From the NCBI GenBank assembly GCA_937958005.1, contig CALGOB010000159.1, forward strand, positions 13,488 to 77,487: a stretch of DNA of 64,000 nucleotides. The letters run 5' to 3'. The notes below the pieces were generated by a model. The model did no database searches, was not told the origin of the DNA, and worked only from the letters and a program-made list of their open reading frames with translations. This DNA is from an uncultured Cyclobacteriaceae bacterium. GTDB lineage: Bacteria > Bacteroidota > Bacteroidia > Cytophagales > Cyclobacteriaceae. The position numbers and the translations under genes are program-made. Shown one piece after another: positions 1-64,000 of this stretch; position 1 is the stretch's first letter, and every line of letters starts with the position of its first letter.

Positions 1-460
1 AATCATCAATACAGTTGACCATACTGTGTCTATAGAAGTGTTTTTTGGTACAGATGTAACTGCATTGATTCCTACTTTCACACTGTCTGAAGGTGCGACC
101 AGTAATCCAGCAAGTGGGGTGTCAATTGACTTTACTAGTCCTACTGGTATTGTAGTAACAGCAGAAGATGGCATCACTACGCAAGAATGGACGATAACTG
201 TCACTATTGAAGAAGTGATTACCTCAGTAGAGGAGGAGATCAAACTAGAAACCTATCCAAATCCTGCTTCAGAGTTACTGGTCGTTAAGTCTAAAGAGGC
301 AATAACTGCTTTCTTAATTGATCTAAATGGCAAGGCAGTCAGTCAGAAACAAACCGGTAAAGATTTACGATTTACCATGTCTGATTTAGGAATAGGCACT
401 TATCTACTGATCATTGAAAACGGAGAGAAAAGAATTCAGAAAAAGATTATAAAAAACTAA
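1..460 (+). CDS. C-terminal fragment of a secreted protein ending in a T9SS (Por) C-terminal sorting domain; ORF open to the left window edge
   Basis: Frame is open from nt 2 (the listed GTG at 26 is not the true start). The last ~75 aa (KLETYPNPASELLVV...GTYLLIIENGEKRIQKKIIKN) fit the type-A T9SS CTD pattern. Confidence 0.7.
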   Translation, partial: IINTVDHTVSIEVFFGTDVTALIPTFTLSEGATSNPASGVSIDFTSPTGIVVTAEDGITTQEWTITVTIEEVITSVEEEIKLETYPNPASELLVVKSKEAITAFLIDLNGKAVSQKQTGKDLRFTMSDLGIGTYLLIIENGEKRIQKKIIKN

Positions 461-522
461 GGAGAATCATGTAGTGGTGATTAATAGCTAATCAAGCTTG
501 ATCAAATTATATGCAACAACAA

Positions 523-557
523 AGTGACTGCCCTAAATAGGGTGGTCGCTTATTTTT
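523..557 (+). terminator. Rho-independent terminator after the T9SS-CTD gene
   Basis: 12-bp stem AGTGACTGCCCT / AGGGTGGTCGCT (three G-U wobbles), loop AAAT, then TATTTTT. Confidence 0.55.
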
Positions 558-835
558 GAACAGTTATACAAGTGTATAATTTTTGAACTGAATAGCCTAA
601 AATACGATGATGAAAAATATACTGAATATGATTTGTTATGATTACTACTGAGTGTTCTTATTGATCATGATCAAGTTATTCTCAGTAACAAATCCTAAAC
701 TGGATATCTTGAAGTAGAAAAACTTTCAATTCTCCAATCACAACTTTAAACAATTTCTAATTACTAGTATCCGAGGAAAAGGTTTTCATTTTTATACATT
801 TTGGAGGGTTGGCACGGTACGCCGTTGCGGTGATC

Positions 836-884
836 ATTTAGCGGGGTGTGAGAGACGTCGGCCGCTGCCGGGTTTAGGGTGGGA
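836..884 (-). repeat. R3 repeat (49-nt G-rich element), inverted relative to the copy at 59845-59892
   Basis: ATTTAGCGGGGTGT..GGCCGC..CGGGTTTA..GTGGGA. Its reverse complement recurs at 59845-59892 with the same identity blocks. It sits between GATCATT and AAATTATT, which are contiguous in R1. Confidence 0.6.
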
Positions 885-1130
885 GCTTTAAATTATTCGC
901 CAGGCGACCCTGTTGATTTTTTTGGTATTTTTTTCTTAAGAGGAAAAAACGGACGAAAGCTAGAGTTGTCAGCCCTTCGATTGATTTATAGGGGGTGTTT
1001 TTGAGCTTCAGAAATAATCTTTGATTAAACGATATCAATTTCAGTTTTTCTTCAATTTCAGTTTTACTTGGATGCCAGTAATTTCTAATAAACACATGAC
1101 TGATATTGATTGGAAACTTATATGGTTAAT

Positions 1131-1263
1131 CCTACTTTGTCATCTTACTAAAATACCCCAACCTGTTTCCCGGCCTTGCCACCTTGGCAGATTGTAAAGG
1201 TTGGCTGTGAAGACACAGCCAAAGGCATGAAGTATCTACTTTTGTCTAAGATGACAAGGTAGG
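1131..1263 (+). other. Long hairpin; candidate structured RNA of unknown class
   Basis: Uninterrupted 17-bp outer stem (1131-1147 with 1247-1263). It encloses TTGGCTGTG-aaga-CACAGCCAA (1201-1222) and TGCCA-cct-TGGCA (1177-1189). A weak hairpin plus T-rich tail follows at 1274-1310. No credible ORF. Confidence 0.3.
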
Positions 1264-1311
1264 AATAACTTAGACTACCGTCTTTTAGACTGGTAGTTTA
1301 TTTGTATTTTT

Positions 1312-1362
1312 AAAACCCTCTAAAACTAAATTGATCATCGATTCAATAAGTTTTAGAGGGTG
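1312..1362 (-). terminator. Probable terminator of the 775-aa PKD/beta-helix gene
   Basis: CCCTCTAAAAC (1316-1326) / GTTTTAGAGGG (1350-1360), 15 nt beyond the stop at 1377. A TTTT run follows on the minus strand. Confidence 0.5.
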
Positions 1363-1376
1363 CATAACACTAATTG

Positions 1377-3704
1377 TTAATTATCATCTTGAGAATCTCC
1401 AGAGGAGTTATCTGTGAACGTTAAGTTGGAAGAAACAAGTGTTCCATCTCTTTGAACCCTGATGCCAAACCCCCCACTTAAATTGATAGTGATATTGTCT
1501 AGATTAAGGAGGCCATTACGCCCTACTTCTATATTGGCACGCCTATTCGCTCCGTCAAAACCTCTACTTCCACCATTGGAAACAGTGGTGAAAGTAACTA
1601 TGTTGTTTGCATTTCTGGAATCGAAGCGAAGACCCCTCCAGAACCCGCTTACATTTTGTTCACCTGCAAAAGTTACAGGGTTACTGGCAGTTCCATTTAC
1701 TTGTAAAAAGCCATCTTGTGAAGATTGAAGACCTCCATCTGTGCTCGAAATAAAATTAGTACCTGCAGCTACAGTGACTCCGCCTCCAATAATGGTTTCT
1801 ACATTATTAGGGATTCTATAAGGAACATTTAGCGAATTCCAGGTTACCATTTGATTAATAGATGAACGAGACCTAAACCCATCTATGTAGTCATTTGTAT
1901 TCCCGGAATAGTCAGATTCACTGTCCATGTAATGCCAATTTATAGGACTTATCCTTACAGGAACATTATTGTTACTGATTGTATTGTTAGTGAAATCGGG
2001 CAATTTGGAATCATCATTTCTTAAATAAACGCCTACGTCATCACTTTTAGTGATAGTAGAAGATTGAATGACTAAACGGCCATTTCCTTCTACCATAACA
2101 TTGGCTTTTAAATTGGCGCCATCAAACCCTCTTTGTCCACCATTTGAGACTTGTGTGTGAATCAATTGATTAGAAGCATTGTTAGATTCAAATGATAACC
2201 CTCTCCAAGATCCTTCGGTATCATTTTCGCCTCGGAATATAATAGGGGCATCCATGGTGCCAGTGGCATTCAATGATCCGTTTTCAGTAATGAAAATTCC
2301 AGCCTCTGAAATACCTAAAAACTCTGCCCCTGGTTCTATGATTATGTTACTGCTAATACTAGTAACCCCTGTGGCTAATCTATAGGGCACGTTTAGCTTG
2401 TTCCAAGTAACATCTTGATCTGTAGTGGTTCTAGAACTAGTATTGATATAATCATTAGTATTTCCTGTATAATCAGACCCACTATCAAAAAAATGATAAT
2501 GATTAACTAATGAGCTTATAGGTATTGTATTCTCTTTAATTATATTGTTTGTAAAATTTACTAATTCAGATTCCGCACTTCTAATCAGTAAACCATTTCC
2601 ATCGGCATTACTGATGGTACTGTTTGTTAAAGTAAGTTTACCATCATTTTGAAGGGTTATATTTGCTTTTAAACCAGCTCCATCAAATCCATTGCTTCCA
2701 CCTCCGGAAATTTCTATAAAAGATAAAACATTAGAAGTATTATTAGAGGTGATTAATAACCCTCTCCAAAAACCTTTGGTAGATTCTTCTCCTTTAAAAA
2801 CAATACTATCAGTACTTGTTCCTATGGCATTGATACTTCCACCACTAGTAACAATCATGCCAGTGTTCTCTTGAAAACCAATAGATACGCCCTCATTTAT
2901 AGTTAAATCAGCAGTTATGCTAATAATAGATTGACTAGTTGGAACTAAATAATCTAAATATTTAGAGTCTTCGTAAACATTGGCAAGAGTTTCATTAGCA
3001 GAAATATCTTGGGTGAGTAGAATTGGTATTCTTTTTACTTCTAGGTTAGCTTCTGCTATTCCTGCATTTCCATCACTGTCAGTGACTGTTAATTGGATCG
3101 TGTAGATTCCTACTGTTTCCGAAGAAAAGGTAGCTTCATTAGTCGCTGCATTAACTAACATAGGGACGCTACCATCTGGTTGTTGTGTGATTTCCCACTG
3201 ATAGGTAGCCAAAGTGAGCCCATCCTCTAAATCAAAAGATGTTTGACCTGATAAAATGAACTCTTCATTTGGTCTGAAAACATTGTTGTCTTCAGTGATT
3301 TCCCTAGAATCTGCATTGGTAATCATAGCAGTTGGATTTGCCCCAGAAGAAGCTATTATAGTGATTGACTCTTCCCCTGATTGATTCCCATCAGATACTG
3401 AAAGATTTACTGTGTAATTCCCTTCCACATCTGTTGTGAAAGAAGCAATTGCCGTATTTGCATCAGTTAAGGTTGCATTACTGCCAGTAGGTTGATCTGC
3501 CAATATCCAACTATAAGTTAATGTTTCTCCTTCAGGGTCAAGAGATCCTTGTCCATTTAATGTGACCTCTTGGTTTATCCCTACTAATTCAGGAGCAATT
3601 ATAAGTGCACTTGGAGGTAAGTTTAATACATCATCAACTTCACCTCCACAAGCAACTATCATGACTAATGCGATGGAACATAAAATTAAATATACTTTTT
3701 TCAT
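1377..3704 (-). CDS. Surface lipoprotein with two PKD-like domains and three beta-helix-like repeats
   Basis: Lipobox (ALVMIVAC). PKD-like modules LNGQGSLDPEGETLTYSW and LSGQTSFDLEDG..TYQWE. Three ~150-aa internal repeats each carry G.WRGL.F.S.N and GG..GFDGA.LKANI. Confidence 0.85.
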   Translation of the reverse strand: MKKVYLILCSIALVMIVACGGEVDDVLNLPPSALIIAPELVGINQEVTLNGQGSLDPEGETLTYSWILADQPTGSNATLTDANTAIASFTTDVEGNYTVNLSVSDGNQSGEESITIIASSGANPTAMITNADSREITEDNNVFRPNEEFILSGQTSFDLEDGLTLATYQWEITQQPDGSVPMLVNAATNEATFSSETVGIYTIQLTVTDSDGNAGIAEANLEVKRIPILLTQDISANETLANVYEDSKYLDYLVPTSQSIISITADLTINEGVSIGFQENTGMIVTSGGSINAIGTSTDSIVFKGEESTKGFWRGLLITSNNTSNVLSFIEISGGGSNGFDGAGLKANITLQNDGKLTLTNSTISNADGNGLLIRSAESELVNFTNNIIKENTIPISSLVNHYHFFDSGSDYTGNTNDYINTSSRTTTDQDVTWNKLNVPYRLATGVTSISSNIIIEPGAEFLGISEAGIFITENGSLNATGTMDAPIIFRGENDTEGSWRGLSFESNNASNQLIHTQVSNGGQRGFDGANLKANVMVEGNGRLVIQSSTITKSDDVGVYLRNDDSKLPDFTNNTISNNNVPVRISPINWHYMDSESDYSGNTNDYIDGFRSRSSINQMVTWNSLNVPYRIPNNVETIIGGGVTVAAGTNFISSTDGGLQSSQDGFLQVNGTASNPVTFAGEQNVSGFWRGLRFDSRNANNIVTFTTVSNGGSRGFDGANRRANIEVGRNGLLNLDNITINLSGGFGIRVQRDGTLVSSNLTFTDNSSGDSQDDN

Positions 3705-3986
3705 ACAATCTTTATTATTTAAGTTTTGTCAAGACTTAGTGGGATGCAGAAATGGATAGGTTACCAGAAAAATGATTTTTTTTATAAAAAATGTTATTAA
3801 ACCTATTATTTTGCATTTACTGACTATTAATTAAATGATAAGACTATGCGAATAAGTTGATCAAATAAGTAATTCGCTTTCATTTTTAATAGTTGATAGA
3901 TTATATGGATTAGCTCACCATGAAAATAAATATTGGTATTACGGTAACCTATTCGGAAATAGTTTCACTAATTAACGAATGATCAT

Positions 3987-4541
3987 TTGAAAGTAGCAGA
4001 AGATTTTTTGCAAAGAATAAAAGAAGGAGATGAATCCTATATGGAAAATCTATATGGGAATTGGCGAAATGACTTTAAAATTTGGTTTGAACAAAAGTAT
4101 AAATTGAATAGTGAAGAAAGCTCTTCGTTATATCAAGATGCTTTTTTGGCATTTTACATGAATATTAAAAGTGAAAAAATATTAGAGATAGATCACCCAA
4201 AAACTTACCTCTTTGGTATCGGGAAGAACTTAATGAGGCAAAAATTTAAGACCTCAGATAGAATCATAGAAAATATAGAAGACACGGAAATAATTGACAA
4301 CGAGACTTTTTTAACCTTTCAAGAAAAGTTAGACGAAAATGACCAAATGATGAAAGTATTGGAGATTTTTGGTGAGCCATGTAAATCTCTTTTGCTAATG
4401 TTTTACTTCCATAGTTTTAGCCATGATGTAATAGCTGAAAGAATGGGATATAAAAATGACAAAGTAGTAAAGAAGAAGAAAAGCCTGTGTATGTCAGAAT
4501 TGAGAAAAATGTGGAATGAGTTTCAAAACAAAATCAAATGA
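3987..4541 (+). CDS. ECF-type RNA polymerase sigma-70 family factor
   Basis: 184 aa with sigma region-2-like N-half and a C-terminal HTH (SHDVIAERMGYKNDKVVKKKKSLCMSELRK). TTG start, with an ATG alternative at 4041. Stop overlaps the next start (ATGA). Confidence 0.75.
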   Translation: MKVAEDFLQRIKEGDESYMENLYGNWRNDFKIWFEQKYKLNSEESSSLYQDAFLAFYMNIKSEKILEIDHPKTYLFGIGKNLMRQKFKTSDRIIENIEDTEIIDNETFLTFQEKLDENDQMMKVLEIFGEPCKSLLLMFYFHSFSHDVIAERMGYKNDKVVKKKKSLCMSELRKMWNEFQNKIK

Positions 4542-5281
4542 TCATGGGGTTTGATGAAGATTTATTAGCTCTTTTTGATCAATACAATGCAGGCAAATTG
4601 ACCGATGTGGAGGTAAATTCATTTGAAAGTAGACTTATTTCGGATGAGTCTTTTAAAAGTGATTACCAGGCTTACCAAACTATTAGAAGTGGGATTGCAA
4701 ATACAGGATATGAACAGTTAAGACAGAATATAGCAACTTGGGAAGCAAAGCTTTCAGAAGAACCGAGTCAAAGAAAGTCTAAAAACTGGTTTGGGTTAGG
4801 CCTAGCAGCATCCGTCTCTTTGATCATCATGATTGGTGCTTGGTGGATGTTTTTGTCAAAACCAAGTAATGAAGAAATTTTTGCTTCCTATTACAAAGCC
4901 TATCCAAATGTTGTTTCTGATAGGGGAGATAATAATGAACTAAACGAAGGTTTATTTGAGTATTCATTAAAGAATTATCAAACTGCTGAAAATAAGTTGA
5001 ACAAGTACTTAAAAGACCATCCTGAAAATCTTCAAGTATTGTTCTATTTAGGACAATCTCAATTGGCTGTTGGAAACACCGAGAAAGCGATTCATGTATT
5101 TGAAGAACTTCTAAAAAAGGGGCAATTTCCGCTGAATGATGCTACTGAATGGTACCTTTCCTTGGCTTATTTAAAGGAGGGACAGAATATAAAAACTATT
5201 GAATTATTGAATTTAATTACGCTAGATAATAATCATGCTTATGGAACACAAGCAGAACAATTATTAAAAACTATTAACTAA
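4538..5281 (+). CDS. Putative anti-sigma factor (single-pass membrane protein with TPR-like C-domain)
   Basis: Translationally coupled to the sigma gene. One TM helix (WFGLGLAASVSLIIMIGAWWMFL). TPR-like C-terminal half. Confidence 0.65.
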   Translation: MIMGFDEDLLALFDQYNAGKLTDVEVNSFESRLISDESFKSDYQAYQTIRSGIANTGYEQLRQNIATWEAKLSEEPSQRKSKNWFGLGLAASVSLIIMIGAWWMFLSKPSNEEIFASYYKAYPNVVSDRGDNNELNEGLFEYSLKNYQTAENKLNKYLKDHPENLQVLFYLGQSQLAVGNTEKAIHVFEELLKKGQFPLNDATEWYLSLAYLKEGQNIKTIELLNLITLDNNHAYGTQAEQLLKTIN

Positions 5282-5290
5282 AACACTCAA

Positions 5291-5995
5291 ATGAAGATGA
5301 TAACTTCTAAAAATTTAATGCAATTGTTTCTTGTAATGATTATTGCATTTGGATGTGAGACTTCTGAACAGGATGAATTTGATTCACTTAACTCAGGATT
5401 AAACCCTGCAATTGGTGAGGCTTCAAAAGATGAAGATTCAGAGGATGATGAAGACGATGAGCCTGTTTACATTGTCTACAATGGTACTACAGTAAAATTT
5501 AACTTTGAACAGTGTAAGAAAAAAGGCAATTCTTACGATTGTGAAAACCTGAGCCAGGTAGCAAGTCAGGTAAGTCAAGCTGTTAGGGGGACGATTAGAC
5601 CTAGGAGACCGAAAGAATGCCCGCAGATAGGAGTAGAAAAACCACTTTTAGTTGGAGATAAGAGGCAAAGTTTTGGGTCAACTTGTATGTCTAAAGTTTG
5701 TGATGGCTTATTTGGAACAGTCTGTTTTCCGGAAGTAACTTCCTTCAAATTAGCTATTCACTCTGTCATTCCTTCAGCAATTGAAGCTCGAATTATCTTG
5801 AATGGAGAGATAATAGAAATCATAAATGGAGAAGAGCAAGGAACTATTTCTTACGATGAGGAAAATTCACTGGCTACCTTAAATTTTGAAACGCCATTGT
5901 TCGAGCTTTATGAACAAGAGGTTATTGTTGAAGTATTGACCATAGTAGAGTTAGAAGGAGAATTGATGGAGACTAATCTTAAAGTTCAATTATAA
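5291..5995 (+). CDS. Cys-rich lipoprotein of unknown function
   Basis: Lipobox MIIAFGC, acidic linker DEDSEDDEDDE and 8 Cys. Packed between the anti-sigma and CHAT genes. Confidence 0.7.
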   Translation: MKMITSKNLMQLFLVMIIAFGCETSEQDEFDSLNSGLNPAIGEASKDEDSEDDEDDEPVYIVYNGTTVKFNFEQCKKKGNSYDCENLSQVASQVSQAVRGTIRPRRPKECPQIGVEKPLLVGDKRQSFGSTCMSKVCDGLFGTVCFPEVTSFKLAIHSVIPSAIEARIILNGEIIEIINGEEQGTISYDEENSLATLNFETPLFELYEQEVIVEVLTIVELEGELMETNLKVQL

Positions 5996-6093
5996 AAGAA
6001 ATTTGTGCCAATAGGGTTTTTACTCTATTGGCATTACTTCATCATATGTTATTTTGATGTTTTCGGTGTAACTTTCCATTAAAATGGTAAATT

Positions 6094-8964
6094 TTGGAAA
6101 GTAAAGGGCTTGCATTATTTGTTCTGGTTGTTTTTTTGATGATTTCATTTGAAATTTGGGGTCAATCACAAAATGTAAATCAAAAAATAGACAGCTTATA
6201 TGGTGTGATATATGGAGGTCCTTTCTATAGTGATTTTGAGATTTCAACTAATCATCTAAATAAAATACAATTACTTGCTGAGCAGAATAATTTAGTTTCT
6301 AGAATCGCACAATGTCACATAAATAGGGCATGGCTTGCACAGAATTTCAATGATTTGAAGTTAATGCAATTTGGAATTAACCAAGCTAAATTGCTTGAAA
6401 GAGCATACCCAGATAGCTTAAGTGCTGTGTTAAAAGGTGACATTGCTTACACAGAAGCATCCTATTTGCGGAGACTAGGGGATTATTTAGGGGCTATTTC
6501 AGCCTATCGAAATATTGTAAATGGAGAATTAACTGATTCACTGCTTTTCTATGATACTTTTACAAGTATTGGTATAAACTATTTATCAAGCGGGAATGTC
6601 GCCAGAGCACTTGAAAACTATCAAAAAGCGCTTTTTTACCTCCCTAAATCTTTAGATGAGGAAAATTATCAACTAGAACAGTCTATTGGCTATCAGAGTA
6701 TAGGTACTGCCTATATAACCATGTATAAGCAAACTTCGGATTCTATGTTTGCTTCAAAGGCCAAAGAATATTTGGAACAGTCACTTTTATTATTAGAATC
6801 ATTAACGGATTTACCAGCGCAGAGAATTAATAAATCTTCTACCTTAATTAATTTATCAAAAGCATATGCTTTGCTAGGTGATCACCAAAAGGCTTTAACT
6901 TTACTTATTCCTGCAAGAGAATTACTAAGGTCAAATGAGGCATTTCTCAATTATGTAGAGAAACAAAAAGGTGATATCCTTCTTGAAAAAGGAAAACCAA
7001 ATGAAGCATCTCTAAGTTACCGGAAGGCGTTAAAAATTGCAAATGCCAAGTATGGTTCATCTGATGCTAGGACTATGGAATTGATACAGAGACTATCAAA
7101 ATCCAGTAGGGAAGAAGGGAAAATCAAAGAATCAATCATGTATGCTAAAAATGGTTTGAGCTCTTTCAAAGGAAAAAGTGAGTTTTTAAGCATAGAATCT
7201 AAGGCGATACTAATACTTCCACTACAAGTTGAATATGTACTTAGTAGATTTAAAAAGGCACTATTGGATGATCAGGTTAATTTCAGTGATTCTGTTTTAG
7301 TAGATTTTCATCAAGTTGTTCAGTTAGCAGAAACATTGAGAAAAACATTTCCTTCTAGAGAATTCAAAGAGTTTCTCTCAGTTCAAAGTAAAGAGTTAAT
7401 GGAAGGAGCTATTATGTTGGCATGGAAAAACTATCAAAAAACTAAAAATGGAAGATATATATCAGAGGCATTTTGGTTCTCAGAGAAATCTAAATCCCTT
7501 ACGTTATTAGAGAAGATTCAAGGTCGGGAGGCAATTAAATATGCAAATATTCCAGATAGTGCATTGGTTAAGACAGATAAGTTGAGAAGAGAAATCACTT
7601 TAGCAGAAGAAATTCTAAAAAAGAGTAACCATAAGGACGAAAAGACACTTAATTTACTAGAGAATAAACATACTGATCTTGAGAAACATATAGCGTTTTT
7701 AGAAAAGGAATTTCCTACTTATTATCAGTTAAAATATGATGATAATGTACCTGATTTAGATAATATTCAAAAGGCGTTAAAACACGGCGAGTTAATCATT
7801 CATTATTTTGCCGCTAAAGAATTCCTATATGCTATTTATTTATCAAAGGAACTAAGATCATTTAAAAAATATGAATTATCAAAAGAAAAATTCAATAATT
7901 ATTTGTCATGTCTCCATACTAACCCAGCAAAGAATAAGGATTCATTTCCATTTGAGACTTACCGTAAGCTATCAATGGAAATCTCAAGGCAAATCTTTGA
8001 TTTTGAATTACTAAAAGGCGTTGACCAACTAAATATTATTCCAGATGGATTATTACATTATTTGCCATTTGAAACGTTGATTAATGATCTATCTGGGAAA
8101 TTTATGGTTGAAGATTTTGATATTAGCTATGAACTTTCGTTAAAGCTAAGAAAAATTAATAATCAACTTCAAAATAACAAGATTAATAATTACTCAGGTT
8201 TTGCGCCTACTTATCGGACAGGGCAAGTAGTCACTTTAAGAAATGGTCAAGGTAATCGTAGAATTAAAGAATATAAATTAGGAAGATTGTTATATAACAC
8301 ATTAGAGGTATATGAAATGCAAAAAATACTTGGCGGTGTGGCCTATTATGGCGAGGAGGCAACAGAAGCGGCTTTTTTAAAACAGGTGAAGCCCCATAGT
8401 ATATTTCACCTGAGTGCCCATGGTGTTTCTAACGAACAATCCCCATTAAATTCAGCTATATTTTTCACCAACCCAAATGAGCAATTTGGTAAAAATGATA
8501 ATGTTCTACATGCACATGAAATTTATGGCATTAGTATCCCTGAAAGTGTTGGCATATTGAGTGCATGTGAAAGTGGTTATGGAAAATACGCATCAGGAGA
8601 AGGGCTAATAAGTTTGCAGAGAGCTTTTTATTATGCAGGATGCAATAGTTTGATTGCTAGTTTATGGAATGCAAATGATGAATCTAGTTATCGGATCATG
8701 TTAAACTTCGGAAAATACTTGATAAAAGGAGAGCGAAAAAGTCATGCACTTCGTTTAGCGAAAATAGACTTTATTAATGCCTATTCGCCTGCTTTTAGAC
8801 ATCCATATTATTGGGCAAACTATACTTTAACCGGTAACTATGGAAAAATGAATTTTGAGAATAAAAATAGGGACTGGTTACTTTATGGATTGATTTTGTC
8901 GGGATTTCTTTTAGGAGTTTTTATGATCATTAAAAAACAAAAATCACTAAACCGAACTAGGTGA
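6094..8964 (+). CDS. TPR-repeat / CHAT-domain (caspase-like protease) protein with C-terminal membrane anchor
   Basis: 956 aa with an N-terminal signal/anchor and ~500 aa of TPR-like repeats. CHAT His (SAHG, codon 8419-8421) and Cys (SACESG, codon 8566-8568). Terminal TM helix LLYGLILSGFLLGVFMII. TTG start. Confidence 0.85.
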   Translation: MESKGLALFVLVVFLMISFEIWGQSQNVNQKIDSLYGVIYGGPFYSDFEISTNHLNKIQLLAEQNNLVSRIAQCHINRAWLAQNFNDLKLMQFGINQAKLLERAYPDSLSAVLKGDIAYTEASYLRRLGDYLGAISAYRNIVNGELTDSLLFYDTFTSIGINYLSSGNVARALENYQKALFYLPKSLDEENYQLEQSIGYQSIGTAYITMYKQTSDSMFASKAKEYLEQSLLLLESLTDLPAQRINKSSTLINLSKAYALLGDHQKALTLLIPARELLRSNEAFLNYVEKQKGDILLEKGKPNEASLSYRKALKIANAKYGSSDARTMELIQRLSKSSREEGKIKESIMYAKNGLSSFKGKSEFLSIESKAILILPLQVEYVLSRFKKALLDDQVNFSDSVLVDFHQVVQLAETLRKTFPSREFKEFLSVQSKELMEGAIMLAWKNYQKTKNGRYISEAFWFSEKSKSLTLLEKIQGREAIKYANIPDSALVKTDKLRREITLAEEILKKSNHKDEKTLNLLENKHTDLEKHIAFLEKEFPTYYQLKYDDNVPDLDNIQKALKHGELIIHYFAAKEFLYAIYLSKELRSFKKYELSKEKFNNYLSCLHTNPAKNKDSFPFETYRKLSMEISRQIFDFELLKGVDQLNIIPDGLLHYLPFETLINDLSGKFMVEDFDISYELSLKLRKINNQLQNNKINNYSGFAPTYRTGQVVTLRNGQGNRRIKEYKLGRLLYNTLEVYEMQKILGGVAYYGEEATEAAFLKQVKPHSIFHLSAHGVSNEQSPLNSAIFFTNPNEQFGKNDNVLHAHEIYGISIPESVGILSACESGYGKYASGEGLISLQRAFYYAGCNSLIASLWNANDESSYRIMLNFGKYLIKGERKSHALRLAKIDFINAYSPAFRHPYYWANYTLTGNYGKMNFENKNRDWLLYGLILSGFLLGVFMIIKKQKSLNRTR

Positions 8965-9023
8965 GTGCTTAACTATTCAATAAAGAACCATTTCAGCCAA
9001 TTGCTCAGTTAGTCTTGATCAAT

Positions 9024-9734
9024 TCAATAAATTTCCGTCAATTCAAATTGTTCATTATTAGAGTCTAGTAATTTTCCTTTTTCACATTTTAAAACTCGAG
9101 CTGGATATTGCTCTATAAAATGATGATTGTGAGTTGCCATTAAAATAGCTGTACCACTTTTATTAATTTCGAGGAATAATTTAAATATTCCATCTGAAAC
9201 TTCTGGGTCTAAATTACCTGTAGGCTCATCAGCAAATAGAATCATCGGTTCGTTTACCAAGGCTCTTGCGATGACAATGCGTTGCTGTTCTCCTCCTGAG
9301 AGTTGATGAGGCATTTTTCCCGATACAGATCCTAAACCAACACGCATTAAAACCTCTGCTAACCTTGATTTCATTTTTGCCTTATCTTTCCAGCCAGTAG
9401 CTTTCATGACAAAGAAAATATTTTCTGATACAGTTCTATCAGGAAATAATTGAAAGTCTTGAAAGATGATACCAATTTTTCTACGTAAGAAAGGAATTTC
9501 TTTTCTCTTAACCTCACGAATATTATATTCACCCAACCTAATATTTCCTAACCTCAGTGGAAGATCGGCATAAAGTGTTTTTAATAAGGACGATTTACCA
9601 CTTCCTGTTCTGCCAACTAAATAGACAAATTCGCCTTTCTCTATATTGAAGTTCAGATGACTAAGAATAGAGTTATTTTCTTGAAAGATTGTAGCATCAG
9701 CTACTTGTATTACAGGATCATTGGAAAAAGACAT
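9024..9734 (-). CDS. ftsE: Cell-division ABC ATPase FtsE-like
   Basis: Walker A GRTGSGKS, signature LSGGEQQR and Walker B ILFADEPTG, with FtsE-like size and ends. Confidence 0.8.
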   Translation of the reverse strand: MSFSNDPVIQVADATIFQENNSILSHLNFNIEKGEFVYLVGRTGSGKSSLLKTLYADLPLRLGNIRLGEYNIREVKRKEIPFLRRKIGIIFQDFQLFPDRTVSENIFFVMKATGWKDKAKMKSRLAEVLMRVGLGSVSGKMPHQLSGGEQQRIVIARALVNEPMILFADEPTGNLDPEVSDGIFKLFLEINKSGTAILMATHNHHFIEQYPARVLKCEKGKLLDSNNEQFELTEIY

Positions 9735-9742
9735 ACCTCTAA

Positions 9743-9946
9743 TTAAATTTCTAATTTCTGTAATTTACCAAAAGGAAGTGAATTGATCACTTCCTGTAGA
9801 GCTTCTTCTTTCCCTTCTAAGCCATATTTCTCTAGTTTTTTTAAAGGTCGATCTGCTCTGAAATAAGCAATCAAGACAAAGTTATCATCTCTAAGTTGTA
9901 TATAATTAGGGATTTTAGCTTTTCCTTTTACTTTAATTATGTACAT
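9743..9946 (-). CDS. Small hypothetical protein (67 aa)
   Basis: ATG-started ORF tightly packed between ftsE and fsa. No family recognised. Confidence 0.4.
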   Translation of the reverse strand: MYIIKVKGKAKIPNYIQLRDDNFVLIAYFRADRPLKKLEKYGLEGKEEALQEVINSLPFGKLQKLEI

Positions 9947-9969
9947 ATAGCTATTTGAGCTTGGTCGGA

Positions 9970-10626
9970 TTATTTGTTTCCTTTGTTATAATCTGCCAAG
10001 AATTTTTCCAATCCACTATCTGTAAGAGGATGTTTTAGTAATCCAGTAATTACCTTTAAAGGACAAGTAGATACATGTGCACCTATTTCTGCACAGTGGA
10101 TTAAATGCATGGTATGTCTTACTGAAGCTGCTAATACTTCTGTGTCGTAACCATAATTATCATAGATGCCTACTATTTGCTCTATTAGCAAAAGCCCATC
10201 CTGACTTACGTCATCTAACCTTCCTATAAAAGGAGAAACATAACTAGCACCTGCTTTAGCCGCCAATAAAGCCTGCCCTGCGCTAAAAATTAAAGTGCAA
10301 TTGGTTCTAATACCCTCAGAAGCAAATTGTTTGATAGCTTTGATACCATCTTTGATCATCGGGATTTTCACAACAATTTTTTCGTCTAATGCTGCAAGTT
10401 CTCTACCTTCCTTTAACATTCCTGCTAAATCAGTAGAAATTACTTCTGCACTTACATTATTATCAACTATGTCGCAGATAGCTTTGTAGTGATTTTTGAT
10501 ATTTTCTTCTCCAGTAATACCTTCTTTCGCCATTAATGATGGATTAGTAGTTACACCATCTAATACACCAAGGTCGTAAGCTTCTTGAATTTCTGATAAA
10601 TTAGCAGTATCGATAAAAAATTTCAT
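9970..10626 (-). CDS. fsa: Fructose-6-phosphate aldolase / short transaldolase (class 3B)
   Basis: 218 aa; [29 protein letters not shown] pattern of the Fsa/TalC family. Confidence 0.85.
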
Positions 10627-10690
10627 GTAATTTATTGAGTGTTAAATAAGAAATATGATTAAGCAAATGTAAACTAAGGAGAGGAAAAAA

Positions 10691-10786
10691 TGGCAACAGA
10701 TATCGCACCGCTACAACCACTTACCCTTGCTCCCTTCCAGACCTGGGGGATTCAGCAGGAGCTGGTCGTATCAGTTGCCGCTGCAA
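10691..10786 (-). ncRNA. ffs: Signal recognition particle RNA (small 4.5S-type)
   Basis: The minus-strand read contains CCCAGGUCUGGAAGGGAGCAAGG, i.e. domain IV with GGAA tetraloop and AGCA loop. Closing helix GGCAACUGAUA / AUAUCUGUUGCC, followed by a U-run. Confidence 0.8.
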
Positions 10787-10822
10787 AGTTATATAGATAA
10801 ACTTAATCCGCAATAAAATTGA

Positions 10823-11044
10823 CTAAAAAATTCCTTTAAGATTTAAGTTAAATTCCAAGGGACTACATTTTTCAAACTCATCAGCAGCGAGATCATCATA
10901 AATTTCTTCGTCAAAGATTCTTTTTGTTTTTTCAATAGACTGATCGGGAAATACAAGTAACTCTAAGCCTTTCAGAGACTTGGGGTTAATTTGAATCAAA
11001 ATTTTAAATTCTTCAGTTTCCTTTTTGAAATATTCGTGAACCAC
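10823..11044 (-). CDS. Hypothetical acidic protein (73 aa, GTG start)
   Basis: The ORF's GTG start overlaps by 1 nt the TAG stop of an upstream 51-codon ORF (TAGTG). Confidence 0.4.
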   Translation of the reverse strand: MVHEYFKKETEEFKILIQINPKSLKGLELLVFPDQSIEKTKRIFDEEIYDDLAADEFEKCSPLEFNLNLKGIF

Positions 11045-11046
11045 TA

Positions 11047-11199
11047 AAAATCATCTATTAGTCTTACTTCATGCTCAAACGGAATTTTCTCATTTTCCGC
11101 TAAAAGCAAATCTATAGATTTTGTTTCCCTTTCAATAACTTCTTCGTCATCAAAATCACTTAAATAACTATCATCTAGTATATAATCATCATTTTTCAT
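11047..11199 (-). CDS. Hypothetical very acidic small ORF (51 aa, MKNDDYILDDSYLSDFDDEEV...)
   Basis: ATG at 11199, TAG stop at 11046-11044. Below the ORF-track length cut-off. May be the 5' part of a frameshifted gene with 10823-11044. Confidence 0.3.
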
Positions 11200-11254
11200 A
11201 CCCAAATAAACGTGATGAGTAGGAACTTAAGTATGAAAATATATTATTAAATGG

Positions 11255-11725
11255 TTAGTTTTCTATTAAGTTAAGTGTTTCTGTAACCAAATTAATGGTA
11301 ATACGATCACTTATTTCTTCTTCAAGTAGATTGCTCCACGCCATTAAATAAAGTACCACATCATCTCTGTGGTTATGCTTTAGATGTGACTTTATATTTT
11401 TGAGCTTGGACAGTACTTTCTTATCTGATAACCTTTCTAGGTTTTGCAGATCTACTGTACTCAGGCCAGCATCTATCAATTGACCAATAAGAGAATCCAT
11501 AGGCATTCCAGAAGTGGGGCAATAATCTATGATTTGCTCTTGCCAGTCACCTCTGCCTTTCATTGCAGATTTATGAATTTCCTGGTTTGAAATACTTGTG
11601 ATTTCCTGAGCTAAATTTCCACAATTACAACTACCCATATGACCCCACTGATAGGGAGCACCTCTTTCAAGTTTTTTTGCTGTCCTTCTAATAGCTTCTA
11701 TTAATACTGGTGTAGCTTTTGCCAT
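11255..11725 (-). CDS. Hypothetical protein (156 aa)
   Basis: Clean ATG ORF with a GSCNCGN motif. No family recognised. Confidence 0.6.
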   Translation of the reverse strand: MAKATPVLIEAIRRTAKKLERGAPYQWGHMGSCNCGNLAQEITSISNQEIHKSAMKGRGDWQEQIIDYCPTSGMPMDSLIGQLIDAGLSTVDLQNLERLSDKKVLSKLKNIKSHLKHNHRDDVVLYLMAWSNLLEEEISDRITINLVTETLNLIEN

Positions 11726-11899
11726 AATTTGTCATTTAAACTTAACTTGTTTAGTCATTAAATTAACTGTTTGATGGGATTGTTTTTATTTTAATACTAA
11801 AATAAGCATAAAATCGTATTATTTTGTGTCAAAGTTTTAGATATTAATGAGAACCTGTACTTGATTTTAAAAAGTACACATAAAAGCTCTTCGAGCAGT

Positions 11900-12125
11900 T
11901 TTGAAAGATTTGCTTGGTCAGCCCCTGCTGTTGATATCGCTCTCAGAGCGATTGACGCAGTTACCAAGACAAGGTGGCTAAACTATTTCAAATTTTTCCA
12001 TTCCATGGAGACTAGCCTTTTGGGTGGTTTGCCACTGCGATTACCTTTTGCCACAGAGGTACTAAGCGCCTGCAAAAGGCAGCAACCGTTGCCGTAGGAG
12101 TCTGTCTGGCTGGTGGGCGAAAGAT
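11900..12125. other. GC-rich structured island in a 490-nt intergenic region; unassigned candidate ncRNA or leader
   Basis: Nested hairpin CTTGGT..CTGC..ATCGCTC-tca-GAGCGAT..GCAG..ACCAAG (11907-11962). CCTTTTGC / GCAAAAGG stem (about 12047-12083) with a competing upstream GCCTTTTG. TTTGCCAC occurs twice. Confidence 0.3.
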
Positions 12126-12251
12126 TGTAAATGAGATAAATATGTGAGTTGAAAACTTAAATACGAAAGAAATTATTAATCGAACACTGGTTAACAGGTC
12201 TTTATGGGAGGTAATGAATATATCTAAGATCAAAATAATTAAAAGTTAAGA

Positions 12252-12998
12252 ATGGTAAAATTAAAAATAATATTGATAGGCTCTTTGCTTTTTTGTGGCA
12301 GCGCATTTGCCCAAAGACAGGTTTATATAGGAGTGACTGGAGGGCCTAATTTTTCTACTGTATTTTTTAATCATTTGGCTTTTCCCACTAATATTAGAAC
12401 AACTTTACAGGCAGGTATTAATCTTGGTTTAAACTTCAAACATTTTGCGCCTGTCAAAAAAGGCTTTTTAAATACAGGGATAGAATTTTCGTTTAATTAC
12501 GTTGAGAAAGGATATGGACAAACGTTCCCGGGACAAGTAGCGATAGAAGATTATACTTTAGACTTAAACTACTTGGAAATTCCTTTTAGTGGAATCGTAT
12601 ATTTTGGTAAAAAGAAGACCAAGATATTTTTAAGCACAGGGATATTTGCCGAATTTCTATTAAATAGCTCATCTAATAACTTGCCTATAGATGATGACAC
12701 AGAAGATGATTTTATTAATGTGGGGGCATCAGATGTGTTCCCGTTTGAGAATGGAGGCGGAAATAAAATTGGAGCTGGAGGAAAAATAGGTGCTGGTATT
12801 TTAAGTGATTTTGGGTTTGGTGCAATACAGTTATCGAGTCATTTTAGTTATTCTTTGACAAATATTTTAAAAATTGGGACTAGGTCATCTGGTATCCCAG
12901 ATACTTCCAATAATTTGGTAATTGGGGTGAGCATTGGATATTTTTTCAAGTTTAAAGCTAAACAAGAAGAAGAAAACCTTTTTAATGGTAAAATTTAA
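12252..12998 (+). CDS. Outer-membrane beta-barrel protein (PorT/OmpA-barrel-like)
   Basis: Signal peptide ending AFAQ, alternating hydrophobic beta-strand pattern, and C-terminal aromatic IGYFFKF. Confidence 0.7.
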   Translation: MVKLKIILIGSLLFCGSAFAQRQVYIGVTGGPNFSTVFFNHLAFPTNIRTTLQAGINLGLNFKHFAPVKKGFLNTGIEFSFNYVEKGYGQTFPGQVAIEDYTLDLNYLEIPFSGIVYFGKKKTKIFLSTGIFAEFLLNSSSNNLPIDDDTEDDFINVGASDVFPFENGGGNKIGAGGKIGAGILSDFGFGAIQLSSHFSYSLTNILKIGTRSSGIPDTSNNLVIGVSIGYFFKFKAKQEEENLFNGKI

Positions 12999-13031
12999 TG
13001 TGTAGTTTGAGAGGAATTAGCTTAGTTTATA

Positions 13032-14072
13032 ATGAAGTCTTTGAAATACCTTACTGTACTGACACTTCCAGTAACAGTTTTTATATCGTTTTACTCTCAT
13101 GGAATTTTGACTTTCTTGCCAGTTATTTATTCTTTTCTAATCATTCCATTTCTTGAATTATTCTTCAGGCCTGATGCACGCAACTTGTCAGAAGAAGAGG
13201 AGGAAATCAGAAATAAAGATAGAGTTTATGATTTTATGCTATACTTAATAGTCCCCATTCAATATGGGTTTTTAATTTTGTTTTTCTATAATATCAATGA
13301 ATCTGGATTATCTGCTTTTGACCTAGCGGGCAGGATTAGCTCTTTAGGACTACTTTGTGGTGTTTTTGGAATTAATGTGGCACATGAGCTAGGTCACAGA
13401 ACAAAACCATTTGAAAGGTTTTTAGCAAAATCATTACTATTGACCTCTCTTTATATGCATTTTTATATAGAACATAATAAAGGTCACCATAAAAGAGTAA
13501 GTACTCCGGAAGACCCAAGCTCAGCTAGGTATGGAGAGAATCTTTATTTTTTCTGGGTTCGGTCTGTCTTATTTGCCTACCTCTCAGCTTGGCATATAGG
13601 AAATGATGGTGCTAAAAAGAAGGGTAAATCTACTTTCTCATATCACAATGAAATGCTAGTTTTTCAATTGATTCAAATTACATTTCTAGTTATTATATTT
13701 TTTTTCTTTGGGTGGCAGGTGACAGTATGTTTTACGCTAGCGGCTATTAATGGTTTTTTGTTACTTGAGACGGTTAACTATATAGAACATTATGGTTTGG
13801 TTAGAAAAAGAAAAGAGAATGGAAGTTATGAGAGGGTAAGCCCTTCTCACTCATGGAATAGTGACCATACTATTGGGAGACTTTTATTATTTGAATTGTC
13901 GAGACATTCAGATCATCATTTTTTGACGAGTAGAAAATATCAAATACTAAGACATCTGGACAATAGTCCGCAAATGCCCACAGGTTACCCAGGGATGATG
14001 CTTTTGTCTACTTTTCCTCCATTATGGTTTATGGTAGTGCACAAGAGTATGAAAAGACAGTCTTTATTATAA
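13032..14072 (+). CDS. alkB: Alkane 1-monooxygenase / membrane fatty-acid-desaturase-family hydroxylase
   Basis: His boxes HELGH, EHNKGHH, NYIEHYG and SRHSDHH, plus N-terminal TM helices. Confidence 0.85.
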   Translation: MKSLKYLTVLTLPVTVFISFYSHGILTFLPVIYSFLIIPFLELFFRPDARNLSEEEEEIRNKDRVYDFMLYLIVPIQYGFLILFFYNINESGLSAFDLAGRISSLGLLCGVFGINVAHELGHRTKPFERFLAKSLLLTSLYMHFYIEHNKGHHKRVSTPEDPSSARYGENLYFFWVRSVLFAYLSAWHIGNDGAKKKGKSTFSYHNEMLVFQLIQITFLVIIFFFFGWQVTVCFTLAAINGFLLLETVNYIEHYGLVRKRKENGSYERVSPSHSWNSDHTIGRLLLFELSRHSDHHFLTSRKYQILRHLDNSPQMPTGYPGMMLLSTFPPLWFMVVHKSMKRQSLL

Positions 14073-14180
14073 CTATTGTTTGTTTTATTGATTAATTAAT
14101 AATTATTTAACAAATAAATTATGTAAATTAAATCGTAGTCACTATTTTTGTGCGAAATTGACAATTAAAATTTTTACGTT

Positions 14181-14441
14181 ATGGCAGTTGTTGCTCCTGA
14201 ACAAAAAATCGAAAAAGCATGTTTAGATGCTAAAGAAAAATTATCCTCACTAGGTATTGAAGAAAAGATTCAAGCTGAGTTAGACTTCGTAATTGGAAGT
14301 TATAATTTTGATAAAAACCCAATAGGACTTTATGAAATAGGTGGTAAAGCTTTCAAAGTATTGGAAGATTTCAAAAAAGAACACCCAAGAAAAGTTTCGA
14401 AAAAACTTCTAAATGATATTGAAATAGCATTAAAACCTTGA
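14181..14441 (+). CDS. Hypothetical protein (86 aa)
   Basis: ATG ORF with balanced composition. No family recognised. Confidence 0.5.
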   Translation: MAVVAPEQKIEKACLDAKEKLSSLGIEEKIQAELDFVIGSYNFDKNPIGLYEIGGKAFKVLEDFKKEHPRKVSKKLLNDIEIALKP

Positions 14442-15074
14442 TTAGCTGATAAGGTATAAAAGCTTTACTCGTCAAGTGAGTACCTTGTGAATTCATTTAC
14501 AAAATATTGATTTCAATAATTTAGGTTCTTAATAATTATTTTTGATCTTCCCTTATTGGATAATGTATTAATTTTCAATATGCTGGATTTACAATGAGAT
14601 CTTCTGGGAGGCACTTTGCTGTGATTTAAGTGAGTAATACCAATTTAGATTTATAAGGGCGCATATTTTTAGCAAATTTAATATTTGCCATGCGTTAAAA
14701 ATACTATTCAATGCGATGTTATGCTTGCTTTCTCCCTCCGGCGGGAATCGCTTTGTCAAAATCAAATTTACTAAAACACCTAATAGGCCCCATAAACGCA
14801 GGGATTCTATTTCTAAAAAAAAGATCATCTAATTTTAGACAGAAATAACAGATAAAAGAGATGATTTCATCAGTAATTCATCTGATTTTCAATGATTTTA
14901 TGAAAATCACTCTCTAATTCTGATAACTTTTTATCCATTTTGGTTTCGAAAATTTTAAAAGCGGAATCCCTAACCATAAACATAAATTGGAGTAATAGAT
15001 ACAACGAGACGAGATCATTAAAAACTGAATGTTGGAGGATAGCACATTTAAATTAATTTAATCTAAAGTGGTTT

Positions 15075-15173
15075 AATCCCTGAGGGATACCTAATTCCCC
15101 GACTCTTGAGTCGATAAAAAAGCTTTTGGCCGATAGAGATACCCCGTACCCTTGGGTCGGGGTTGGTTCATTT
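15075..15173 (+). repeat. R1 element copy a (variant middle section)
   Basis: AATCCCTGAGGGATACCTAATTCCCCGACTCTTGAGTCGAT...ATACCCCGTACCCTTGGGTCGGGGTTGGTTCATTT. Confidence 0.9.
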
Positions 15174-15257
15174 CCCTGGCAGGGCGCCCCGACTCTTGAG
15201 TCGATTATTAAATTATTGCCATAGATACCCCGTACCTTTGGGGCGGGGTTGGTCCAC
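15174..15257 (+). repeat. R1 element copy b (5'-truncated, abuts copy a)
   Basis: CCCTGGCAGGGCGCCCCGACTCTTGAGTCGATTATTAAATTATTGCCATAGATACCCCGTACCTTTGGGGCGGGGTTGGTCCAC. Confidence 0.85.
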
Positions 15258-15338
15258 TTCTTCGGTTCTTGGATCGGAAGTAGCTTTTTTTTGAAGAAAA
15301 GCCACTTGATATCTCGTCAGCCTGCTGCGGAGAACTCC

Positions 15339-15513
15339 ATTCCCTAAGGGATATTAATTCCCCTGATAGGACATTCCAACTCTTGCGTAGGCGATGCAGC
15401 ATCTTTGCGGAGACGCTAAGTCGATCATTAAATTGTCCATAGATACTCCGTACCCTTGTTCTGGGAGCGCCGTTACTTTCTCTGCAGCGGCACTGGGTCG
15501 GTGTTGGTTCATA
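15339..15513 (+). repeat. R1 element copy c (both hairpins carry insertions)
   Basis: ATTCCCTAAGGGATATTAATTCCCC, then the CGACTC/GAGTCG hairpin expanded by ~35 nt. TCGATCATTAAATTGTCCATAGATACTCCGTACCCTT + 37-nt extension + GGGTCGGTGTTGGTTCAT. Confidence 0.85.
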
Positions 15514-15651
15514 GGCTGCTGAATTCATGAAACAATAAAGTCAGGAAATCTTAAGCAATCATGATTGTTGAAATTAAAAAACTCAAGGTCTCTTGCGGAA
15601 GGCTTTGCTGAGACGAAACGGCTATCACACTCTTTTGATGATAGCCTTATT

Positions 15652-17907
15652 TTATATATTCAACCAGTAAGTGAATTTAAGAACAATTGCTCTATTTCTT
15701 TTATTGGAATTCTGTATTTCCGGAAGGAAATTATTTGTTTCAAAATCCCCTCCATAATTCTCCGTAAAGACTAAAAAGATATCTGAAACAGGTTTGAAAC
15801 GCCATTGCAAGCGAGTGTTTATGTTAAAATTATCGGCTCTGTCATTAAACTGAACAAAGGAAGTCAAAAACAATTTTGTAGTGAGGGTTAAGTCTAACCT
15901 TGTACCTATTAGTAAATATTCTATACTTGAAAATGGTTCAGAAAAATTAAGTCTATTGTAATCAATATTTATATTTGCTCTAAATACAGGTTGTATCCTA
16001 TAATTTAAATCAAGTCTGTAATTGGTTCTTTTTCCATTAAAAAATTCACCAGCTGAGAAACTACTCCTAAAATTGAAAACCTTTCTTGAATCACTATTAT
16101 AAGAAAGGTCAAACCTGTTAAAGGTATATGAAGTGCCTGCATCCAAAATGTCTTCTGCAATTCCATTAGGGGCAAACGAACTTCTTAAAGTTACTAATTG
16201 TCTACTAACCCTTAAATTAAAATTTGAAGTGTTCAATAACCTGAAATTATATCCTAAATTGAACTCTCTATCTAGGGTGTTGAGGTCTGGATCCGTAGTG
16301 GTTTCAAACCTGATTTCTGGACCATGGGTCACAAAAGTTTTTGATTCTTCAGGATAAAAACTGTAACTCCAGTTACTGCCAAATGTTTTAATCCCTGTTC
16401 TTCTTACAAACCCAACTTCCGCATTATAGTTTTCACCAACAAAATTATGGAAGTAATTTATTCTTATATTTCGTGTTTGATAACGAGTAAAAATTCCATG
16501 TGAGAAACTTTTGCTCGAGGAAGAGTCAGCAGTAATGGATCTATGGTAATAAGTATTTCCAGTCCATTTATTATCAATTGTCGCTAAGTTATAGTCCAGG
16601 CCAAATACTCGATTAAATTTTGCGTTGTTGATTGTTGAATCATTTTCATCGAAATTGGTTGCCAATCGATTGACAAAAATTCCTCCAATATTAGACCGTT
16701 GTTGTATTTGTCTTTGAAATACGGCAACAGTATAATTTTGAGCAGCGAACGTTTCATTTTCTATTTCTTCACTTCCTGTTTGTAAGTTTAGTAGGCCAAC
16801 ACGCCAGTTTTTTCCTACTTTCCCACTTAATCTAGCACCCCCTCTAATTGGTAATTGCTGAGCACTTGAGCCCGACCCGATAATGCCTATTCTTCTGGAG
16901 AAAAATGGCCGAGAAGGAGGGAAGCCACTTTGGGCAAATAAATCTTGATTCTCTAAAAAGAATTGCCTCCTTTCAGGAAAAGATATTTCAAACCTTCCAA
17001 GGTTATTAACCTGTTGATCAACTTCAACTTGGGAAAAATCTGGATTTATCGTTATATCTAGGTTTAACGAAGGGCCTAGTCCTATTTTAGCATCTATTCC
17101 AGCATTGGCGCTAGAGACTGACCCTATTATAGTACTATCTTCAAGGTTATTAATATTTTGAGCTGTAACATATGGAATAAGTGTAGTGTTTACTTTAGAG
17201 CTCGTTGGGGGCTTATCCCAAATTAATTTGCCAGTATAGATTAAATCTGAAGACCTAAATTGAATGGGGACAGCAATCCAGGTAGATCTTTGGTTAATTT
17301 TAGGATGATTTCTAAGGAAGTTGATATTCCATTCTTTAATGCTATTGAATTTGAAAGACTTAAAAGGAATGGCCATTTCAATCACCCATTTATCTTTGTA
17401 CCTTTTGACTTCGCTAAACCATTTGTTGTCCCAATCATCAGCTACGTCTCCACCTAAGGTAACCAAACCTTCTCTTTGGACATTATAGGGGGTTAATTGA
17501 AATGAAAAACCATTTGACTGGTCATTATAGGGGTCAATGTAAACTGCAAATACATCATTACGGCCAAAATTAAAATCCCTTCTCAAGGATTCAATGATGA
17601 ATTCTCCATCTTGGGAAGTATAGCAAACAGCCCCTATATATAGATTTTTATCATCGTAAGCTATTCTTACCTCAGTTTGTTCAGTAGCAAACTCATTATC
17701 AATAGGGAAGGTCTGATAAAAATCTTCTGCTACATCTGCATTTTTCCAAATTGATTCATCCAACACACCATCAACTATTATTTGACTACCAACAGCCCTA
17801 GTTATATTTAGTGAGGTAGTTTGAGGTGGGTTTTGAGAAAATGCGTGTTTACTGGCGAGTAAAATTATAAACAGGATTAAAAAAGAAAAACTCTTCTTAT
17901 GGATCAC
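15652..17907 (-). CDS. Large secreted/outer-membrane protein (CBM9-like N-domain + DUF5916-like beta-rich region)
   Basis: 751 aa with signal peptide ..KHAFSQ and a beta-strand-rich, aromatic-terminated C-terminus (LKFTYWLNI). GTG start. Family call is from memory. Confidence 0.75.
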   Translation of the reverse strand: MIHKKSFSFLILFIILLASKHAFSQNPPQTTSLNITRAVGSQIIVDGVLDESIWKNADVAEDFYQTFPIDNEFATEQTEVRIAYDDKNLYIGAVCYTSQDGEFIIESLRRDFNFGRNDVFAVYIDPYNDQSNGFSFQLTPYNVQREGLVTLGGDVADDWDNKWFSEVKRYKDKWVIEMAIPFKSFKFNSIKEWNINFLRNHPKINQRSTWIAVPIQFRSSDLIYTGKLIWDKPPTSSKVNTTLIPYVTAQNINNLEDSTIIGSVSSANAGIDAKIGLGPSLNLDITINPDFSQVEVDQQVNNLGRFEISFPERRQFFLENQDLFAQSGFPPSRPFFSRRIGIIGSGSSAQQLPIRGGARLSGKVGKNWRVGLLNLQTGSEEIENETFAAQNYTVAVFQRQIQQRSNIGGIFVNRLATNFDENDSTINNAKFNRVFGLDYNLATIDNKWTGNTYYHRSITADSSSSKSFSHGIFTRYQTRNIRINYFHNFVGENYNAEVGFVRRTGIKTFGSNWSYSFYPEESKTFVTHGPEIRFETTTDPDLNTLDREFNLGYNFRLLNTSNFNLRVSRQLVTLRSSFAPNGIAEDILDAGTSYTFNRFDLSYNSDSRKVFNFRSSFSAGEFFNGKRTNYRLDLNYRIQPVFRANINIDYNRLNFSEPFSSIEYLLIGTRLDLTLTTKLFLTSFVQFNDRADNFNINTRLQWRFKPVSDIFLVFTENYGGDFETNNFLPEIQNSNKRNRAIVLKFTYWLNI

Positions 17908-17954
17908 GGATTGTCTGTTATGTATTGAAAATGAGAACTCTGCCTGAGTATTTG

Positions 17955-18425
17955 TTAATAAGAAATGATATGTTGATCCGCTAGATTTTTTAGAAAATCA
18001 AGATTTGTCACTGTATTCGGATCACTAAATATGTATTGAGACAATTCTCCCACCACGCCAGGTTTGTATCCTAAGTTCATCGCAAGCACTTCACAAAAGG
18101 CAATCTCTTTTTGATGAACTCTTTTATCTACTTTCATTAACTGAATTGTATTGTATAGATAATTGAACTTTTCATCACTAGGCAAATTTCTTAAATTAGC
18201 TATTTTTTTAGGATTGTCAATTATATTTTCGACCTCCTGTTGTGAAAGACCTCCAGCTTTACCAATTCTATGGATCATTTTGCTTTCCGCTTCATCCACA
18301 AACTTGTCCGCTTTGGATATATGAACCAATATACTAACCTGATCTTCGATGGGTAACATACTTATATATTTATCTTTGTTCTTATTAACTTGAGCAAAAG
18401 TAAATAACTTGATGGCAGAAATCAT
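17955..18425 (-). CDS. TerB-like (tellurite-resistance/DjlA N-domain-like) protein
   Basis: Two amphipathic repeats with D..E acidic motifs (ADKFVDEAESKMI; VDKRVHQKEIAFCEVL). ATG at 18425 is preferred over the TTG at 18440. Confidence 0.6.
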   Translation of the reverse strand: MISAIKLFTFAQVNKNKDKYISMLPIEDQVSILVHISKADKFVDEAESKMIHRIGKAGGLSQQEVENIIDNPKKIANLRNLPSDEKFNYLYNTIQLMKVDKRVHQKEIAFCEVLAMNLGYKPGVVGELSQYIFSDPNTVTNLDFLKNLADQHIISY

Positions 18426-18572
18426 TTTTTTTTTGATCAATAGGAGGTTTTTGTAGATGATTAAGTATTATAAAAGACTAAATCATATATATCCTACTAA
18501 ATAATTAGCATATATTATTAAATATCTCTCATAACGTTTTGGAATTTACTTTCCTTATTTTAGATTAGCAAT

Positions 18573-18626
18573 ATGAATTCAAGAATGACAAACAAAGCGT
18601 GGTGGTGGAACGATTATAGCATATAG
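18573..18626 (+). CDS. trpL: trp operon leader peptide MNSRMTNKAWWWNDYSI (three consecutive Trp codons)
   Basis: ATG 18573, TGG TGG TGG at 18600-18608, TAG at 18624-18626. A terminator follows directly, then trpE. Confidence 0.85.
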   Translation: MNSRMTNKAWWWNDYSI

Positions 18627-18660
18627 TCGCGAACAGCTACGTTATATATAAATATTATAA

Positions 18661-18687
18661 ACCCGCTCTTCGCAGCGGGTTTTTTTG
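18661..18687 (+). terminator. trp attenuator terminator
   Basis: ACCCGCT-cttcgc-AGCGGGT + TTTTTT, 21 nt before trpE. GCGAACAGC (18629-18637, just after the leader stop) can pair with GCTCTTCGC (18665-18673) as an antiterminator. Confidence 0.85.
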
Positions 18688-18707
18688 TTTCTAACATTTT
18701 AGAGAAA

Positions 18708-20126
18708 ATGAATAAAAAGAATTTTAAATTTATTACGACTTATAAAAAGCAACTGGCAGATACTGTTACGCCAGTGAGTATATACTTAAAGCTAAGAGAT
18801 AAGTTTGCGCATTCTTTTTTATTGGAAAGCTCAGACTATCACGGTGATGAAGACAGTTTCTCATATATCTGTTGTGACCCAATTGCTGAGTTTCTACTAG
18901 ACGCAGATGATAACGTCAATATTCAATATCCAGATGGAAGTGACGATAGGTTCCAGTTGACAAACCAGAAAGATTTAGTACAGCATTTAGATCAGTTTGC
19001 AAAGTCTTTTGAAAGTGATGACTCAAAAACTTTCAATTTTGTACAAAATGGGTTATTCGGATATATGGCCTATGAAGCAGTAACTAATTTTGAAGATATT
19101 ACCCTTGTCAATAAGAATCCAGATTTTGATACGCCCAAAGTGATTTATAACCTCTTCAGGTATGTAATTGTGTTAGATCACTTTAAAAATGAGTTATACA
19201 TTTTTGAACATCAGATAGAGGGGAGTGAACCGAAAGGGATTACTCAGATAGAGTCATTGATTGCAAGTAAAAATTTCCCGAGCTTTAATTTCAATAGAAG
19301 TAGTGAAATTCGTTCTGATTTAACAGATTCAGCCTATCTAGAGATTGTCAAGAAAGGAATACATCATTGTGATATTGGGGATGTTTTTCAGATAGTACTT
19401 TCTAGGAGGTTCAAGGTAGATTTTAAAGGAGACGAATTTCAAGTGTATCGTGCACTCCGGTCTATAAACCCATCTCCTTATTTGTTCTATTTCGATTATG
19501 GAAATTTTAAGATATTTGGCTCTTCACCTGAAGCACAAATTGTTATAAAAGATGATAAAGCGACTATTTACCCAATAGCGGGAACCTTTAGGAGAACTGG
19601 TGATGATCTTGCTGACGCAGAATTGGCTAAGCAACTTCATGCTGATCCAAAAGAAAATAGTGAACACATTATGTTAGTAGATCTTGCTCGGAATGACCTT
19701 AGCAAAAGTAGTGAGAAGGTAGAGGTGGAAACCTACAAAGAGATTCAGTATTTTTCCCATGTGATTCATTTAGTTTCTAAGGTTGTTGGGCAATTAAAAA
19801 AAGGAGAAGTTCCTTTGGAAATGGTAGCTTCTACATTTCCTGCTGGCACACTTTCTGGTGCTCCTAAGCACAAGGCGATGCAGCTAATAGATCACTATGA
19901 ACACATTGCTAGAGGGTATTATGGAGGAGCAATAGGGTTTATGGGCTTTAATGGTGATTTTAACCATGCCATTATGATCCGATCTTTCTTAAGTCAAAAT
20001 AATCGCTTGAACTTTCAAGCTGGTGCTGGCGTAGTATCTAAATCTAACCCCGAAAGTGAAGTGCAAGAAGTCTATAATAAATTAGCTGCATTACAATTTG
20101 CCCTGGAGGAGGCAGAAAAAATATGA
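18708..20126 (+). CDS. trpE: Anthranilate synthase component I
   Basis: 472 aa; LLESSDYHG near the N-terminus and a chorismate-binding C-domain (GTLSGAPK..GGAIGF). Confidence 0.95.
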   Translation: MNKKNFKFITTYKKQLADTVTPVSIYLKLRDKFAHSFLLESSDYHGDEDSFSYICCDPIAEFLLDADDNVNIQYPDGSDDRFQLTNQKDLVQHLDQFAKSFESDDSKTFNFVQNGLFGYMAYEAVTNFEDITLVNKNPDFDTPKVIYNLFRYVIVLDHFKNELYIFEHQIEGSEPKGITQIESLIASKNFPSFNFNRSSEIRSDLTDSAYLEIVKKGIHHCDIGDVFQIVLSRRFKVDFKGDEFQVYRALRSINPSPYLFYFDYGNFKIFGSSPEAQIVIKDDKATIYPIAGTFRRTGDDLADAELAKQLHADPKENSEHIMLVDLARNDLSKSSEKVEVETYKEIQYFSHVIHLVSKVVGQLKKGEVPLEMVASTFPAGTLSGAPKHKAMQLIDHYEHIARGYYGGAIGFMGFNGDFNHAIMIRSFLSQNNRLNFQAGAGVVSKSNPESEVQEVYNKLAALQFALEEAEKI

Positions 20127-20692
20127 AAACCTTAGTATTAGATAATTACGATTCTTTTACTTATAACCTTGTTCATATATTAAGAGAATTAGGAGAGGAA
20201 CATGATGTAATTAGAAATGATAAAATGTCACTGGAAGAAGTAGGGGGATATGATCGGATATTATTGTCTCCTGGCCCTGGTGTTCCATCGGAGGCTGGGA
20301 TTATGCCTTCGCTTATTAAAAAATATGGTAACCAGAAAAGTATTTTAGGGGTATGTCTAGGCCATCAGGCAATTGCAGAAGCCTACGGTGGTGAAATCTT
20401 CAACTTACCTGAAGTTTATCATGGGATTGCTACTGATGTAATACTTTCAGTAGATAATGAACCTTTATTTGAAGGTTTACCCAAGAAATTCAAAGTATGC
20501 CGATACCATTCTTGGAGTGTTGCAGCGGAAGAGATGTCAGATGATTTACTAGTTACCGCTAGGGATGAAGCTGGCCAAATAATGTCTATCAGCCATAGGG
20601 AACACAATGTAAGAGGAGTTCAGTTTCATCCTGAGTCCATCCTGACTGAGCACGGCAAAGCAATGATTCAAAACTGGTTAAATATTAAATAG
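20123..20692 (+). CDS. trpG: Anthranilate synthase component II (glutamine amidotransferase)
   Basis: GVCLGHQ nucleophile elbow and a C-terminal HPES motif. ATGA overlap with trpE. Confidence 0.95.
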   Translation: MKTLVLDNYDSFTYNLVHILRELGEEHDVIRNDKMSLEEVGGYDRILLSPGPGVPSEAGIMPSLIKKYGNQKSILGVCLGHQAIAEAYGGEIFNLPEVYHGIATDVILSVDNEPLFEGLPKKFKVCRYHSWSVAAEEMSDDLLVTARDEAGQIMSISHREHNVRGVQFHPESILTEHGKAMIQNWLNIK

Positions 20693-20703
20693 AAAGATTT
20701 GAT

Positions 20704-21717
20704 ATGAAAGAAGTTCTAAATAGACTATTTGAATATAACTCTTTAACTAAAGAAGAAGCAAAAGCAGTGCTGATTAAATTGGCAAAAGGGGAGTATAACC
20801 AAAGCCAAGTAGCAGCATTCTTGACAGTGTACCTCATGAGAAGTATTACCGTTGAGGAATTGGAAGGCTTTAGAGATGCTATGTTAGAGTTATGCATCCC
20901 ATTGGAAATAGCAGATTATAATGCCATAGACCTTTGCGGAACTGGTGGTGATGGAAAAGATACATTTAATATTTCTACACTTTCCTCGTTTGTAGTTGCA
21001 GGGGCTGACCAACATGTAGCAAAACACGGAAATAATGGAGTTTCGTCTGTTTGTGGTTCATCTAACTTACTGGCTTATTTTGGCTATGAGTTTACAAATG
21101 ACAAAGATCAATTAATAAAAAGCTTGGATGAATCAGGAATCTGCTTTTTACATGCACCGCTTTTTCATCCTGCAATGAAGAATGTAGGGCCTATACGAAA
21201 GGATTTGGGAGTTAAGACGTTCTTTAATATGTTGGGGCCAATGGTTAATCCTTCCTTTCCTAAAAACCAATTGGTAGGTGTGTTTAGCTTAGAGTTGGCC
21301 AGGATTTATGGGTACCTTTATCAAAAAAGTGATAAGAACTTTGTGGTACTCCATTCATTGGACGGATACGATGAAATTTCTTTAACAGGTGGGTTCAAAA
21401 TGATCAGTAATAATTCTGAACAAATTATTTATCCTGAAGATATTGGTTTGAATCAAGTAAAAGCGGAAGAGCTATCTGGAGGTAAAACAATAGCAGATTC
21501 AGCGAAAGTGTTTGTTGATATCCTTTCAGGAAAAGGGACTAAGGCTCAAAATGAAGCAGTGATTGCGAATGCTGGAATGGCTATTTATTGTGGGAAACAG
21601 TTAGCTACCATGGAGGAAGGTATCTTTCAGGCAAGGGAATCTCTAGAATCAGGAAAAGCTTTGACAAAGTTTAAAAAACTAGTCAATAATGACCAAAAAA
21701 TTTTTAGTTTGAATTAA
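20704..21717 (+). CDS. trpD: Anthranilate phosphoribosyltransferase
   Basis: GTGGDG motif and KHGN motif, 337 aa. Confidence 0.95.
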   Translation: MKEVLNRLFEYNSLTKEEAKAVLIKLAKGEYNQSQVAAFLTVYLMRSITVEELEGFRDAMLELCIPLEIADYNAIDLCGTGGDGKDTFNISTLSSFVVAGADQHVAKHGNNGVSSVCGSSNLLAYFGYEFTNDKDQLIKSLDESGICFLHAPLFHPAMKNVGPIRKDLGVKTFFNMLGPMVNPSFPKNQLVGVFSLELARIYGYLYQKSDKNFVVLHSLDGYDEISLTGGFKMISNNSEQIIYPEDIGLNQVKAEELSGGKTIADSAKVFVDILSGKGTKAQNEAVIANAGMAIYCGKQLATMEEGIFQARESLESGKALTKFKKLVNNDQKIFSLN

Positions 21718-21726
21718 AGAATAACC

Positions 21727-22539
21727 ATGAATATATTAGACCAAATTATAGCAGATAAAATAAAGGAAGTTGCAGAACGCAAATCACTTTTTCCAGTAAA
21801 GCTGCTGGAACAGAGCGTTTATTTTGGAGGGAAACCACTCTCAATGAAACAATACATTCAGCGAGATGATAAGTCAGGAATTATTGCAGAAATAAAAAGG
21901 AAATCCCCTTCTAAAGGCGCTATTAACCCTCATGTAGATATTGAAAAAACAAGTATCGGTTATATGCAAGCAGGAGCCTCTGGTTTATCAGTTTTAACAG
22001 ATACAAAGTACTTTGGAGGCAAAAATGAAGACCTAAAGAAGGTGAGAAATTTTAACTATTGCCCTATTCTTAGAAAAGATTTTGTTGTAGATGAGTACCA
22101 GATAATCGAATCTAAATCAATAGGAGCGGATACTGTTTTATTAATTGCTGCTGCCCTTAGCCCTGACCAATTAAAATCTTACGGGGCTTTAGCTCATAGT
22201 TTAGGGATGGAGGTACTTTTGGAAATTCATAACCAAGAAGAACTTGAAAAGAGCCTTAATGAAAATGTGGATCTTTTAGGTGTAAATAATAGGGATTTAA
22301 AAACCTTTAAAACAGATGTTGCTGTTTCAAAGAATTTGGCAAGTGCTATTCCGAGTGATTTTGTAAAGGTAAGCGAAAGTGGAATTAGTAAACCAGAAAC
22401 TATTGCAGACCTAAAAGAATATGGTTTCGAGGGTTTTCTTATAGGCGAGAATTTCATGAAAAGCGGGAGACCTGGTAAGAGCGCTGAAAAATTTATTGAA
22501 GAACTGAATGCCTTGACCAATAAAAAAGTCAAAATATAA
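21727..22539 (+). CDS. trpC: Indole-3-glycerol phosphate synthase
   Basis: IAEIKRKSPSKG, LRKDF and NNRDL motifs. Confidence 0.95.
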   Translation: MNILDQIIADKIKEVAERKSLFPVKLLEQSVYFGGKPLSMKQYIQRDDKSGIIAEIKRKSPSKGAINPHVDIEKTSIGYMQAGASGLSVLTDTKYFGGKNEDLKKVRNFNYCPILRKDFVVDEYQIIESKSIGADTVLLIAAALSPDQLKSYGALAHSLGMEVLLEIHNQEELEKSLNENVDLLGVNNRDLKTFKTDVAVSKNLASAIPSDFVKVSESGISKPETIADLKEYGFEGFLIGENFMKSGRPGKSAEKFIEELNALTNKKVKI

Positions 22540-22541
22540 AG

Positions 22542-23189
22542 ATGAGCTCTCTTCAGTTAAAAGTCTGTGGCATGAGAAACCCTGAGAATATTAGGGAATT
22601 AATCACTTTATCTCCTGATTATATGGGATTAATCTTCTATCAGAAATCAACAAGATATGTTGAGAAGGAAGATAACCTTTCTATAATTAATAGTATCCCT
22701 GGCGAGATAAAGAAAGTAGGTGTTTTTGTAAAGGAAGAGATTGGAAAATTAATAGAAAAGGTAAAAGCGTATCAATTAGATTATGTACAATTACATGGGG
22801 GTGAGTCTTTAGCTTACTGTCAAAAATTAAAAGAGCATGGAATAAAGATCATTAAAGTCTTTTCTGTGGAAGATAGCCTCCCAGTTTTAGAAATTAAAGA
22901 TTTTGAAGGAGTGGTCAATTATTTTCTATTTGATACGAAAACGCCACTTTATGGAGGGAGCGGGAAAACATTTGATTGGGACATCCTGTTCAAATACCCA
23001 TTTAAAACCCCTTATTTCTTGAGTGGAGGAATAGGTACAGAAGAATTTCGGCAGATTAAATTGAGTGACTTCCCAGGCTTAGTAGCAATAGACATAAATT
23101 CAAAAGTAGAAATAAAGCCTGGTTTTAAAGACATAGCTCAGATTAAAGAAGTGAAACAGATAATTAGCAAGCAACAGGAAATCTTATGA
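22542..23189 (+). CDS. trpF: Phosphoribosylanthranilate isomerase
   Basis: KVCGM start, QLHG motif and operon position. Confidence 0.9.
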
Positions 23190-24379
23190 AGACATTAGAA
23201 AAATATAGTGTAGATCAATATGGATTCTATGGAAAATTTGGAGGAGCATATGTGCCAGAAATGCTTTACCCAAATGTAGAAGAGTTAAAAAACAATTATC
23301 TATCTATCCTCAATGAAGATAGTTTTAAAAAAGAATTTGATGACCTATTGTCAAAATATGTAGGGAGACCAACCCCTCTATACTTTGCCAGCAGACTTTC
23401 TGAAAAATACCAGACAAAAGTTTATTTAAAGCGTGAAGACTTGTGTCATACTGGTGCGCACAAAGTAAATAATACAATAGGCCAAATACTGTTAGCTAAA
23501 AGGTTAGGTAAAAAGAGAATAATTGCAGAAACGGGTGCTGGCCAGCATGGTGTGGCAACAGCTACTGTATGTGCTTTAATGGGACTTCCCTGTGTAGTAT
23601 ATATGGGAGAAGTGGATATTGCTAGACAACGACCTAACGTTGAACGGATGAAAATTTTAGGGGCAGAAGTTATCCCCGCAACTAGTGGAAGTAAAACGCT
23701 CAAAGATGCTACTAATGAGGCAATGAGGCATTGGATAAATAACCCAGTAGATACACACTATATCATTGGCTCTGTGGTAGGGCCACACCCATATCCTGAT
23801 ATGGTTGCAAGATTTCAATCTGTAATAAGTGAAGAAATTATTAAACAGTTATCTAATGACTTTGGAATAAAACACCCAGATTACGTAATTGCTTGTGTGG
23901 GTGGGGGAAGTAATGCAGCGGGTGCATTTTACCATTACATGAATAATGAGTCTGTAAAACTAATCGCTGCTGAAGCCGCTGGTTTGGGAAATGATACTGG
24001 AAAGTCAGCAGCTACTACACAATTGGGCAAAGAAGGAATACTACATGGTAGTAGAACTTTGTTAATGCAAACACCTGATGGGCAAGTCATAGAACCATAT
24101 TCTATTTCTGCAGGGCTTGATTATCCTGGGATAGGCCCTATTCATGCTCATCTATTTGATAGTGGTCGTGCAGAATTTATCAGTGTAAAAGATGAAGAAG
24201 CTATGTTGGCAGGTATAGAACTGAGTAGGCTAGAAGGCATTATTCCTGCTATAGAAACATCACATGCTTTATCAGTGTTGTCTAAAAAGAAATTTGGTAA
24301 AAACGAGGTGGTAGTCATTAACCTATCTGGAAGAGGGGATAAAGACTTAGACACCTACATTAAGTGGGGTAAATATTAA
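23186..24379 (+). CDS. trpB: Tryptophan synthase beta chain
   Basis: HTGAHKVNN (PLP lysine) and GGGSNA motifs. Confidence 0.95.
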
Positions 24380-24398
24380 TTTGAATAACCAGTAAGTG

Positions 24399-25181
24399 AT
24401 GACAACAAATCCGATAGATTCAGTTTTTCAAAATAAAGATCAAAAACTGCTAAACGTTTATTTTACAGCGGGCTTCCCTACTTTGGAAGATACTACTAAA
24501 ATCCTAAAATCTCTTGATGAAACGGATGTGGATTTTGTGGAAATAGGCATGCCTTTTTCTGATCCTGTAGCTGATGGCCCCACCATTCAAGAGAGTAATG
24601 ACGTGGCACTTAATAATGGTATTTCAATAGATAAGCTTTTTGAACAGCTTGGTACTGTAAAAGGGGAAATAAAAACTCCCATAATTTTAATGGGGTATTT
24701 AAACCCAGTCATGCAATATGGGATAGAAAAGTTTTGTCAAAATTGTGTGGAGGTAGGAGTTTCTGGAATTATAATTCCAGATTTACCCATGCAGGATTAC
24801 TTGCGACAATTTAAGCAACTATTTGAAAGTTATGGATTGTACAATATATTCTTAATTAGCCCACAAACTTCTGAAGAAAGAATCAAATTAATAGATGAAC
24901 ATAGCAATGGGTTCATTTACATGGTTTCTTCTGCTAGCATAACTGGAGCTAAAGCGGATATTTCCAATAGCCAAGAAGCCTATTTTAACAGAGTAAATAG
25001 CATGGGCCTTAAAAACCCAAGATTGATTGGTTTTGGAATAAGTAACAACGAAACATTTGAAAAAGCGTGTCAATATGCTAAAGGAGCCATTATTGGTAGT
25101 GCGTTTATCAAAGCATTAAGGAAAAGTACTAATATAGATCATACAGTAAAAGAATTTATTTCGGGCATTAAAAACAATTAG
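24399..25181 (+). CDS. trpA: Tryptophan synthase alpha chain
   Basis: MPFSDPVADGPTIQ motif. ATG at 24399 is preferred to the GTG at 24396. Confidence 0.95.
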   Translation: MTTNPIDSVFQNKDQKLLNVYFTAGFPTLEDTTKILKSLDETDVDFVEIGMPFSDPVADGPTIQESNDVALNNGISIDKLFEQLGTVKGEIKTPIILMGYLNPVMQYGIEKFCQNCVEVGVSGIIIPDLPMQDYLRQFKQLFESYGLYNIFLISPQTSEERIKLIDEHSNGFIYMVSSASITGAKADISNSQEAYFNRVNSMGLKNPRLIGFGISNNETFEKACQYAKGAIIGSAFIKALRKSTNIDHTVKEFISGIKNN

Positions 25182-25184
25182 GCC

Positions 25185-26195
25185 ATGATTATACAATTAG
25201 AGCAAAATATTACAGATTCAGTAAAAGAATCTATCATAGAGCAAGTTAAATCTTTGAATTACAAGCCTACAGAGGTAGTGACTCAAATTGGGAAATATAT
25301 TATTGGGATAGGAAAAGATGAGTTTGATATCAGACAAATTGGATCCTTGGAAGGAATTAATGACATCCACATTGTTTCTGATAGTTATCAGTTAGTTTCA
25401 AAGAAATGGAAAGTAAGTGATACACAAATAGATTTGGGAGATGGTGTAACTATAGGAGCCGACAGCTTTGCCATGATGGCTGGCCCATGCTCAATAGAAG
25501 GGGAGGAAAATATCTACAAAACCATTGCTCACCTCAAAGAAAATGGAATCAATATCATGAGGGGTGGAGTTTATAAACCAAGAAGTTCACCCTATTCATT
25601 TAGAGGAATGGGCATAGAAGGGTTGAAGATTTGGTATAAAGCTGCAAGAGAGAATGGAATCAAAATAGTGACTGAAGTTATGCAGGTTTCTCAAATAGAA
25701 GAAATGTATGACTATGTAGATATTTTTCAAGTAGGAGCAAGGAATACACAGAATTTTAACCTCCTGGATGAATTAGGGAAAGTAGATAAAGCTGTAATGA
25801 TCAAGAGAGGAATCTCTGGCACCATAGACGAGCTTTTACACAGTGCCGAATATGTATTTTCTGGAGGGAATGAAAGATTACTCTTGTGTGAAAGAGGCAT
25901 TAGAACCTATGAGAAAGCAAGTAGAAATACCTTTGATATCAATGCAATTCCAATTTTAAAAGATAAGACCCATTTACCAGTGATCTCAGATCCTTCACAT
26001 GGAATAGGAATTAGAGATCATGTAGATCCTGTTGCTTTAGCTTCCATCATTGCTGGAGCAGATGGTGTGATTTTTGAAATTCATGATAAACCAGAGGAAG
26101 CTTATTCTGATGGTCAACAAACTTTAGATTTTGATGAATCAGCTAAGTTGGTTAAAAAGATAAGAAGTGTTTTACAACTAAGAGAATCATTTTGA
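25185..26195 (+). CDS. aroF: 3-deoxy-7-phosphoheptulonate (DAHP) synthase, class I-beta with N-terminal regulatory domain
   Basis: KPRSSPYSFRGMG and DPSHG motifs, plus a ~70-aa ferredoxin-like N-extension. Starts 3 nt after trpA. Confidence 0.9.
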   Translation: MIIQLEQNITDSVKESIIEQVKSLNYKPTEVVTQIGKYIIGIGKDEFDIRQIGSLEGINDIHIVSDSYQLVSKKWKVSDTQIDLGDGVTIGADSFAMMAGPCSIEGEENIYKTIAHLKENGINIMRGGVYKPRSSPYSFRGMGIEGLKIWYKAARENGIKIVTEVMQVSQIEEMYDYVDIFQVGARNTQNFNLLDELGKVDKAVMIKRGISGTIDELLHSAEYVFSGGNERLLLCERGIRTYEKASRNTFDINAIPILKDKTHLPVISDPSHGIGIRDHVDPVALASIIAGADGVIFEIHDKPEEAYSDGQQTLDFDESAKLVKKIRSVLQLRESF

Positions 26196-26210
26196 TTCTC
26201 TTAGTTTTTG
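26178..26210 (+). terminator. Terminator of the trp-aroF operon
   Basis: CTAAGAGAATC-atttt-GATTCTCTTAG + TTTTT. The stop codon lies inside the stem. Confidence 0.75.
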
Positions 26211-26643
26211 CTAAAACCTTTAAATTATTTTAAAGATAATTTAACCTTATATTTCTGTTGCAATAAGTTCTTCTCAAAGTGATCTTGTTACAGTATATTA
26301 TAATGCCTCATTTTGCCTTATTATATCAGCTTTACCTATCCTTTTGAAACATTGAAATGATTTACCTGTTATAGACTGAGTGTAGTAATTGAATCGAGGG
26401 TCTCATTCTGTAGGTCTCAGGTTAATTTATCTTAATAGATAAGATCTTGTTTGAACGGTGGATGACATTTAGAAATAAATGTTCTTAAGAATGATTGAGA
26501 TTATTCTTTTTTGATTTAGAATTTTATATTATTTTAATTGAGTAATTTATTGGTTTTGCCAAACTAAGTATTGAATTTGACGTGAATTCGAAATATAAAT
26601 TCCGTGTGTGCTGTATTTTAGATTTTGATATTCGCAAAAGCAT

Positions 26644-26706
26644 ATGTATTTTTACTACATGAATACAAGACAACACCATAAAGGATATTATTATTACCCT
26701 CTATAA
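26644..26706 (+). CDS. Candidate Tyr-rich leader peptide MYFYYMNTRQHHKGYYYYPL upstream of phhA
   Basis: ATG 26644 (in-frame ATG also at 26659). TAT TAT TAT TAC at 26686-26697, with 7 Tyr + 1 Phe in 20 codons. TAA at 26704-26706. A terminator lies 43 nt downstream. Confidence 0.6.
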   Translation: MYFYYMNTRQHHKGYYYYPL

Positions 26707-26748
26707 CAGGGCCTGATATTCCTTTTGTTGTTTTAGAAAGAAATTGAT

Positions 26749-26776
26749 AAGCCTGAATATTTTCAGGCTTTTTTTG
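26749..26776 (+). terminator. Intrinsic terminator between the Tyr-rich leader ORF and phhA (candidate attenuator)
   Basis: AAGCCTGAA-tatt-TTCAGGCTT + TTTTTGTTTT, ending 28 nt before the phhA ATG. Confidence 0.75.
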
Positions 26777-26803
26777 TTTTAAGGCTAAGTAGTCATTTGA
26801 ATT

Positions 26804-27550
26804 ATGGATCAAGTATACGAAAATTACACTGAAGAGGACTTTGAAGTTTGGAAAGTCTTATTTGAAAGACAGATTAAAATATTACCTACTGCTGCTACAC
26901 AATCCTATTTAGATGGCTTAGTGGATATAAAATTCCATGCAGACAAAATTCCTGCTTTTGAAGAGACTAATAAGATCTTAAGTAGTCTTACGGGTTGGGA
27001 ATTAGCGGTAGTGCCAGGAATAGTTCCCGATTATACATTCTTTGAATTAATGTCCAATAAACGTTTTCCTGCTACCACTTGGTTAAGGAAAATGAAAGAA
27101 CTTGATTACCTAGAAGAGCCCGATATGTTTCATGATGTGTTTGCTCATGTACCACTTTTGACCAACGAGTCTTTTGTTAGTTTTTTACAGGCTCTCAGTG
27201 AAATTGGCCTAGACTATTGTGGTGATGATTATGCAATTGATATTTTATCAAGAGTGTATTGGTTTACTGTTGAATTTGGTTTGATTAGGGAAAACGATAA
27301 CCTTAGAATTTATGGGGCAGGAATTCTTTCATCAGCAGGGGAAACGGTTTATAGTCTAAGTGATGAGCCCACTCACCATGAGTTTGATGTAAAAAAGATC
27401 GCTAATACTGGGTATAGAAAAGATAAATTCCAAACTGAATATTTCATCATAGATTCATATGAGCAATTGTATCAATCTATTCCAGAGATTAAAGAAGTAT
27501 TAGCCGATATGGTAGCTAAACATCATCAGTCAAAAGAAACAGCTGTTTAG
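26804..27550 (+). CDS. phhA: Phenylalanine 4-monooxygenase
   Basis: PDMFHDVFAHVPLL (iron His pair), YGAGILSS and EFGL motifs, 248 aa. Confidence 0.9.
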   Translation: MDQVYENYTEEDFEVWKVLFERQIKILPTAATQSYLDGLVDIKFHADKIPAFEETNKILSSLTGWELAVVPGIVPDYTFFELMSNKRFPATTWLRKMKELDYLEEPDMFHDVFAHVPLLTNESFVSFLQALSEIGLDYCGDDYAIDILSRVYWFTVEFGLIRENDNLRIYGAGILSSAGETVYSLSDEPTHHEFDVKKIANTGYRKDKFQTEYFIIDSYEQLYQSIPEIKEVLADMVAKHHQSKETAV

Positions 27551-27668
27551 AAAAAGGGTCATCAGTCAGGTTATTTAATTGATTATTTCACTGATGAGGG
27601 ACTTGACTACTTCAAAAATAAGTGACAAACTTGACCTAAATTTACAAACCAATTACTTTTACTGAATC

Positions 27669-28253
27669 TTGGAATTAGCAATAATTAAATACAACGCTGG
27701 CAATGTTCAAAGCTTAACATTTGCCTTGAATAGGTTGGGGATAGAGCCAATTTTAACGGATGACCCAGCTATACTGACCAAAGTGGACAAAGTGATTTTC
27801 CCGGGAGTAGGGGAAGCAAGTACTGCGATGAATTACCTAAAGGAGAAAAAGCTTGACAAAGTAATCACTGGAATCAAGCAACCTTTTTTAGGAGTTTGTC
27901 TGGGATTACAACTCATGTGTAAACATTCTGAAGAAAACAATACGGATTGCCTTGGGATTTTTGACTTAGCCGTAAAAAGATTTGTAGCAACTGAGAAAGT
28001 ACCACATATGGGGTGGAATACTATTCAAAACCTGAAAAGTCAATTGTTTGATCAAGTCGTGGAGAATGCATACTTGTATTTTGTTCATAGTTTTTACGCG
28101 GAAAAAAGTGAGCAGACCATAGCTACTTGTGGATATGCTAATGATTTTAGTGCTGCGTTACAAAAGGATAACTTTTATGCCATTCAAGCACATCCAGAAA
28201 AGAGTAGTAAAACAGGACAACAGATTTTAGAAAATTTCCTATCAATCAAATAA
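27669..28253 (+). CDS. hisH: Imidazole glycerol phosphate synthase, glutaminase subunit
   Basis: GVCLGLQLM and a C-terminal HPEKS motif. TTG start. Confidence 0.9.
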   Translation: MELAIIKYNAGNVQSLTFALNRLGIEPILTDDPAILTKVDKVIFPGVGEASTAMNYLKEKKLDKVITGIKQPFLGVCLGLQLMCKHSEENNTDCLGIFDLAVKRFVATEKVPHMGWNTIQNLKSQLFDQVVENAYLYFVHSFYAEKSEQTIATCGYANDFSAALQKDNFYAIQAHPEKSSKTGQQILENFLSIK

Positions 28254-28970
28254 ATGGAAATAATACCAGCAATAGACCTCATAGACGGAAAGTGTGTCAG
28301 GTTGACCAAAGGGGATTATGATCAAAAAAAGATTTATAATGAAGACCCTCTTGAAGTAGCGAAATCATTTGAAGACGCAGGAATTACAAAACTTCATTTA
28401 GTAGATTTAGATGGTGCTAAAGCCAGGAAAATTATTAATGCTTCTGTATTACATAGAATAGCATCTCATACTTCATTGTCAATAGATTTTGGAGGAGGGG
28501 TACAATCTGATGAAGATATAAAAATTGCCTTTGATCATGGGGCTCAGCAAATAACTGGAGGAAGTATAGCCGTTAAAAATCCCGATTTATTTAAACAATG
28601 GATTAAGGCTTATGGTACTGAAAAGATCATATTAGGAGCTGATGTACTAGAGGAAAAAATAGCTACAGCTGGGTGGCAAGAGATTAATGAGTTGGAAGTG
28701 GTTCCTTTCATAAATTCATACAAGAGAGAAGGGATTCAATACGTTATTTGTACGGATATTTCTAAAGATGGCGTTTTAATGGGACCTTCGTTAGATTTAT
28801 ATCAAAAAATACTATTGGAGATACCTGATATTAAATTAATCGCTAGTGGGGGAGTAACTAGTGAAGATGATTTAGTAAAATTGAAAGAAGCTGGAGTTTA
28901 TGGGGCCATCATTGGCAAAGCAATCTATGAAAATAGGATATCTTTGGACGCATTGAAAAAATTCTTGTAA
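28254..28970 (+). CDS. hisA: ProFAR isomerase
   Basis: IIPAIDL..G..VRL start, LHLVDLDGA and GGG motifs. Confidence 0.9.
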
Positions 28971-28971
28971 T

Positions 28972-29730
28972 ATGCTCACTAAAAGAATTATTCCATGTTT
29001 AGACATCAAGGATGGAAGAACAGTGAAAGGGGTAAATTTTGTAGATTTGAAAGATGCAGGAGATCCCGTAGAACTTGCAGCACTTTATGCTGACCAATAT
29101 GCAGATGAATTGGTTTTTTTAGATATAACTGCTACAGTTGAAAAGCGAAAAACACTTGTTGACCTAGTGAAGAGGGTGGCAGCTGCCATCAATATACCTT
29201 TTACAGTAGGAGGGGGAATAAGCTCTGTTGAAGATGTTTCTGCTTTGCTAAATGCAGGTGCCGATAAGATTTCCATTAATTCTTCAGCGGTTAAAAAACC
29301 AGAATTAGTAAATGAATTAGCATTGGAGTTCGGTAGTCAATGCGTTGTAGTGGCCATTGATACTCGTTTTGTGGAGAATAATCACTACGTACATACCAGG
29401 GGAGGCCGTACCAAGACAGAATTGAAAACCTTAGAATGGGTTAAAGAAGTTGCAGAAAGAGGAGCGGGAGAAATTTTGCTGACTTCCATGGATCATGATG
29501 GGACTAAAGCAGGCTTTGCGGATAAGTTAACCAGTCAAGTGAGTGAGTTAGTTAATATCCCCGTGATTGCTTCGGGAGGAGGTGGCAATACGCAACACTT
29601 TATTGATGTATTTGGTAAAGGAAAAGCAGATGCGGCATTAGCAGCCAGTATTTTTCATTACAAGGAAGTGGATATTAGAGAATTAAAAAAGTCATTGGCA
29701 GAAACGGGTATTCCTATCAGGGAACATTAA
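28972..29730 (+). CDS. hisF: Imidazole glycerol phosphate synthase, cyclase subunit
   Basis: [19 protein letters not shown] and ASGGGG motifs. Confidence 0.95.
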
Positions 29731-29745
29731 AAGAATAGAATCTAT

Positions 29746-30348
29746 ATGAAAATTGATTTCGAAAAAGGAGATGGGTTAGTCCCTGTAATTGTTCAAGATA
29801 TAGCAAGTAAAACTGTTTTAATGTTGGGTTACATGAATCAAGAGGCGATTGATAAGACAGTTTCATCTGGTAAAGTAACGTTCTTCAGTAGAAGTAAAAA
29901 TAGACTGTGGACAAAGGGAGAAACCTCAGGCAATTTTCTTGAGTATATCAGCATGGAGGAGGATTGTGATCATGATACAATTTTGGTGAAAGTAAACCCA
30001 ATTGGCCCTGTATGCCATACAGGTTCTACAACTTGTTTTAATGATGACCAATTAGCCAACAACAAGCTTGGTTTTATTGCGACTTTGGAAGGAATAATCA
30101 AGAATAGGAGAGAAAACCAGACTGATCAATCATATACATCATCGCTATTTAAGAAAGGAATTAACAAAATAGCCCAAAAAGTGGGAGAAGAGGCGGTAGA
30201 GGTAGTGATAGAAGCCAAAGATGACAATGAAGAATTGTTTTTAAATGAGTCAGCGGACCTGTTATTTCATTATTTAATCTTACTTCAAGCTAAAGGATTT
30301 ACAATTGATGATGTATTAGGTGTTTTAGAAGAAAGGCACAAAAAGTAA
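29746..30348 (+). CDS. hisI: Bifunctional phosphoribosyl-AMP cyclohydrolase / phosphoribosyl-ATP pyrophosphatase
   Basis: The N-half has the CDHDT..CHTG Zn motif (HisI). The C-half has AQKVGEEA.E..IEA..D (HisE). Confidence 0.9.
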   Translation: MKIDFEKGDGLVPVIVQDIASKTVLMLGYMNQEAIDKTVSSGKVTFFSRSKNRLWTKGETSGNFLEYISMEEDCDHDTILVKVNPIGPVCHTGSTTCFNDDQLANNKLGFIATLEGIIKNRRENQTDQSYTSSLFKKGINKIAQKVGEEAVEVVIEAKDDNEELFLNESADLLFHYLILLQAKGFTIDDVLGVLEERHKK

Positions 30349-30432
30349 TTTTGAGTGATCAAGTTTATTTAATTCAATGCGAAAACCAACAAAATTGATT
30401 AGATTGGCCTAATTGAATAACACACTCAAGAC

Positions 30433-31920
30433 ATGGAAAAATACGATATTTGTGTGATAGGGGCTGGCCCTTCTGGATATGCTGCAGCTATGAGAGCAGT
30501 TGATTTTAAGAAGAAGGTGCTTCTTATAGAAAAGAAACAATTAGGAGGTGCGGGTATTCATCATGGAGCATTATCTAGTAAAACATGGTGGGAGATATCC
30601 CGCGAAGCATGGTTGATGAGAAAAAATGGTAGAGCATTTAATACATCGATTAATTTAAATTTTAATTTTCAAGAGATTAAATCTGAAGTTAGAAAGGCAG
30701 TAAATGAACGTATGGGGCTGTTAGAGCATCATTTGCATAACATTAACCTGAGTAAAAACGAAGAATTACTTTTTTATAAGCAAGGAAGTGCTCGCGTAGT
30801 TGGTAAAAATGAAGTTGAAGTAAATACCTTAGAAGGAACAGAGACTGTTAATGCTGACTTTATCATCCTTGCAACAGGTAGTAGACCTAGGATACTCCCC
30901 AATATACCAGTAGATGAGAAGATCATCTTAACAAGTGATGGAATAGATAAATTAGAAGAGTTTCCTAATAGTATGGTGATTTTAGGAGCTGGTGTGATTG
31001 GTTGCGAATTTGCTACTATCTTTTCAAATTTTGGTCAAACTAAAGTACATTTAATTGATAAAGGCGATCGTATTTTACCGTTTGAAGATGAAGATGTAGT
31101 AAATGAAGTTGAAAAGAATTTAGAAGAAAAAAATGTCCTGATTCATCGAAATTCCAAACTCATCAACATGCGCATTGAAAACGGTTTGGTAGCCTATACC
31201 TTAGAATACACGGATGGATATCAAGAGGTTTTCAGAGTCGAAAAGGCATTGGTCTCTGTTGGGAGAATTCCTAACTATGAAAACTTGTTTGATGAGAATG
31301 TTGGAATTGATATTAATAATAGAGGGATCAAAGATAATCTGACACAAACAAGTGTGCCTAATATTTATGCTGTCGGTGATATTACAGCCGATATTTCTTT
31401 GGTCAATGTTGGAGAATTGGAAGGTCGCTATGCGGTAGAGCGAATGTTTGGTATGCCTCCTACTAGGCCATTAGTATATGAAAATATCTCAACTATTATG
31501 TTTTTAACTCCGGAAGTTGCTGGAGTAGGGCTTAATGAAATAGCTGCTCAGAATAAAGGGATGAATTACAAGATAGCTAGTTTGGACTATGCTTGCATTT
31601 CTAGGGCGACTGCCATGAGAAATTCCGAAGGATTTATAAAAATCCTAGTAACTGATGACGATGAAATGAAAATTCTAGGCATGCGCGTAATTGGTGAACA
31701 TGCTTCTAGTGCTATAGAGGCAGTTGCCTTATTGATCTCAATGGATAAAGGAATTAGAGAAATATCAGAATTAATACACCCTCATCCTTCTATTACAGAA
31801 GGCATTCAAGAATGTGTAAGAATGTTATTGAATAATTCCGTTTTAAAGCCAGCTGTTTTAAGGGATAAAATGCAATGCAAAGCTTATAGGAACGGCAAAT
31901 ACAGTGAAGTAGATTTTTAG
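30433..31920 (+). CDS. FAD/NAD(P)-dependent pyridine-nucleotide-disulfide-oxidoreductase-family protein lacking the redox-active Cys pair
   Basis: GAGPSGY FAD fold, second Rossmann GAGVIGCEF and C-terminal HPHPSITE. The usual GG.C....C.PSK site reads GGAGIHHGALSSK. Confidence 0.85.
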   Translation: MEKYDICVIGAGPSGYAAAMRAVDFKKKVLLIEKKQLGGAGIHHGALSSKTWWEISREAWLMRKNGRAFNTSINLNFNFQEIKSEVRKAVNERMGLLEHHLHNINLSKNEELLFYKQGSARVVGKNEVEVNTLEGTETVNADFIILATGSRPRILPNIPVDEKIILTSDGIDKLEEFPNSMVILGAGVIGCEFATIFSNFGQTKVHLIDKGDRILPFEDEDVVNEVEKNLEEKNVLIHRNSKLINMRIENGLVAYTLEYTDGYQEVFRVEKALVSVGRIPNYENLFDENVGIDINNRGIKDNLTQTSVPNIYAVGDITADISLVNVGELEGRYAVERMFGMPPTRPLVYENISTIMFLTPEVAGVGLNEIAAQNKGMNYKIASLDYACISRATAMRNSEGFIKILVTDDDEMKILGMRVIGEHASSAIEAVALLISMDKGIREISELIHPHPSITEGIQECVRMLLNNSVLKPAVLRDKMQCKAYRNGKYSEVDF

Positions 31921-31944
31921 AATAAATTAACCTTGAGAATATTT

Positions 31945-31976
31945 AACAGCTAACATTTATTTTAGCTGTTTTTTTG
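31945..31976 (+). terminator. Rho-independent terminator
   Basis: AACAGCTAA-catttatt-TTAGCTGTT + TTTTTT, 25 nt after the stop at 31920. Confidence 0.75.
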
Positions 31977-32777
31977 TGCCCTTCGGGTTTGAGTAAAAAG
32001 AAAACCCTTGAATATATTCAAGGGCTTAACCAGCTATGGAACACAATCTACTGTAATTTTTATAGATAATTATCTACTTTTATTACAAGGCAAATATTCA
32101 AAAGATTAAAGTTTTTTTACTGTCAAAGAACTTGACAATACTGCCAAAGACCGACTAAAATCGTTCTGAATGCTGTTTTTACTGAAAATGATGGATTAAA
32201 CCCTCATTTCAATACTTGGGCAAAGTAACTAAAAAGGAGCTAACTTGTTACTAGCAGTCATGTCAAAGCCCATGAATATAATGGTGAGGTTGTCCCTACC
32301 CGCATTTTGGGTGTGAGGTAAAACCCTAGTGATAGTTCATTAGGACTTAGAAACATTAATTGGTGATCCATTGAATCAATCATTTATCAAAAAATCATTA
32401 AAATCAAAACTGTAGCTTCTATTAGAAAACAAATGCAACATTTAGGTATATCACTCACTGAAATATCTACAACTTGAAATAGAAGTTAAATGGAATTATT
32501 CATGACAAACCATGACCTTGCGTAGTAAGTAATTGATTTGCTTTTATGATGATAAACTCAAGGATTAGCATAGCCCAAATTTGAAGAATGTCAATTTTAC
32601 TCCCCAGAATAGATTACGGTGATGGTCAAAGATTTAGCTTTTCTAATAATTATCTCTCTGGTTCAGCATTCCAAATTATTCAGATTAGATGACTGTATCC
32701 ATGCTATGGGGATCTAAAATAAGTGTTTGTAATTTTGAGCTTTCTAATCTCATAACGATTCCTAATGTGGAATTAAT

Positions 32778-32847
32778 ATCAATTTAGATTTATAAGGGGG
32801 TCTATCTATTAGCAGATTTAGTCTCTAAGAGATATTAATTCTCCTAG
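32778..32847 (+). repeat. Degenerate repeat mosaic: 45-nt block shared with 14638-14690 plus an R1 5'-module variant
   Basis: CAATTTAGATTTATAAGGG..TTAGCA.ATTTA matches 14638-14690. 32823-32847 CTCTAAGAGATATTAATTCTCCTAG compares with R1 CCCTAAGGGATATTAATTCCCCTGG. Confidence 0.6.
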
Positions 32848-32946
32848 TTATCCTGATAGTAGTATGAAAAGTATTTAGAAATGAAAACAGCCTAACAACT
32901 TAATGTCAGACTGCTTTGCTAACCTAAACCTAATCTTTAGTGTTTT

Positions 32947-33040
32947 AATCCCTAAGGGATATTAATTCCCCGACTCTTGAGTCGATCATTAAATTATTGC
33001 CCATAGATACCCCGTACCCTTGGGTCGGGGTTGGTTCATT
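32947..33040 (+). repeat. R1 element copy d (minimal 94-nt form)
   Basis: AATCCCTAAGGGATATTAATTCCCCGACTCTTGAGTCGATCATTAAATTATTGCCCATAGATACCCCGTACCCTTGGGTCGGGGTTGGTTCATT. Confidence 0.95.
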
Positions 33041-33141
33041 AATATTTTAACCTATAAATTTAATGAAGGTCTGTTTGACCTGAAGCTTGCTCGCATGTGT
33101 TTTTTCGATATGATCTTAATAATTTTAACAGATTAAAGTTT

Positions 33142-33366
33142 TTATATTGCACTTAACTCTGCCTCCCATGATTCATCTTTTCTGGCTGAGTTAAGCTCTC
33201 GTATAATCTTATTTGCTAATGACTGATTAGAATCATTAAATTTAAATAATAAAGTGAAAGCATCTCTATTCACACTTTTAGATCTCAACTCTTTATAATG
33301 AGTTCCAGTGCCCCATTCATATTTTCTTAAATCTGGGTTATACCAGATTAATCTTTTGGTCTTCAT
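33142..33366 (-). CDS. Small protein of the LWYN..L.(K/E)Y.(Y/W)G family (74 aa)
   Basis: MKTKRLIWYNPDLRKYEWGT...KIIRELN aligns with the two 65-aa ORFs at 60216 and 60507. Lies 100 nt from R1 copy d. Confidence 0.55.
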   Translation of the reverse strand: MKTKRLIWYNPDLRKYEWGTGTHYKELRSKSVNRDAFTLLFKFNDSNQSLANKIIRELNSARKDESWEAELSAI

Positions 33367-33587
33367 GCTGTTTCAAATTAAAAGCAATAAATCAATAAAT
33401 AACTGACAATGTACTTTACAATACTGCCATTTCGATACATTCCGCTTAGCTGGTAATTCTTTGAAACCTGATAGTAGTTAATTCTAACAACTATCTTTTT
33501 AATTTAAATGAAGTGTTACGTGAATATAGAAAAAAAATCACCACATAAGATAATAAAAATGGAACTAATTTAAAAAATATCGATTTA

Positions 33588-34265
33588 TTAATATATTTTC
33601 ATGATTTCGTCTAAACTTTTCCTATCAAGTTTAGGCACATACGCTTCTTCATCTTGGTAGCCTACTGGCAGCAACAAGAAAGGCCTCTCATTATCTGGCC
33701 GTTCTAAAATTTTAGAAAGAAAATTCATAGGACTTGGAGTATGTGTAACTGTTACCAGACCAGCATTATGAATAGCTGTTAAAAGAAAGCCACAAGCAAT
33801 ACCAACTGATTCATTTACATAATAATTATTTGATTTTTCACCGTCCTTAATCTCATAAGCTTTCTTAAATACGATAATTAAATATGGAGCCTTTTCTAAA
33901 AAAGGTTTATCCCAGTTGGTGGCCATAGGTCTCAGGTCGTTAACCCAGCGATCACTCATGCGGCCATTATAACTATCATATTCTTCTTTTTCAGCGGCTT
34001 TCCTGATTTTTGTTTTAATTTCAGGATTAGAAATTACACAGAAAGTCCAAGGTTGTTTATGTGCACCTGACGGCGCTGTGCTTGCAGATAGAATTATTTT
34101 TTCTATTATTTCTAAAGGTATGGGTCTGTCTGATATATCACGTACTGTCCTTCTTTGATCCATCCATTTATAGAACTCAGTGGATCTTGTTTGCATTTCT
34201 TTGGCCGTATAACTATCTCTTTTGTACTTTATATGGGTAAATCCGTCTATCTCTTTCTCCTCCAT
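33588..34265 (-). CDS. Nitroreductase-superfamily flavoprotein resembling iodotyrosine deiodinase (IYD)
   Basis: RRTVRDIS, TAPSGAHKQPWTF.VI, KIRKAAEKEE..Y and RWV.DL....NW.K..L..AP.LI..FK parallel the IYD sequence as I recall it. ATG at 34265 is preferred to the TTG at 34298. Confidence 0.75.
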   Translation of the reverse strand: MEEKEIDGFTHIKYKRDSYTAKEMQTRSTEFYKWMDQRRTVRDISDRPIPLEIIEKIILSASTAPSGAHKQPWTFCVISNPEIKTKIRKAAEKEEYDSYNGRMSDRWVNDLRPMATNWDKPFLEKAPYLIIVFKKAYEIKDGEKSNNYYVNESVGIACGFLLTAIHNAGLVTVTHTPSPMNFLSKILERPDNERPFLLLPVGYQDEEAYVPKLDRKSLDEIMKIY

Positions 34266-34545
34266 ATTATGGATTATTCTCTTTAATTGAAATAACAAAT
34301 CACTTAATAGTGATAAAACAAAGGTAAGTTAAGATAGTTTTAAAGTTATTACCAATTTGTAACAAGGAAGTCATAACAAAAAGCGTTTTTTTGTCGTTTT
34401 GATAATTGGGAACTTGTCCTAGATAGTGATTTATTATATGATTAATATGAAGATCAAATTTTTGTTTGTTAGATGTTTTTTACTTAATAAAATCAGGTAC
34501 TGAGAAGACTTAAACCTTGCAATTTTCATGAAATAATAGCATGTT

Positions 34546-35007
34546 ATGATAAGAATTTTTAATTTCCTAGTTAGCTTTTTTGTTAAAAGTAAACAGTTTC
34601 CTAAACCATTTTTAGGGATTTCATGGGAAGAATTCGATGTGGAAAGAAAAGAAATTAATCAGTTTATAAAACTGATCAATGATTACAAAATTACATCAGG
34701 TAATGGTTTTACTTTACAGCCTACTTTATTTTTTAGGGTATTGGAGATCAACAAAAAGATAGATTCTATTTTAGATACTTTAGAAAATACCTCATCAGCA
34801 ATTGAACCATTAAAAAAAATGAGAACTTCCTGTCAACGGTTTATGAATGAGCTTCTTCCCATGGATATTACTAATAATCAACATCAAGAAGTATCTAGAA
34901 ATTTTGTCAATACGATCAAAATTCAATGTGCCGTTTTAATTGATTGTTTTTGGATTGAACTGGATGAAAACTTTGAGGAGTTAGAGATAAATACATCTTT
35001 AATTTAA
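34546..35007 (+). CDS. Hypothetical protein (153 aa)
   Basis: ATG ORF. No family recognised. Confidence 0.5.
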   Translation: MIRIFNFLVSFFVKSKQFPKPFLGISWEEFDVERKEINQFIKLINDYKITSGNGFTLQPTLFFRVLEINKKIDSILDTLENTSSAIEPLKKMRTSCQRFMNELLPMDITNNQHQEVSRNFVNTIKIQCAVLIDCFWIELDENFEELEINTSLI

Positions 35008-35206
35008 ATTTACTTATTGAAGTTGCTTAATAATATATATTGCAACGAACGGTCTATTCGCTATTTCCAGTATTATTTTGTCGTTTAATTTTTATTTCCT
35101 GTAGATTGTTTTAAAACTCCCAACTATTTATTCTCTAATCTTGCAAAGATCATGTTGAAGTCTCCTTAAATGATTATTTTAGTTTTTCAATAAACAAAAA
35201 TAGCAG

Positions 35207-36856
35207 ATGTTAATAAGGTGTTTTGTCTGGATAGTTATGATCGTTTTTCTTTTTGCTTGTAATCAACGAGAAAAAAAGAAAGTTGCAAACATGCCAATAG
35301 TAAATATCAGAACTATTGAAAATAGCTTGAAAGAACTTGCCTCTGATAAATTTATGGGTAGAAAACCATTTACAAAAGGGGAAGATGTTACTGTCAATTT
35401 TTTAGTGGATCAACTTAAAAGCTATGGCCTAGAACCTGGGAATGAAAATAGCTTCATCCAGCAAGTAAATCTAGTAGAACTAAATGCATCTCCTGACGAT
35501 GTATTAAGGTTGAAAACCCCACAAGGTGAAATGTCTTTTAAAAGTGGGGCTGACTTTGTTGTTTATTCGGAAAGAGTAGAAGAACAAGTAAGTCTTGAGG
35601 ACTCTGAATTAGTTTTTGCAGGATTTGGTGTGGTAGCACCTGAATATAATTGGAATGATTATAAAGACTTGGACGTGAAGGGTAAGACTGTAATAGTTTT
35701 AGTAAATGATCCTGGTTTTGGAACTGGAGATGACTCGTTTTTCAAAGGAGATATTATGACTTATTATGGCCGTTGGACTTATAAATATGAGGAGGCTATG
35801 CGTCAAGGAGCTGCAGGGGTTTTGATCGTTCATGAAACAGTTCCTGCTGGTTATGGGTGGGCTGTAGTGAAAAACTCATGGAGTGGCGCTAGACTATATT
35901 TAGATGAGAAAGAGAATGCCACCAGTGAAAAACCTAGTATTCAAGGATGGATCAGCCGGGATGCTGCTATAAAAATATTTAAATCATCTGGGGTAGACTT
36001 AAGTAATTTCCATGAAAAATCACGAGCGAAGAATTTCCGTGCAGTGAGCTTAAACTCTACTTTGTCAATTGGTCTTACTAATGATATTACCAAAGACGTA
36101 TCTAAAAATGTAGTTGCTATGATCTCAGGAGCTAAAAAAGAAGAAGAATATGTAATTTACTCTGCACACTGGGACCATCTGGGAGTAGGTATTCCTGTGA
36201 ATGGAGATAGTATTTATAATGGTGCTCATGATAATGCTTCAGGTGCTGCTACCCTTTTGGGGATTGCTGAAGCTTTCTCAAAATCAGAAAAACCAGATAG
36301 GAGCGTTGTCTTCTTATTTGTTACGGGTGAAGAACAAGGTTTGTTAGGCTCTGCGTTTTACGCTGAAAACCCAATTTTTCCACCACAGGAAACGATTGCC
36401 AATGTGAATATGGATGGTGTTACTTTTTATGGTAAAATGAAAGATTTAACGGTTATAGGGCACGGTCAGTCCGAACTTGATGATTTGGCTGAAAAAATAG
36501 CAAAGAAACAAGGCAGGTATATCATGCCAGACCCAGACCCTGGGAAAGGGTATTTTTTTAGGTCTGATCATTTTAGCTTTGCCAAAATAGGCATTCCAGC
36601 CATATTTGCTTCAGGCTCCTATGAATCCATGGATAAAGGAGTACAATATGTAGATAGAATGACTAAAGAATTTTTAGCTACAAGCTATCATAAACCAGCA
36701 GATGAATTTAAAGATTCCTGGAATTTTGAAGGGATGGAACAGGATGGCCAACTATTCTTAGAAATGGGTTTGGAATTATCTAAAGAAGGAGTAAATATTT
36801 CTTGGAAAGAAGGTTCTGAGTTTAAACCTATAAGAGATAAAAGTATGAGAGATTAG
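35207..36856 (+). CDS. M28-family aminopeptidase with PA domain
   Basis: HWDHLG, HDNASGAA, GEEQGLLGS and SDH motifs, with a signal peptide/lipobox (LFAC). Confidence 0.85.
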   Translation: MLIRCFVWIVMIVFLFACNQREKKKVANMPIVNIRTIENSLKELASDKFMGRKPFTKGEDVTVNFLVDQLKSYGLEPGNENSFIQQVNLVELNASPDDVLRLKTPQGEMSFKSGADFVVYSERVEEQVSLEDSELVFAGFGVVAPEYNWNDYKDLDVKGKTVIVLVNDPGFGTGDDSFFKGDIMTYYGRWTYKYEEAMRQGAAGVLIVHETVPAGYGWAVVKNSWSGARLYLDEKENATSEKPSIQGWISRDAAIKIFKSSGVDLSNFHEKSRAKNFRAVSLNSTLSIGLTNDITKDVSKNVVAMISGAKKEEEYVIYSAHWDHLGVGIPVNGDSIYNGAHDNASGAATLLGIAEAFSKSEKPDRSVVFLFVTGEEQGLLGSAFYAENPIFPPQETIANVNMDGVTFYGKMKDLTVIGHGQSELDDLAEKIAKKQGRYIMPDPDPGKGYFFRSDHFSFAKIGIPAIFASGSYESMDKGVQYVDRMTKEFLATSYHKPADEFKDSWNFEGMEQDGQLFLEMGLELSKEGVNISWKEGSEFKPIRDKSMRD

Positions 36857-36936
36857 AGATGCACTAAGATTAGGGCTTTTAAATGGAAGAAATTATTAAT
36901 TCAGTTCTGGTTATCATGTGATAAAGTGCTATAGAT

Positions 36937-37120
36937 TTAACCCAAATGATGCATTAGACTTTTAAGAGAAAATAATAAATGGCTGTTAGATAGCTGCTTA
37001 AATTCTGATTTGCAACGCAGACATAGTCTCCATTATGGTGAGTAGGAAATTATGATTTAAGTGACTGAATGACTCTTAGTTATAGTTTGCATCAAACTTC
37101 TATTGCATCATTCGGGTTAA
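36937..37120 (-). mobile_element. R2: 184-bp MITE-like element with ~18-bp terminal inverted repeats
   Basis: TTAACCCAAATGATGCA (36937-36953) is inverted against TGCATCATTCGGGTTAA (37104-37120). The interior is near-identical (reverse complement) to 49446-49630. No ORF. Confidence 0.75.
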
Positions 37121-37219
37121 AAGTAAAAACTTCTAGATTTTAAAGATAAATAAGCCTTTGGCCTGTCATTAACAATTGGGATTAATGATGAGATGAAACC
37201 TTTGTGTGAAAAGCAGAGA

Positions 37220-37726
37220 TCAATTTAACTTGCCTCTTTTTCCAAGTTCTATGACTTCCATGTTTTGTAATTTGCCGTTTAGAATATCAAAACGAAGTAA
37301 GGTACGCACACTATGAAAGCCATGCTTACCGGCAGCACCAGGGTTGAGATATATAAGCCCAGGCCTTTTAGGGTCTGCTATCACACGTAGAATATGAGAA
37401 TGACCACATATAAATACATTAGGCTTTTTCTCTTCAATTAATCTTCTGACTCTTGGATTATAAGTAGGGGGTTTTCCTCCTATGTGCGTCATGTAGAATT
37501 GGAGGCCATCTCTTTCAAAAAATAAATCCTCTTGGGTGGCAATTCTCAGTTTTGTATCATCAATGTTTCCATATACACAAAGGGTTGGTTTAAATTTTTC
37601 CAATTGTTCAAGCACATTAATCTCACCTACATCTCCAGCATGCCAAACTTCATCACAATTTTCAAAATATTGAAAGACATTTGGGTCTAAATAGCTATGC
37701 GTATCCGAAATAAGGCCAATTTTCAT
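37220..37726 (-). CDS. Metallophosphoesterase (YfcE/MJ0936-like)
   Basis: ISDTH, GDV, GNID and GHSH motifs, 168 aa. Confidence 0.85.
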   Translation of the reverse strand: MKIGLISDTHSYLDPNVFQYFENCDEVWHAGDVGEINVLEQLEKFKPTLCVYGNIDDTKLRIATQEDLFFERDGLQFYMTHIGGKPPTYNPRVRRLIEEKKPNVFICGHSHILRVIADPKRPGLIYLNPGAAGKHGFHSVRTLLRFDILNGKLQNMEVIELGKRGKLN

Positions 37727-38176
37727 TTTTAAAATAATGTTTTATCAATGCCCGTAATTAGTGTTACTACTGAGGTTAAGTGTTCTAGGCAGGTGGACAT
37801 TCCCATTGCAATAAGAAACAATCCCTCCCCTTGCTTCATACCAAACATGGTTGCAACACTAATCATAATCTTATGGATTTAAAAGAGAGTTTGAAAAGAA
37901 AATTTTGGTTTAGAAACTATTATTGACCATTTAAAACCACTTTATAGGTGATTGGGAGTTTGATAGGAATCCTAAAAAAAACAACAGTTGGTTTACTTTG
38001 TGTTTTAATAATAGCAAGATTAAATTGAATTATTTAAATAAAGTATGCACAGTGTTACATGATTTCAATCTTTTTTAGTCGCTACATTACAAAAAAATAA
38101 CCTTGATTTTTTCTTTTGAATCACTTTTTGCCAGTCTTTAGCGACAATTAAACTTTTACATTAAACTTAATTATCA

Positions 38177-39427
38177 ATGAAGAATTCTGAAACGAAAGTA
38201 ACTAGCACTGGACTTAATAATTGGTCAGGTATTTACCTAACAAACACAACAAATGAAGGAGGGTACTTTGGATCAATGATCATAAATGACGACTCCAGTA
38301 TAGAAATAGCGGGTGTAGCATTTCCATATAAATTTGATGCAGATAAAAACGTACTCACCTTTACCTCAGTGAAAATTAAAAAAGATACGGTGTCTGCTAA
38401 AGTTACATTTGACAGAGATCCTAGCGGGAACATGGTTTTTGCAGGTACCTTAACGATTGAGGCTAATGGTAAAGCAGAGAATTTTACTGGTAGTGAAATA
38501 GTAGATATACCTCCTGCTAGCCTTCAAAACGCTGTTAATATCAATGAAATGTTTACCACAGGTGACAAGGTTACTATATCGGGATCCAACGATATGTTCA
38601 TGACCATTAAGGATGGGGGTTTCTTGGTATGTGATGCCTCTAAAGAGGAGGCCTTTGAATTTACCATTGAAAAATCAGGTGATTATGTTCATTTAAGTAA
38701 TGCTTCAGGAGCATATGTATCATTAAATACAGACGATATGTATGGAAATGATTTTCCAAAATCAGAAGCAGCTAACTTTTTAATTTTGCTAAACTTAAAT
38801 GGAACAGTGGTATTGTCTACAAAAGAACGGAGTTTATGTATTCTAAACCCAAGCAGTAAGATCATACCAAATTCCATTAGTAGCACTGGTTCAAAAACAT
38901 TAAGCCAATTGCTGGAATTTTCAATTCATGTAACAAACCCTGTAGCATTAAGTATTTCAAGACCAGTCGGAGTAGCTCCTGATTTATCCCCGTGTGAGAT
39001 TGCAACTGGTTCTTTGGCATTTCATGTAACTGGCGGTCTATTTCTGGCGCTCGGTATAGGGCCAATACTATCTGATGGTGAGGTCAGAACTGGAATTGTA
39101 GGGCTATTAAGAAGTAACCCAGTAGCCTGGTCATATGTACAGCAAATTGTAGTGCTTGCCGGTACTAATAAAAAGAAGACTGTTGCTGCAATAGCTGGTT
39201 TAGTTGGAGCATTATATCACCAAGGGTTATTGTGGTCAGTTATGAAACTAATTCTTTCAACAGCGAAATGGTTTGTAATTGGTGAAATACTTGCTAAGGT
39301 GATAGAAATTGCCATAATTCCACAAGCTGAAGCTGTTGAATTGATTTCTTCTATGAGCGTTTGGTACATTCAACTGGGGATTTACGTAAAAGATTATAAG
39401 GACGTTTGTGGAAACAGTGTCAGTTAG
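38177..39427 (+). CDS. Orphan protein: soluble beta-rich N-region plus C-terminal hydrophobic/amphipathic helical region
   Basis: 416 aa with no signal peptide. Residues ~270-400 have Gly/Ala-rich hydrophobic helices (ATGSLAFHVTGGLFLALGIGPIL; VAAIAGLVGALYHQGLLWSVMKLIL; WFVIGEILAKVIEIAII). Confidence 0.7.
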   Translation: MKNSETKVTSTGLNNWSGIYLTNTTNEGGYFGSMIINDDSSIEIAGVAFPYKFDADKNVLTFTSVKIKKDTVSAKVTFDRDPSGNMVFAGTLTIEANGKAENFTGSEIVDIPPASLQNAVNINEMFTTGDKVTISGSNDMFMTIKDGGFLVCDASKEEAFEFTIEKSGDYVHLSNASGAYVSLNTDDMYGNDFPKSEAANFLILLNLNGTVVLSTKERSLCILNPSSKIIPNSISSTGSKTLSQLLEFSIHVTNPVALSISRPVGVAPDLSPCEIATGSLAFHVTGGLFLALGIGPILSDGEVRTGIVGLLRSNPVAWSYVQQIVVLAGTNKKKTVAAIAGLVGALYHQGLLWSVMKLILSTAKWFVIGEILAKVIEIAIIPQAEAVELISSMSVWYIQLGIYVKDYKDVCGNSVS

Positions 39428-39440
39428 TACAACTTGTATG

Positions 39441-39475
39441 AAAAAAGACTTTCTCAATTAAGAAAGTCTTTTTTA
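39441..39475. terminator. Bidirectional terminator between convergent genes
   Basis: AAAAAAGACTTTCT-caatta-AGAAAGTCTTTTTT. Confidence 0.8.
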
Positions 39476-39537
39476 CTCTATTTATATATATGGTTCACAT
39501 TGGGTTTTCCAATGATTCCCTAATTGATTTCTATTGA

Positions 39538-40239
39538 TTAATATCTTCTCCCTCTTCTTTTTCTTTTAGACGAATAATTAAGCCCAAGCCTATTTTTAAC
39601 TTCTCTGATACTTGATTGAAATCTCAAGGCATCAAAAGCCAAGTGAAAATTTTCAGGATCTGAAATATGACTGTAAGCATAAACCATTAATTCTACTTTA
39701 TTATCATCAAATGAAAGGCCATCTAAAAGTTTTACTAACTGTCTAGTAGAAACATAGTTATTTGATAAGTATTGTGTCGCAAAAGCTATTTTCTTGTTAT
39801 CAAAACGTCTTTTTTCAAATCCATAGAAGAAATTTTTAAATCTATTATTGCTTTCATAATGGTTTATAGGCTCATAATAGCTCTGATCATCATATGAATT
39901 ATGGTAGAATTTAGTGATATGAGTTCTATTAACATTCAATTCTCCATACCTGTTTGGGCTAATATTAAAAGATGTTTCATAACCACTTCTTAAATGGATA
40001 GTTTCATAAGTATCACAAACTTGTCCATTGTTGAAGTACTTCACTTTGAGTCTATTCCTTCCAGCAGGAAGGTGATCTAAACTAACATAACTAGCAGGTC
40101 TATAATTTAACTTTTGCCCATTGACATAAAGAATGAATTTACCACCTCTATTTGTTTCAAAGTTTACTTTTGTTTCATAAGCATAACTACTGCTTATCAA
40201 TAATATGCTGGTCATTAATGATAGAAATAATTTTTTCAT
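39538..40239 (-). CDS. Secreted protein, DUF4476-like C-terminal domain
   Basis: Signal peptide. C-terminal ..LSFDDNKVELMVYAYSHISDPENF.. resembles DUF4476 as I recall it. Confidence 0.65.
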   Translation of the reverse strand: MKKLFLSLMTSILLISSSYAYETKVNFETNRGGKFILYVNGQKLNYRPASYVSLDHLPAGRNRLKVKYFNNGQVCDTYETIHLRSGYETSFNISPNRYGELNVNRTHITKFYHNSYDDQSYYEPINHYESNNRFKNFFYGFEKRRFDNKKIAFATQYLSNNYVSTRQLVKLLDGLSFDDNKVELMVYAYSHISDPENFHLAFDALRFQSSIREVKNRLGLNYSSKRKRRGRRY

Positions 40240-40445
40240 AGTTCACATATTTAAAGTTCAACATCTGACTAAGTAAGTGCAATGAGCGTGCCAAAATTGA
40301 ATTTTAAGACTAATTTATTGTATTACAAGCGGTTATGATAGGGTGAGTTTTTAGTGCACATAAAAAAATATTACTTCAGCAACTTTTTATATTGATTGTT
40401 GTCTATTAAATTGAATAATCAAAAAAATCAAAATAAAAACTCACT

Positions 40446-41123
40446 ATGAAAAAGTACTCACTAGTATTGATGCTTTGCCTGTTATCGGTAATAGCATATT
40501 CACAAAAAAAAGAAAACCGTTCTTTAGAAAGTTTCAAGTATTTATCAGTAGGCCAATCAATTGATGTGACCTTAGTAAAAGGGAATGATGAATCTGTATT
40601 GGTTGAAGTTTCTGGAGCTAACTTAGATGATGTTAAAACAGATGTAAGTGGCGGTAAATTAAAAATTCAAATGGGCAGGGGCTCATTTAGAAATGTAAGG
40701 GTAAAAGCAACTGTAACCTATACCAGTATAGAAGGGATTTCAGTTAGTTCGTCTGCAAGTGTTACCACGGAAAATACGATTAAATCAAATGAATTTGACC
40801 TATCAGTAAGTAGTTCAGGTTCCACTAATATAGAGCTGGATGTTGATGAGTTAAGTGCAGAGGTCAGCAGTAGCGGAAAAGCAAAGGTTTCTGGTTCAGC
40901 TTCCAATATAGATGTGAAAGTAAGTAGCTCAGGAAAATTAAATGCTTTTGATTTAAGGTCAAAGGATGCAAGAGTAAAGGCAAATAGCTCTGGAAAAGCA
41001 GAAGTGAATGTAAGCGATTATTTGGATGCGACAGCAAATAGTAGTGGAAAAATAAGGTATAAAGGTTCTCCAGATAAGTTTGATATAGATACAAATAGCT
41101 CAGGGAGCGTCTCTAAATCTTAA
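40446..41123 (+). CDS. Secreted beta-helix-like protein (DUF2807 / head-GIN-domain-like)
   Basis: Signal peptide, with repeated SSSG(K/S)..V.. strands every ~20 aa. Confidence 0.7.
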   Translation: MKKYSLVLMLCLLSVIAYSQKKENRSLESFKYLSVGQSIDVTLVKGNDESVLVEVSGANLDDVKTDVSGGKLKIQMGRGSFRNVRVKATVTYTSIEGISVSSSASVTTENTIKSNEFDLSVSSSGSTNIELDVDELSAEVSSSGKAKVSGSASNIDVKVSSSGKLNAFDLRSKDARVKANSSGKAEVNVSDYLDATANSSGKIRYKGSPDKFDIDTNSSGSVSKS

Positions 41124-41160
41124 AGATTTAGAGAAATCTTAAAATATTTTCAGTATTTAT

Positions 41161-41190
41161 AAACCCAGATTCAATATCTGGGTTTTTCTT
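41161..41190 (+). terminator. Rho-independent terminator
   Basis: ACCCAGAT-tcaat-ATCTGGGT + TTTTT. Confidence 0.8.
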
Positions 41191-41203
41191 TGTGTAAGAT
41201 TTT

Positions 41204-41333
41204 AATCCCTAAGGGATATTAATTCACCGACTCTTGAGTCGATCTTTAAATTATTGCCCATAGATACCCCGTACCCTTCTGCGAGCGCTGTAACTTTCTC
41301 AGCAGAGGCACTGGGTCGGGGTTGGTTCATTTT
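41204..41333 (+). repeat. R1 element copy e (long form, 34-nt extension of the 3' hairpin)
   Basis: ...CCCCGTACCCTT[CTGCGAGCGCTGTAACTTTCTCAGCAGAGGCACT]GGGTCGGGGTTGGTTCATTT. Ends 14 nt before the ATG at 41347. Confidence 0.95.
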
Positions 41334-41346
41334 ATTCAATTTCTAT

Positions 41347-42369
41347 ATGAAAGAATTACTGAGTGGTATCATGATCATATTATTATTAAATTCTTGTGGT
41401 AACAAGAATGAGAATGATCGTGACCGATTTTTTCTGAAAGGAAATATAGCATTAGGAGAAAAGGAATATGATGATGCGAAAGCCTACTATTCCGAAGCTA
41501 TTAAAAAAGATGCAAATTTTGCTCTGGCTTTTAACAATAGAGGGATTGCTCACTTTGATGATGGAGATGAAGTTTCCGCTATTTCAGACTATGGTATGGC
41601 TGTAAGAATTGACCCAGGATTTACTGATGCTTATTTTAATAGGGCCAATGCGCTCATCTCTCTTGCTAGATATAATGAAGCTATAGAAGATTTACAGAAA
41701 GTTGTCAATACCTATCAAGATAGTGCTTATGTACATTTTGCTTTGGGTTTGGCTTATCATGGAATAGGACAAAATTCAAAAGCTAAATTGTCTTTTAATA
41801 AATCAATTTTACTCAAACCTGAAAATGCTGAAAATTATTTGAACATGGCAGTAGTTTACTATCATGATGATAGCTTAAACTTAGCCGATAAAATGTTAGA
41901 AGTAGGTTATGAAAAGGATCCCAGTAATGTTAATTACTACAATATTAAAGGCTTAGTGTTAATCAAAAAAGAACTTTTAAATGAAAGCTTGGACGTGCTA
42001 AATGAAGGGCTTTCTATTGTGCCAGATAATGCTTACCTACTGAATAATAGAGGATATGTTTATTTGCAAATGGATCAGTTGGATAAGGCGGAGAAAGATA
42101 TTAATGAGAGTATTTTACAAAATCCAAATAACCTTTGGGCTTATAGAAATAAAGGGATATTATCTTATAGAAAAGAAGAATATGTGAAAGCACTTCGATT
42201 ATTTAAACGATCTGTAAGTAAGAAAGAATACGTCGACGATTTAAATAGCTATTTAGGTTTGTCCAGTTTGAAAACAGGAGCAACGGATGATGCATGTAAA
42301 TATCTTAAAATGGCTCATGAAAAGGATGAGATTTTAGGAAGTAATGCATATAAAACTCATTGCCTATAA
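41347..42369 (+). CDS. TPR-repeat lipoprotein
   Basis: MKELLSGIMIILLLNSCG lipobox followed by ~8 TPR units. The ORF-track start at 41254 lies inside the R1 repeat and is rejected. Confidence 0.8.
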   Translation: MKELLSGIMIILLLNSCGNKNENDRDRFFLKGNIALGEKEYDDAKAYYSEAIKKDANFALAFNNRGIAHFDDGDEVSAISDYGMAVRIDPGFTDAYFNRANALISLARYNEAIEDLQKVVNTYQDSAYVHFALGLAYHGIGQNSKAKLSFNKSILLKPENAENYLNMAVVYYHDDSLNLADKMLEVGYEKDPSNVNYYNIKGLVLIKKELLNESLDVLNEGLSIVPDNAYLLNNRGYVYLQMDQLDKAEKDINESILQNPNNLWAYRNKGILSYRKEEYVKALRLFKRSVSKKEYVDDLNSYLGLSSLKTGATDDACKYLKMAHEKDEILGSNAYKTHCL

Positions 42370-42376
42370 GAGTTGT

Positions 42377-43129
42377 TTATTTATAACCATTGTCTTGCAT
42401 GATTGATAGTTTATAAATGGATGCCAAATGGCAAAATAATACAACAGGCACTACAAAAGTAGGTAACCAAATAAAAGGAAATGAAAATATGATGGTATTG
42501 GGTAAATCAAAGCAAATCGTTTGAATAGGATAAGGTGTACAAGAAATAGCATGATATACTATATTAATCAATAAGCCTAAGGATAGAATATTCCAGATAA
42601 TAGCACTGATAATACTTTTGCTTCTCAAACCAATTAGGAATATTGCTGCAAACGGGGCAGAAATACCAGCTATTATATCAAAATTATTACCTTCAAAAGT
42701 CAATATAGGATCTATGATGTTTGCTTTGTACAACCACCAAAGTACAAGTTCTACAGGAACCCTGACTATATGAATATAAGTAAGGGTAGATATAGGCATC
42801 TTTTGGATGAATTCTTTACTCTTTTTAAAAATAAAAAGTGAAATAATAATGCCAATTTCAAAGAAGAGGATTACTGGAAGCCGTGGTATGGCAGCGTCAT
42901 AAACAGATAAAAATCCAGTGAAAGAAAGAACAGCGGTAACAAACAGGACAACCATTATAAAAGTTGAAACTACTGTAGGTGTAAAATCCTTTTTGTGGGG
43001 AGAAGCCACTTTAATTGCGTAAAACAAAAAACCAAATGTAGTGATAACAACTGCTATAAACGTAATGGTAATATAAAGTGGGATTACTGCTGAAGGCGTT
43101 ATATTCATTAAGAGGAATAATTGTTTCAT
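42377..43129 (-). CDS. Polytopic membrane protein of unknown function
   Basis: About 8 hydrophobic helices over 250 aa. No family recognised. Confidence 0.7.
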   Translation of the reverse strand: MKQLFLLMNITPSAVIPLYITITFIAVVITTFGFLFYAIKVASPHKKDFTPTVVSTFIMVVLFVTAVLSFTGFLSVYDAAIPRLPVILFFEIGIIISLFIFKKSKEFIQKMPISTLTYIHIVRVPVELVLWWLYKANIIDPILTFEGNNFDIIAGISAPFAAIFLIGLRSKSIISAIIWNILSLGLLINIVYHAISCTPYPIQTICFDLPNTIIFSFPFIWLPTFVVPVVLFCHLASIYKLSIMQDNGYK

Positions 43130-43181
43130 ACAATTTATAAAGTTTTAATTAATTTGTTCTTGATTTTAAAAGTAAATACAC

Positions 43182-43841
43182 TTGATTAATTATAGTTTAA
43201 AGGAATTTGTTGAAGGGTTGAGAGATCAACTAAAAGAAGACTTGCCAGGGAAATTGTCTCATGATAAAATGTCAGCTAAAGCAGTTTCGGGTAAAGGAAT
43301 TAAGTTTAAACCCAAGGGTAGGGTTAAGGCTGGAGCAGTGTTGATTTTATTATTTGAAGAAGGGGATGAAGTTTTTTTTGTATTAACACAACGGCCCAAT
43401 TATAAAGGGACACATGGGGGGCAGGTTTCTTTTCCTGGAGGAAAGCGCGAAGAGTGGGATGTTGATTTAATAGAAACAGCTCTGAGGGAAACAGAAGAAG
43501 AGATCGGTATTAGCAAGTCATCTGTAAAGGTGATTGGCAATTTGAGTGAATATTTTGTTGGTGCAAGTAATCACCTGGTATTACCTGTAGTTGGTTATAT
43601 TGAGCATTCACCTTCATTTTTACCAGATACACATGAAGTAGCTGAGGTTTTAAAAGTACCAATTGCTCATTTATTAAGTCCCAACAGAGTTAAAACTACT
43701 GTTCTAGAAGTAGGTGAAGCTAAGTTTAAGTTACAAGCTCCATATTTTGATTTAAGTGATAAAATCGTATGGGGGGCAACGGCCGGAATGTTAAGTGAAT
43801 TAAAAGATATTTTATTAAATGAAAATAGAAGAAAGGCATAG
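43182..43841 (+). CDS. NUDIX hydrolase (CoA pyrophosphatase-like)
   Basis: Nudix box GGKRE.....ETALRETEEEIGI. TTG start. Confidence 0.8.
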   Translation: MINYSLKEFVEGLRDQLKEDLPGKLSHDKMSAKAVSGKGIKFKPKGRVKAGAVLILLFEEGDEVFFVLTQRPNYKGTHGGQVSFPGGKREEWDVDLIETALRETEEEIGISKSSVKVIGNLSEYFVGASNHLVLPVVGYIEHSPSFLPDTHEVAEVLKVPIAHLLSPNRVKTTVLEVGEAKFKLQAPYFDLSDKIVWGATAGMLSELKDILLNENRRKA

Positions 43842-44463
43842 TGTTTTTCAATTTAAAGCACCCTATTATACGTTAAACGAATTAACAGCTGAGACTAAAA
43901 CTATTTGGTTAGTATGTCATGGCTATGGACAATTATCCCGGTATTTTTTAAGAAGGTTTAACCTGCTTGACCCTCAAGAGAATTTTCTTATTTTCCCACA
44001 AGGGCTATCTAAATTCTATTTAGATTTAAAACATGATAGAGTAGGGGCTACCTGGATGACTAAAGAAGATAGATTAACAGATATTGATAATCAATATGCT
44101 TATTTAGATCATGTTATGTCAGATGCTGTAGGAGCTGATTGGGCAGATAAACCAATTAATTATTTTGGATTTTCACAAGGCGTGTCAACTATTAGCAGAT
44201 ATGCAGCTTATAAAAAAAAGCCTTTCAGTAAAATGATTCTTTGGGGGGGAGGTATTCCCCCGGAACTCAATAAAGAAGATTTTTCTTTTATGAAAGATTC
44301 TTCAAGTGTAGAATTGTTTTTAGGAGATAAAGATGAGTTTTACACAGAAGAGGTTTATTTGCCTCAAGTGAATAAGGCAAAAGATATTATGGGACCCAAT
44401 GTATCATTTACTATTTTTGATGGAGGTCATCAAATTTCACCAAAGTTGATAGCTTCCCTATAA
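43819..44463 (+). CDS. Alpha/beta hydrolase (esterase-like)
   Basis: GFSQG nucleophile elbow and a C-terminal GGH. 23-nt overlap with the NUDIX gene. Confidence 0.7.
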   Translation: MKIEERHSVFQFKAPYYTLNELTAETKTIWLVCHGYGQLSRYFLRRFNLLDPQENFLIFPQGLSKFYLDLKHDRVGATWMTKEDRLTDIDNQYAYLDHVMSDAVGADWADKPINYFGFSQGVSTISRYAAYKKKPFSKMILWGGGIPPELNKEDFSFMKDSSSVELFLGDKDEFYTEEVYLPQVNKAKDIMGPNVSFTIFDGGHQISPKLIASL

Positions 44464-44599
44464 AATGTTCATAATAAGGAATGTATTTCGTTCAATATCG
44501 ACCACTTTAAAGTGAAGGTTGTTTTTATGTGTCTCATAATCAGAAAGTTGATATTGTGGCACTATTTTTAAACTAAAAAGAGAGTTAATTAAATAAACT

Positions 44600-45265
44600 A
44601 TGATAAAAATTCAGGATGTAGATAAATACGTCGACTCCAAATTTCAGCGAGTATTTATTTTGAAAAATATAAACCTCTCAGTAAAAGAAGGAGAGTTCCT
44701 CAGTATCATGGGGCCTAGTGGGTCAGGGAAATCTACCTTATTGAATATCATTGGTATGTTAGATAAACCATCTGCTGGTGAATATTTCTTTTTAGATGAG
44801 CCTGTTCATCGTTTTAGGGAGAGAAAGACGTCGGAGCTTCATAAAAATTATATTGGGTTTGTTTTTCAGGCTTATCACTTGATAGATGAGTTAACCGTAT
44901 ATGAAAACATTGAAACACCACTTTTGTATAGAGGAGTTAAATCTAAAGAGCGTAAAGCGATGGTCGCGGAGATGTTGGATAGATTTAATATGGTTGCCAA
45001 AAAAGATTTGTTTCCTGAACAATTATCAGGTGGTCAACAGCAATTAGTGGGTATAGCAAGGGCTATTATAGGAAGGCCTAAATTATTGTTGGCGGATGAA
45101 CCTACAGGAAATCTGCATACAGAACAAGGAGATGAGATCATGAAGCTTTTCAAAGATCTTAATAAAGAAGGAATGACGATCATCCAAGTAACACATTCTG
45201 AACGAAATTCCACTTTCGGCTCCAGAGTTGTGAAATTAGAAGATGGCGCTATTATTTCACAGTAA
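44600..45265 (+). CDS. ABC transporter ATP-binding protein (MacB/LolD-like)
   Basis: GPSGSGKST, LSGGQQQ and LLLADEPTGNL motifs. Confidence 0.85.
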   Translation: MIKIQDVDKYVDSKFQRVFILKNINLSVKEGEFLSIMGPSGSGKSTLLNIIGMLDKPSAGEYFFLDEPVHRFRERKTSELHKNYIGFVFQAYHLIDELTVYENIETPLLYRGVKSKERKAMVAEMLDRFNMVAKKDLFPEQLSGGQQQLVGIARAIIGRPKLLLADEPTGNLHTEQGDEIMKLFKDLNKEGMTIIQVTHSERNSTFGSRVVKLEDGAIISQ

Positions 45266-45747
45266 ATTTCAAATCGATTTTTTAGAGGTCCCCATTAAAG
45301 AGAAATACATAAAACTTTAGGTCATTGTGTATTTCTCTATTAATTTGTTTTCGTAAGTTAATCTAGCTTGACTAGTTGGATATCAATTGTTGAGCTGGTT
45401 TTATAAATTTCATTAAACCATCCATCCATTGAGAATTCCGTTATTACTAGTAAATTAAATGAAGCTTTTTTTTGAAATTGATGATCATCTAAAAATTGAT
45501 TAAAATGTGATGTGAAATATGTCACCTTTAAAATCAATATTGTATTTATTCTGTTTTTTGTAAAAAAATGATACATTTTTTATTATCTTCCTTGGATGGA
45601 TTAAGATAGTGTTGATACTTATGTAGTTTCAGCCTTTTAGAATTCTTATTTAAACTTGTGTTTTCTTTGCTTATCAAAAGCTTTTAAATCAAAAGGCAAA
45701 TTAAGAATCATCCATTCAAGATTTACTGACAGAAGAAATATTGAAGT

Positions 45748-46353
45748 ATGAAAATCACTCACCTATTAATATTCACACTTGTTGTAGTATTATCGTCCTG
45801 TTTTGGCTACAGAGAATTACCAGTTGAATATGATTACAGTTACAAAGGAAATTTCACAAAGTATAAAACTTATAACTTATTTGATTTGCCAGTGGTAGAT
45901 GGTGATTCTTCAATGAATAATGCAGTAATTGAACGTACAATTGATTGGAGAATGCGGGTTTTAGGTTATAAGCGAACTACCAAGAAACCACATTTACTTA
46001 TTTCTTATAGAATGTTTTTTGATAGCCTAAGATTTAAAGGGTATAGCCAACCAGATATAGAGAACTGGGCACTTCATCAAACAAGAGAAAAAGAGATATA
46101 TCAAAAGGAGGATTTTTCCTTTAAAGATGGCACTTTAGTGATCCAGCTTTATGATAGAAAACAACGTAAATCTATCTGGCAAGGCTATGCGACTAATCAA
46201 TATGGAAGTATTAGATTTGATAATGATAGAAACATAAGAAATGCAGTAGTTTCTATATTAGATAAATACAGATTTGTTGCAGAAGGCTTTTTGGAGAAGA
46301 AAGTACTTATTGATGGTCAACCTGTTTCAAACTCGGCATTGCCTGTTAATTAA
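45748..46353 (+). CDS. Lipoprotein (DUF4136-like)
   Basis: Lipobox VVLSSC, 201 aa. Family call is tentative. Confidence 0.6.
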   Translation: MKITHLLIFTLVVVLSSCFGYRELPVEYDYSYKGNFTKYKTYNLFDLPVVDGDSSMNNAVIERTIDWRMRVLGYKRTTKKPHLLISYRMFFDSLRFKGYSQPDIENWALHQTREKEIYQKEDFSFKDGTLVIQLYDRKQRKSIWQGYATNQYGSIRFDNDRNIRNAVVSILDKYRFVAEGFLEKKVLIDGQPVSNSALPVN

Positions 46354-47127
46354 CCCTGCGCAATAGCTTCATCTTTTAATTTCTTTGCATTTTCTTTGCC
46401 TAGATATTTATCTATCAAGAAATGGCCTAAATAGACTAGTGGGGTTAAGGAGATTGCAACAGCAAATTTGTAGATGTAATTAATACTTCCTACAGCAGCT
46501 ACCTGATCTAGTGGCCATCTGAATGTTTCGGGTGACATAAGGTAAAAAGCAACATATAGAACTACAAAGCTATCTACGAACTGAGAGATTAAAGTAGATC
46601 CTGTAGCTCTTAACCAGATCATTTTATGTCCTGTTAACCTTTTTAATTTGGCAAAGACTAAAGCGTCTAAAAGTTGACCAATTAAAAAGGCAACTAGTGA
46701 ACCAACGATAATACCTATGCCTTGACCAAAGATTCTTGAAAATGCATAGTTAATATTGAATGTACTTCCTTCTACTTTATTAACATCTAACCAAAAATCA
46801 GCTGGAGTCAACCATATAGTAAGAGAGATGATTAAAAAGCAATAGGCGATCAAAATAATGGTGATCGTAGTGATTCTCTTTACTCCTTTAGTCCCAAAAT
46901 ACTCGTTGATAATGTCAGTAGTGATAAATACTACTGGCCAGATCATTACTCCTGCAGTTAAATTGAAATCTAAAATATGGTCTCCAATTATGTTTAAGTT
47001 AGCAGGAGAAAATCCAAAAGACCTTTCTAAAGAAAAAATCTTTACACCTATTAATTCAGCTAATATTGCATTGGTAATAAATAGACTTGTAAGTATTACA
47101 AAAAGATTTCTTTTTTTTTTGTTCCAT
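46350..47127 (-). pseudogene. yhhQ: Queuosine-precursor transporter (YhhQ/DUF165 family) with its 5' end out of frame at an A10 tract
   Basis: The C-terminal 198 aa are an intact ORF (TTDIINEYFG; GQLLDALVF..L; WLRATGSTLISQFVDS). A further 60 in-frame codons encoding TM helices extend upstream with no start codon. ATG at 47127-47125 is +1 out of frame across the A10 run (47111-47120). Confidence 0.65.
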
Positions 47128-47132
47128 TAAAT

Positions 47133-48044
47133 TTAGGTGTTAAAAACTGCACCTTCTATCGCTAATTCGCTATTCTCGAAAACAGTCCTTGCTTCTTCTA
47201 AAATAGGGTTGAGGTCTTTGAAACGTGTTGAAAAATGTCCTAGAATAAGTTTGCCTACGTTTGCATTTTTAGCAAGTTCTGCTGCTTGTTTAGCTGTTGA
47301 ATGGTACGTTAGTGCTGCACGCTCAGACATGTCTTCTGTGAAAGTTGCCTCGTGATAGATCAAATTCACATTGTTTAATAATTCGGAAAGCTCAGGAATG
47401 TATTTAGTGTCAGAACAAAAAGCATAAGCATGAGAAGAGTAAGGGGGTAAGGTAGCTGTTTTCCATTCATACAGTAGTTTTCCACTCATGTCATAAACAT
47501 CACGTTTATTTTTCAACTCATTGATTTGAAGAGGTGTCAATATTTTGGTTACTAAGCGTTTGTTTATTCTCCTTTTTTTAGGTTTTTCTCTAAATAAAAA
47601 ACCTGAACACGGTATCCTGTGATTTAATGGAAAAGTAGTTACTGTAATGTGTTGATCTTCATAAATTTCTTGACTTTCTCCTGGAATCCATTCTGTAAAC
47701 TCTATATCATAAGATAGTGTTGTTGTAGAGTACTTAAGTTGTATCGAAATGATCTCTTTGAGTCCTGGAGGGCCAAATAAGCGGAGCTTTGTTTTTCTTC
47801 CAAACAAGTGAAGCGTAGATAAAAGCCCTATCAATCCGTAGTAATGATCGCCATGCAAATGACTTATGACAATATTATTGATCTTACTGAGTTTGACTTT
47901 GTTCTTTTTCAACAACAGCTGAGTTCCTTCGCCACAATCTATCAAAAAATAAGTATTTTGAACACGCAAAAATTGCGATGTGTGGTTTCGATTATGAGCG
48001 AAGGCTGCAGAGTTGGAACCTAATATTTTAAGTTCAAATGCCAA
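47133..48044 (-). CDS. rnz: Ribonuclease Z
   Basis: HLHGDHYYG metallo-beta-lactamase motif with RNase Z-like length and ends. TTG start. Confidence 0.85.
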   Translation of the reverse strand: MAFELKILGSNSAAFAHNRNHTSQFLRVQNTYFLIDCGEGTQLLLKKNKVKLSKINNIVISHLHGDHYYGLIGLLSTLHLFGRKTKLRLFGPPGLKEIISIQLKYSTTTLSYDIEFTEWIPGESQEIYEDQHITVTTFPLNHRIPCSGFLFREKPKKRRINKRLVTKILTPLQINELKNKRDVYDMSGKLLYEWKTATLPPYSSHAYAFCSDTKYIPELSELLNNVNLIYHEATFTEDMSERAALTYHSTAKQAAELAKNANVGKLILGHFSTRFKDLNPILEEARTVFENSELAIEGAVFNT

Positions 48045-48052
48045 TGGATAAA

Positions 48053-48433
48053 TTATTCTTCGGCTTCATTATTTAGCTCAGATTCTACTTCATGAAGTAA
48101 AACAGCATCAACCGCTTCAGCAACAGTAGGCATTATTTCTAGAACTTTATCTAACATGCTGATTTTAAGTAACTTCATTACATGATCGCTAACACCAGCT
48201 AATACAAAAACGCCTCCGTTTTCATTAAAAATTCTATTACCAACTAGTAAGGCACTCAATCCCGAAGAGTCACTATATTTTACATCAGACAAGTCAACAA
48301 TGATGTTTTTTACCCCTTCAGCATGGATTTGGGTAAATTCAGACTTCATAAAGGGAGAGATAGAAGAGTCTAACTTTTCTTCTTCCACTTTGAGCATCGA
48401 ATATTTCTCTTCTTTACTTGTAGTAGACTTCAT
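48053..48433 (-). CDS. STAS-domain protein (anti-sigma-factor-antagonist-like)
   Basis: DLS.V.Y.DSSGLSALL motif, 126 aa. The start overlaps the purC stop. Confidence 0.75.
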   Translation of the reverse strand: MKSTTSKEEKYSMLKVEEEKLDSSISPFMKSEFTQIHAEGVKNIIVDLSDVKYSDSSGLSALLVGNRIFNENGGVFVLAGVSDHVMKLLKISMLDKVLEIMPTVAEAVDAVLLHEVESELNNEAEE

Positions 48434-49362
48434 ATTAATTTATTTATTTGATCTTTGATCCTCTGTAACTTCCCATCGTAATGATCTTTTACAAAGTTTG
48501 TTCCCGTAAGTTTTTCAAAAAGCTCAATATAACGATCGGAAATGGAAATAACCAAATCATTAGTCATTTCAGGTATCTTTTGACCCGTTTTTCCTTGAAA
48601 ACCATTTTCAATAAGCCATTGTCTTACAAACTCTTTTGATAACTGTTTTTGAGGCTTGTTTTCGTTTTGAAGTTGTTCATAGGTATTTTGATAAAAATAC
48701 CTAGAAGAATCAGGTGTATGTATTTCATCTATTAGATAAATCTTGCCATCTAATTCTCCAAATTCATATTTTGTATCAACTAAAATTAAACCTCGTTCAT
48801 CAGCATATTTACTCCCAGCTTCAAATAATTGTTTGGTGTATTTTTCTAATTGGATATACTGATCTTCAGCTATTACTTTATTTCTTAAAATTTCTTCTCT
48901 TGAGATATCTTCATCATGTCCTTCATGGGCTTTGGTTGTAGGCGTGATGATTGGAGAAGGAAACTTATCATTCTCCTTCATTCCATCAGGCATATTAACA
49001 CCACATATTGTCCGTTTACCTGTTTTGTATTCGCGCCATGAATGGCCTGACAAATAGCCCCTGATAACCATTTCTACAGGAAATGGTTTGCATTTTTTTC
49101 CTATTGATAAATTAGGTTCAGGTGTAGACTCTAACCAGTTGGGTACCAAATCTCTTGTGTGATTTAAGAAGATAGTAGCTATTTGGTTAAGAACTTGTCC
49201 TTTGAAAGGAATTGCCTTTGGTAATATGACGTCAAAAGCGGAAATTCTGTCTGTTGCAACAATTGCTATCTTGTGTGGGAATTCATATACGTCCCTTACT
49301 TTCCCTGTATATTTTCCCGATTGCAAATTAAATTTAAAATCGGTGTCTTTTATCGCATCCAT
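48430..49362 (-). CDS. purC: Phosphoribosylaminoimidazole-succinocarboxamide synthase (long form)
   Basis: GKVRDVY, ATDRISAFD and LILVDTKYEFG motifs. ATG at 49362 is preferred to the TTG at 49395. Confidence 0.9.
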   Translation of the reverse strand: MDAIKDTDFKFNLQSGKYTGKVRDVYEFPHKIAIVATDRISAFDVILPKAIPFKGQVLNQIATIFLNHTRDLVPNWLESTPEPNLSIGKKCKPFPVEMVIRGYLSGHSWREYKTGKRTICGVNMPDGMKENDKFPSPIITPTTKAHEGHDEDISREEILRNKVIAEDQYIQLEKYTKQLFEAGSKYADERGLILVDTKYEFGELDGKIYLIDEIHTPDSSRYFYQNTYEQLQNENKPQKQLSKEFVRQWLIENGFQGKTGQKIPEMTNDLVISISDRYIELFEKLTGTNFVKDHYDGKLQRIKDQINKLI

Positions 49363-49445
49363 ATTGAAGCGCAAAGTTAAGTCTAAAATTTGCAATAAAA
49401 TGCTTTAATGGACTAAATATGCACGAAAATAGAAGATTACTAGTG

Positions 49446-49630
49446 TTAAACCTGTAATCTGGATTCGGAATTTGATCTAAACTATAACTAACAGTCATCT
49501 AGTCACTTAAATCCTCATTTCCTACTCATCTTAATGGAGACTATGTCTGCGTTGCAAATCAGAATTTAAGCAGCTATCTAACAGCTATTTAGGATTTTCT
49601 CTTAAAAGTCTAATGCATCATTCGGGTTAA
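49446..49630 (+). mobile_element. R2 MITE-like element, second copy
   Basis: The ~150-nt interior is near-identical to the reverse complement of 36937-37120. The right TIR TGCATCATTCGGGTTAA is intact and the left TIR has diverged. Confidence 0.75.
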
Positions 49631-49765
49631 ATTTAGAAAACACCAATATCTCACTTTTTGCTAGAATCCTTAAAAACCGAGGTATTGAATATATATATAA
49701 AAGGATAAATGTACTTCAAAACACTTCAAACAAAGGTTTTTGTCATTTTTTTAAATTCAGATAGA

Positions 49766-49813
49766 CCCTAGATAGCCGCTGGGGACCACCCTTGGGGCAG
49801 GGCTAGGTCATTT
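49766..49813 (+). repeat. R1 3'-module, diverged copy j
   Basis: CCCTAGATAGCCGCTGGGGACCACCCTTGGGGCAGGGCTAGGTCATTT versus consensus CCCATAGATACCCCGTACCCTTGGGTCGGGGTTGGTTCATTT. Abuts the stop of the histidine kinase gene. Confidence 0.6.
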
Positions 49814-51526
49814 CTAAATCACTTTTAAATGTTTGGTTAAGACTGATATTATCTTGTTGTGCTCCAGAGGTTTACTAAGAAATCCTTCAAAGCAGTTTTT
49901 AAAATCAGGATCTTCTTTTATGGTAATATCCGCAGATAAAGCATATATAGGGGTATTCTGATAATTTTTGAGTTTTTTGATTCTTTTTGTAGTTTCCATT
50001 CCTCCCATTTCAGGCATATGGATATCCATTAAAACTAGATCATACTGATTTTTTTGGTACTTAATGATTGCTTCTTTACCTGATTCTGCTATATCTACCT
50101 GAAGTCCCCATTTGCTCAAGGTCTTTTTGATCACCATTGCATTGATTTGATAGTCTTCTACCACAAGGACTTTTTGATTTTTAAGATCTAGGACAATTTT
50201 ATTTAGATTTTTTTCAGTACTCACCTGAACTCGTTCAAGTAATAATTTAAAAGTAAATTCTGAGCCTTTTCCAAGTGTTGATTGTACCATTATTCTAGAA
50301 TCAAAAAGCTTCAATAATTCTGTGACAATGCTCAAACCAAGACCTGATCCGCCATACTTTTTTGTGATGCTACTTGATAACTGAGAAAAACTAGAAAATA
50401 TACTATTTATCCGATCAGATGGGATACCAATTCCAGTATCAATAATTGAAAACGCAATGTGATCTTTGTCTGTAGTTGAATTTATTTTTTTGATTACAAT
50501 TCTAACAGACCCTTCGTGAGTGAATTTGATAGCATTATTGATAAGATTCCCAATAATTTGGGTAAATCGTAATTCATCTAATAGGTAGGTTTTATTTAAT
50601 GTTTTATCAATATCTAACTCTATGGAGATATTTTTTTCATTTGCGATAATATGATAAGCATTTTTGATATTTGAAATTAACCTTTTCAGGTCTATTGGAT
50701 TCATGTCCAAAGAGATTTTTCCAGCTTCTAACTTACTGAAATCCAATATGTCATTAATTATATTCATGAGATGGTCTGAAGAAAACTTCAATGAATTAAT
50801 CAAATCAGAATTGTCATTTGTATTTCCTTCTGAGAGTAGTTTAGAGATTGAAACAACAGCATTCAAAGGTGTTCGGATTTCATGACTCATCGAGGCGATA
50901 AAATCACGTTTTGCCTTAGAGGCCTTGATGGCATCATTTTTAGCATTAATCAGTTCACTTTCTGTTAAATCTATTGATTGATAGAATAGATAATAAAATA
51001 AACCTGCATGTATGCAGCAAATAACAGTGATGGAGAATTTAATGAATAAGGCTATTTCAGGAGCAATAGCTATAGGATCTATGAATGTTAAAGGGACGAA
51101 TTCACTTAGTAATAGAAAAATAGAATTGTAAAAAAAGAAAAACACAATTGAATACTTTTCTTCTTTTTTTAGAAAAATGAATGGATAAGAAAACGTAAGA
51201 ATCATAAAATACTCTATTCCTAAGCCTGGGCCTATTAAGAATATATAATAGTATATAGCTGGGGCAGAGTTAACATTAAGGAGATATCTGCCAGCTTTTT
51301 GATAATTAAAATAATTTAGAATAGGAGGTAGCAGGCATACTACTATAACAGCAAATATAATCAGCGCACCTCTTTGGTTTCCTTGTATGATAAAGAATAT
51401 TGCATATACAAGCAGTAGGCCAGAAACCCCAAAGCCAAATATGTTAATTGCTGATATTCTTGCTTTATCTTTTTTGCTTTGACCTGTGTCGATTCCTAGG
51501 TTTAGTAAATGCCTTAGCGTTTTCAT
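49814..51526 (-). CDS. Hybrid sensor histidine kinase / response regulator with polytopic membrane N-domain
   Basis: H-box SHEIRTPLNAV, N/G boxes (NLINNAIKFT; DTGIGI; GGSGLGL) and a receiver domain (VLVVED..DLVLMDIHMPEMGG..K). Confidence 0.9.
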   Translation of the reverse strand: MKTLRHLLNLGIDTGQSKKDKARISAINIFGFGVSGLLLVYAIFFIIQGNQRGALIIFAVIVVCLLPPILNYFNYQKAGRYLLNVNSAPAIYYYIFLIGPGLGIEYFMILTFSYPFIFLKKEEKYSIVFFFFYNSIFLLLSEFVPLTFIDPIAIAPEIALFIKFSITVICCIHAGLFYYLFYQSIDLTESELINAKNDAIKASKAKRDFIASMSHEIRTPLNAVVSISKLLSEGNTNDNSDLINSLKFSSDHLMNIINDILDFSKLEAGKISLDMNPIDLKRLISNIKNAYHIIANEKNISIELDIDKTLNKTYLLDELRFTQIIGNLINNAIKFTHEGSVRIVIKKINSTTDKDHIAFSIIDTGIGIPSDRINSIFSSFSQLSSSITKKYGGSGLGLSIVTELLKLFDSRIMVQSTLGKGSEFTFKLLLERVQVSTEKNLNKIVLDLKNQKVLVVEDYQINAMVIKKTLSKWGLQVDIAESGKEAIIKYQKNQYDLVLMDIHMPEMGGMETTKRIKKLKNYQNTPIYALSADITIKEDPDFKNCFEGFLSKPLEHNKIISVLTKHLKVI

Positions 51527-51719
51527 TCATGTTTATTGAAACTAAACATTATTTTTCATTGTAATATACTATTATCTATTGAGAATCATACACTGGAATT
51601 ATAAGGTAAATATCAAGTTTTTTGAATGGTTACAATTTTTGGGTGTACTCAAAGGATCGTATAATTAGGTGGAAAATAGATCTCGGCTGGGAAGGCCAAG
51701 GTCTATAGGTTTTATAATA

Positions 51720-54700
51720 TTATGTGAGAACACGATAGTTTATACTATCAAATTCATCTAATTTTTTAATGAATTCATCTGAAGGGTCTATTTTAGTTTT
51801 TCTTGATAGCATTGACAAATTCAACATTCTATTTTCATGAGGCATTGAGACATTCATTTTTAGATTGCAATTTCCTGGGTGCTCACTCATCAGGTGATGT
51901 AACTCATTAATAGATTGTACATTGATATCAGAAAGTAGCATTTGTAACTCTATACCTTTTGTGTATTTTTCTCTAATATCTGAAAGAGGGGCGATGTCAC
52001 TTATTTTAAATTCTAATTCTTCTGTATTCCATCTTGGTTTAGTAGTCCCTTTCATATAAAGAAACCAACCTTGCACAAAATATTCTTTGAATTTAATATA
52101 ATCTTGAGAAAATAAGTACATCGTGAAAGAGTCTGTATAGTCTTCTAAAGTGATGACACCAAATGGATTGCCTTTCTTAGTAGTTCTATGTTGTACCGCA
52201 GATACGATGCCTCCTATTTTAATAACCGATAACCTTGATAAGGCAGCAAGATCGTTTAGGTCAGCTAAACTGGCATTTGTAAAGTTGTCCATTTCAAACC
52301 TGAATTGATCCAATGGGTGACCTGATATGTATAACCCCACAACTTCCTTTTCGATATTTAGCTTTTCAATTTCCCCAAAAGGTTCCATTGTTTGCACACT
52401 GGGTACTGGTGTGGCAACACCAGAATCGCCCCCAAAAAGCGATGCTTGGGCACTAGCGCTTTCTGCTTGTAGTTTATTGGCGTATTTAATCGCTTTCTCA
52501 ATTAACGTAGTCTCAGCGCTGTCTTTGTGTAAATACTGTCTTCTGTGATAAGTGCCAAAACAGTCAAACCCACCTGACATGGCAAGGCTTTCAAACGTTT
52601 TTTTATTAACCGTTCTTAAATTTACACGGTTGGCAAAGTCAAAGAAATCAGTGAAATCTCCATTTTCATTTCTTTCTTCAATGATTGCATGTACAGCAGC
52701 ATCACCAGTGCCTTTGATAGCTCCTAGTCCAAAACGAATTTCACCTTCCTTATTTACATTAAAATTGACACCAGATTCATTGACATGGGGACCAAGTACA
52801 GGAATACGACTGTTCCTACATTCTTCCATAAAGAAAGAAACTTTTTCTATGTTGTTTTGATTGTGCGTTAGCACTGCAGCCATGTATTCGGCAGGGTAAT
52901 TTGCTTTTAAATAAGCCGTATGATAGGCTACTACTGAATAACAGGTAGAATGAGACTTGTTAAAGGCATAGGCAGCAAATGCTTCCCAATCTTTCCATAC
53001 TTTTTCTAAAATCTTGGGATCATGACCATTCTTTTTTCCTCCTTCAATAAATTGTGGTTTTAACTTTTCTAGAAGAGCAAAGATTTTTTTACCCATTGCT
53101 TTTCTTAAGACATCAGCTTCACCCTTTGTAAAACCTGCTAACTTTTGGGAGAGGCGCATCACCTGCTCTTGATAAACCGTAATTCCATAGGTTTCAGCCA
53201 AATATCCCTCCATGTCATCCAAGTCATAAGTGATAGGTTCTTCACCGTGCTTTCTTTTAATAAAGTTTGGAATATATTCCATAGGACCGGGCCTATACAA
53301 GGCATTCATTGCAATCAAATCTTCAAACCTATCTGGTCTTAAAGCTCTAAGGTGTTTTTGCATGCCCGGGGATTCAAATTGGAATGTCCCATTTGTTTCA
53401 CCTCTCTGATAAAGTTCATAAGTCTTTTGATCATCCAATGGAATCTGATCTGGGTCAATTTCTATGCCATGCCTTTCTTTTACATTGGCAATTGCTGTCT
53501 TTATAATAGAAAGGGTTTTTAGCCCTAAGAAGTCCATTTTCAACATGCCGGCATCTTCTACCACACTGTTGTCAAATTGTGTGACAAACATGTCAGAATC
53601 CTTGGCCGTTGCTACTGGGATAAATTTAGTAATGTCATCAGGTGTAATGATAACACCACACGCATGCACCCCTGTATTTCTCACAGACCCTTCTAACACA
53701 GTAGCTTGTTGGATTACTTGTGCCCTAAGGTCTTTTCCTTTTCTTATAGACTCAAGTTCTTCTACTTCATCAAAAGCTTTGGATAGAGAAGTCCCGGGTC
53801 GCTCTGGGATCAATTTAGCAATTGAATCGGTGTCTGGGAGACTTAGCTCCATTACTCGCCCAGCATCTCTAATGGATGATTTGGCAGCCATAGTACCATA
53901 AGTAATGATCTGAGCTACTTGATTTTTCCCGTATTTATCTATTACATAATTGATTACTTTTTCACGGCCTTCATCATCAAAATCTATATCAATATCAGGT
54001 AATGAAACTCTATCTGGATTCAGGAAACGCTCAAAAAGTAAATCATAGGCAATAGGGTCTACATTAGTAATGCCAATACAATAGGCAACCACTGAGCCTG
54101 CAGCGGACCCTCTTCCTGGCCCCACCGCTACCCCCATATTCCTTGCTTCAGAAGTAAAGTCCTGTACAATCAAGAAATAACCAGGGTATCCTGAATTAGC
54201 GATTGTTTTCAGTTCAAAATCAAGTCGTTCTGTGATTTCAGGTGTAATTTCATCATATCGTTTTTTTGCACCCTCATAGGTAAGGTGTCGTAAGAAATTA
54301 TTTTCCCCTCTTTTTCCACCATCTTCTTCATCTTTAGCATCCTTAAATTCTTCTGGGATATCAAAAGCAGGAAGTAATACATCACGCTCTAATTTATAAG
54401 ACTCTACTTTATCAACTAATTCATTAATATTTTCTAATGCTTCAGGAATATCCAAAAATAATTTTTTCATCTCATCTTGAGACTTGAAAAAATATTGATT
54501 GTTGGCAAATCCATACCTAAACCCCCTGCCTCTACCAATAGGGGTAGATTTCATTTCACCTTCTTTTACACATAGTAGGACATCATGTGCTTCGGAGTCT
54601 TCTTTGGTGAGGTAATAAACTTCATTAGCCGCAATGATTTTGACACCATACTTTCTAGCAAAATCAACTAAGACATCATTTACATGATCTTCTTCATCCA

Positions 54701-55946
54701 GACCATGGCGAATTAGTTCTACATAGAAATCTTCACCAAATACATTATGCCACCATTGAAAGGCTTCTTCTGCTTGGGTCTCACCCACATTTAGGATTAG
54801 ACCAGGTATTTCAGAGGCTAATCCTCCAGTAAGGGCAATAACTCCTTCTTTGTACTGAACGACTAATTCTTTATCAATCCTAGGATATAACCCATAGAGT
54901 CCTTCCTCATATCCTAAAGAACTTAATTTTGCCAGGTTATGGTAGCCAACTTTGTTCTTAGCTAATAAGACCTGATTATTCCTTCTATCTGGAGCGTCTT
55001 TTGTGAATTTATGTTTCAGTCTCTCCTCTGAAATGAAAAATTCACAACCAACTATCGGTTTGATATCGTTTTTTAGTGCTTCCCTTACAAAATGAAAGGC
55101 ACCAAACATATTACCAAAATCAGTAATGGCAACTGCAGGCATTTCTTCTTCCTTAGCCTTTGCAATGATCCCTTTAATATTAGGGGTTGCTTGAAGTATA
55201 GAGAACTGTGAATGCAGGTGCAAGTGGCTAAAAGGAGTTTTTATATCCTTCAGTTGGGCTTTTTTACCACTAAATTGACCACCAGCCTTTTTATCTTTCT
55301 TAGCGAAATTGGCAGCATCTAATTTAGGAGCTTCATAAGTGATTTCTGCAACAGGAGTACCGTCCAGTGGTTCTACTACACCTTCTTTAATTAACCCAAA
55401 AAAAGCTTTAGAAGTAGCATCTACATCATATGCTGCATCATGAGCATCTTCAAATCCTACACCGAATAATTTGGTGTAAAGTTCGATCAGTTTTGGTTTT
55501 TTTAACCTGCCACCAGTCCCCCCAGCTAATTGACAATATTGAATGGAAACTTCAGAAGTATCTATATCAAAAATTTCTTGAAGATTATTTTCTATATCAG
55601 TACGGACATACTCGGCACCTACAATCTTATTGTCAAATTCGACATTGTGGCCAATGGTGGCTTGTGTCTTAGAGAGATCTTCTTTGAAAATTTCCAGCAC
55701 TTTTGCTAGATCATGTCCTTCTTCCAAAGCCCTTTTAGTACTGATGCCATGGATCTTCTCGGCATTAAAGGGAATGGTGAAATCAACTGGTTTTATAATG
55801 TAATTTTTGTTGCTGATCAATTCACCATTTGGGCCATGCAATTGCCACGCTAATTGTACCAGTCTAGGCCAGTTATCAGTGTCGGTTATGGGAGCCGAAT
55901 AACTTTTCGGCAGTCCAGTGGTTTCTGTATCAAAAATTAAATACAT
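51720..55946 (-). CDS. dnaE: DNA polymerase III alpha subunit with fused N-terminal DnaQ-like 3'-5' exonuclease domain
   Basis: 1408 aa. Exo motifs IFDTETTGL, GHNVEFD and HDAAYDVD fall in the first ~190 aa. Then a PHP domain (HLHLHSQFSIL), the polymerase core and an OB fold. Confidence 0.9.
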   Translation of the reverse strand: MYLIFDTETTGLPKSYSAPITDTDNWPRLVQLAWQLHGPNGELISNKNYIIKPVDFTIPFNAEKIHGISTKRALEEGHDLAKVLEIFKEDLSKTQATIGHNVEFDNKIVGAEYVRTDIENNLQEIFDIDTSEVSIQYCQLAGGTGGRLKKPKLIELYTKLFGVGFEDAHDAAYDVDATSKAFFGLIKEGVVEPLDGTPVAEITYEAPKLDAANFAKKDKKAGGQFSGKKAQLKDIKTPFSHLHLHSQFSILQATPNIKGIIAKAKEEEMPAVAITDFGNMFGAFHFVREALKNDIKPIVGCEFFISEERLKHKFTKDAPDRRNNQVLLAKNKVGYHNLAKLSSLGYEEGLYGLYPRIDKELVVQYKEGVIALTGGLASEIPGLILNVGETQAEEAFQWWHNVFGEDFYVELIRHGLDEEDHVNDVLVDFARKYGVKIIAANEVYYLTKEDSEAHDVLLCVKEGEMKSTPIGRGRGFRYGFANNQYFFKSQDEMKKLFLDIPEALENINELVDKVESYKLERDVLLPAFDIPEEFKDAKDEEDGGKRGENNFLRHLTYEGAKKRYDEITPEITERLDFELKTIANSGYPGYFLIVQDFTSEARNMGVAVGPGRGSAAGSVVAYCIGITNVDPIAYDLLFERFLNPDRVSLPDIDIDFDDEGREKVINYVIDKYGKNQVAQIITYGTMAAKSSIRDAGRVMELSLPDTDSIAKLIPERPGTSLSKAFDEVEELESIRKGKDLRAQVIQQATVLEGSVRNTGVHACGVIITPDDITKFIPVATAKDSDMFVTQFDNSVVEDAGMLKMDFLGLKTLSIIKTAIANVKERHGIEIDPDQIPLDDQKTYELYQRGETNGTFQFESPGMQKHLRALRPDRFEDLIAMNALYRPGPMEYIPNFIKRKHGEEPITYDLDDMEGYLAETYGITVYQEQVMRLSQKLAGFTKGEADVLRKAMGKKIFALLEKLKPQFIEGGKKNGHDPKILEKVWKDWEAFAAYAFNKSHSTCYSVVAYHTAYLKANYPAEYMAAVLTHNQNNIEKVSFFMEECRNSRIPVLGPHVNESGVNFNVNKEGEIRFGLGAIKGTGDAAVHAIIEERNENGDFTDFFDFANRVNLRTVNKKTFESLAMSGGFDCFGTYHRRQYLHKDSAETTLIEKAIKYANKLQAESASAQASLFGGDSGVATPVPSVQTMEPFGEIEKLNIEKEVVGLYISGHPLDQFRFEMDNFTNASLADLNDLAALSRLSVIKIGGIVSAVQHRTTKKGNPFGVITLEDYTDSFTMYLFSQDYIKFKEYFVQGWFLYMKGTTKPRWNTEELEFKISDIAPLSDIREKYTKGIELQMLLSDINVQSINELHHLMSEHPGNCNLKMNVSMPHENRMLNLSMLSRKTKIDPSDEFIKKLDEFDSINYRVLT

Positions 55947-56172
55947 ATATGGGTTATTTCTAAGGTGCAGTAGGTACTAAATACCTATAAAACAAATGTA
56001 ACAAAGACTGAATATTTAACCTAAACTTAACTTCAATCAAATTGTATAAACCTGATTCCTATTGATCATTAGAAGTAAATTTCTATTCAAATTTAAAGGT
56101 GGTTAAAGCTTGGTTCATTTGCAGTAATCTGTCTTATTAAGCTAAATTACTCTTTCATTAAAGAAAAATAAA

Positions 56173-56484
56173 ATGATAACCTGTTATGTGAATTATGTGA
56201 TTGATCCTTATAAACTAGAGGAATTTGTGATTTATGCCAAGAAATGGATCCCTTTAGTAGAGCGATTTGGAGGGGAGCATCATGGTTATTTTTTACCACA
56301 CGAAGGACCGAACAATATTGCTATAACATTATTCAGTTTTGAATCTTTAGCAGATTATGAGCAATATAGAATCGATAGTATGAAAGATCAAGATTGTTTG
56401 GATGCTTATGAATATGCGAAGAAAACTAGATGTATTATAAGTTATGAACGCTCTTTTATGAAACCAATATTTAACGAGCAATGA
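56173..56484 (+). CDS. NIPSNAP-like / dimeric alpha-beta-barrel small protein
   Basis: 103 aa. W.P..ERFGG.H.GYF.P.EG.NN.A..LF.F.SLA.YE.YR resembles NIPSNAP. Confidence 0.6.
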   Translation: MITCYVNYVIDPYKLEEFVIYAKKWIPLVERFGGEHHGYFLPHEGPNNIAITLFSFESLADYEQYRIDSMKDQDCLDAYEYAKKTRCIISYERSFMKPIFNEQ

Positions 56485-57128
56485 GGTTTGTTCTTGTTTT
56501 TATTTGTATGCAAATAGTCGTTGGTTTCAAGGTAATAGCAGAGGATAGTAACAGAAATTTTATTACTGAAAATGATCGGTTAGATGACCTAGGCAATCAT
56601 GATGATGTAAGAGATGGTGAATGCTTACCAGTTGTGGGGGTATTGGTGTTGGGAACCACTTTTTCTTCAGGCGGATATGGAGTTGTACAAGTTTTAAGGG
56701 CAAAACGAATTGCTGAACAAATGGCAGAGAAATACTATCCAGATAGCACAAATGCTGGCCAACGAGGTGATGCATTTAGGCATGTTTATGTCAGCGTGCT
56801 TTTGAAGAAGTATTTAGGGCGGGGAGGAGCATGGTTTATTATGGGCGGTGTTGAGTTTATTCAAGGAGTTAGAGGTAGTAATAGGCCTCAAGATAAGTAC
56901 ATGGATTTTCATAATAATTATTTAGGAAGAAAAGTAAATTATAAGCTTTTTGTGAAAAAAGGAGAAGATAATGATTGGATGACTATCAGTAAGAGGGTTA
57001 AAAAATTTATAGATGATCCCAGAAATGGGATAAGATTGAGTTGGAAAAAAAATCCACCTGAGAAAAATAAGTCAGCTAAAAAAATCGCTTCGGAAGTGTC
57101 AGAAGATAAATTTATTTGGTATGATTGA
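56481..57128 (+). CDS. Hypothetical secreted protein (GDAFRH ... DFHNN motifs)
   Basis: ATGA-coupled to the previous gene, with a hydrophobic N-terminus. No family recognised. Confidence 0.6.
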   Translation: MRFVLVFICMQIVVGFKVIAEDSNRNFITENDRLDDLGNHDDVRDGECLPVVGVLVLGTTFSSGGYGVVQVLRAKRIAEQMAEKYYPDSTNAGQRGDAFRHVYVSVLLKKYLGRGGAWFIMGGVEFIQGVRGSNRPQDKYMDFHNNYLGRKVNYKLFVKKGEDNDWMTISKRVKKFIDDPRNGIRLSWKKNPPEKNKSAKKIASEVSEDKFIWYD

Positions 57129-57443
57129 ATCGCGTTCAGCATATTGGTGAGTTGGAAGTATTTCATTCTTGATAGATTTATTAAGAGATTATCGTTTCAA
57201 TAAGTAATTGTGTCTTTTTATTACAAGATACGGTGGGTACAATTGAGAAATTTTTATGTTTTTGGGATTGAAATTAATTATGTCATTTAACCAGATTTGT
57301 GAAGATGTCAAATGAAAGCAGCACGACTGTTTAGGTATTTTATAATTTACAATGGAACATTTTAAAGTTTTTGTGTGTAGAACACTAGAACTCTTTAATT
57401 GAATGAGATAGACTCATTTTTATTTTAATGTAGGATAATTATT

Positions 57444-58472
57444 ATGAAAAGAAACCCCCACTTAGTAGTAAAAACTGTTTTTTTACAAATTTTTGTTTTC
57501 TTATTAACGTCGATCTTTGCTTTAGATACTTCAGCACAAAAGAGAACTAATCCTGACAACCAAAGTGAGGAGTTAGGAAAAGTTAGTTGGTATAGGGATT
57601 ATGACCAAGCTGTAAAATTGGCTCATGATCAGGGAAAAGCCATACTAATACTGTTTCAGGAAATCCCAGGCTGTGCTACCTGTAGAAATTACGGACATAA
57701 TGTTTTGACTCATCCGTTAATGGTCGAAGCCATTGAAAACTCATTTATTCCATTAGCAATTTATAACAATAAAGGAGGAAAGGACAGAGAAATTTTAAAG
57801 AAATTTAAAGAGCCAAGTTGGAATAATCCTGTGGTTAGAATTGTAAGTGACAATGGTTGGGATATTGTTCCACGAGTTGCTGGTAATTATTCCTCGTTAG
57901 GTTTATATAAAGCGATGTCTTCGGCTTTAAAACAGAGAGATAAAACCTTACCTGAGTATATGAAATTATTAGGAGAGGAGCTTGCTGCAGTAGACAACAA
58001 CAATGTAAAAGAGAAATACTTTAAAATGTATTGCTTTTGGAGTGGAGAGAAACATTTGGGAAAAGTGGAAGGTGTTTTATCTACTAAAGCAGGGTTCTTA
58101 AATGGGTATGAAGTAGTAAAAGTGAAATATGATGAACGATTTATAAGCGAGAATTTATTGGATGAGTATGCAGACAAGGCAAGCTGTTCCCCTATAGGAA
58201 ATGGACAATCGTATCGGTATTCCGATAGGGATCATTTATTTTATTTGCAGAAGACTGCTTATAAATATATTCCATTGACAGAAATCCAGAAGACTAAAAT
58301 TAATAGTGCACTCGGTAGTGGTCAGTCTGGGAAACGATACTTGAGCCCGCAGCAAGAGAAATGGTTGAATCAAGTTAGTAAAACTTCTAATCCAGGATCT
58401 GAGCTTTTTGATAAAGACATATTAACTGCTTGGTCAATGAAGTCTGCTACTAGCAAGAATTTGAATCCCTAA
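57444..58472 (+). CDS. Secreted thioredoxin-fold / MsrA-like fusion protein
   Basis: Signal peptide. Trx-like N-half with IPGCATC. The C-half has MYCFWSGE..G.VEGV..T.AG, resembling the MsrA GCFWG motif. The last three codons and TAA stop lie inside R1 copy f. Confidence 0.75.
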   Translation: MKRNPHLVVKTVFLQIFVFLLTSIFALDTSAQKRTNPDNQSEELGKVSWYRDYDQAVKLAHDQGKAILILFQEIPGCATCRNYGHNVLTHPLMVEAIENSFIPLAIYNNKGGKDREILKKFKEPSWNNPVVRIVSDNGWDIVPRVAGNYSSLGLYKAMSSALKQRDKTLPEYMKLLGEELAAVDNNNVKEKYFKMYCFWSGEKHLGKVEGVLSTKAGFLNGYEVVKVKYDERFISENLLDEYADKASCSPIGNGQSYRYSDRDHLFYLQKTAYKYIPLTEIQKTKINSALGSGQSGKRYLSPQQEKWLNQVSKTSNPGSELFDKDILTAWSMKSATSKNLNP

Positions 58473-58572
58473 GGGATATTAATTCCCCTGGCTGGGCGCC
58501 CCGACTCTTGAGTCGATCATTAAATTATTGCCCATAGATACCCCGTACCCTTGGGTCGGGGTTGGTTCATTT
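58464..58572 (+). repeat. R1 element copy f (with 12-nt TGGCTGGGCGCC module)
   Basis: AATCCCTAAGGGATATTAATTCCCCTGGCTGGGCGCCCCGACTCTTGAGTCGATCATTAAATTATTGCCCATAGATACCCCGTACCCTTGGGTCGGGGTTGGTTCATTT. Confidence 0.95.
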
Positions 58573-58591
58573 AGATTAAATACTAATAAAT

Positions 58592-58628
58592 AAAAAAGCA
58601 TCTTGATTAATTTAAAGATGCTTTTTTA
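58592..58628. terminator. Bidirectional terminator
   Basis: AAAAAAGCATCTT-gattaattt-AAAGATGCTTTTTT between convergent genes. Confidence 0.8.
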
Positions 58629-58655
58629 TGCATAAAATTGGATAAAATAGATATT

Positions 58656-59444
58656 TTATTCAGCAGCTAGAGTTACTTTCCTAGTTACTTTGTTAAAAGG
58701 CCCTTCTATGTAATTCCCATCTTTATCTATTAATTCCAATGAAACAGTTAGTTCTCCTAGTGGTGCATTTTCAATGTAAAAAGGAGCCCATTCGTCAATC
58801 AAGAATTCTTTTCCATTAATAGTTGCTTTAACTTTATTTCCGTCACTAGCTAATTCTGTGTTTAGGAGGTAGAAATCGAGCATGAGTTTCTTTGTGTCAT
58901 CTCCTTTGTAAGTTCCTTTAGGTCTACTATAAAATAAATGTTTTTGCGAAAAGTCTACATCTTCTCTTGGTACGTTACCTACGGTTAACTGGGTGGTAAT
59001 AAAAGCATTGGTGTTCTTTACACTTTCATGATATGATCTGGATAAGAAAGCCAATATGGTATAATTGCCAGGTTCCATTGCTTTTTTAAAAGTAGGGTCA
59101 TAATGAGCAGAATACGGCCCATTATTAACAATCAAATGGATGTGTTGGCCCTTACCAGAATTGGCAATCCCTCTAGATGTAGCATCTTCAGTCTGTACAC
59201 CTAAATCATAACTTGATACCACGAAATCAAAGTAAACGCTATCCGCAGGTACTTTTTCATGAAAAGGTTCCTTTAAAGTTAAGACAGCATCTTCATATGG
59301 TGGAGAAAGGGGGGCTTTGGTAATGGTAATAGGGTTGTTGTCTTTTTTAGTAGTTGTTTCTGTATCTTTTTTTTCTTTGGTGTTTTTACCGTTACATGCA
59401 GCCAATAAAATGACCGTACATGCTATTAAGGTTAGATTTTTCAT
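58656..59444 (-). CDS. Lipoprotein of unknown function
   Basis: Lipobox ILLAAC and a Lys/Thr-rich linker, 262 aa. Confidence 0.75.
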   Translation of the reverse strand: MKNLTLIACTVILLAACNGKNTKEKKDTETTTKKDNNPITITKAPLSPPYEDAVLTLKEPFHEKVPADSVYFDFVVSSYDLGVQTEDATSRGIANSGKGQHIHLIVNNGPYSAHYDPTFKKAMEPGNYTILAFLSRSYHESVKNTNAFITTQLTVGNVPREDVDFSQKHLFYSRPKGTYKGDDTKKLMLDFYLLNTELASDGNKVKATINGKEFLIDEWAPFYIENAPLGELTVSLELIDKDGNYIEGPFNKVTRKVTLAAE

Positions 59445-59602
59445 GTTTTAATAATGTTTAAAAAAATAATTAGGTTTGACTGATAAAATTAATAACATAA
59501 TTATCTATATTAAAATAATACAGTTTTCTTTTACAGGAGAATATAGAACTGAGTTCATTGTTGTTTTTCGGTAAGTCTCATTAAACTTGATTTATGCAAT
59601 TG

Positions 59603-59711
59603 AATCCCTAAGGGATATTAATTCCCCTGGCCGGGCGCCCCGACTCTTGAGTCGATCATTAAATTATTGCCCATAGATACCCCGTACCCTTGGGTCGGGG
59701 TTGGTTCATTT
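59603..59711 (+). repeat. R1 element copy g
   Basis: Differs from copy f at a single position (TGGCCGGGCGCC module), by eye. Confidence 0.95.
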
Positions 59712-59713
59712 CT

Positions 59714-59824
59714 AATTTCCTACTTGCCATAATGGGGACTAAGCTTGCGTTGCAAAATTTAAGGAACTATCTAACAGTTATTTATGATTTTCTCTTAAAA
59801 GTCTAATGCATAATGATAGTTTAA
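59714..59824 (+). mobile_element. R2 MITE fragment (5'-truncated), directly abutting R1 copy g
   Basis: AATTTCCTACT..TAATGG.GACTA..GCGTTGCAAA..CTATCTAACAG..TTTTCTCTTAAAAGTCTAATGCAT matches the right two-thirds of R2. Confidence 0.7.
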
Positions 59825-59844
59825 AAAAACTGCTTTTGGGCAAA

Positions 59845-59892
59845 TCCCACTTTAAACCCGACTGCGGCCAATCGCCTGACACCCCGCTAAAT
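59845..59892 (+). repeat. R3 repeat, second copy
   Basis: TCCCACTTTAAACCCGACTGCGGCCAATCGCCTGACACCCCGCTAAAT is the reverse complement of the pattern at 836-884. Confidence 0.6.
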
Positions 59893-60215
59893 TATTAAGC
59901 GAACCTTCCTAAAGGTGTGAAAAAGAATATCTATTTTCTCAGAAGTCATTAATATATTATTTTATTTACTGTTTAAGTGGTTACTTTTTGTTTAACTTTT
60001 CCATTAATAGATGGATAAAAAGTTAAACAACGCAACTAAATCATATATTTGGAACGTTATTGGTATATAGTAAGTTTTTTTTGGATTAAATCAATAGGGT
60101 TTTTTCTTTAATAGTGGTAATAGTAATAATTGAAATGTAATTTTTAAATTTTATTTTAATGTTTCTTGGTTTAATGCATCTATTTTAAAATGATTAGAAA
60201 CAGAATTAAAAGCGG

Positions 60216-60413
60216 ATGGAAAATAATATTTTTTTGTGGTATAATGAAGTCTTGAATGAATATAGTTATGGCTCCCAAGAGGAGTTGGATCAGGTTATTA
60301 TTTATTATGCTGAAGATAAGATTACAATATTATATAAAATGGATCAAGTTAAAATCTCTCTTTGTAAAAAGATTACTGACAATTTAAATAACGTTAGAAC
60401 GGAAGTAGCATAA
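60216..60413 (+). CDS. Small protein of the LWYN..L.EY.YG family (65 aa)
   Basis: MENNIFLWYNEVLNEYSYGS..EDKITILY..KKITDNLN, paralogous to 60507-60704 and 33142-33366. Confidence 0.6.
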   Translation: MENNIFLWYNEVLNEYSYGSQEELDQVIIYYAEDKITILYKMDQVKISLCKKITDNLNNVRTEVA

Positions 60414-60506
60414 GGATTAATTTATGGTGATAGCAGTGGGGTAGGATCTATTACTGGTTTTAAAATTTACACTAGACTATGTAGAATGACTTAAAAACTT
60501 AAAACT

Positions 60507-60704
60507 ATGAACAGTAAGATATATTTATGGTATAATGGTGTTTTATGTGAATATAATTATGGCACTGATATAGAATATGAAAAACTTAAACTTCAATACC
60601 CTGAAGATAAGATTGATGTTCTATGTACTTTGGATACTCATCAGATCAATGTTTGTAAGAAAATAACGAATAAATTGAACTACGCGGTTGTTGATGCCAA
60701 ATAG
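60507..60704 (+). CDS. Small protein of the LWYN..L.EY.YG family (65 aa)
   Basis: MNSKIYLWYNGVLCEYNYGT..EDKIDVLC..KKITNKLN, a tandem paralogue of 60216-60413. Confidence 0.6.
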   Translation: MNSKIYLWYNGVLCEYNYGTDIEYEKLKLQYPEDKIDVLCTLDTHQINVCKKITNKLNYAVVDAK

Positions 60705-60746
60705 TTAATCAATGAGGCGAATAGTAGTCCTTAATTTGACTTTTTT

Positions 60747-60855
60747 AATCCCTAAGGGATATTAATTCCCCTAGCTGGACACCCCGACTCTTGAGTCGAT
60801 CATTAAATTATTGCCTATAGATATCCCGTGCCCTTGGGTCTGGGTTGGTTCATTT
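60747..60855 (+). repeat. R1 element copy h (several substitutions)
   Basis: AATCCCTAAGGGATATTAATTCCCCTAGCTGGACACCCCGACTCTTGAGTCGATCATTAAATTATTGCCTATAGATATCCCGTGCCCTTGGGTCTGGGTTGGTTCATTT. Confidence 0.95.
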
Positions 60856-60872
60856 CTTTTAGTTAGACTTAT

Positions 60873-61688
60873 TTAAATAACATTTCCAAAAACATGAATT
60901 TGATCTGAAGTAGGGGATGCTTTTCCTCCTATGTCTTCCAAGGATATGGCAAATGCAGTAGCATTTGGAACGTTATTCAGTTCACTCAATTCATTACTTT
61001 TCACAGAAGGGTCTATTAACCCAATGCTTACAGGAGCACCGTCTATAATCGCCCAAAACTGGTATTGTTTATTAGGTGCAGGTTTAGGGAGGTTTGCTAT
61101 AGATACATAAATAGATTCTTTGCCTCTAAACACATATGCAAATGAATCAGTGTGCTCACCAAGGCCTTCCAAAGAAATTTGTTTATAATCTTTTGCTTGG
61201 GTAATATTAGAGTAATCTAAATATTTAGTTTGTAAGGAAGCAAATAACTCATTAGATTCTGTCAAATCAGCTTTTAAAGAGGCATTTTCGGCTTTCAATT
61301 CTACTAGCTGATTGTTTATATAAATTGATAGAGCAGCGGTAAATAAGAAAGCAGTAATTGCTGCTGCTGCAATATACCTTAAAACCTTAATTTTCCTTAA
61401 TGGTACCTGCTTTTCAATATTGGGTTTGATCTCTTTTGTTAATTCAGCAACTGGAGTGGCTTTCTTCTCAGTGATTTTTGATAATAGATTTTCTTTAATA
61501 TTTATAGAAGGTTGAATAGCATTTCTTTTGTCAAATTGATAAAGGGTTTCTTGAATACTATCAATTTCACGTTGAATAATAGGATACTTTTGAGCTAGGA
61601 GTATTATTTTCTGCTCACTTTTCTCATCGAGGACTCCCATACAGAATTCCTCAAGTATTCCAGATTCTATGTAATCCTTGATTTTCAA
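60873..61688 (-). CDS. Anti-sigma factor (RskA-like, single TM)
   Basis: Sits downstream of an ECF sigma gene. TM helix YIAAAAITAFLFTAALSIYI and an extracytoplasmic C-domain. TTG start. Confidence 0.7.
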   Translation of the reverse strand: MKIKDYIESGILEEFCMGVLDEKSEQKIILLAQKYPIIQREIDSIQETLYQFDKRNAIQPSINIKENLLSKITEKKATPVAELTKEIKPNIEKQVPLRKIKVLRYIAAAAITAFLFTAALSIYINNQLVELKAENASLKADLTESNELFASLQTKYLDYSNITQAKDYKQISLEGLGEHTDSFAYVFRGKESIYVSIANLPKPAPNKQYQFWAIIDGAPVSIGLIDPSVKSNELSELNNVPNATAFAISLEDIGGKASPTSDQIHVFGNVI

Positions 61689-61726
61689 AATTTGTTTCTA
61701 TATTTATTAAATACGTTCATTATTTA

Positions 61727-62308
61727 TCAAAAAGATTCATCATTACTTTTTAATTTTATACCATATACAATTCTTAATTTTTTTAGAGCAGCTCTCACTC
61801 TAGATTTAACAGTGCCTAATGGAATACTATGCTTTTTTGAAACATCTTCACCTGTATAACCTTGGAAATACATTAATCTAATGATAAATGCTTGATCATC
61901 GTTTAAATGTTTTAGTAGATCCTCTGAGAATATTTTATTCAACTGGTTGTCTACCTGAAACTCCGAGGATGACTTGATATTATCTGTTATTGTGTCTGTT
62001 ATACCCATTTTAACAAACTCTTTGGATCTGATTTTATCTAAAGCAAGGTTTCTAGCTATTTTGTGCATCCAAGTATAAAGCCGTCCTTTTTGTTCATTAT
62101 AAGAATCTATCTTAGACCAGATTTTTAAAAATGTATCTTGAAGAACTTCTTCAGCTAAGTCTTGATTATTTACTAATCTGATAATTACACCTAAAAGTGT
62201 CGCAGAGTAATTGTCATATAAAAATGCCAAGGCATCGCTATCCTTGTCAATTAATCGTTTGACAAGATCCATTTCTGCTTGAAGTCGCTTTGTATTAGCT
62301 TCTAACAT
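61727..62308 (-). CDS. ECF-type RNA polymerase sigma factor
   Basis: Region 2 (AEEVLQDTFLKIW) and region 4 HTH (YTGEDVSKKHSIPLGTVKSRVRAALKKLR). Confidence 0.85.
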   Translation of the reverse strand: MLEANTKRLQAEMDLVKRLIDKDSDALAFLYDNYSATLLGVIIRLVNNQDLAEEVLQDTFLKIWSKIDSYNEQKGRLYTWMHKIARNLALDKIRSKEFVKMGITDTITDNIKSSSEFQVDNQLNKIFSEDLLKHLNDDQAFIIRLMYFQGYTGEDVSKKHSIPLGTVKSRVRAALKKLRIVYGIKLKSNDESF

Positions 62309-62440
62309 TTAAATATATGCTCTGTTTGACTGCTTTCTGTCTTAAATGAAAGTTAAGGAATACGCCATATTGAAAACAATCATTAAAAATCAAATATATA
62401 TTAAATGAATATTTAAGAAGACTATTTTGATTAAAAATTT

Positions 62441-62583
62441 AATCCCTAAGGGATATTAATTCCCCTGGCCGGGCACCCCGACTCTTGAGTCTATCATTAA
62501 ATGATTACCATAGATACCCCGTACCCTTCTGCGAGCGCTGTAGCTTTCTCAGCAGAGACACTGGGTCTGGGTTGGTTCATTTT
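62441..62583 (+). repeat. R1 element copy i (12-nt module plus 34-nt hairpin extension; longest form)
   Basis: ...TTCCCCTGGCCGGGCACCCCGACTCTTGAGTCTATC...CCCCGTACCCTT[CTGCGAGCGCTGTAGCTTTCTCAGCAGAGACACT]GGGTCTGGGTTGGTTCATTTT. Confidence 0.95.
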
Positions 62584-62609
62584 TTGATGGACAATGCAGT
62601 TACTTAATA

Positions 62610-62646
62610 AAAAAAGCACTCTGTTCATTGAACAGAGTGCTTTTTA
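62610..62646 (-). terminator. Terminator of acnA (palindromic, usable in both directions)
   Basis: AAAAAGCACTCTGTTC-att-GAACAGAGTGCTTTTT, 20 nt past the acnA stop. Confidence 0.8.
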
Positions 62647-62665
62647 AACATTAGATTCTTGTCAA

Positions 62666-64000
62666 TTAATCTTTCAAGAAATTTCTTAATACGTAATTTA
62701 AAATTCCTCCGTGCTTGTAATATTCAACATCTACACCTGAATCTAATCTTAATTTAGATTTGAAGGATTTTTTGCTTCCGTCAGGAGCTGTGGCCGTTAC
62801 ATCTACAATCTTACCAGGGGTTAAATCAGAATTGATACCCAAGATATCATAAGACTCATTACCTGTAAGGCCTAAAGTCTCTTGATTCTCACCTTCCATA
62901 AATACCATAGGCAAAACACCCATGCCAACTAAATTAGAACGGTGAATCCTTTCAAAACTTTCTGTGATAACTGCTTTCACCCCTAAAAGGGTAGTTCCTT
63001 TAGCCGCCCAGTCTCTAGAAGAACCAGACCCATATTCTTTACCTCCTATCACTATTAGCGGAGTTCCAGCATCTTGATACTTCATAGATGCATCATAAAC
63101 AGGCATTTCTTCACCAGAAGGGTGGTATGTAGTCCAACCTCCCTCTCTAGAGGCTAGTTTGTTTTTAATTCTTACATTGGCAAACGTACCTCTCATCATC
63201 ACTTCATGATTACCTCGCCTTGACCCATATGAATTAAAGTCTTTTTGAGCTATCCCATTTTCGCTTAAGTATTTTCCAGCAGGATGTTCGGGTAAGAATT
63301 TCCCAGCAGGGGATATATGATCTGTTGTAATCATGTCGCCTAACTGTAGTAATACTTTTGCTCCTTTGATGTCAATTGGTTCAGGAGCTTCTTCTGATAT
63401 GTCTTTAAAGAAAGGAGCTTCTTGAATGTAAGTTGACTTGTCATCCCAGTCATAAATACTTCCTTTTGGTGCATTAAGAGACTGCCAAGCCTCATCTCCA
63501 TCAAATACAGAAGCATATGTTTTCTTGTAATCTTCTGCAGTGACCACTTTATCCATGATCTCATTGATTTCAGCTTGTGAAGGCCAAATATCTTTTAAGA
63601 ATACTGGGTCACCATTAGGGTCTAAACCTAGTGGCTCATTATTCATGTCAAAGTCCATTCTTCCTGCTATAGCATAAGCAACTACCAGCATAGGGGAAGC
63701 TAAGAAATTCATTTTGATACTTGGGTGAATTCTAGCCTCAAAGTTTCTGTTACCAGATAAAGCGGAACAAGCAACTAGATCATTTTCTATAACAGCTTCC
63801 TGTACCTCTTTAATCATGTCTCCTGCATTACCTATACAAGTGGTGCATCCGTATCCAACTACATGAAACTTAAGCGCTTCAAAATAGGGCATTAAATTAG
63901 CATTGTTTAAATACTCAGTAACTACCCTTGACCCTGGGGCCAATGATGTTTTGACCCAAGGTTTAATATCTAAACCTTTTTCTACAGCATTTTTGGCAAC
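62666..64000 (-). CDS. acnA: Aconitate hydratase A, C-terminal ~445 aa (gene continues past the right window edge)
   Basis: The frame stays open to nt 64000 (..VAKNAVEKGLDIKPWVKTSLAPGSRVV..). GCTTCIGN, SGNRNFE.R and GSSRDWAAKG motifs. Confidence 0.9.
   Translation of the reverse strand, partial: VAKNAVEKGLDIKPWVKTSLAPGSRVVTEYLNNANLMPYFEALKFHVVGYGCTTCIGNAGDMIKEVQEAVIENDLVACSALSGNRNFEARIHPSIKMNFLASPMLVVAYAIAGRMDFDMNNEPLGLDPNGDPVFLKDIWPSQAEINEIMDKVVTAEDYKKTYASVFDGDEAWQSLNAPKGSIYDWDDKSTYIQEAPFFKDISEEAPEPIDIKGAKVLLQLGDMITTDHISPAGKFLPEHPAGKYLSENGIAQKDFNSYGSRRGNHEVMMRGTFANVRIKNKLASREGGWTTYHPSGEEMPVYDASMKYQDAGTPLIVIGGKEYGSGSSRDWAAKGTTLLGVKAVITESFERIHRSNLVGMGVLPMVFMEGENQETLGLTGNESYDILGINSDLTPGKIVDVTATAPDGSKKSFKSKLRLDSGVDVEYYKHGGILNYVLRNFLKD

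Follow-up and report, generated by a model that had tools for sequence, protein, structure and literature searches.

Elements of the IS200/IS605 family, such as IS608, ISDra2 and IS200, carry subterminal imperfect palindromes with an extrahelical T at both ends, have neither terminal inverted repeats (TIRs) nor target-site duplications (TSDs), and use as their active strand the lagging-strand template, a bias that has been reported for the family (PMC5027513). They insert on the 3' side of a tetranucleotide recognised through pairing with a 4-nt guide located 5' of the left hairpin; the left site lies ~19 nt before the left hairpin, and the right site is internal, ~10 nt past the right hairpin. 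In IS608, each cleavage tetranucleotide is recognised by pairing with the 4 nt on the 5' side of the corresponding hairpin (PMC3201880, PMC5934647), and the spacing is 19 nt on the left and 10 nt on the right. Elements known as palindrome-associated transposable elements (PATEs), which lack TIRs and TSDs and are too short for a gene, have been described in the haloarchaeon Haloquadratum walsbyi (PMC3119063), and a PATE-like element is known from Halanaerobium (PMC7290912).

Here we analyse R1, a repeat found in a 64-kb stretch of DNA (hereafter the window), which shares its structural features with IS608, ISDra2 and IS200, and whose active strand is predicted to lie on the lagging-strand template. 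R1 is very probably a non-autonomous, ends-only derivative of an IS200-group element (IS200/IS605 family), i.e. a PATE. Judged from its sequence, it would be a known kind of selfish DNA, in which the left end of an IS is fused to the right end without the transposase gene. R1 differs from IS200 in having neither tnpA nor tnpB and in its length (91-172 nt versus ~700 nt), and its target is T(T/G)AA whereas that of IS608 is TTAC. Over IS608, ISDra2 and IS200 it also has lineage-specific extras, namely a left linker that forms a small hairpin and three modules (A, B and C), and its current mobility in the host is inferred. As in the Haloquadratum PATEs, the ends of R1 are homologous to IS605-type transposons, near-terminal palindromes are present and in places interrupted by small inserts, and subfamilies are homogeneous (>90% identity). 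However, R1 is bacterial and its parent is of the IS200 group (tnpA-only), whereas the IS1341/tnpB type dominates in Haloquadratum.

Results and discussion

Between 15.07 and 62.58 kb, the window contains nine clear copies of R1 (91-172 nt) and two end-only relics, all on the + strand. A search for the 3' motif GGGTCGGGGTTGGTT with up to 3 mismatches returned 9 matches, all on +, against 0.38 expected, and the family was also recovered by repeat finding and self-BLAST. With a covariance model of R1, run with filters off, the nine copies scored E 1e-31 to 2e-6 on +, whereas the best match on the - strand of the window, at E 0.08, was not credible. Motif search, self-BLAST and covariance model therefore agree that the repeat is real and lies where the original prediction had placed it. 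Some details of that prediction needed adjustment. It had counted at least 10 copies, but the 'diverged copy' at 49766 is a right-end relic only, with a different hairpin; the length is not 95-145 nt, since copies span 91-172 nt and the one at 15339 reaches 172-177 nt with three inserted modules; and the copy at 15174 is R1 but is 5'-truncated and abuts the copy at 15075. A further left-end relic, at ~32822-32860 on the + strand, extends the earlier list.

The anatomy of the element is best described from copy 4 (32949-33039, +), our reference copy and the minimal, 91-nt form, which follows the target TTAA (32945-32948). Its left end starts with a 19-nt linker (32949-32967) that closes with the left guide, AATT, and is followed by the left hairpin CCCCGACTCTTGAGTCG (32968-32984), an imperfect palindrome of the form CCCCGACT-CTTG-AGTCG. 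After a spacer of ~21 nt, the right end comprises the guide GATA (33006-33009), the right hairpin CCCCG-T-ACCCTTGGGTCGGGG with its extrahelical T (33010-33030; in general form CCCCG(T)ACC-CTTG-GGTCGGGG) and TTGGTTCAT (33031-33039), a 9-nt tail whose final 4 nt, TCAT, are the cleavage site. The left hairpin CCCCGACTCTTGAGTCG and the right hairpin CCCCGTACCCTTGGGTCGGGG both have a CTTG loop, and in some relatives the two are identical. What had been described as a GACT-CTTG-AGTC hairpin and a long 3' helix are thus present, but are better labelled the left and right transposase-binding imperfect palindromes, which is why CCCCGAC recurs at both ends. The hairpins exist, but the folding energies of whole elements are unexceptional (z -0.3 to -2.3).

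Alignment of the nine copies revealed no TIRs, since the sequences at the 5' end (TCCCTAAGGG) and at the 3' end (GGTTGGTTCAT) are not reverse complements, and the R1 copies of the window showed no target duplication, as their right flanks vary and are, copy by copy, unlike their left flanks. Seven of the eight full copies have TTAA or TGAA as their left flank. Copy alignment and flanks therefore bear out the expectation of no TIR, no target duplication and TT(T/G)AA on the left; the AA that follows TT(T/G) is constant, but is most likely part of the target tetranucleotide (TTAA) and not of the element. With the guide/site pairing of the family (see below), the predicted ends of R1 are refined to TTAA|TC...TCAT|T. 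A reading of the ATTT-like flanks as TIRs or a TSD was considered and rejected, as no correspondence exists between the left and right flanks of individual copies. R1 resembles MITEs and modular repeats (Correia/NEMIS, BOX, ERIC) in being short, non-coding, intergenic and sometimes modular and in being able to alter gene ends or transcription; however, where the mobilisation of such repeats is known, it is by DDE transposases and involves TIRs and target duplications, and R1 has neither. The same window holds a true TIR-bearing MITE, R2, with clear TIRs at 36933-37136. Taken together, R1 shows the properties by which PATEs are recognised: no TIR, no TSD, a length too short for a transposase, similar subterminal palindromes and IS-homologous ends.

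The modules of R1 are secondary insertions: module A lies between the guide and the left hairpin, and modules B and C lie inside hairpin loops. No free-standing repeats matching the loop inserts (34-37 nt) were found. Copy 1 (15077-15171, +; 95 nt; left target TTAA at 15073-15076) is a short form without modules, of the same subtype as copies in the ERZ1740068 contigs from a related population. Copy 2 (15174-15257, +) begins 2-3 nt past copy 1, is missing ~21 nt from the start of the left end, carries module A and has a mutated right-end tail (TCCAC). Copy 3 (15341-15512, +; 172 nt) has a degenerate module A, module B in the left-hairpin loop (15386-15418) and module C in the right-hairpin loop (15458-15494), and is probably immobile because its left flank is CCAT, not TTAA. 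Copy 5 (41206-41330, +; 125 nt) lacks module A and has a 34-nt module C in the right-hairpin loop (41279-41312). Copies 6 (58466-58570, with module A at 58489-58502), 7 (59605-59709) and 8 (60749-60853) are all on +, 105 nt long and carry module A; the left target is TGAA in copies 6 and 7, and in copy 8 several substitutions break or wobble hairpin pairs. Copy 9 (62443-62580, +; 138 nt) combines module A with module C (62529-62562) and sits between the start of a sigma-factor gene and the end of an aconitase gene. The copies with module C occupy separate loci in the window. As for the relics, the one at 32822-32860 (+) consists of TCTCTAAGAGATATTAATT followed by a decayed hairpin (covariance model 23.5 bits, E 0.003) and differs from the R1 linker by three coordinated changes (C>T / G>A), while the solo right end at 49766-49812 (+; guide GATA, hairpin GCCGCTGGGGACCACCCTTGGGGCAGGGC, tail TAGGTCAT) comes from another IS200 lineage and adjoins the 3' end of a gene at 49814-51526(-).

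R1 copies land between genes and at gene 3' ends, where they are able to supply stop codons or C-terminal tails; copy 6, for example, provides the final two codons and the stop of an ORF at 57444-58472(+). The reading frames of R1 itself are all interrupted or trivially short. Copies 6 (58464) and 7 (59603) are identical at 111 of 112 aligned nt (99.1%, self-BLAST) and yet have unrelated flanks, a comparison which implies that the spread of R1 may well be recent. The one close strain compared has the same insertion at 58464, and assemblies break at R1, with two contigs (L001 and L003) ending within copy 6. A truncated R2 repeat directly follows copy 7; an empty-site comparison in which copy 7 had inserted into R2 was rejected, as R2 is merely truncated at the junction, so that no clean target can be reconstructed.

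To find transposase-bearing relatives, metagenomes were searched with the exact 21-nt right (3') hairpin of R1, which returned 88 loci; a scan with the longer pattern CCATAGATACCCCGTACCCTT, which is too species-specific, gave no match. In at least 15 of the 88 loci, the hairpin directly follows the stop codon of an ORF of 147-151 aa that encodes a Y1 transposase (PF01797 Y1_Tnp, E 9e-37 and 7e-38) with the HUH motif HVH and a C-terminal Y-V/I-K-N-Q. The autonomous relatives of R1 thus resemble the IS200 family, in which the PF01797 transposase gene stops just 5' of the right hairpin. The first 38 nt of R1 align with a left end found on the 5' side of these tnpA genes, as in L042 (AATCTAAGGAGGGTTTAATTCCCCGACCCTTGGGTCG), whose right end matches the last 37 nt of R1 at 35 positions; both ends align in this way in L042, L056, L013, L010 and other loci. 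The same IS occurs in different flanks (both ends in L013, L059 and L080, the right end also in L020), which fixes the ends at ...TTAA|TC and TCAT|T. One transposase (P0147) is found on 8 contigs from several samples, many related ISs make up stand-alone contigs of ~700 nt, and ends-only derivatives down to ~55 nt are present at three loci (L024, L055 and L074), comparable with the terminal-only versions of 52 bp among Haloquadratum PATEs (PMC3119063). No tnpA was found within the window (tblastn; Pfam on candidate ORFs), a search for a master tnpA via related TnpA proteins in NCBI and ENA returned only records from other organisms or samples, and neither a scan of viral contigs nor BLAST against plasmids and phages matched R1. 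The cognate TnpA of R1 in the source genome is accordingly a putative one.

It could be argued that R1 is instead a REP/BIME-type repeat moved by a domesticated, single-copy RAYT rather than a true IS derivative. REP/REPIN-RAYT systems and R1 do have a good deal in common: RAYTs are also Y1/HUH enzymes working on hairpins, REPs and R1 are GC-rich, intergenic, hairpin-based and of high copy number, and JGI names several of the related transposase homologues 'REP element-mobilizing transposase RayT', although this label is a generic COG name. However, REPs are single short palindromes, mostly in inverted pairs, served by one domesticated gene, whereas R1 (91-172 nt) has asymmetric, guided ends of multi-copy IS origin, with two different, direct-oriented hairpins, a linker and guides in place of 20-40-nt palindromes in inverted pairs; no inverted hairpin doublets of the REPIN/BIME kind were found in the window. 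The related transposase genes sit between asymmetric left and right ends, and identical ends in unrelated flanks (L013, L059, L080) together with the P0147 transposase on 8 contigs are the behaviour of mobile ISs. Since the related transposases thus reside in bounded, multi-context ISs, a RAYT/REP origin does not fit R1, and we regard it as very unlikely.

The IS200-type reading is further supported by the pairing between guides and cleavage sites. R1 pairs as IS608 does (left AATT/TTAA, right GATA/TCAT), and the distances between hairpin and cleavage site, 19 nt at the left end and 9 nt at the right end, fall within the range of its relatives (12-20 nt left, 8-11 nt right). Across the family, the right-end pairs are GATA/TCAT, GATG/TCAC, CATA/TGAT and AATA/TTAT, and those of the left end are AATT/TTAA (18 distinct), ATTT/ATAA (4-5) and AATA/TTAT. 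In this comparative set, seven guide/site combinations covary, although they represent few independent events because the classes are few (7) and related by descent; the rule is departed from where an AATT guide faces a TGAA or TAAA target, and in the module-A copies, whose guide is displaced. The left hairpin, compared over 12 lineages, has 98.3% of cells paired versus 79.7% in shuffles and 12 double-sided changes versus 3.8, and pairing, double changes and covariation score were each reached in 0 of 500 shuffles. Among the R1 copies of the window no base pair shows compensatory change, a comparison that is uninformative because the copies are too similar.

Such conserved hairpins would also be expected if R1 were a small structured RNA family (sRNA genes, or cis-acting modules such as terminators) whose hairpins and CUUG loops are kept for RNA function. 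The loops are indeed of the C(CUUG)G type, a U-rich tail follows the 3' hairpin, three copies (41204, 58464 and 60747) lie shortly 3' of + strand genes, a few substitutions yield G-U rather than A-C on the + strand, and the optional modules sit at helix tips. However, Rfam 15 at its gathering threshold has no match over R1, and at E<=10 over 58.3-62.7 kb only a chance snoR41 hit (E 4.2); no conserved promoter or other sequence lies upstream of the copies, and a manual reading of R1 found no Bacteroidota-type promoter (TAnnTTTG). Copies are located 5' of, 3' of or overlapping genes in either orientation, including antisense over a gene 3' end, most stem substitutions in the window break pairs with none compensated, and the folding z-scores are weak. 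Since the same hairpins flank tnpA, recognition of DNA hairpins by the transposase accounts in full for the cross-lineage covariation, which on this sequence evidence would reflect transposase binding to single-stranded DNA, not an sRNA. We therefore give an RNA family very little probability.

By homology with IS608 and ISDra2, we propose that a Y1 (HUH) TnpA, supplied in trans, would bind both hairpins of the single-stranded top strand of R1, while the guides would pair with the cleavage tetranucleotides, TTAA being the left-flank site and TCAT the site at the right tip. Such transposition would yield neither inverted repeats nor a target duplication, and its single-strand mechanism would give the copies one orientation relative to replication, which would place all copies of the window on the G-rich + strand. 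Two features stand against a strictly IS608-type model. In the module-A copies, which are the commonest and youngest, the guide AATT is moved 14 nt away from the left hairpin, a displacement that the IS608 model does not obviously accommodate, and two of these copies have the left target TGAA, not TTAA. If copies with module A or loop inserts (33-37 nt) are still mobile, displacement of the guide and extension of the hairpins would be tolerated, or even used, by this IS200 lineage, as a variant of IS608 geometry, and the loop inserts would be a bacterial counterpart of the small repeats that insert into PATE palindromes in Haloquadratum; we consider this a rather doubtful, speculative extension of the model.

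The + strand of the window is G-rich whatever the orientation of the genes (GC3 skew +0.18 for + genes and +0.11 for - genes; intergenic skew +0.07), and the top strand of all 9 copies and both relics is on this strand. Because the G-richness is independent of the genes, the active strand of R1 would be on the lagging-strand template, as the family predicts, and insertion would presumably be targeted to replication forks. The polarity would thus follow replication and not transcription, as had been anticipated. It is not absolute: the statement that every copy is on + holds within the window, but opposite-strand copies exist elsewhere. A six-frame R1 peptide query of a protein database identified two proteins that were informative on opposite orientations. 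One of them, P0122, is a 185-aa ORF that reads one R1 sense and another antisense, and a cluster mate led to L002, from a 99%-identical strain, with one R1 per strand 80 nt apart, the intact copy on the G-rich and the disrupted copy on the C-rich strand. Ten R1-like copies on the ERZ1740068 contigs show no bias (G-rich strand ~4, C-rich strand 5-6). A polar motif of chromosome architecture (KOPS/Chi-like, or a replication or segregation signal) whose strand is kept by selection would suit the ten of ten copies on the + or leading (G-rich) strand, but it is extremely improbable, since both orientations occur within 100 nt in L002 as well as within the P0122 ORF, the related population lacks the bias, the element is 91-172 nt long, modular, decaying and inserted in gene ends, and homology to IS ends is a sufficient cause of the polarity.

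Conclusions

The leading idea of the original prediction, an IS200/IS605-type PATE, is borne out by the homology of the ends of R1 to transposase-bearing ISs, by the guide/site rule and by strand placement. It accounts for a GC-rich, strand-polar repeat in an AT-rich chromosome without a new RNA or chromosome signal. Recognising R1 for what it very probably is prevents misannotation in the form of spurious ORFs, stop codons or C-terminal tails added to real genes, and assembly breaks. More speculatively, a genome-wide burst of R1 may be rewriting many gene 3' ends in the source lineage. The strand of R1 may mark the direction of replication in fragmentary MAGs of the species, although the bias is absent in the related population. 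The module-A copies raise the question of how far a guide can lie from its hairpin. The comparative set, with its 88 loci and seven guide/site combinations, constitutes a natural experiment that supports the guide pairing of IS608 in a distant and widespread IS200 clade.

R1 copies in the window

The original prediction of an R1 repeat proved correct in both existence and position, as a motif count, a repeat search, self-BLAST and a covariance model all indicated. The 15-nt 3' motif GGGTCGGGGTTGGTT, allowing up to three mismatches, occurs nine times in the window and only ever on the + strand, where shuffles give an expectation of 0.38; the family was recovered at its predicted positions by repeat search and self-BLAST, and its sequences were also read directly. 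A covariance model built from ten copies and run unfiltered on both strands found nine copies on the + strand (15075, 15174, 15339, 32947, 41204, 58464, 59603, 60747 and 62441, named by start; E 1e-31 to 2e-6), one additional weak + strand match at 32820-32906 corresponding to a left-end relic (32822-32860), and no credible match on the - strand of the window (best E 0.08). The copy list needed some revision, however: copy 15174 is 5'-truncated and abuts copy 15075, copy 15339 (~172 nt, with three inserts) exceeds the described 95-145 nt, and the 'diverged' copy at 49766 is a right-end relic only. Copy 32947 and the left-end relic lie within 1.2 kb (31921-33141) that holds no ORF of at least 75 aa; over 47 nt this stretch is 85% identical to 14635-14680, which precedes the 15075 cluster. 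The short-form copies 15075 and 32947 have ~16 nt upstream of TTAA in common.

R1 ends resemble those of transposase-bearing elements

A first metagenome scan with an over-specific R1 pattern returned no loci; scanning with the 21-nt right hairpin CCCCGTACCCTTGGGTCGGGG alone gave 88. At many of these a small ORF that ends in ...NTVGQYANEETIINYVKNQGKKY... has its stop codon immediately 5' of the hairpin; tblastn located it, complete or partial, in 19 loci. This ORF encodes an IS200-like Y1 transposase, TnpA (PF01797, E 9e-37 and 7e-38) that has both an HUH motif (HVH) and, at its C terminus, the catalytic-tyrosine helix. Its clade is very large: at E<=1e-30 it spans over 7,600 database clusters, and members from several phyla bear the name 'IS200/IS605 family transposase'. 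Each tnpA is preceded by a left end, e.g. TTAA|TCTAAGGAGGGTTTAATT-CCCCGACCCTTGGGTCG, along which the first 38 nt of R1 align, and the last 37 nt of R1 match the right end TAGATACCCCGTACCCTTGGGTCGGGG-TAGTTCATT at 35 positions. Because both of its ends align with those of tnpA-bearing loci, R1 is the left end plus the right end of an IS200-type element that lacks its transposase gene. Further hits of the hairpin scan were R1-like copies in another metagenome assembly, ERZ1740068, and other ends-only families. At L024, L055 and L074 there are ~55-nt single-hairpin 'terminal-only' elements, TTAA|TCGAATGTTTAGAATT-CCCCGTACCCTTGGGTCGGGG-TAGTTCAC, in which one hairpin represents both ends, recalling the 52-bp core-deleted PATEs (palindrome-associated transposable elements) of Haloquadratum.

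The IS608 pairing rule predicts the cleavage sites

The TnpA of IS608 recognises imperfect palindromes located subterminally on the top strand. Its left cleavage/target site, TTAC, is outside the element at a distance of 19 nt from the left hairpin, on the 5' side, and each cleavage site is recognised through pairing with a 4-nt guide immediately 5' of the hairpin foot (PMC3201880; PMC5934647). The pairing scheme derived from the published IS608 sequences (c-4:g2, c-3:g1, c-2:g3, c-1:g4) predicts the observed sites when applied to the family of R1 and tnpA elements. At right ends the predicted site is present 4-6 nt into the tail in every class (GATA to TCAT, GATG to TCAC, CATA to TGAT, AATA to TTAT). 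At left ends the guide AATT predicts TTAA (18 distinct left ends), ATTT predicts ATAA (4-5 left ends) and, in a copy from an NCBI genome, AATA predicts TTAT; the exceptions are the targets TGAA and TAAA with guide AATT. In one IS200 sub-lineage (L009, L010, L063) the predicted TTAT site lies ~46 nt rather than ~10 nt from the right palindrome because an extra ~35-nt hairpin intervenes. Guide/site pairing places the probable true boundaries of R1 at TTAA|TC...TCAT|T, with a left linker of 19 nt and a right tail of 9 nt. The previously noted left flank, TT(T/G) followed by AA, is correct as sequence, but its AA would belong to the target. Together, end homology and IS608-like pairing support the leading idea of the prediction, a single-strand-DNA element derived from IS200/IS605.

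Hairpin covariation

Rfam gave no match over R1, its sole match in the window being a Bacteroidales-type small SRP RNA (RF04183, 80.9 bits; 10688-10786, - strand), and R1 folding energies are barely better than those of shuffles. Covariation was absent among the window copies: no base pair showed a compensatory change and the majority of stem substitutions disrupt pairs, as young, neutrally decaying copies would show. In the left hairpin across 12 lineages, whose sequences were selected by visual inspection to represent each distinct form encountered, it was strong, with 98.3% of cells paired against 79.7% in shuffles and 12 double-sided changes against 3.8; none of 500 shuffles was as high in percentage paired, double-sided changes or covariation score. 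Such covariation is what structure-specific binding of TnpA to a DNA hairpin predicts, and does not argue for an RNA.

Strand polarity and replication

All nine copies and both relics sit on the + strand of the window, which, with coding and replication effects separated, is G-rich whichever way genes point. GC skew at third codon positions, measured on the + strand, amounts to +0.18 in + genes and +0.11 in - genes, and intergenic DNA without R1 has a skew of +0.07; the replication component is ~ +0.07. The leading strand is usually the G-rich strand, and by this rule the + strand corresponds in sequence to the lagging-strand template, which is where the active strand of IS200/IS605 elements inserts (PMC5027513).

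The claim that all copies share one strand holds within the window but not beyond it, since L002, a contig of a 99%-identical strain, carries an intact R1 on the G-rich strand and a disrupted R1 on the C-rich strand, 80 nt apart. The disrupted + strand copy (L002 3898-4012) stops within the left hairpin (CCCCGACTCT|CATATG...), and CCCGACTCT appears again ~65 nt on; this looks like a further small insertion inside the hairpin with a 9-nt duplication, and the contig ends nearby. Because ten R1-like copies in ERZ1740068 are split between the strands (about 4 G-rich, 5-6 C-rich), a link between R1 strand and replication in this window is consistent with the data rather than established.

Genomic setting and modules

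The window (G+C ~34%) carries ordinary chromosomal genes, including a trp operon, DNA polymerase III alpha, aconitase and an ECF sigma/anti-sigma pair. The closest named protein relatives are from Flavobacteriaceae (~60% identity, e.g. Aquimarina, Winogradskyella). R1 provides the final two codons and stop of the ORF at 57444-58472. Six-frame translation of R1 against a protein database found two proteins with R1-encoded termini, among them P0122, whose N-terminus reads an R1 in sense and C-terminus another in antisense. In P0121/P0124 the final 30 residues come from R1.

A second, unrelated ~205-nt repeat, R2 (36933-37136, +; 49430-49635, -; truncated at 59713-59825, -), looks like a classical MITE because of its clear terminal inverted repeats (TTTAACCCRAATGATGCATTAGA ... 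TCTAWTGCATCATTCGGGTTAAA). R1 copy 59603 has the truncated R2 copy directly at its 3' end, and the 49766 relic has the end of another R2 copy ~130 nt upstream of it. A motif, (I/L)(W)YN..L.EY.YG, is common to three small paralogous ORFs (65-74 aa; 33142-33366, -; 60216-60413 and 60507-60704, +, in tandem), each of which adjoins an R1 copy. A perfect GC-poor hairpin set between A and T runs at 62609-62648 (AAAAAGCACTCTGTTCA...TGAACAGAGTGCTTTTTTT) separates copy 62441 from the aconitase gene and resembles an intrinsic terminator acting in both directions. Immediately after copy 15174, a hairpin followed by T8 (15258-15297, +; ACTTCTTCGGTTCTTGGATCGGAAGTAGCTTTTTTTT) is terminator-like, though no long + strand ORF lies upstream.

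Three optional modules occur in R1: module A (14 nt), which separates the left hairpin from the guide AATT and which ERZ1740068 copies carry too; module B (33 nt, in the left hairpin loop), in copy 15339 only; and module C (34-37 nt), which sits in the loop of the right hairpin and was found in 15339, 41204 and 62441 but nowhere else. All four A/C combinations are represented, so copies have recombined or repeatedly gained and lost modules. Those with module A are the youngest, since 58464 and 59603 are identical at 111 of 112 aligned nt; their youth sits awkwardly with a simple guide model and is the sole feature without explanation.

Classification of R1

Tested against their defining features, the readings of R1 as a polar motif, an sRNA, a DDE-type MITE or a REP/RAYT element each fail on one. 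The PATEs of Haloquadratum lack inverted terminal repeats, target duplication and transposase-coding length; they have near-terminal palindromes, and their ends are akin to those of IS605-type transposons (PMC3119063). R1 shows all the sequence-level features by which they were defined and also has the end geometry of IS608. At this level the comparison supports R1 as a PATE, a known kind of element.

Follow-up and report, generated by a model that had tools for sequence, protein, structure and literature searches.

Textbook examples of leader-peptide attenuators exist for Trp, His, Phe, Thr, Leu and Ile/Val, and sensing of more than one amino acid by a single leader has precedents in thr (Thr and Ile) and ilv (Leu, Val and Ile). 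Tyrosine supply and uncharged tRNA-Tyr are also read by quite different systems that control Tyr-related genes. The T-box, as found before tyrS, binds tRNA directly and without translation, while the DNA-binding proteins PhhR and TyrR treat phhA as a catabolic gene and induce it in response to plentiful Phe or Tyr. PhhA, phenylalanine 4-hydroxylase, converts Phe to Tyr; in Pseudomonas, where PhhR activates phhA, the enzyme is taken to be catabolic. Within the Bacteroidota, leader peptides have been predicted for the pheA, hisG, trpE and ilvE operons of Flavobacterium psychrophilum (PMC9723704, supplementary appendix D9). The pheA leader of that organism, MNTNNTFYSNNSFYFYWNIGRDCYMVI, mixes Phe and Tyr codons, its hisG leader is His-rich (HHHHFH) and read-through of the leaders has transcriptome support; its phhA gene is preceded by an ordinary 20-nt 5′ UTR that lacks a leader (PMC9723704). 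The Bacteroid-trp leader (Rfam RF01692) is a further element of the leader-peptide type in this phylum (PMC2864571). In Corynebacterium glutamicum, aroF is preceded by the aroR leader (Phe-Tyr-Phe), which reacts to a shortage of Phe and is insensitive to Tyr supply (PMC11802643). We found no experimentally established Tyr leader-peptide attenuator in the literature searched, and neither a Tyr-sensing leader nor a leader before phhA is described in that literature or in Rfam 15.

We analyzed a 64,000-nt stretch of DNA from an uncultured Cyclobacteriaceae bacterium (hereafter the window, whose positions are used throughout), in which a short Tyr-rich open reading frame (ORF) and an intrinsic terminator lie upstream of phhA. 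The original prediction, that this region is a Tyr-codon leader-peptide attenuator acting on phhA, is supported by conservation in related genomes and by a match to a covariance model built from other lineages (R1, described below). We consider it likely that the region is a ribosome-mediated leader-peptide attenuator that responds to the charging of tRNA-Tyr and tRNA-His and governs transcription of a phhA-hisH-hisA-hisF-hisIE unit, and it is most likely a previously undescribed member of this class. Like trpL, hisL, pheL, thrL and ilvL, it has a short ORF with clustered end-product codons. As in those enterobacterial leaders, the alternative hairpins 1:2, 3:4 and, as a weak candidate in the window, 2:3 can be drawn, the terminator sits just before the first structural gene, and the stop codon is placed so that a terminating ribosome would mask region 2. 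However, it shows no sequence homology to the enterobacterial leaders and, unlike them, it would sense Tyr combined with His, its target is the phhA hydroxylase joined to half a his operon, and it has a Bacteroidota −33/−7 promoter, no Shine-Dalgarno sequence and an apparently leaderless mRNA. The F. psychrophilum leaders come from the same phylum and are the same kind of element, but they precede other target genes, none joins Tyr and His, and none has been described before phhA. The aroR leader shares with the phhA leader a Tyr-codon leader peptide, an aromatic pathway gene and the use of ribosome stalling; it differs in having one Tyr codon, in belonging to the Actinobacteria and in preceding a DAHP synthase gene. 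Bacteroid-trp differs in its Trp codons and its target, the trp operon. For PhhR and TyrR the regulatory logic is the opposite of the induction on Tyr shortage that we propose. Neither the window nor any of 10 homologous loci contained a match at gathering score to the Rfam families His_leader, Phe_leader, Thr_leader, Trp_leader, Bacteroid-trp or T-box; the best sub-threshold matches, Phe_leader (28 versus 55 bits) and Thr_leader (18.6 versus 55), were driven by the terminator.

The predicted components (the ORF, the Tyr run, the stop codon, the sequence directly after it, CAGGGCCTGATATT at 26707-26720, and the terminator hairpin) were all found at the positions given for them. On the + strand, an in-frame ORF extends from a first ATG at 26644 to 26706, ending in a TAA at 26704-26706, with the product MYFYYMNTRQHHKGYYYYPL. 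This ORF had been described as a leader of 20 codons with 7 Tyr and 1 Phe. It is present, but the true start is most likely the second ATG, at 26659, which gives a 15-codon leader, MNTRQHHKGYYYYPL* (26659-26706, +), and agrees with both the layout in relatives and the start of the R1 match. The alternative in-frame start at 26644 (+) was rejected because relatives lack an in-frame ATG there and the sequence is that of a conserved −7 box. This −7 promoter element, TATTTTTA (26647-26654, +), overlaps codons 2-4 of the longer ORF (TAT, TTT and the TA of TAC), and the "MYFYY" or "YFYY" codons that had been counted as part of the leader thus coincide with a conserved Bacteroidota promoter box. With the start at 26659, the regulatory codons would therefore be four Tyr and two His. 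The two His codons, CAC CAT (26674-26679, +), are proposed to act for the his genes, and the four Tyr codons, TAT TAT TAT TAC (26686-26697, +), for phhA; Tyr runs are kept in phhA leaders. We also surveyed all short ORFs in the 64-kb window (ATG start, 10-40 codons, both strands; n = 857). YYYY occurs only in the nested pair starting at 26644 and 26659, and only four sites combine a three-residue run in a short ORF with a terminator no more than 90 nt away, namely the YYYY leader ORF, a trp leader (WWW) and two SSS cases.

The promoter assignment rests on comparison with relatives. A −33 element, TTTG (26624-26627, +), lies 19 nt 5′ of the −7 box and is invariant in nine of nine window-type sequences (alignment A2), throughout which the motif TAyTTTTAC is also kept. 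The eight close relatives, whose PhhA is 75-84% identical and which share the architecture of the window, have an invariant TTTG-N19-TAyTTTTAC-N3/4-ATG arrangement and no upstream in-frame ATG. In the wider family the layout is TTG-N19/18-TAnnTTTG, with the canonical TAnnTTTG located 4-9 nt (mostly 5) 5′ of the leader ATG. The Bacteroidota −7 box has been mapped to −12 to −5 (PMC6847099, PMC9723704), which would put +1 near 26659, on the A of the downstream ATG. Based on this spacing we infer that the leader mRNA is leaderless. The spacer of about 430 nt further upstream (26211-26620), searched for a conserved element, showed no significant similarity to relatives.

Conservation of the Tyr codons and terminator in orthologous leaders had been proposed as a check, and Tyr-rich ORFs with terminators do recur before phhA across the Cytophagales, in most cases with covariation in the terminator and with an antiterminator. 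Cultured relatives carrying the element include Roseivirga, Imperialibacter, Algoriphagus and Shiella. A Tyr/His-rich short ORF was detected 5′ of phhA in 65 of 148 related Cytophagales loci (about 44%), compared to 5 of 148 reverse complements and 3 of 148 regions further upstream (2-3%) under the same rule. Distinct leader-plus-terminator sequences numbered 45. Although the sequences have diverged, about 65 loci preserve the reading frame with its start and stop, and His and Tyr codons vary synonymously among relatives (CAT/CAC and TAT/TAC). Translation of the leader ORF is suggested by these two features. Among the eight close relatives, which were obtained only through protein search and contig look-ups (genome and metagenome scans returned no relative above 74% PhhA identity), the leader is exactly 15 codons in seven and 16 in the other (L172); MTFNTYHKGYHYYPL and MTLYTYHKGYHYYPG are examples. 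Asn and Asp codons are also frequent in the leaders. Loci in which phhA lies 0-30 nt behind aroF carry no leader, and many phhA-his loci are likewise without one, including relatives at 68-74% PhhA identity. Covariance model R1, built from 27 leaders of other lineages with the window lineage excluded, matches 26659-26777 (+) over model positions 1-133 with 30.1 bits and E = 0.003, a rough value given the short calibration. No other match of R1 in the window falls below this E-value mark of 0.5.

The first regulated gene would be phhA (26804-27550, +; Pfam Biopterin_H, E = 1.6e-49). Pfam further identifies hisH (27669-28253), hisA (28254-28970), hisF (28972-29730) and hisIE (29746-30348) on the same strand, a his block spanning 27669-30348, and confirms a DAHP synthase gene upstream of the leader. 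The order phhA-hisH-hisA-hisF-hisIE recurs in the close relatives, and no terminator-like site was found on the + strand from phhA to 31945. The four his genes are probably co-transcribed with phhA, as judged from this arrangement. The original prediction of a sensor for Tyr alone had overlooked these genes along with the two His codons. At least two His codons occur in 48 of 49 distinct leaders with hisH downstream and in 2 of 15 without it (Fisher p = 1e-10 for the 64 distinct leaders, with phylogeny ignored). Leaders before phhA-hisH have one to four His codons, mostly interleaved with Tyr, and those without hisH downstream have pure Tyr runs. At least five within-clade contrasts agree with this link, and in sister lineages CAY/UAY switches match the presence of hisH (L146 versus L126/127; Roseivirga-type versus L109/L118). 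Because the His-codon content tracks downstream hisH, the sensor appears to be one for Tyr and His, not for Tyr alone. Two other explanations of the codon pattern were considered. GC drift behind the choice of His or Tyr codons was rejected, with rho = −0.14 between GC content and the number of His codons within the hisH leaders and overlapping GC ranges of the groups, and queuosine-dependent sensing of NAY codons (Tyr, His, Asn and Asp) leaves the hisH link unexplained.

These observations also bear on the rival that survives best, namely that the attenuator senses only Tyr, that its His codons are incidental and that the his genes are controlled separately. The Tyr run is indeed the most striking feature of the leader, and phhA leaders without his genes operate on Tyr codons alone; furthermore, the phhA-hisH gap in the window is 118 nt long and could hold a separate promoter. 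However, His codons are nearly universal in hisH leaders and nearly absent from the runs of the others, and the codon switches between sister lineages follow hisH. The corresponding gap is just 25-35 nt or so in close relatives, and the window has no terminator between phhA and hisIE. We therefore regard sensing of Tyr alone as unlikely.

The terminator expected shortly before phhA is confirmed. The hairpin AAGCCUGAA-UAUU-UUCAGGCUU (regions 3:4; 26749-26770, +; −12.3 kcal/mol), in DNA form AAGCCTGAA-TATT-TTCAGGCTT, is followed by the U-tract TTTTTGTTTT (T5-G-T4; 26771-26780, +). It begins 42 nt past the leader stop, and about 27 nt separate the end of the T-run from the phhA ATG at 26804. Within the window such a terminator alone is not significant (1 found versus 0.6 expected), and its support comes from conservation and covariation, not from single-window statistics. 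In the family alignment the hairpin is 96% paired with compensatory, both-sided changes at six pairs, a level of covariation reached by none of 500 shuffles.

Upstream of the terminator, a hairpin that we term H1 (1:2, the putative anti-antiterminator; 26667-26734, +; MFE −17.3 kcal/mol) holds the His and Tyr codons in its 5′ arm, the leader stop in its apical loop and region 2 in its 3′ arm. Folding of the whole region gave z = −3.1 relative to shuffled sequences. Each of the eight close relatives folds an equivalent of H1 (−14.9 to −18.6 kcal/mol), and in every one the leader stop lies at or beside the apical loop. In A2 the core helix AAAGGA:UCCUUU reaches 91% pairing, whereas the outer helix is not column-aligned, and covariation of H1 column by column was not significant. 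Region 2 (26707-26722, +), the candidate 5′ strand of an antiterminator, lies directly 3′ of the leader stop, where it would be masked by a terminating ribosome. In the close relatives, AGGUCAAU pairs with AUUGGCCU in the terminator 5′ flank and arm, forming 7-8 bp at −8.7 to −12.6 kcal/mol; this helix is 90% paired in A2 and shows one double compensatory change. In L161, the closest relative in architecture, a compensatory change preserves the pairing. Duplexes of region 2 with the terminator 5′ arm range from −9.5 to −20.9 kcal/mol in the wider family, where the position of region 2 relative to the leader stop never falls outside −34 to +13 nt. Antiterminator covariation in automatic alignments was modest and, column-wise across subfamilies, weak. 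Since MAFFT misaligns the subfamilies and the helices shift register, a difficulty that applies to H1 as well, the antiterminator was assessed instead by alignment-free duplex energies against shuffles. By this measure the duplex beats dinucleotide shuffles at p ≤ 0.05 in 32 of 44 sequences of the wider family (median z −2.2).

Among the antiterminators compared, that of the window itself is the weakest. Its energy of −5.9 kcal/mol falls among the values of shuffled sequences (z = −0.1 and +0.5; p = 0.45 and 0.67), and it has two mismatches in the eight positions of the family register. Two pairings of the sequence after the stop had been proposed. For the first (CAGG-g-C with GCCUG), the register proved to be conserved in relatives, but its strength in the window is at shuffle level. 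The second (GCCUGA..UAUU with the loop and 3′ arm) was rejected as an antiterminator. In this fold, the terminator 3′ arm is taken up by a duplicated 5′ arm, GGCCUGAUAUUCC (26709-26721), in a long hairpin (−14.5 kcal/mol) before the U-tract. Because it uses the same 3′ arm directly 5′ of the U-tract, it would be an alternative terminator, and it could blunt read-through.

Equilibrium folding with a masked ribosome gave the terminator at about 100% in the window, and the terminator also won in most homologues; regulation would thus rest on an assumed kinetic order of folding. As the equilibrium mask is uninformative for a kinetic switch, it was replaced by folding of the nascent RNA before the terminator 3′ arm is made. 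Co-transcriptional folding with a ribosome mask predicts three states that follow the same logic for the window and for every relative, at lower amplitude in the window. Pairing of the terminator 5′ arm amounts to about 50-100% while the ribosome sits on codons up to the last Tyr. Once the ribosome is on the last codons or the stop, pairing of this arm drops to about 0-10% in most sequences (at most 40%, in L169), and without a ribosome the arm is largely unpaired in the majority of sequences.

These results fit the following model of the dual sensor. The Bacteroidota-type promoter would fire at or beside the ATG at 26659, yielding a leaderless mRNA from which the 15-codon leader would be translated. 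When Tyr and His are ample, the ribosome would reach the UAA at 26704-26706 in the apical loop of H1 and cover region 2 (26707 to about 26719), so that the terminator forms and transcription stops before phhA. If the leader is not translated, H1 would sequester region 2 and the terminator would form as well. When charged tRNA-Tyr or tRNA-His is scarce, the ribosome is predicted to stall on CAC CAU (26674-26679) or on UAU UAU UAU UAC (26686-26697). There it would occupy the 5′ arm of H1 and release region 2, which could pair with the terminator 5′ flank and arm before the 3′ arm is made. RNA polymerase would then read through into phhA, for synthesis of Tyr from Phe, and into the his genes. For this the weak antiterminator of the window presumably suffices. 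If the attenuator reading is correct, strengthening region 2 to CAGGCUUAUC is expected to give higher induction.

That weakness is also the basis for a different view of the window copy, in which the family is a true attenuator and the local element is a decayed or leaky relic that damps expression without sensing. The shuffle-level antiterminator, the two mismatches in the family register and the terminator-like second fold allowed by the duplicated 5′ arm would all fit such a relic. On the other hand, the ORF, the His and Tyr codons, H1, the promoter boxes and the strong terminator are intact and match those of relatives position for position, the ribosome-mask model retains its three states at the lower amplitude, and the compensatory change in L161 maintains the pairing. 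Moreover, a constitutive terminator 27 nt 5′ of phhA would shut off an operon for which no other promoter is visible, and decay of the window copy seems to us quite improbable. A translation-independent RNA element (a riboswitch or a protein- or tRNA-binding leader, with the YAY repeats as an RNA motif and the ORF as a by-product) is very improbable: the codon region doubles as the 5′ arm of a conserved hairpin, which implies constraint at the RNA level, and leader translation is itself deduced, but the conserved frame, the near-constant 15-codon length among the close relatives and the synonymous codon variation all argue against it, the link between His codons and hisH is naturally explained only through decoding, and no Rfam riboswitch or T-box matched the window or the 10 homologous loci.

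Returning to the sensor for Tyr and His, we lean towards a more specific reading, in which one leaderless 15-codon ORF integrates the charging of tRNA-Tyr and tRNA-His for a chimeric phhA-hisHAFIE operon, and in which gains and losses of his genes by the operon were repeatedly accompanied by single CAY/UAY transitions that re-tuned the codon mix. If so, phenylalanine hydroxylase would be anabolic in these Cytophagales and possibly their main route to Tyr. Induction on Tyr shortage, if confirmed, would identify PhhA as an enzyme of tyrosine biosynthesis across a large marine and soil group of Bacteroidota. The family would also offer a natural experiment in which leader codons and the gene content of the controlled operon appear to evolve together, as well as a case of a leader ORF at the very start of its mRNA, in a phylum without Shine-Dalgarno initiation, of use in annotation, transcriptome and ribosome-profiling work. 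The mechanism itself is classical; a known principle is extended and none is added. The window contains a further candidate of the same kind, a trp leader at 18573-18689 (MNSRMTNKAWWWNDYSI followed by a terminator) that is the functional counterpart of Bacteroid-trp. It scores below the Rfam gathering score and is matched weakly by R1 (18.1 bits, E = 0.54). With this WWW leader and its terminator in the same window, the source genome appears to use leader-peptide attenuation.

The window carries a short ORF (26644-26706, product MYFYYMNTRQHHKGYYYYPL) containing the Tyr run TAT TAT TAT TAC (26686-26697), followed by a terminator hairpin, AAGCCTGAA-TATT-TTCAGGCTT (26749-26770, then TTTTTGTTTT), and the phhA start at 26804. 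On re-reading the sequence, all four lay where the original prediction had placed them. Pfam assigned the product of phhA to Biopterin_H (E=1.6e-49), the upstream gene (25185-26195) to DAHP synthase (aroF), the downstream genes (27669-30348) to hisH, hisA, hisF and hisIE, and the + strand gene after hisIE (30433-31970, 495 aa) to a pyridine-nucleotide disulphide oxidoreductase. No terminator-like sites were found on the + strand from phhA to 31945; the first + strand terminator past phhA (31945-31970) is at the end of the oxidoreductase gene. Of the 857 short ORFs (ATG start, 10-40 codons) counted over both strands of the window, YYYY is confined to the nested pair at the phhA leader. Just four window sites combine a short ORF bearing a three-residue run with a terminator no more than 90 nt away, namely the phhA leader, the trp leader (WWW) and two with SSS. 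The leader region also folds better than shuffled sequence (z=-3.1). The terminator-like hairpin of aroF (26178-26210) was not called a terminator by a simple scan, and the spacer of ~410 nt between it and the leader promoter (26211-26620) did not significantly resemble its counterparts in close relatives.

We gathered 160 phhA loci (one genome per species plus metagenomes; all Cytophagales-like Bacteroidota; PhhA identity 54-74%) and screened them with a uniform rule: a short ORF (10-50 codons) had to contain a 7-residue window in which four or more residues were Tyr or His, two or more of them Tyr. Of 148 loci, 65 had such a leader ahead of phhA, against 5/148 for reverse complements and 3/148 for a region further upstream; examples are MNFSAQNYYYYYYYREAS..., MKEQKAYYYYYYSVSTGLGQGS, MLHSNAYYYHYYHATQARNGSRMF, MNGNTYHIYYYHVAPERFRQ and, for the Algoriphagus type, MNPTPRTYIHHSHYPLQ. 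A strict terminator separates leader from phhA in most loci that have a leader, and almost none of the loci lacking one has such a terminator. The leader is absent where phhA follows aroF by 0-30 nt (L010, L017-L032, L036; Ekhidna and related), and there phhA probably closes the trp-aroF unit and comes under that operon's control. One locus (L008) has a tandem phhA pair (2219-2929 and 3001-3708) behind aroF, then hisH.

The family leaders have the potential for mutually exclusive hairpins. Region 1, the Tyr/His codons (e.g. ACUACC), pairs with GGUAGU near the ORF end; the latter belongs to region 2 (e.g. CGGAACGG), the antiterminator 5′ strand, which is complementary to the terminator 5′ arm (e.g. 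CCGGUUCCG). The family terminator is 96% paired; 6 of its 11 pairs show compensatory changes, and its covariation is reached by 0/500 shuffles. An automatic alignment in which some subfamilies are misaligned gives 81% pairing for the antiterminator; by eye, double changes were seen (GGAAUAGG:CCUAUUCC vs GGAUUAGG:CCUAAUCC, and GGAAC:GUUCC vs GGAGC:GCUCC). Scored alignment-free, the duplex of region 2 with the 5′ arm and loop has energies of -9.5 to -20.9 kcal/mol, lies always between -34 and +13 nt relative to the leader stop, and is better than dinucleotide shuffles at p<=0.05 in 32/44 sequences (median z -2.2). Because equilibrium folding was uninformative, the terminator always winning, we folded the nascent transcript, ending at the terminator loop, with the ribosome footprint masked. 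In this model the terminator 5′ arm stays sequestered as long as the ribosome has gone no further than the Tyr/His codons and is released once it is on the last codons or stop, and the same three states recur across the window and its close relatives.

Of 45 distinct leader-plus-terminator sequences, 29 have a perfect TAnnTTTG box ahead of the leader ATG, in 27 of the 29 at a distance of 4-11 nt, mostly 5 nt, with TTG usually 18-19 nt further upstream. In Flavobacterium, mapping places this box at -12 to -5 and the transcription start 4-5 nt beyond (PMC6847099, PMC9723704), so the family's leader mRNAs should be leaderless or nearly so. Close relatives were found by protein search (PhhA identity 75-84%) and their contigs fetched; eight (L161, L162, L164, L165, L167, L168, L169, L172) share the window's architecture and, where the contig suffices, its gene order of trpA-aroF, a gap of ~340-470 nt and phhA-hisH-hisA-hisF-hisIE. 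Their layout in alignment with the window is invariant (TTTG, 19 nt, TAyTTTTAC, 3-4 nt, ATG). Seven of the relatives have a leader of precisely 15 codons and L172 has one of 16 (for example MTMNTYHRGYHYYRR, MIFNTYHKGFHYYPH, MTLYTYHKGYHYYPG, MTFNTYHKGYHYYPL and MNNTKHHTGFYYHPH), and an in-frame ATG upstream of the leader start is absent in all eight. We therefore consider that the window leader most likely begins at 26659, with the predicted product MNTRQHHKGYYYYPL, rather than at 26644 as first read; the first five codons of that reading overlap the promoter spacer and the -7 box, TATTTTTA (26647-54). If this box occupies -12 to -5, +1 would fall on A26659. An in-frame ATG inside the promoter lengthens the apparent ORF, as in MYFYY... 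(26644-26658) and, in Roseivirga-type loci such as L042 and L055, MHITFDPM..., so that automatic ORF calling and reading by eye alike would put leader length and Tyr count too high. Among window-type sequences, synonymous variation is seen at the His and Tyr codons. In the L169 leader (1244-1291), MSMYTYHKGCHYCPL, two Tyr positions are Cys codons TGT, one base from TAT; the rest of that element is intact, its 8-bp antiterminator included.

Within the window's lineage, every sequence folds H1 (26667-26734 in the window), an anti-antiterminator hairpin of the codon region with region 2 (-14.9 to -18.6 kcal/mol), whose 5′ arm holds the His and Tyr codons and whose apical loop has the leader stop at or beside it. 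In six relatives the bases just past the stop (AGGUCAAU or a near variant) pair with the terminator 5′ flank and arm (AUUGGCCU), giving an antiterminator of 7-8 bp (-8.7 to -12.6 kcal/mol) equal in stability to the terminator. This register is 90% paired in the alignment of the window with its eight relatives, and in the window/L161 pair one C-G has become U-A, a double compensatory change. The CAGG pairing with CCUG originally proposed is in the register that relatives keep, but it is weak in the window copy: this best duplex reaches -5.9 kcal/mol and does not outscore shuffled sequence (z=-0.1, p=0.45; second test z=+0.5, p=0.67), and two positions of the family register (G26710-U26717 with A26747-U26754) are mismatched. 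The window still switches in the ribosome-mask model, with the lowest amplitude of the set (5′ arm ~0.5-0.6 paired, vs 0.05 without a ribosome and 0.0 with a ribosome on the last codon or stop). The stretch GGCCUGAUAUUCC (26709-21) resembles a second copy of the terminator 5′ arm, AGCCUGAAUAUU (26750-61), and a T-rich tail follows each copy (GGCCTGATATTCC, 26709-26721; AGCCTGAATATT, 26750-26761). A second proposed pairing, of this upstream copy with the terminator 3′ arm, was rejected as an antiterminator; it can form a long hairpin (-14.5 kcal/mol) that ends at the same U-tract and would terminate. Attenuator logic is well supported for the family and the window's lineage; in the window itself the final step is proposed from homology together with weak pairing.

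The genes hisH-hisA-hisF-hisIE lie behind phhA in the window and many loci and are missing from others. Leaders before phhA-his operons carry His codons, in most interleaved with Tyr (YYYHYYH, YHYHYYY, HHSHY; HHKGYYYY in the window), whereas where phhA has no his genes behind it the leader run is purely of Tyr (e.g. YYYYYYY, YYYYYY, YYSYYY). At least two His codons were found in 48 of 49 leaders with hisH downstream vs 2 of 15 without (64 distinct leader peptides; Fisher p=1e-10, Mann-Whitney p=1e-8; counts and tests ignore kinship), and both exceptions have their His residues outside the Tyr run. At least five separate contrasts, ordered by PhhA similarity, point in the same direction: L109, L114 and L118 vs Roseivirga-type leaders, L126 and L127 vs L146, L060 vs L045 and L050, L035 vs the Algoriphagus type, and L155 vs L147. 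Homologous leaders in these pairs are often single CAY/UAY transitions apart. GC content, checked across the leaders, fails to account for the codon pattern, and we know of no reason for that pattern besides decoding-based sensing of both amino acids. The original prediction of a Tyr sensor stands in part: the His-codon/hisH match suggests a dual sensor of Tyr plus His, and the controlled unit is probably phhA-hisHAFIE, of which phhA had been named and the his genes had gone unnoted. Near phhA in many his-less loci lies a homologue of the window's pyridine-nucleotide disulphide oxidoreductase.

A covariance model built from 27 phhA leaders of other lineages matched the window exactly at 26659-26777 (30.1 bits, E=0.003) and matched all window-type relatives. 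We consider the finding real, and the central idea of a leader-peptide attenuator before phhA holds once corrected in its start codon, the amino acids sensed, the unit controlled and the proposed pairings. We infer the element's function solely from comparative sequence analysis; so read, the phhA leader is a putative member of the leader-peptide attenuator class, whose mechanism is itself not new. Rfam 15 gave no family match for this element in the window at gathering level, sub-threshold Phe_leader and Thr_leader matches being owed to the terminator, and none in ten homologous loci. We found no Tyr-codon leader for phhA in the literature searched. The nearest precedents are the leader peptides predicted in Flavobacterium psychrophilum before pheA (mixed Phe and Tyr), hisG, trpE and ilvE (PMC9723704 supplement), the aroR leader of C. 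glutamicum (Phe-Tyr-Phe), whose response is to Phe and on which Tyr is without effect (PMC11802643), and the Bacteroid-trp motif (PMC2864571). Unlike in the window, F. psychrophilum phhA has a plain 20-nt 5′ UTR (PMC9723704 supplement). The window's Trp leader, MNSRMTNKAWWWNDYSI (18573-18626, + strand; element 18573-18689, terminator 18659-18682), before trpE (18708), scored below the Rfam Bacteroid-trp gathering score and matched the phhA-leader model weakly (18.1 bits, E=0.54). The only family matched in the window at gathering level was a small SRP RNA of the Bacteroidales type (RF04183; 10688-10786, - strand; 80.9 bits). The phhA-hisH gap is 118 nt in the window (27551-27668) vs about 25-35 nt in close relatives and may reflect a small insertion; it holds an 8-bp inverted repeat (27559-27566/27590-27597) with a 23-nt loop and without a U-tract.
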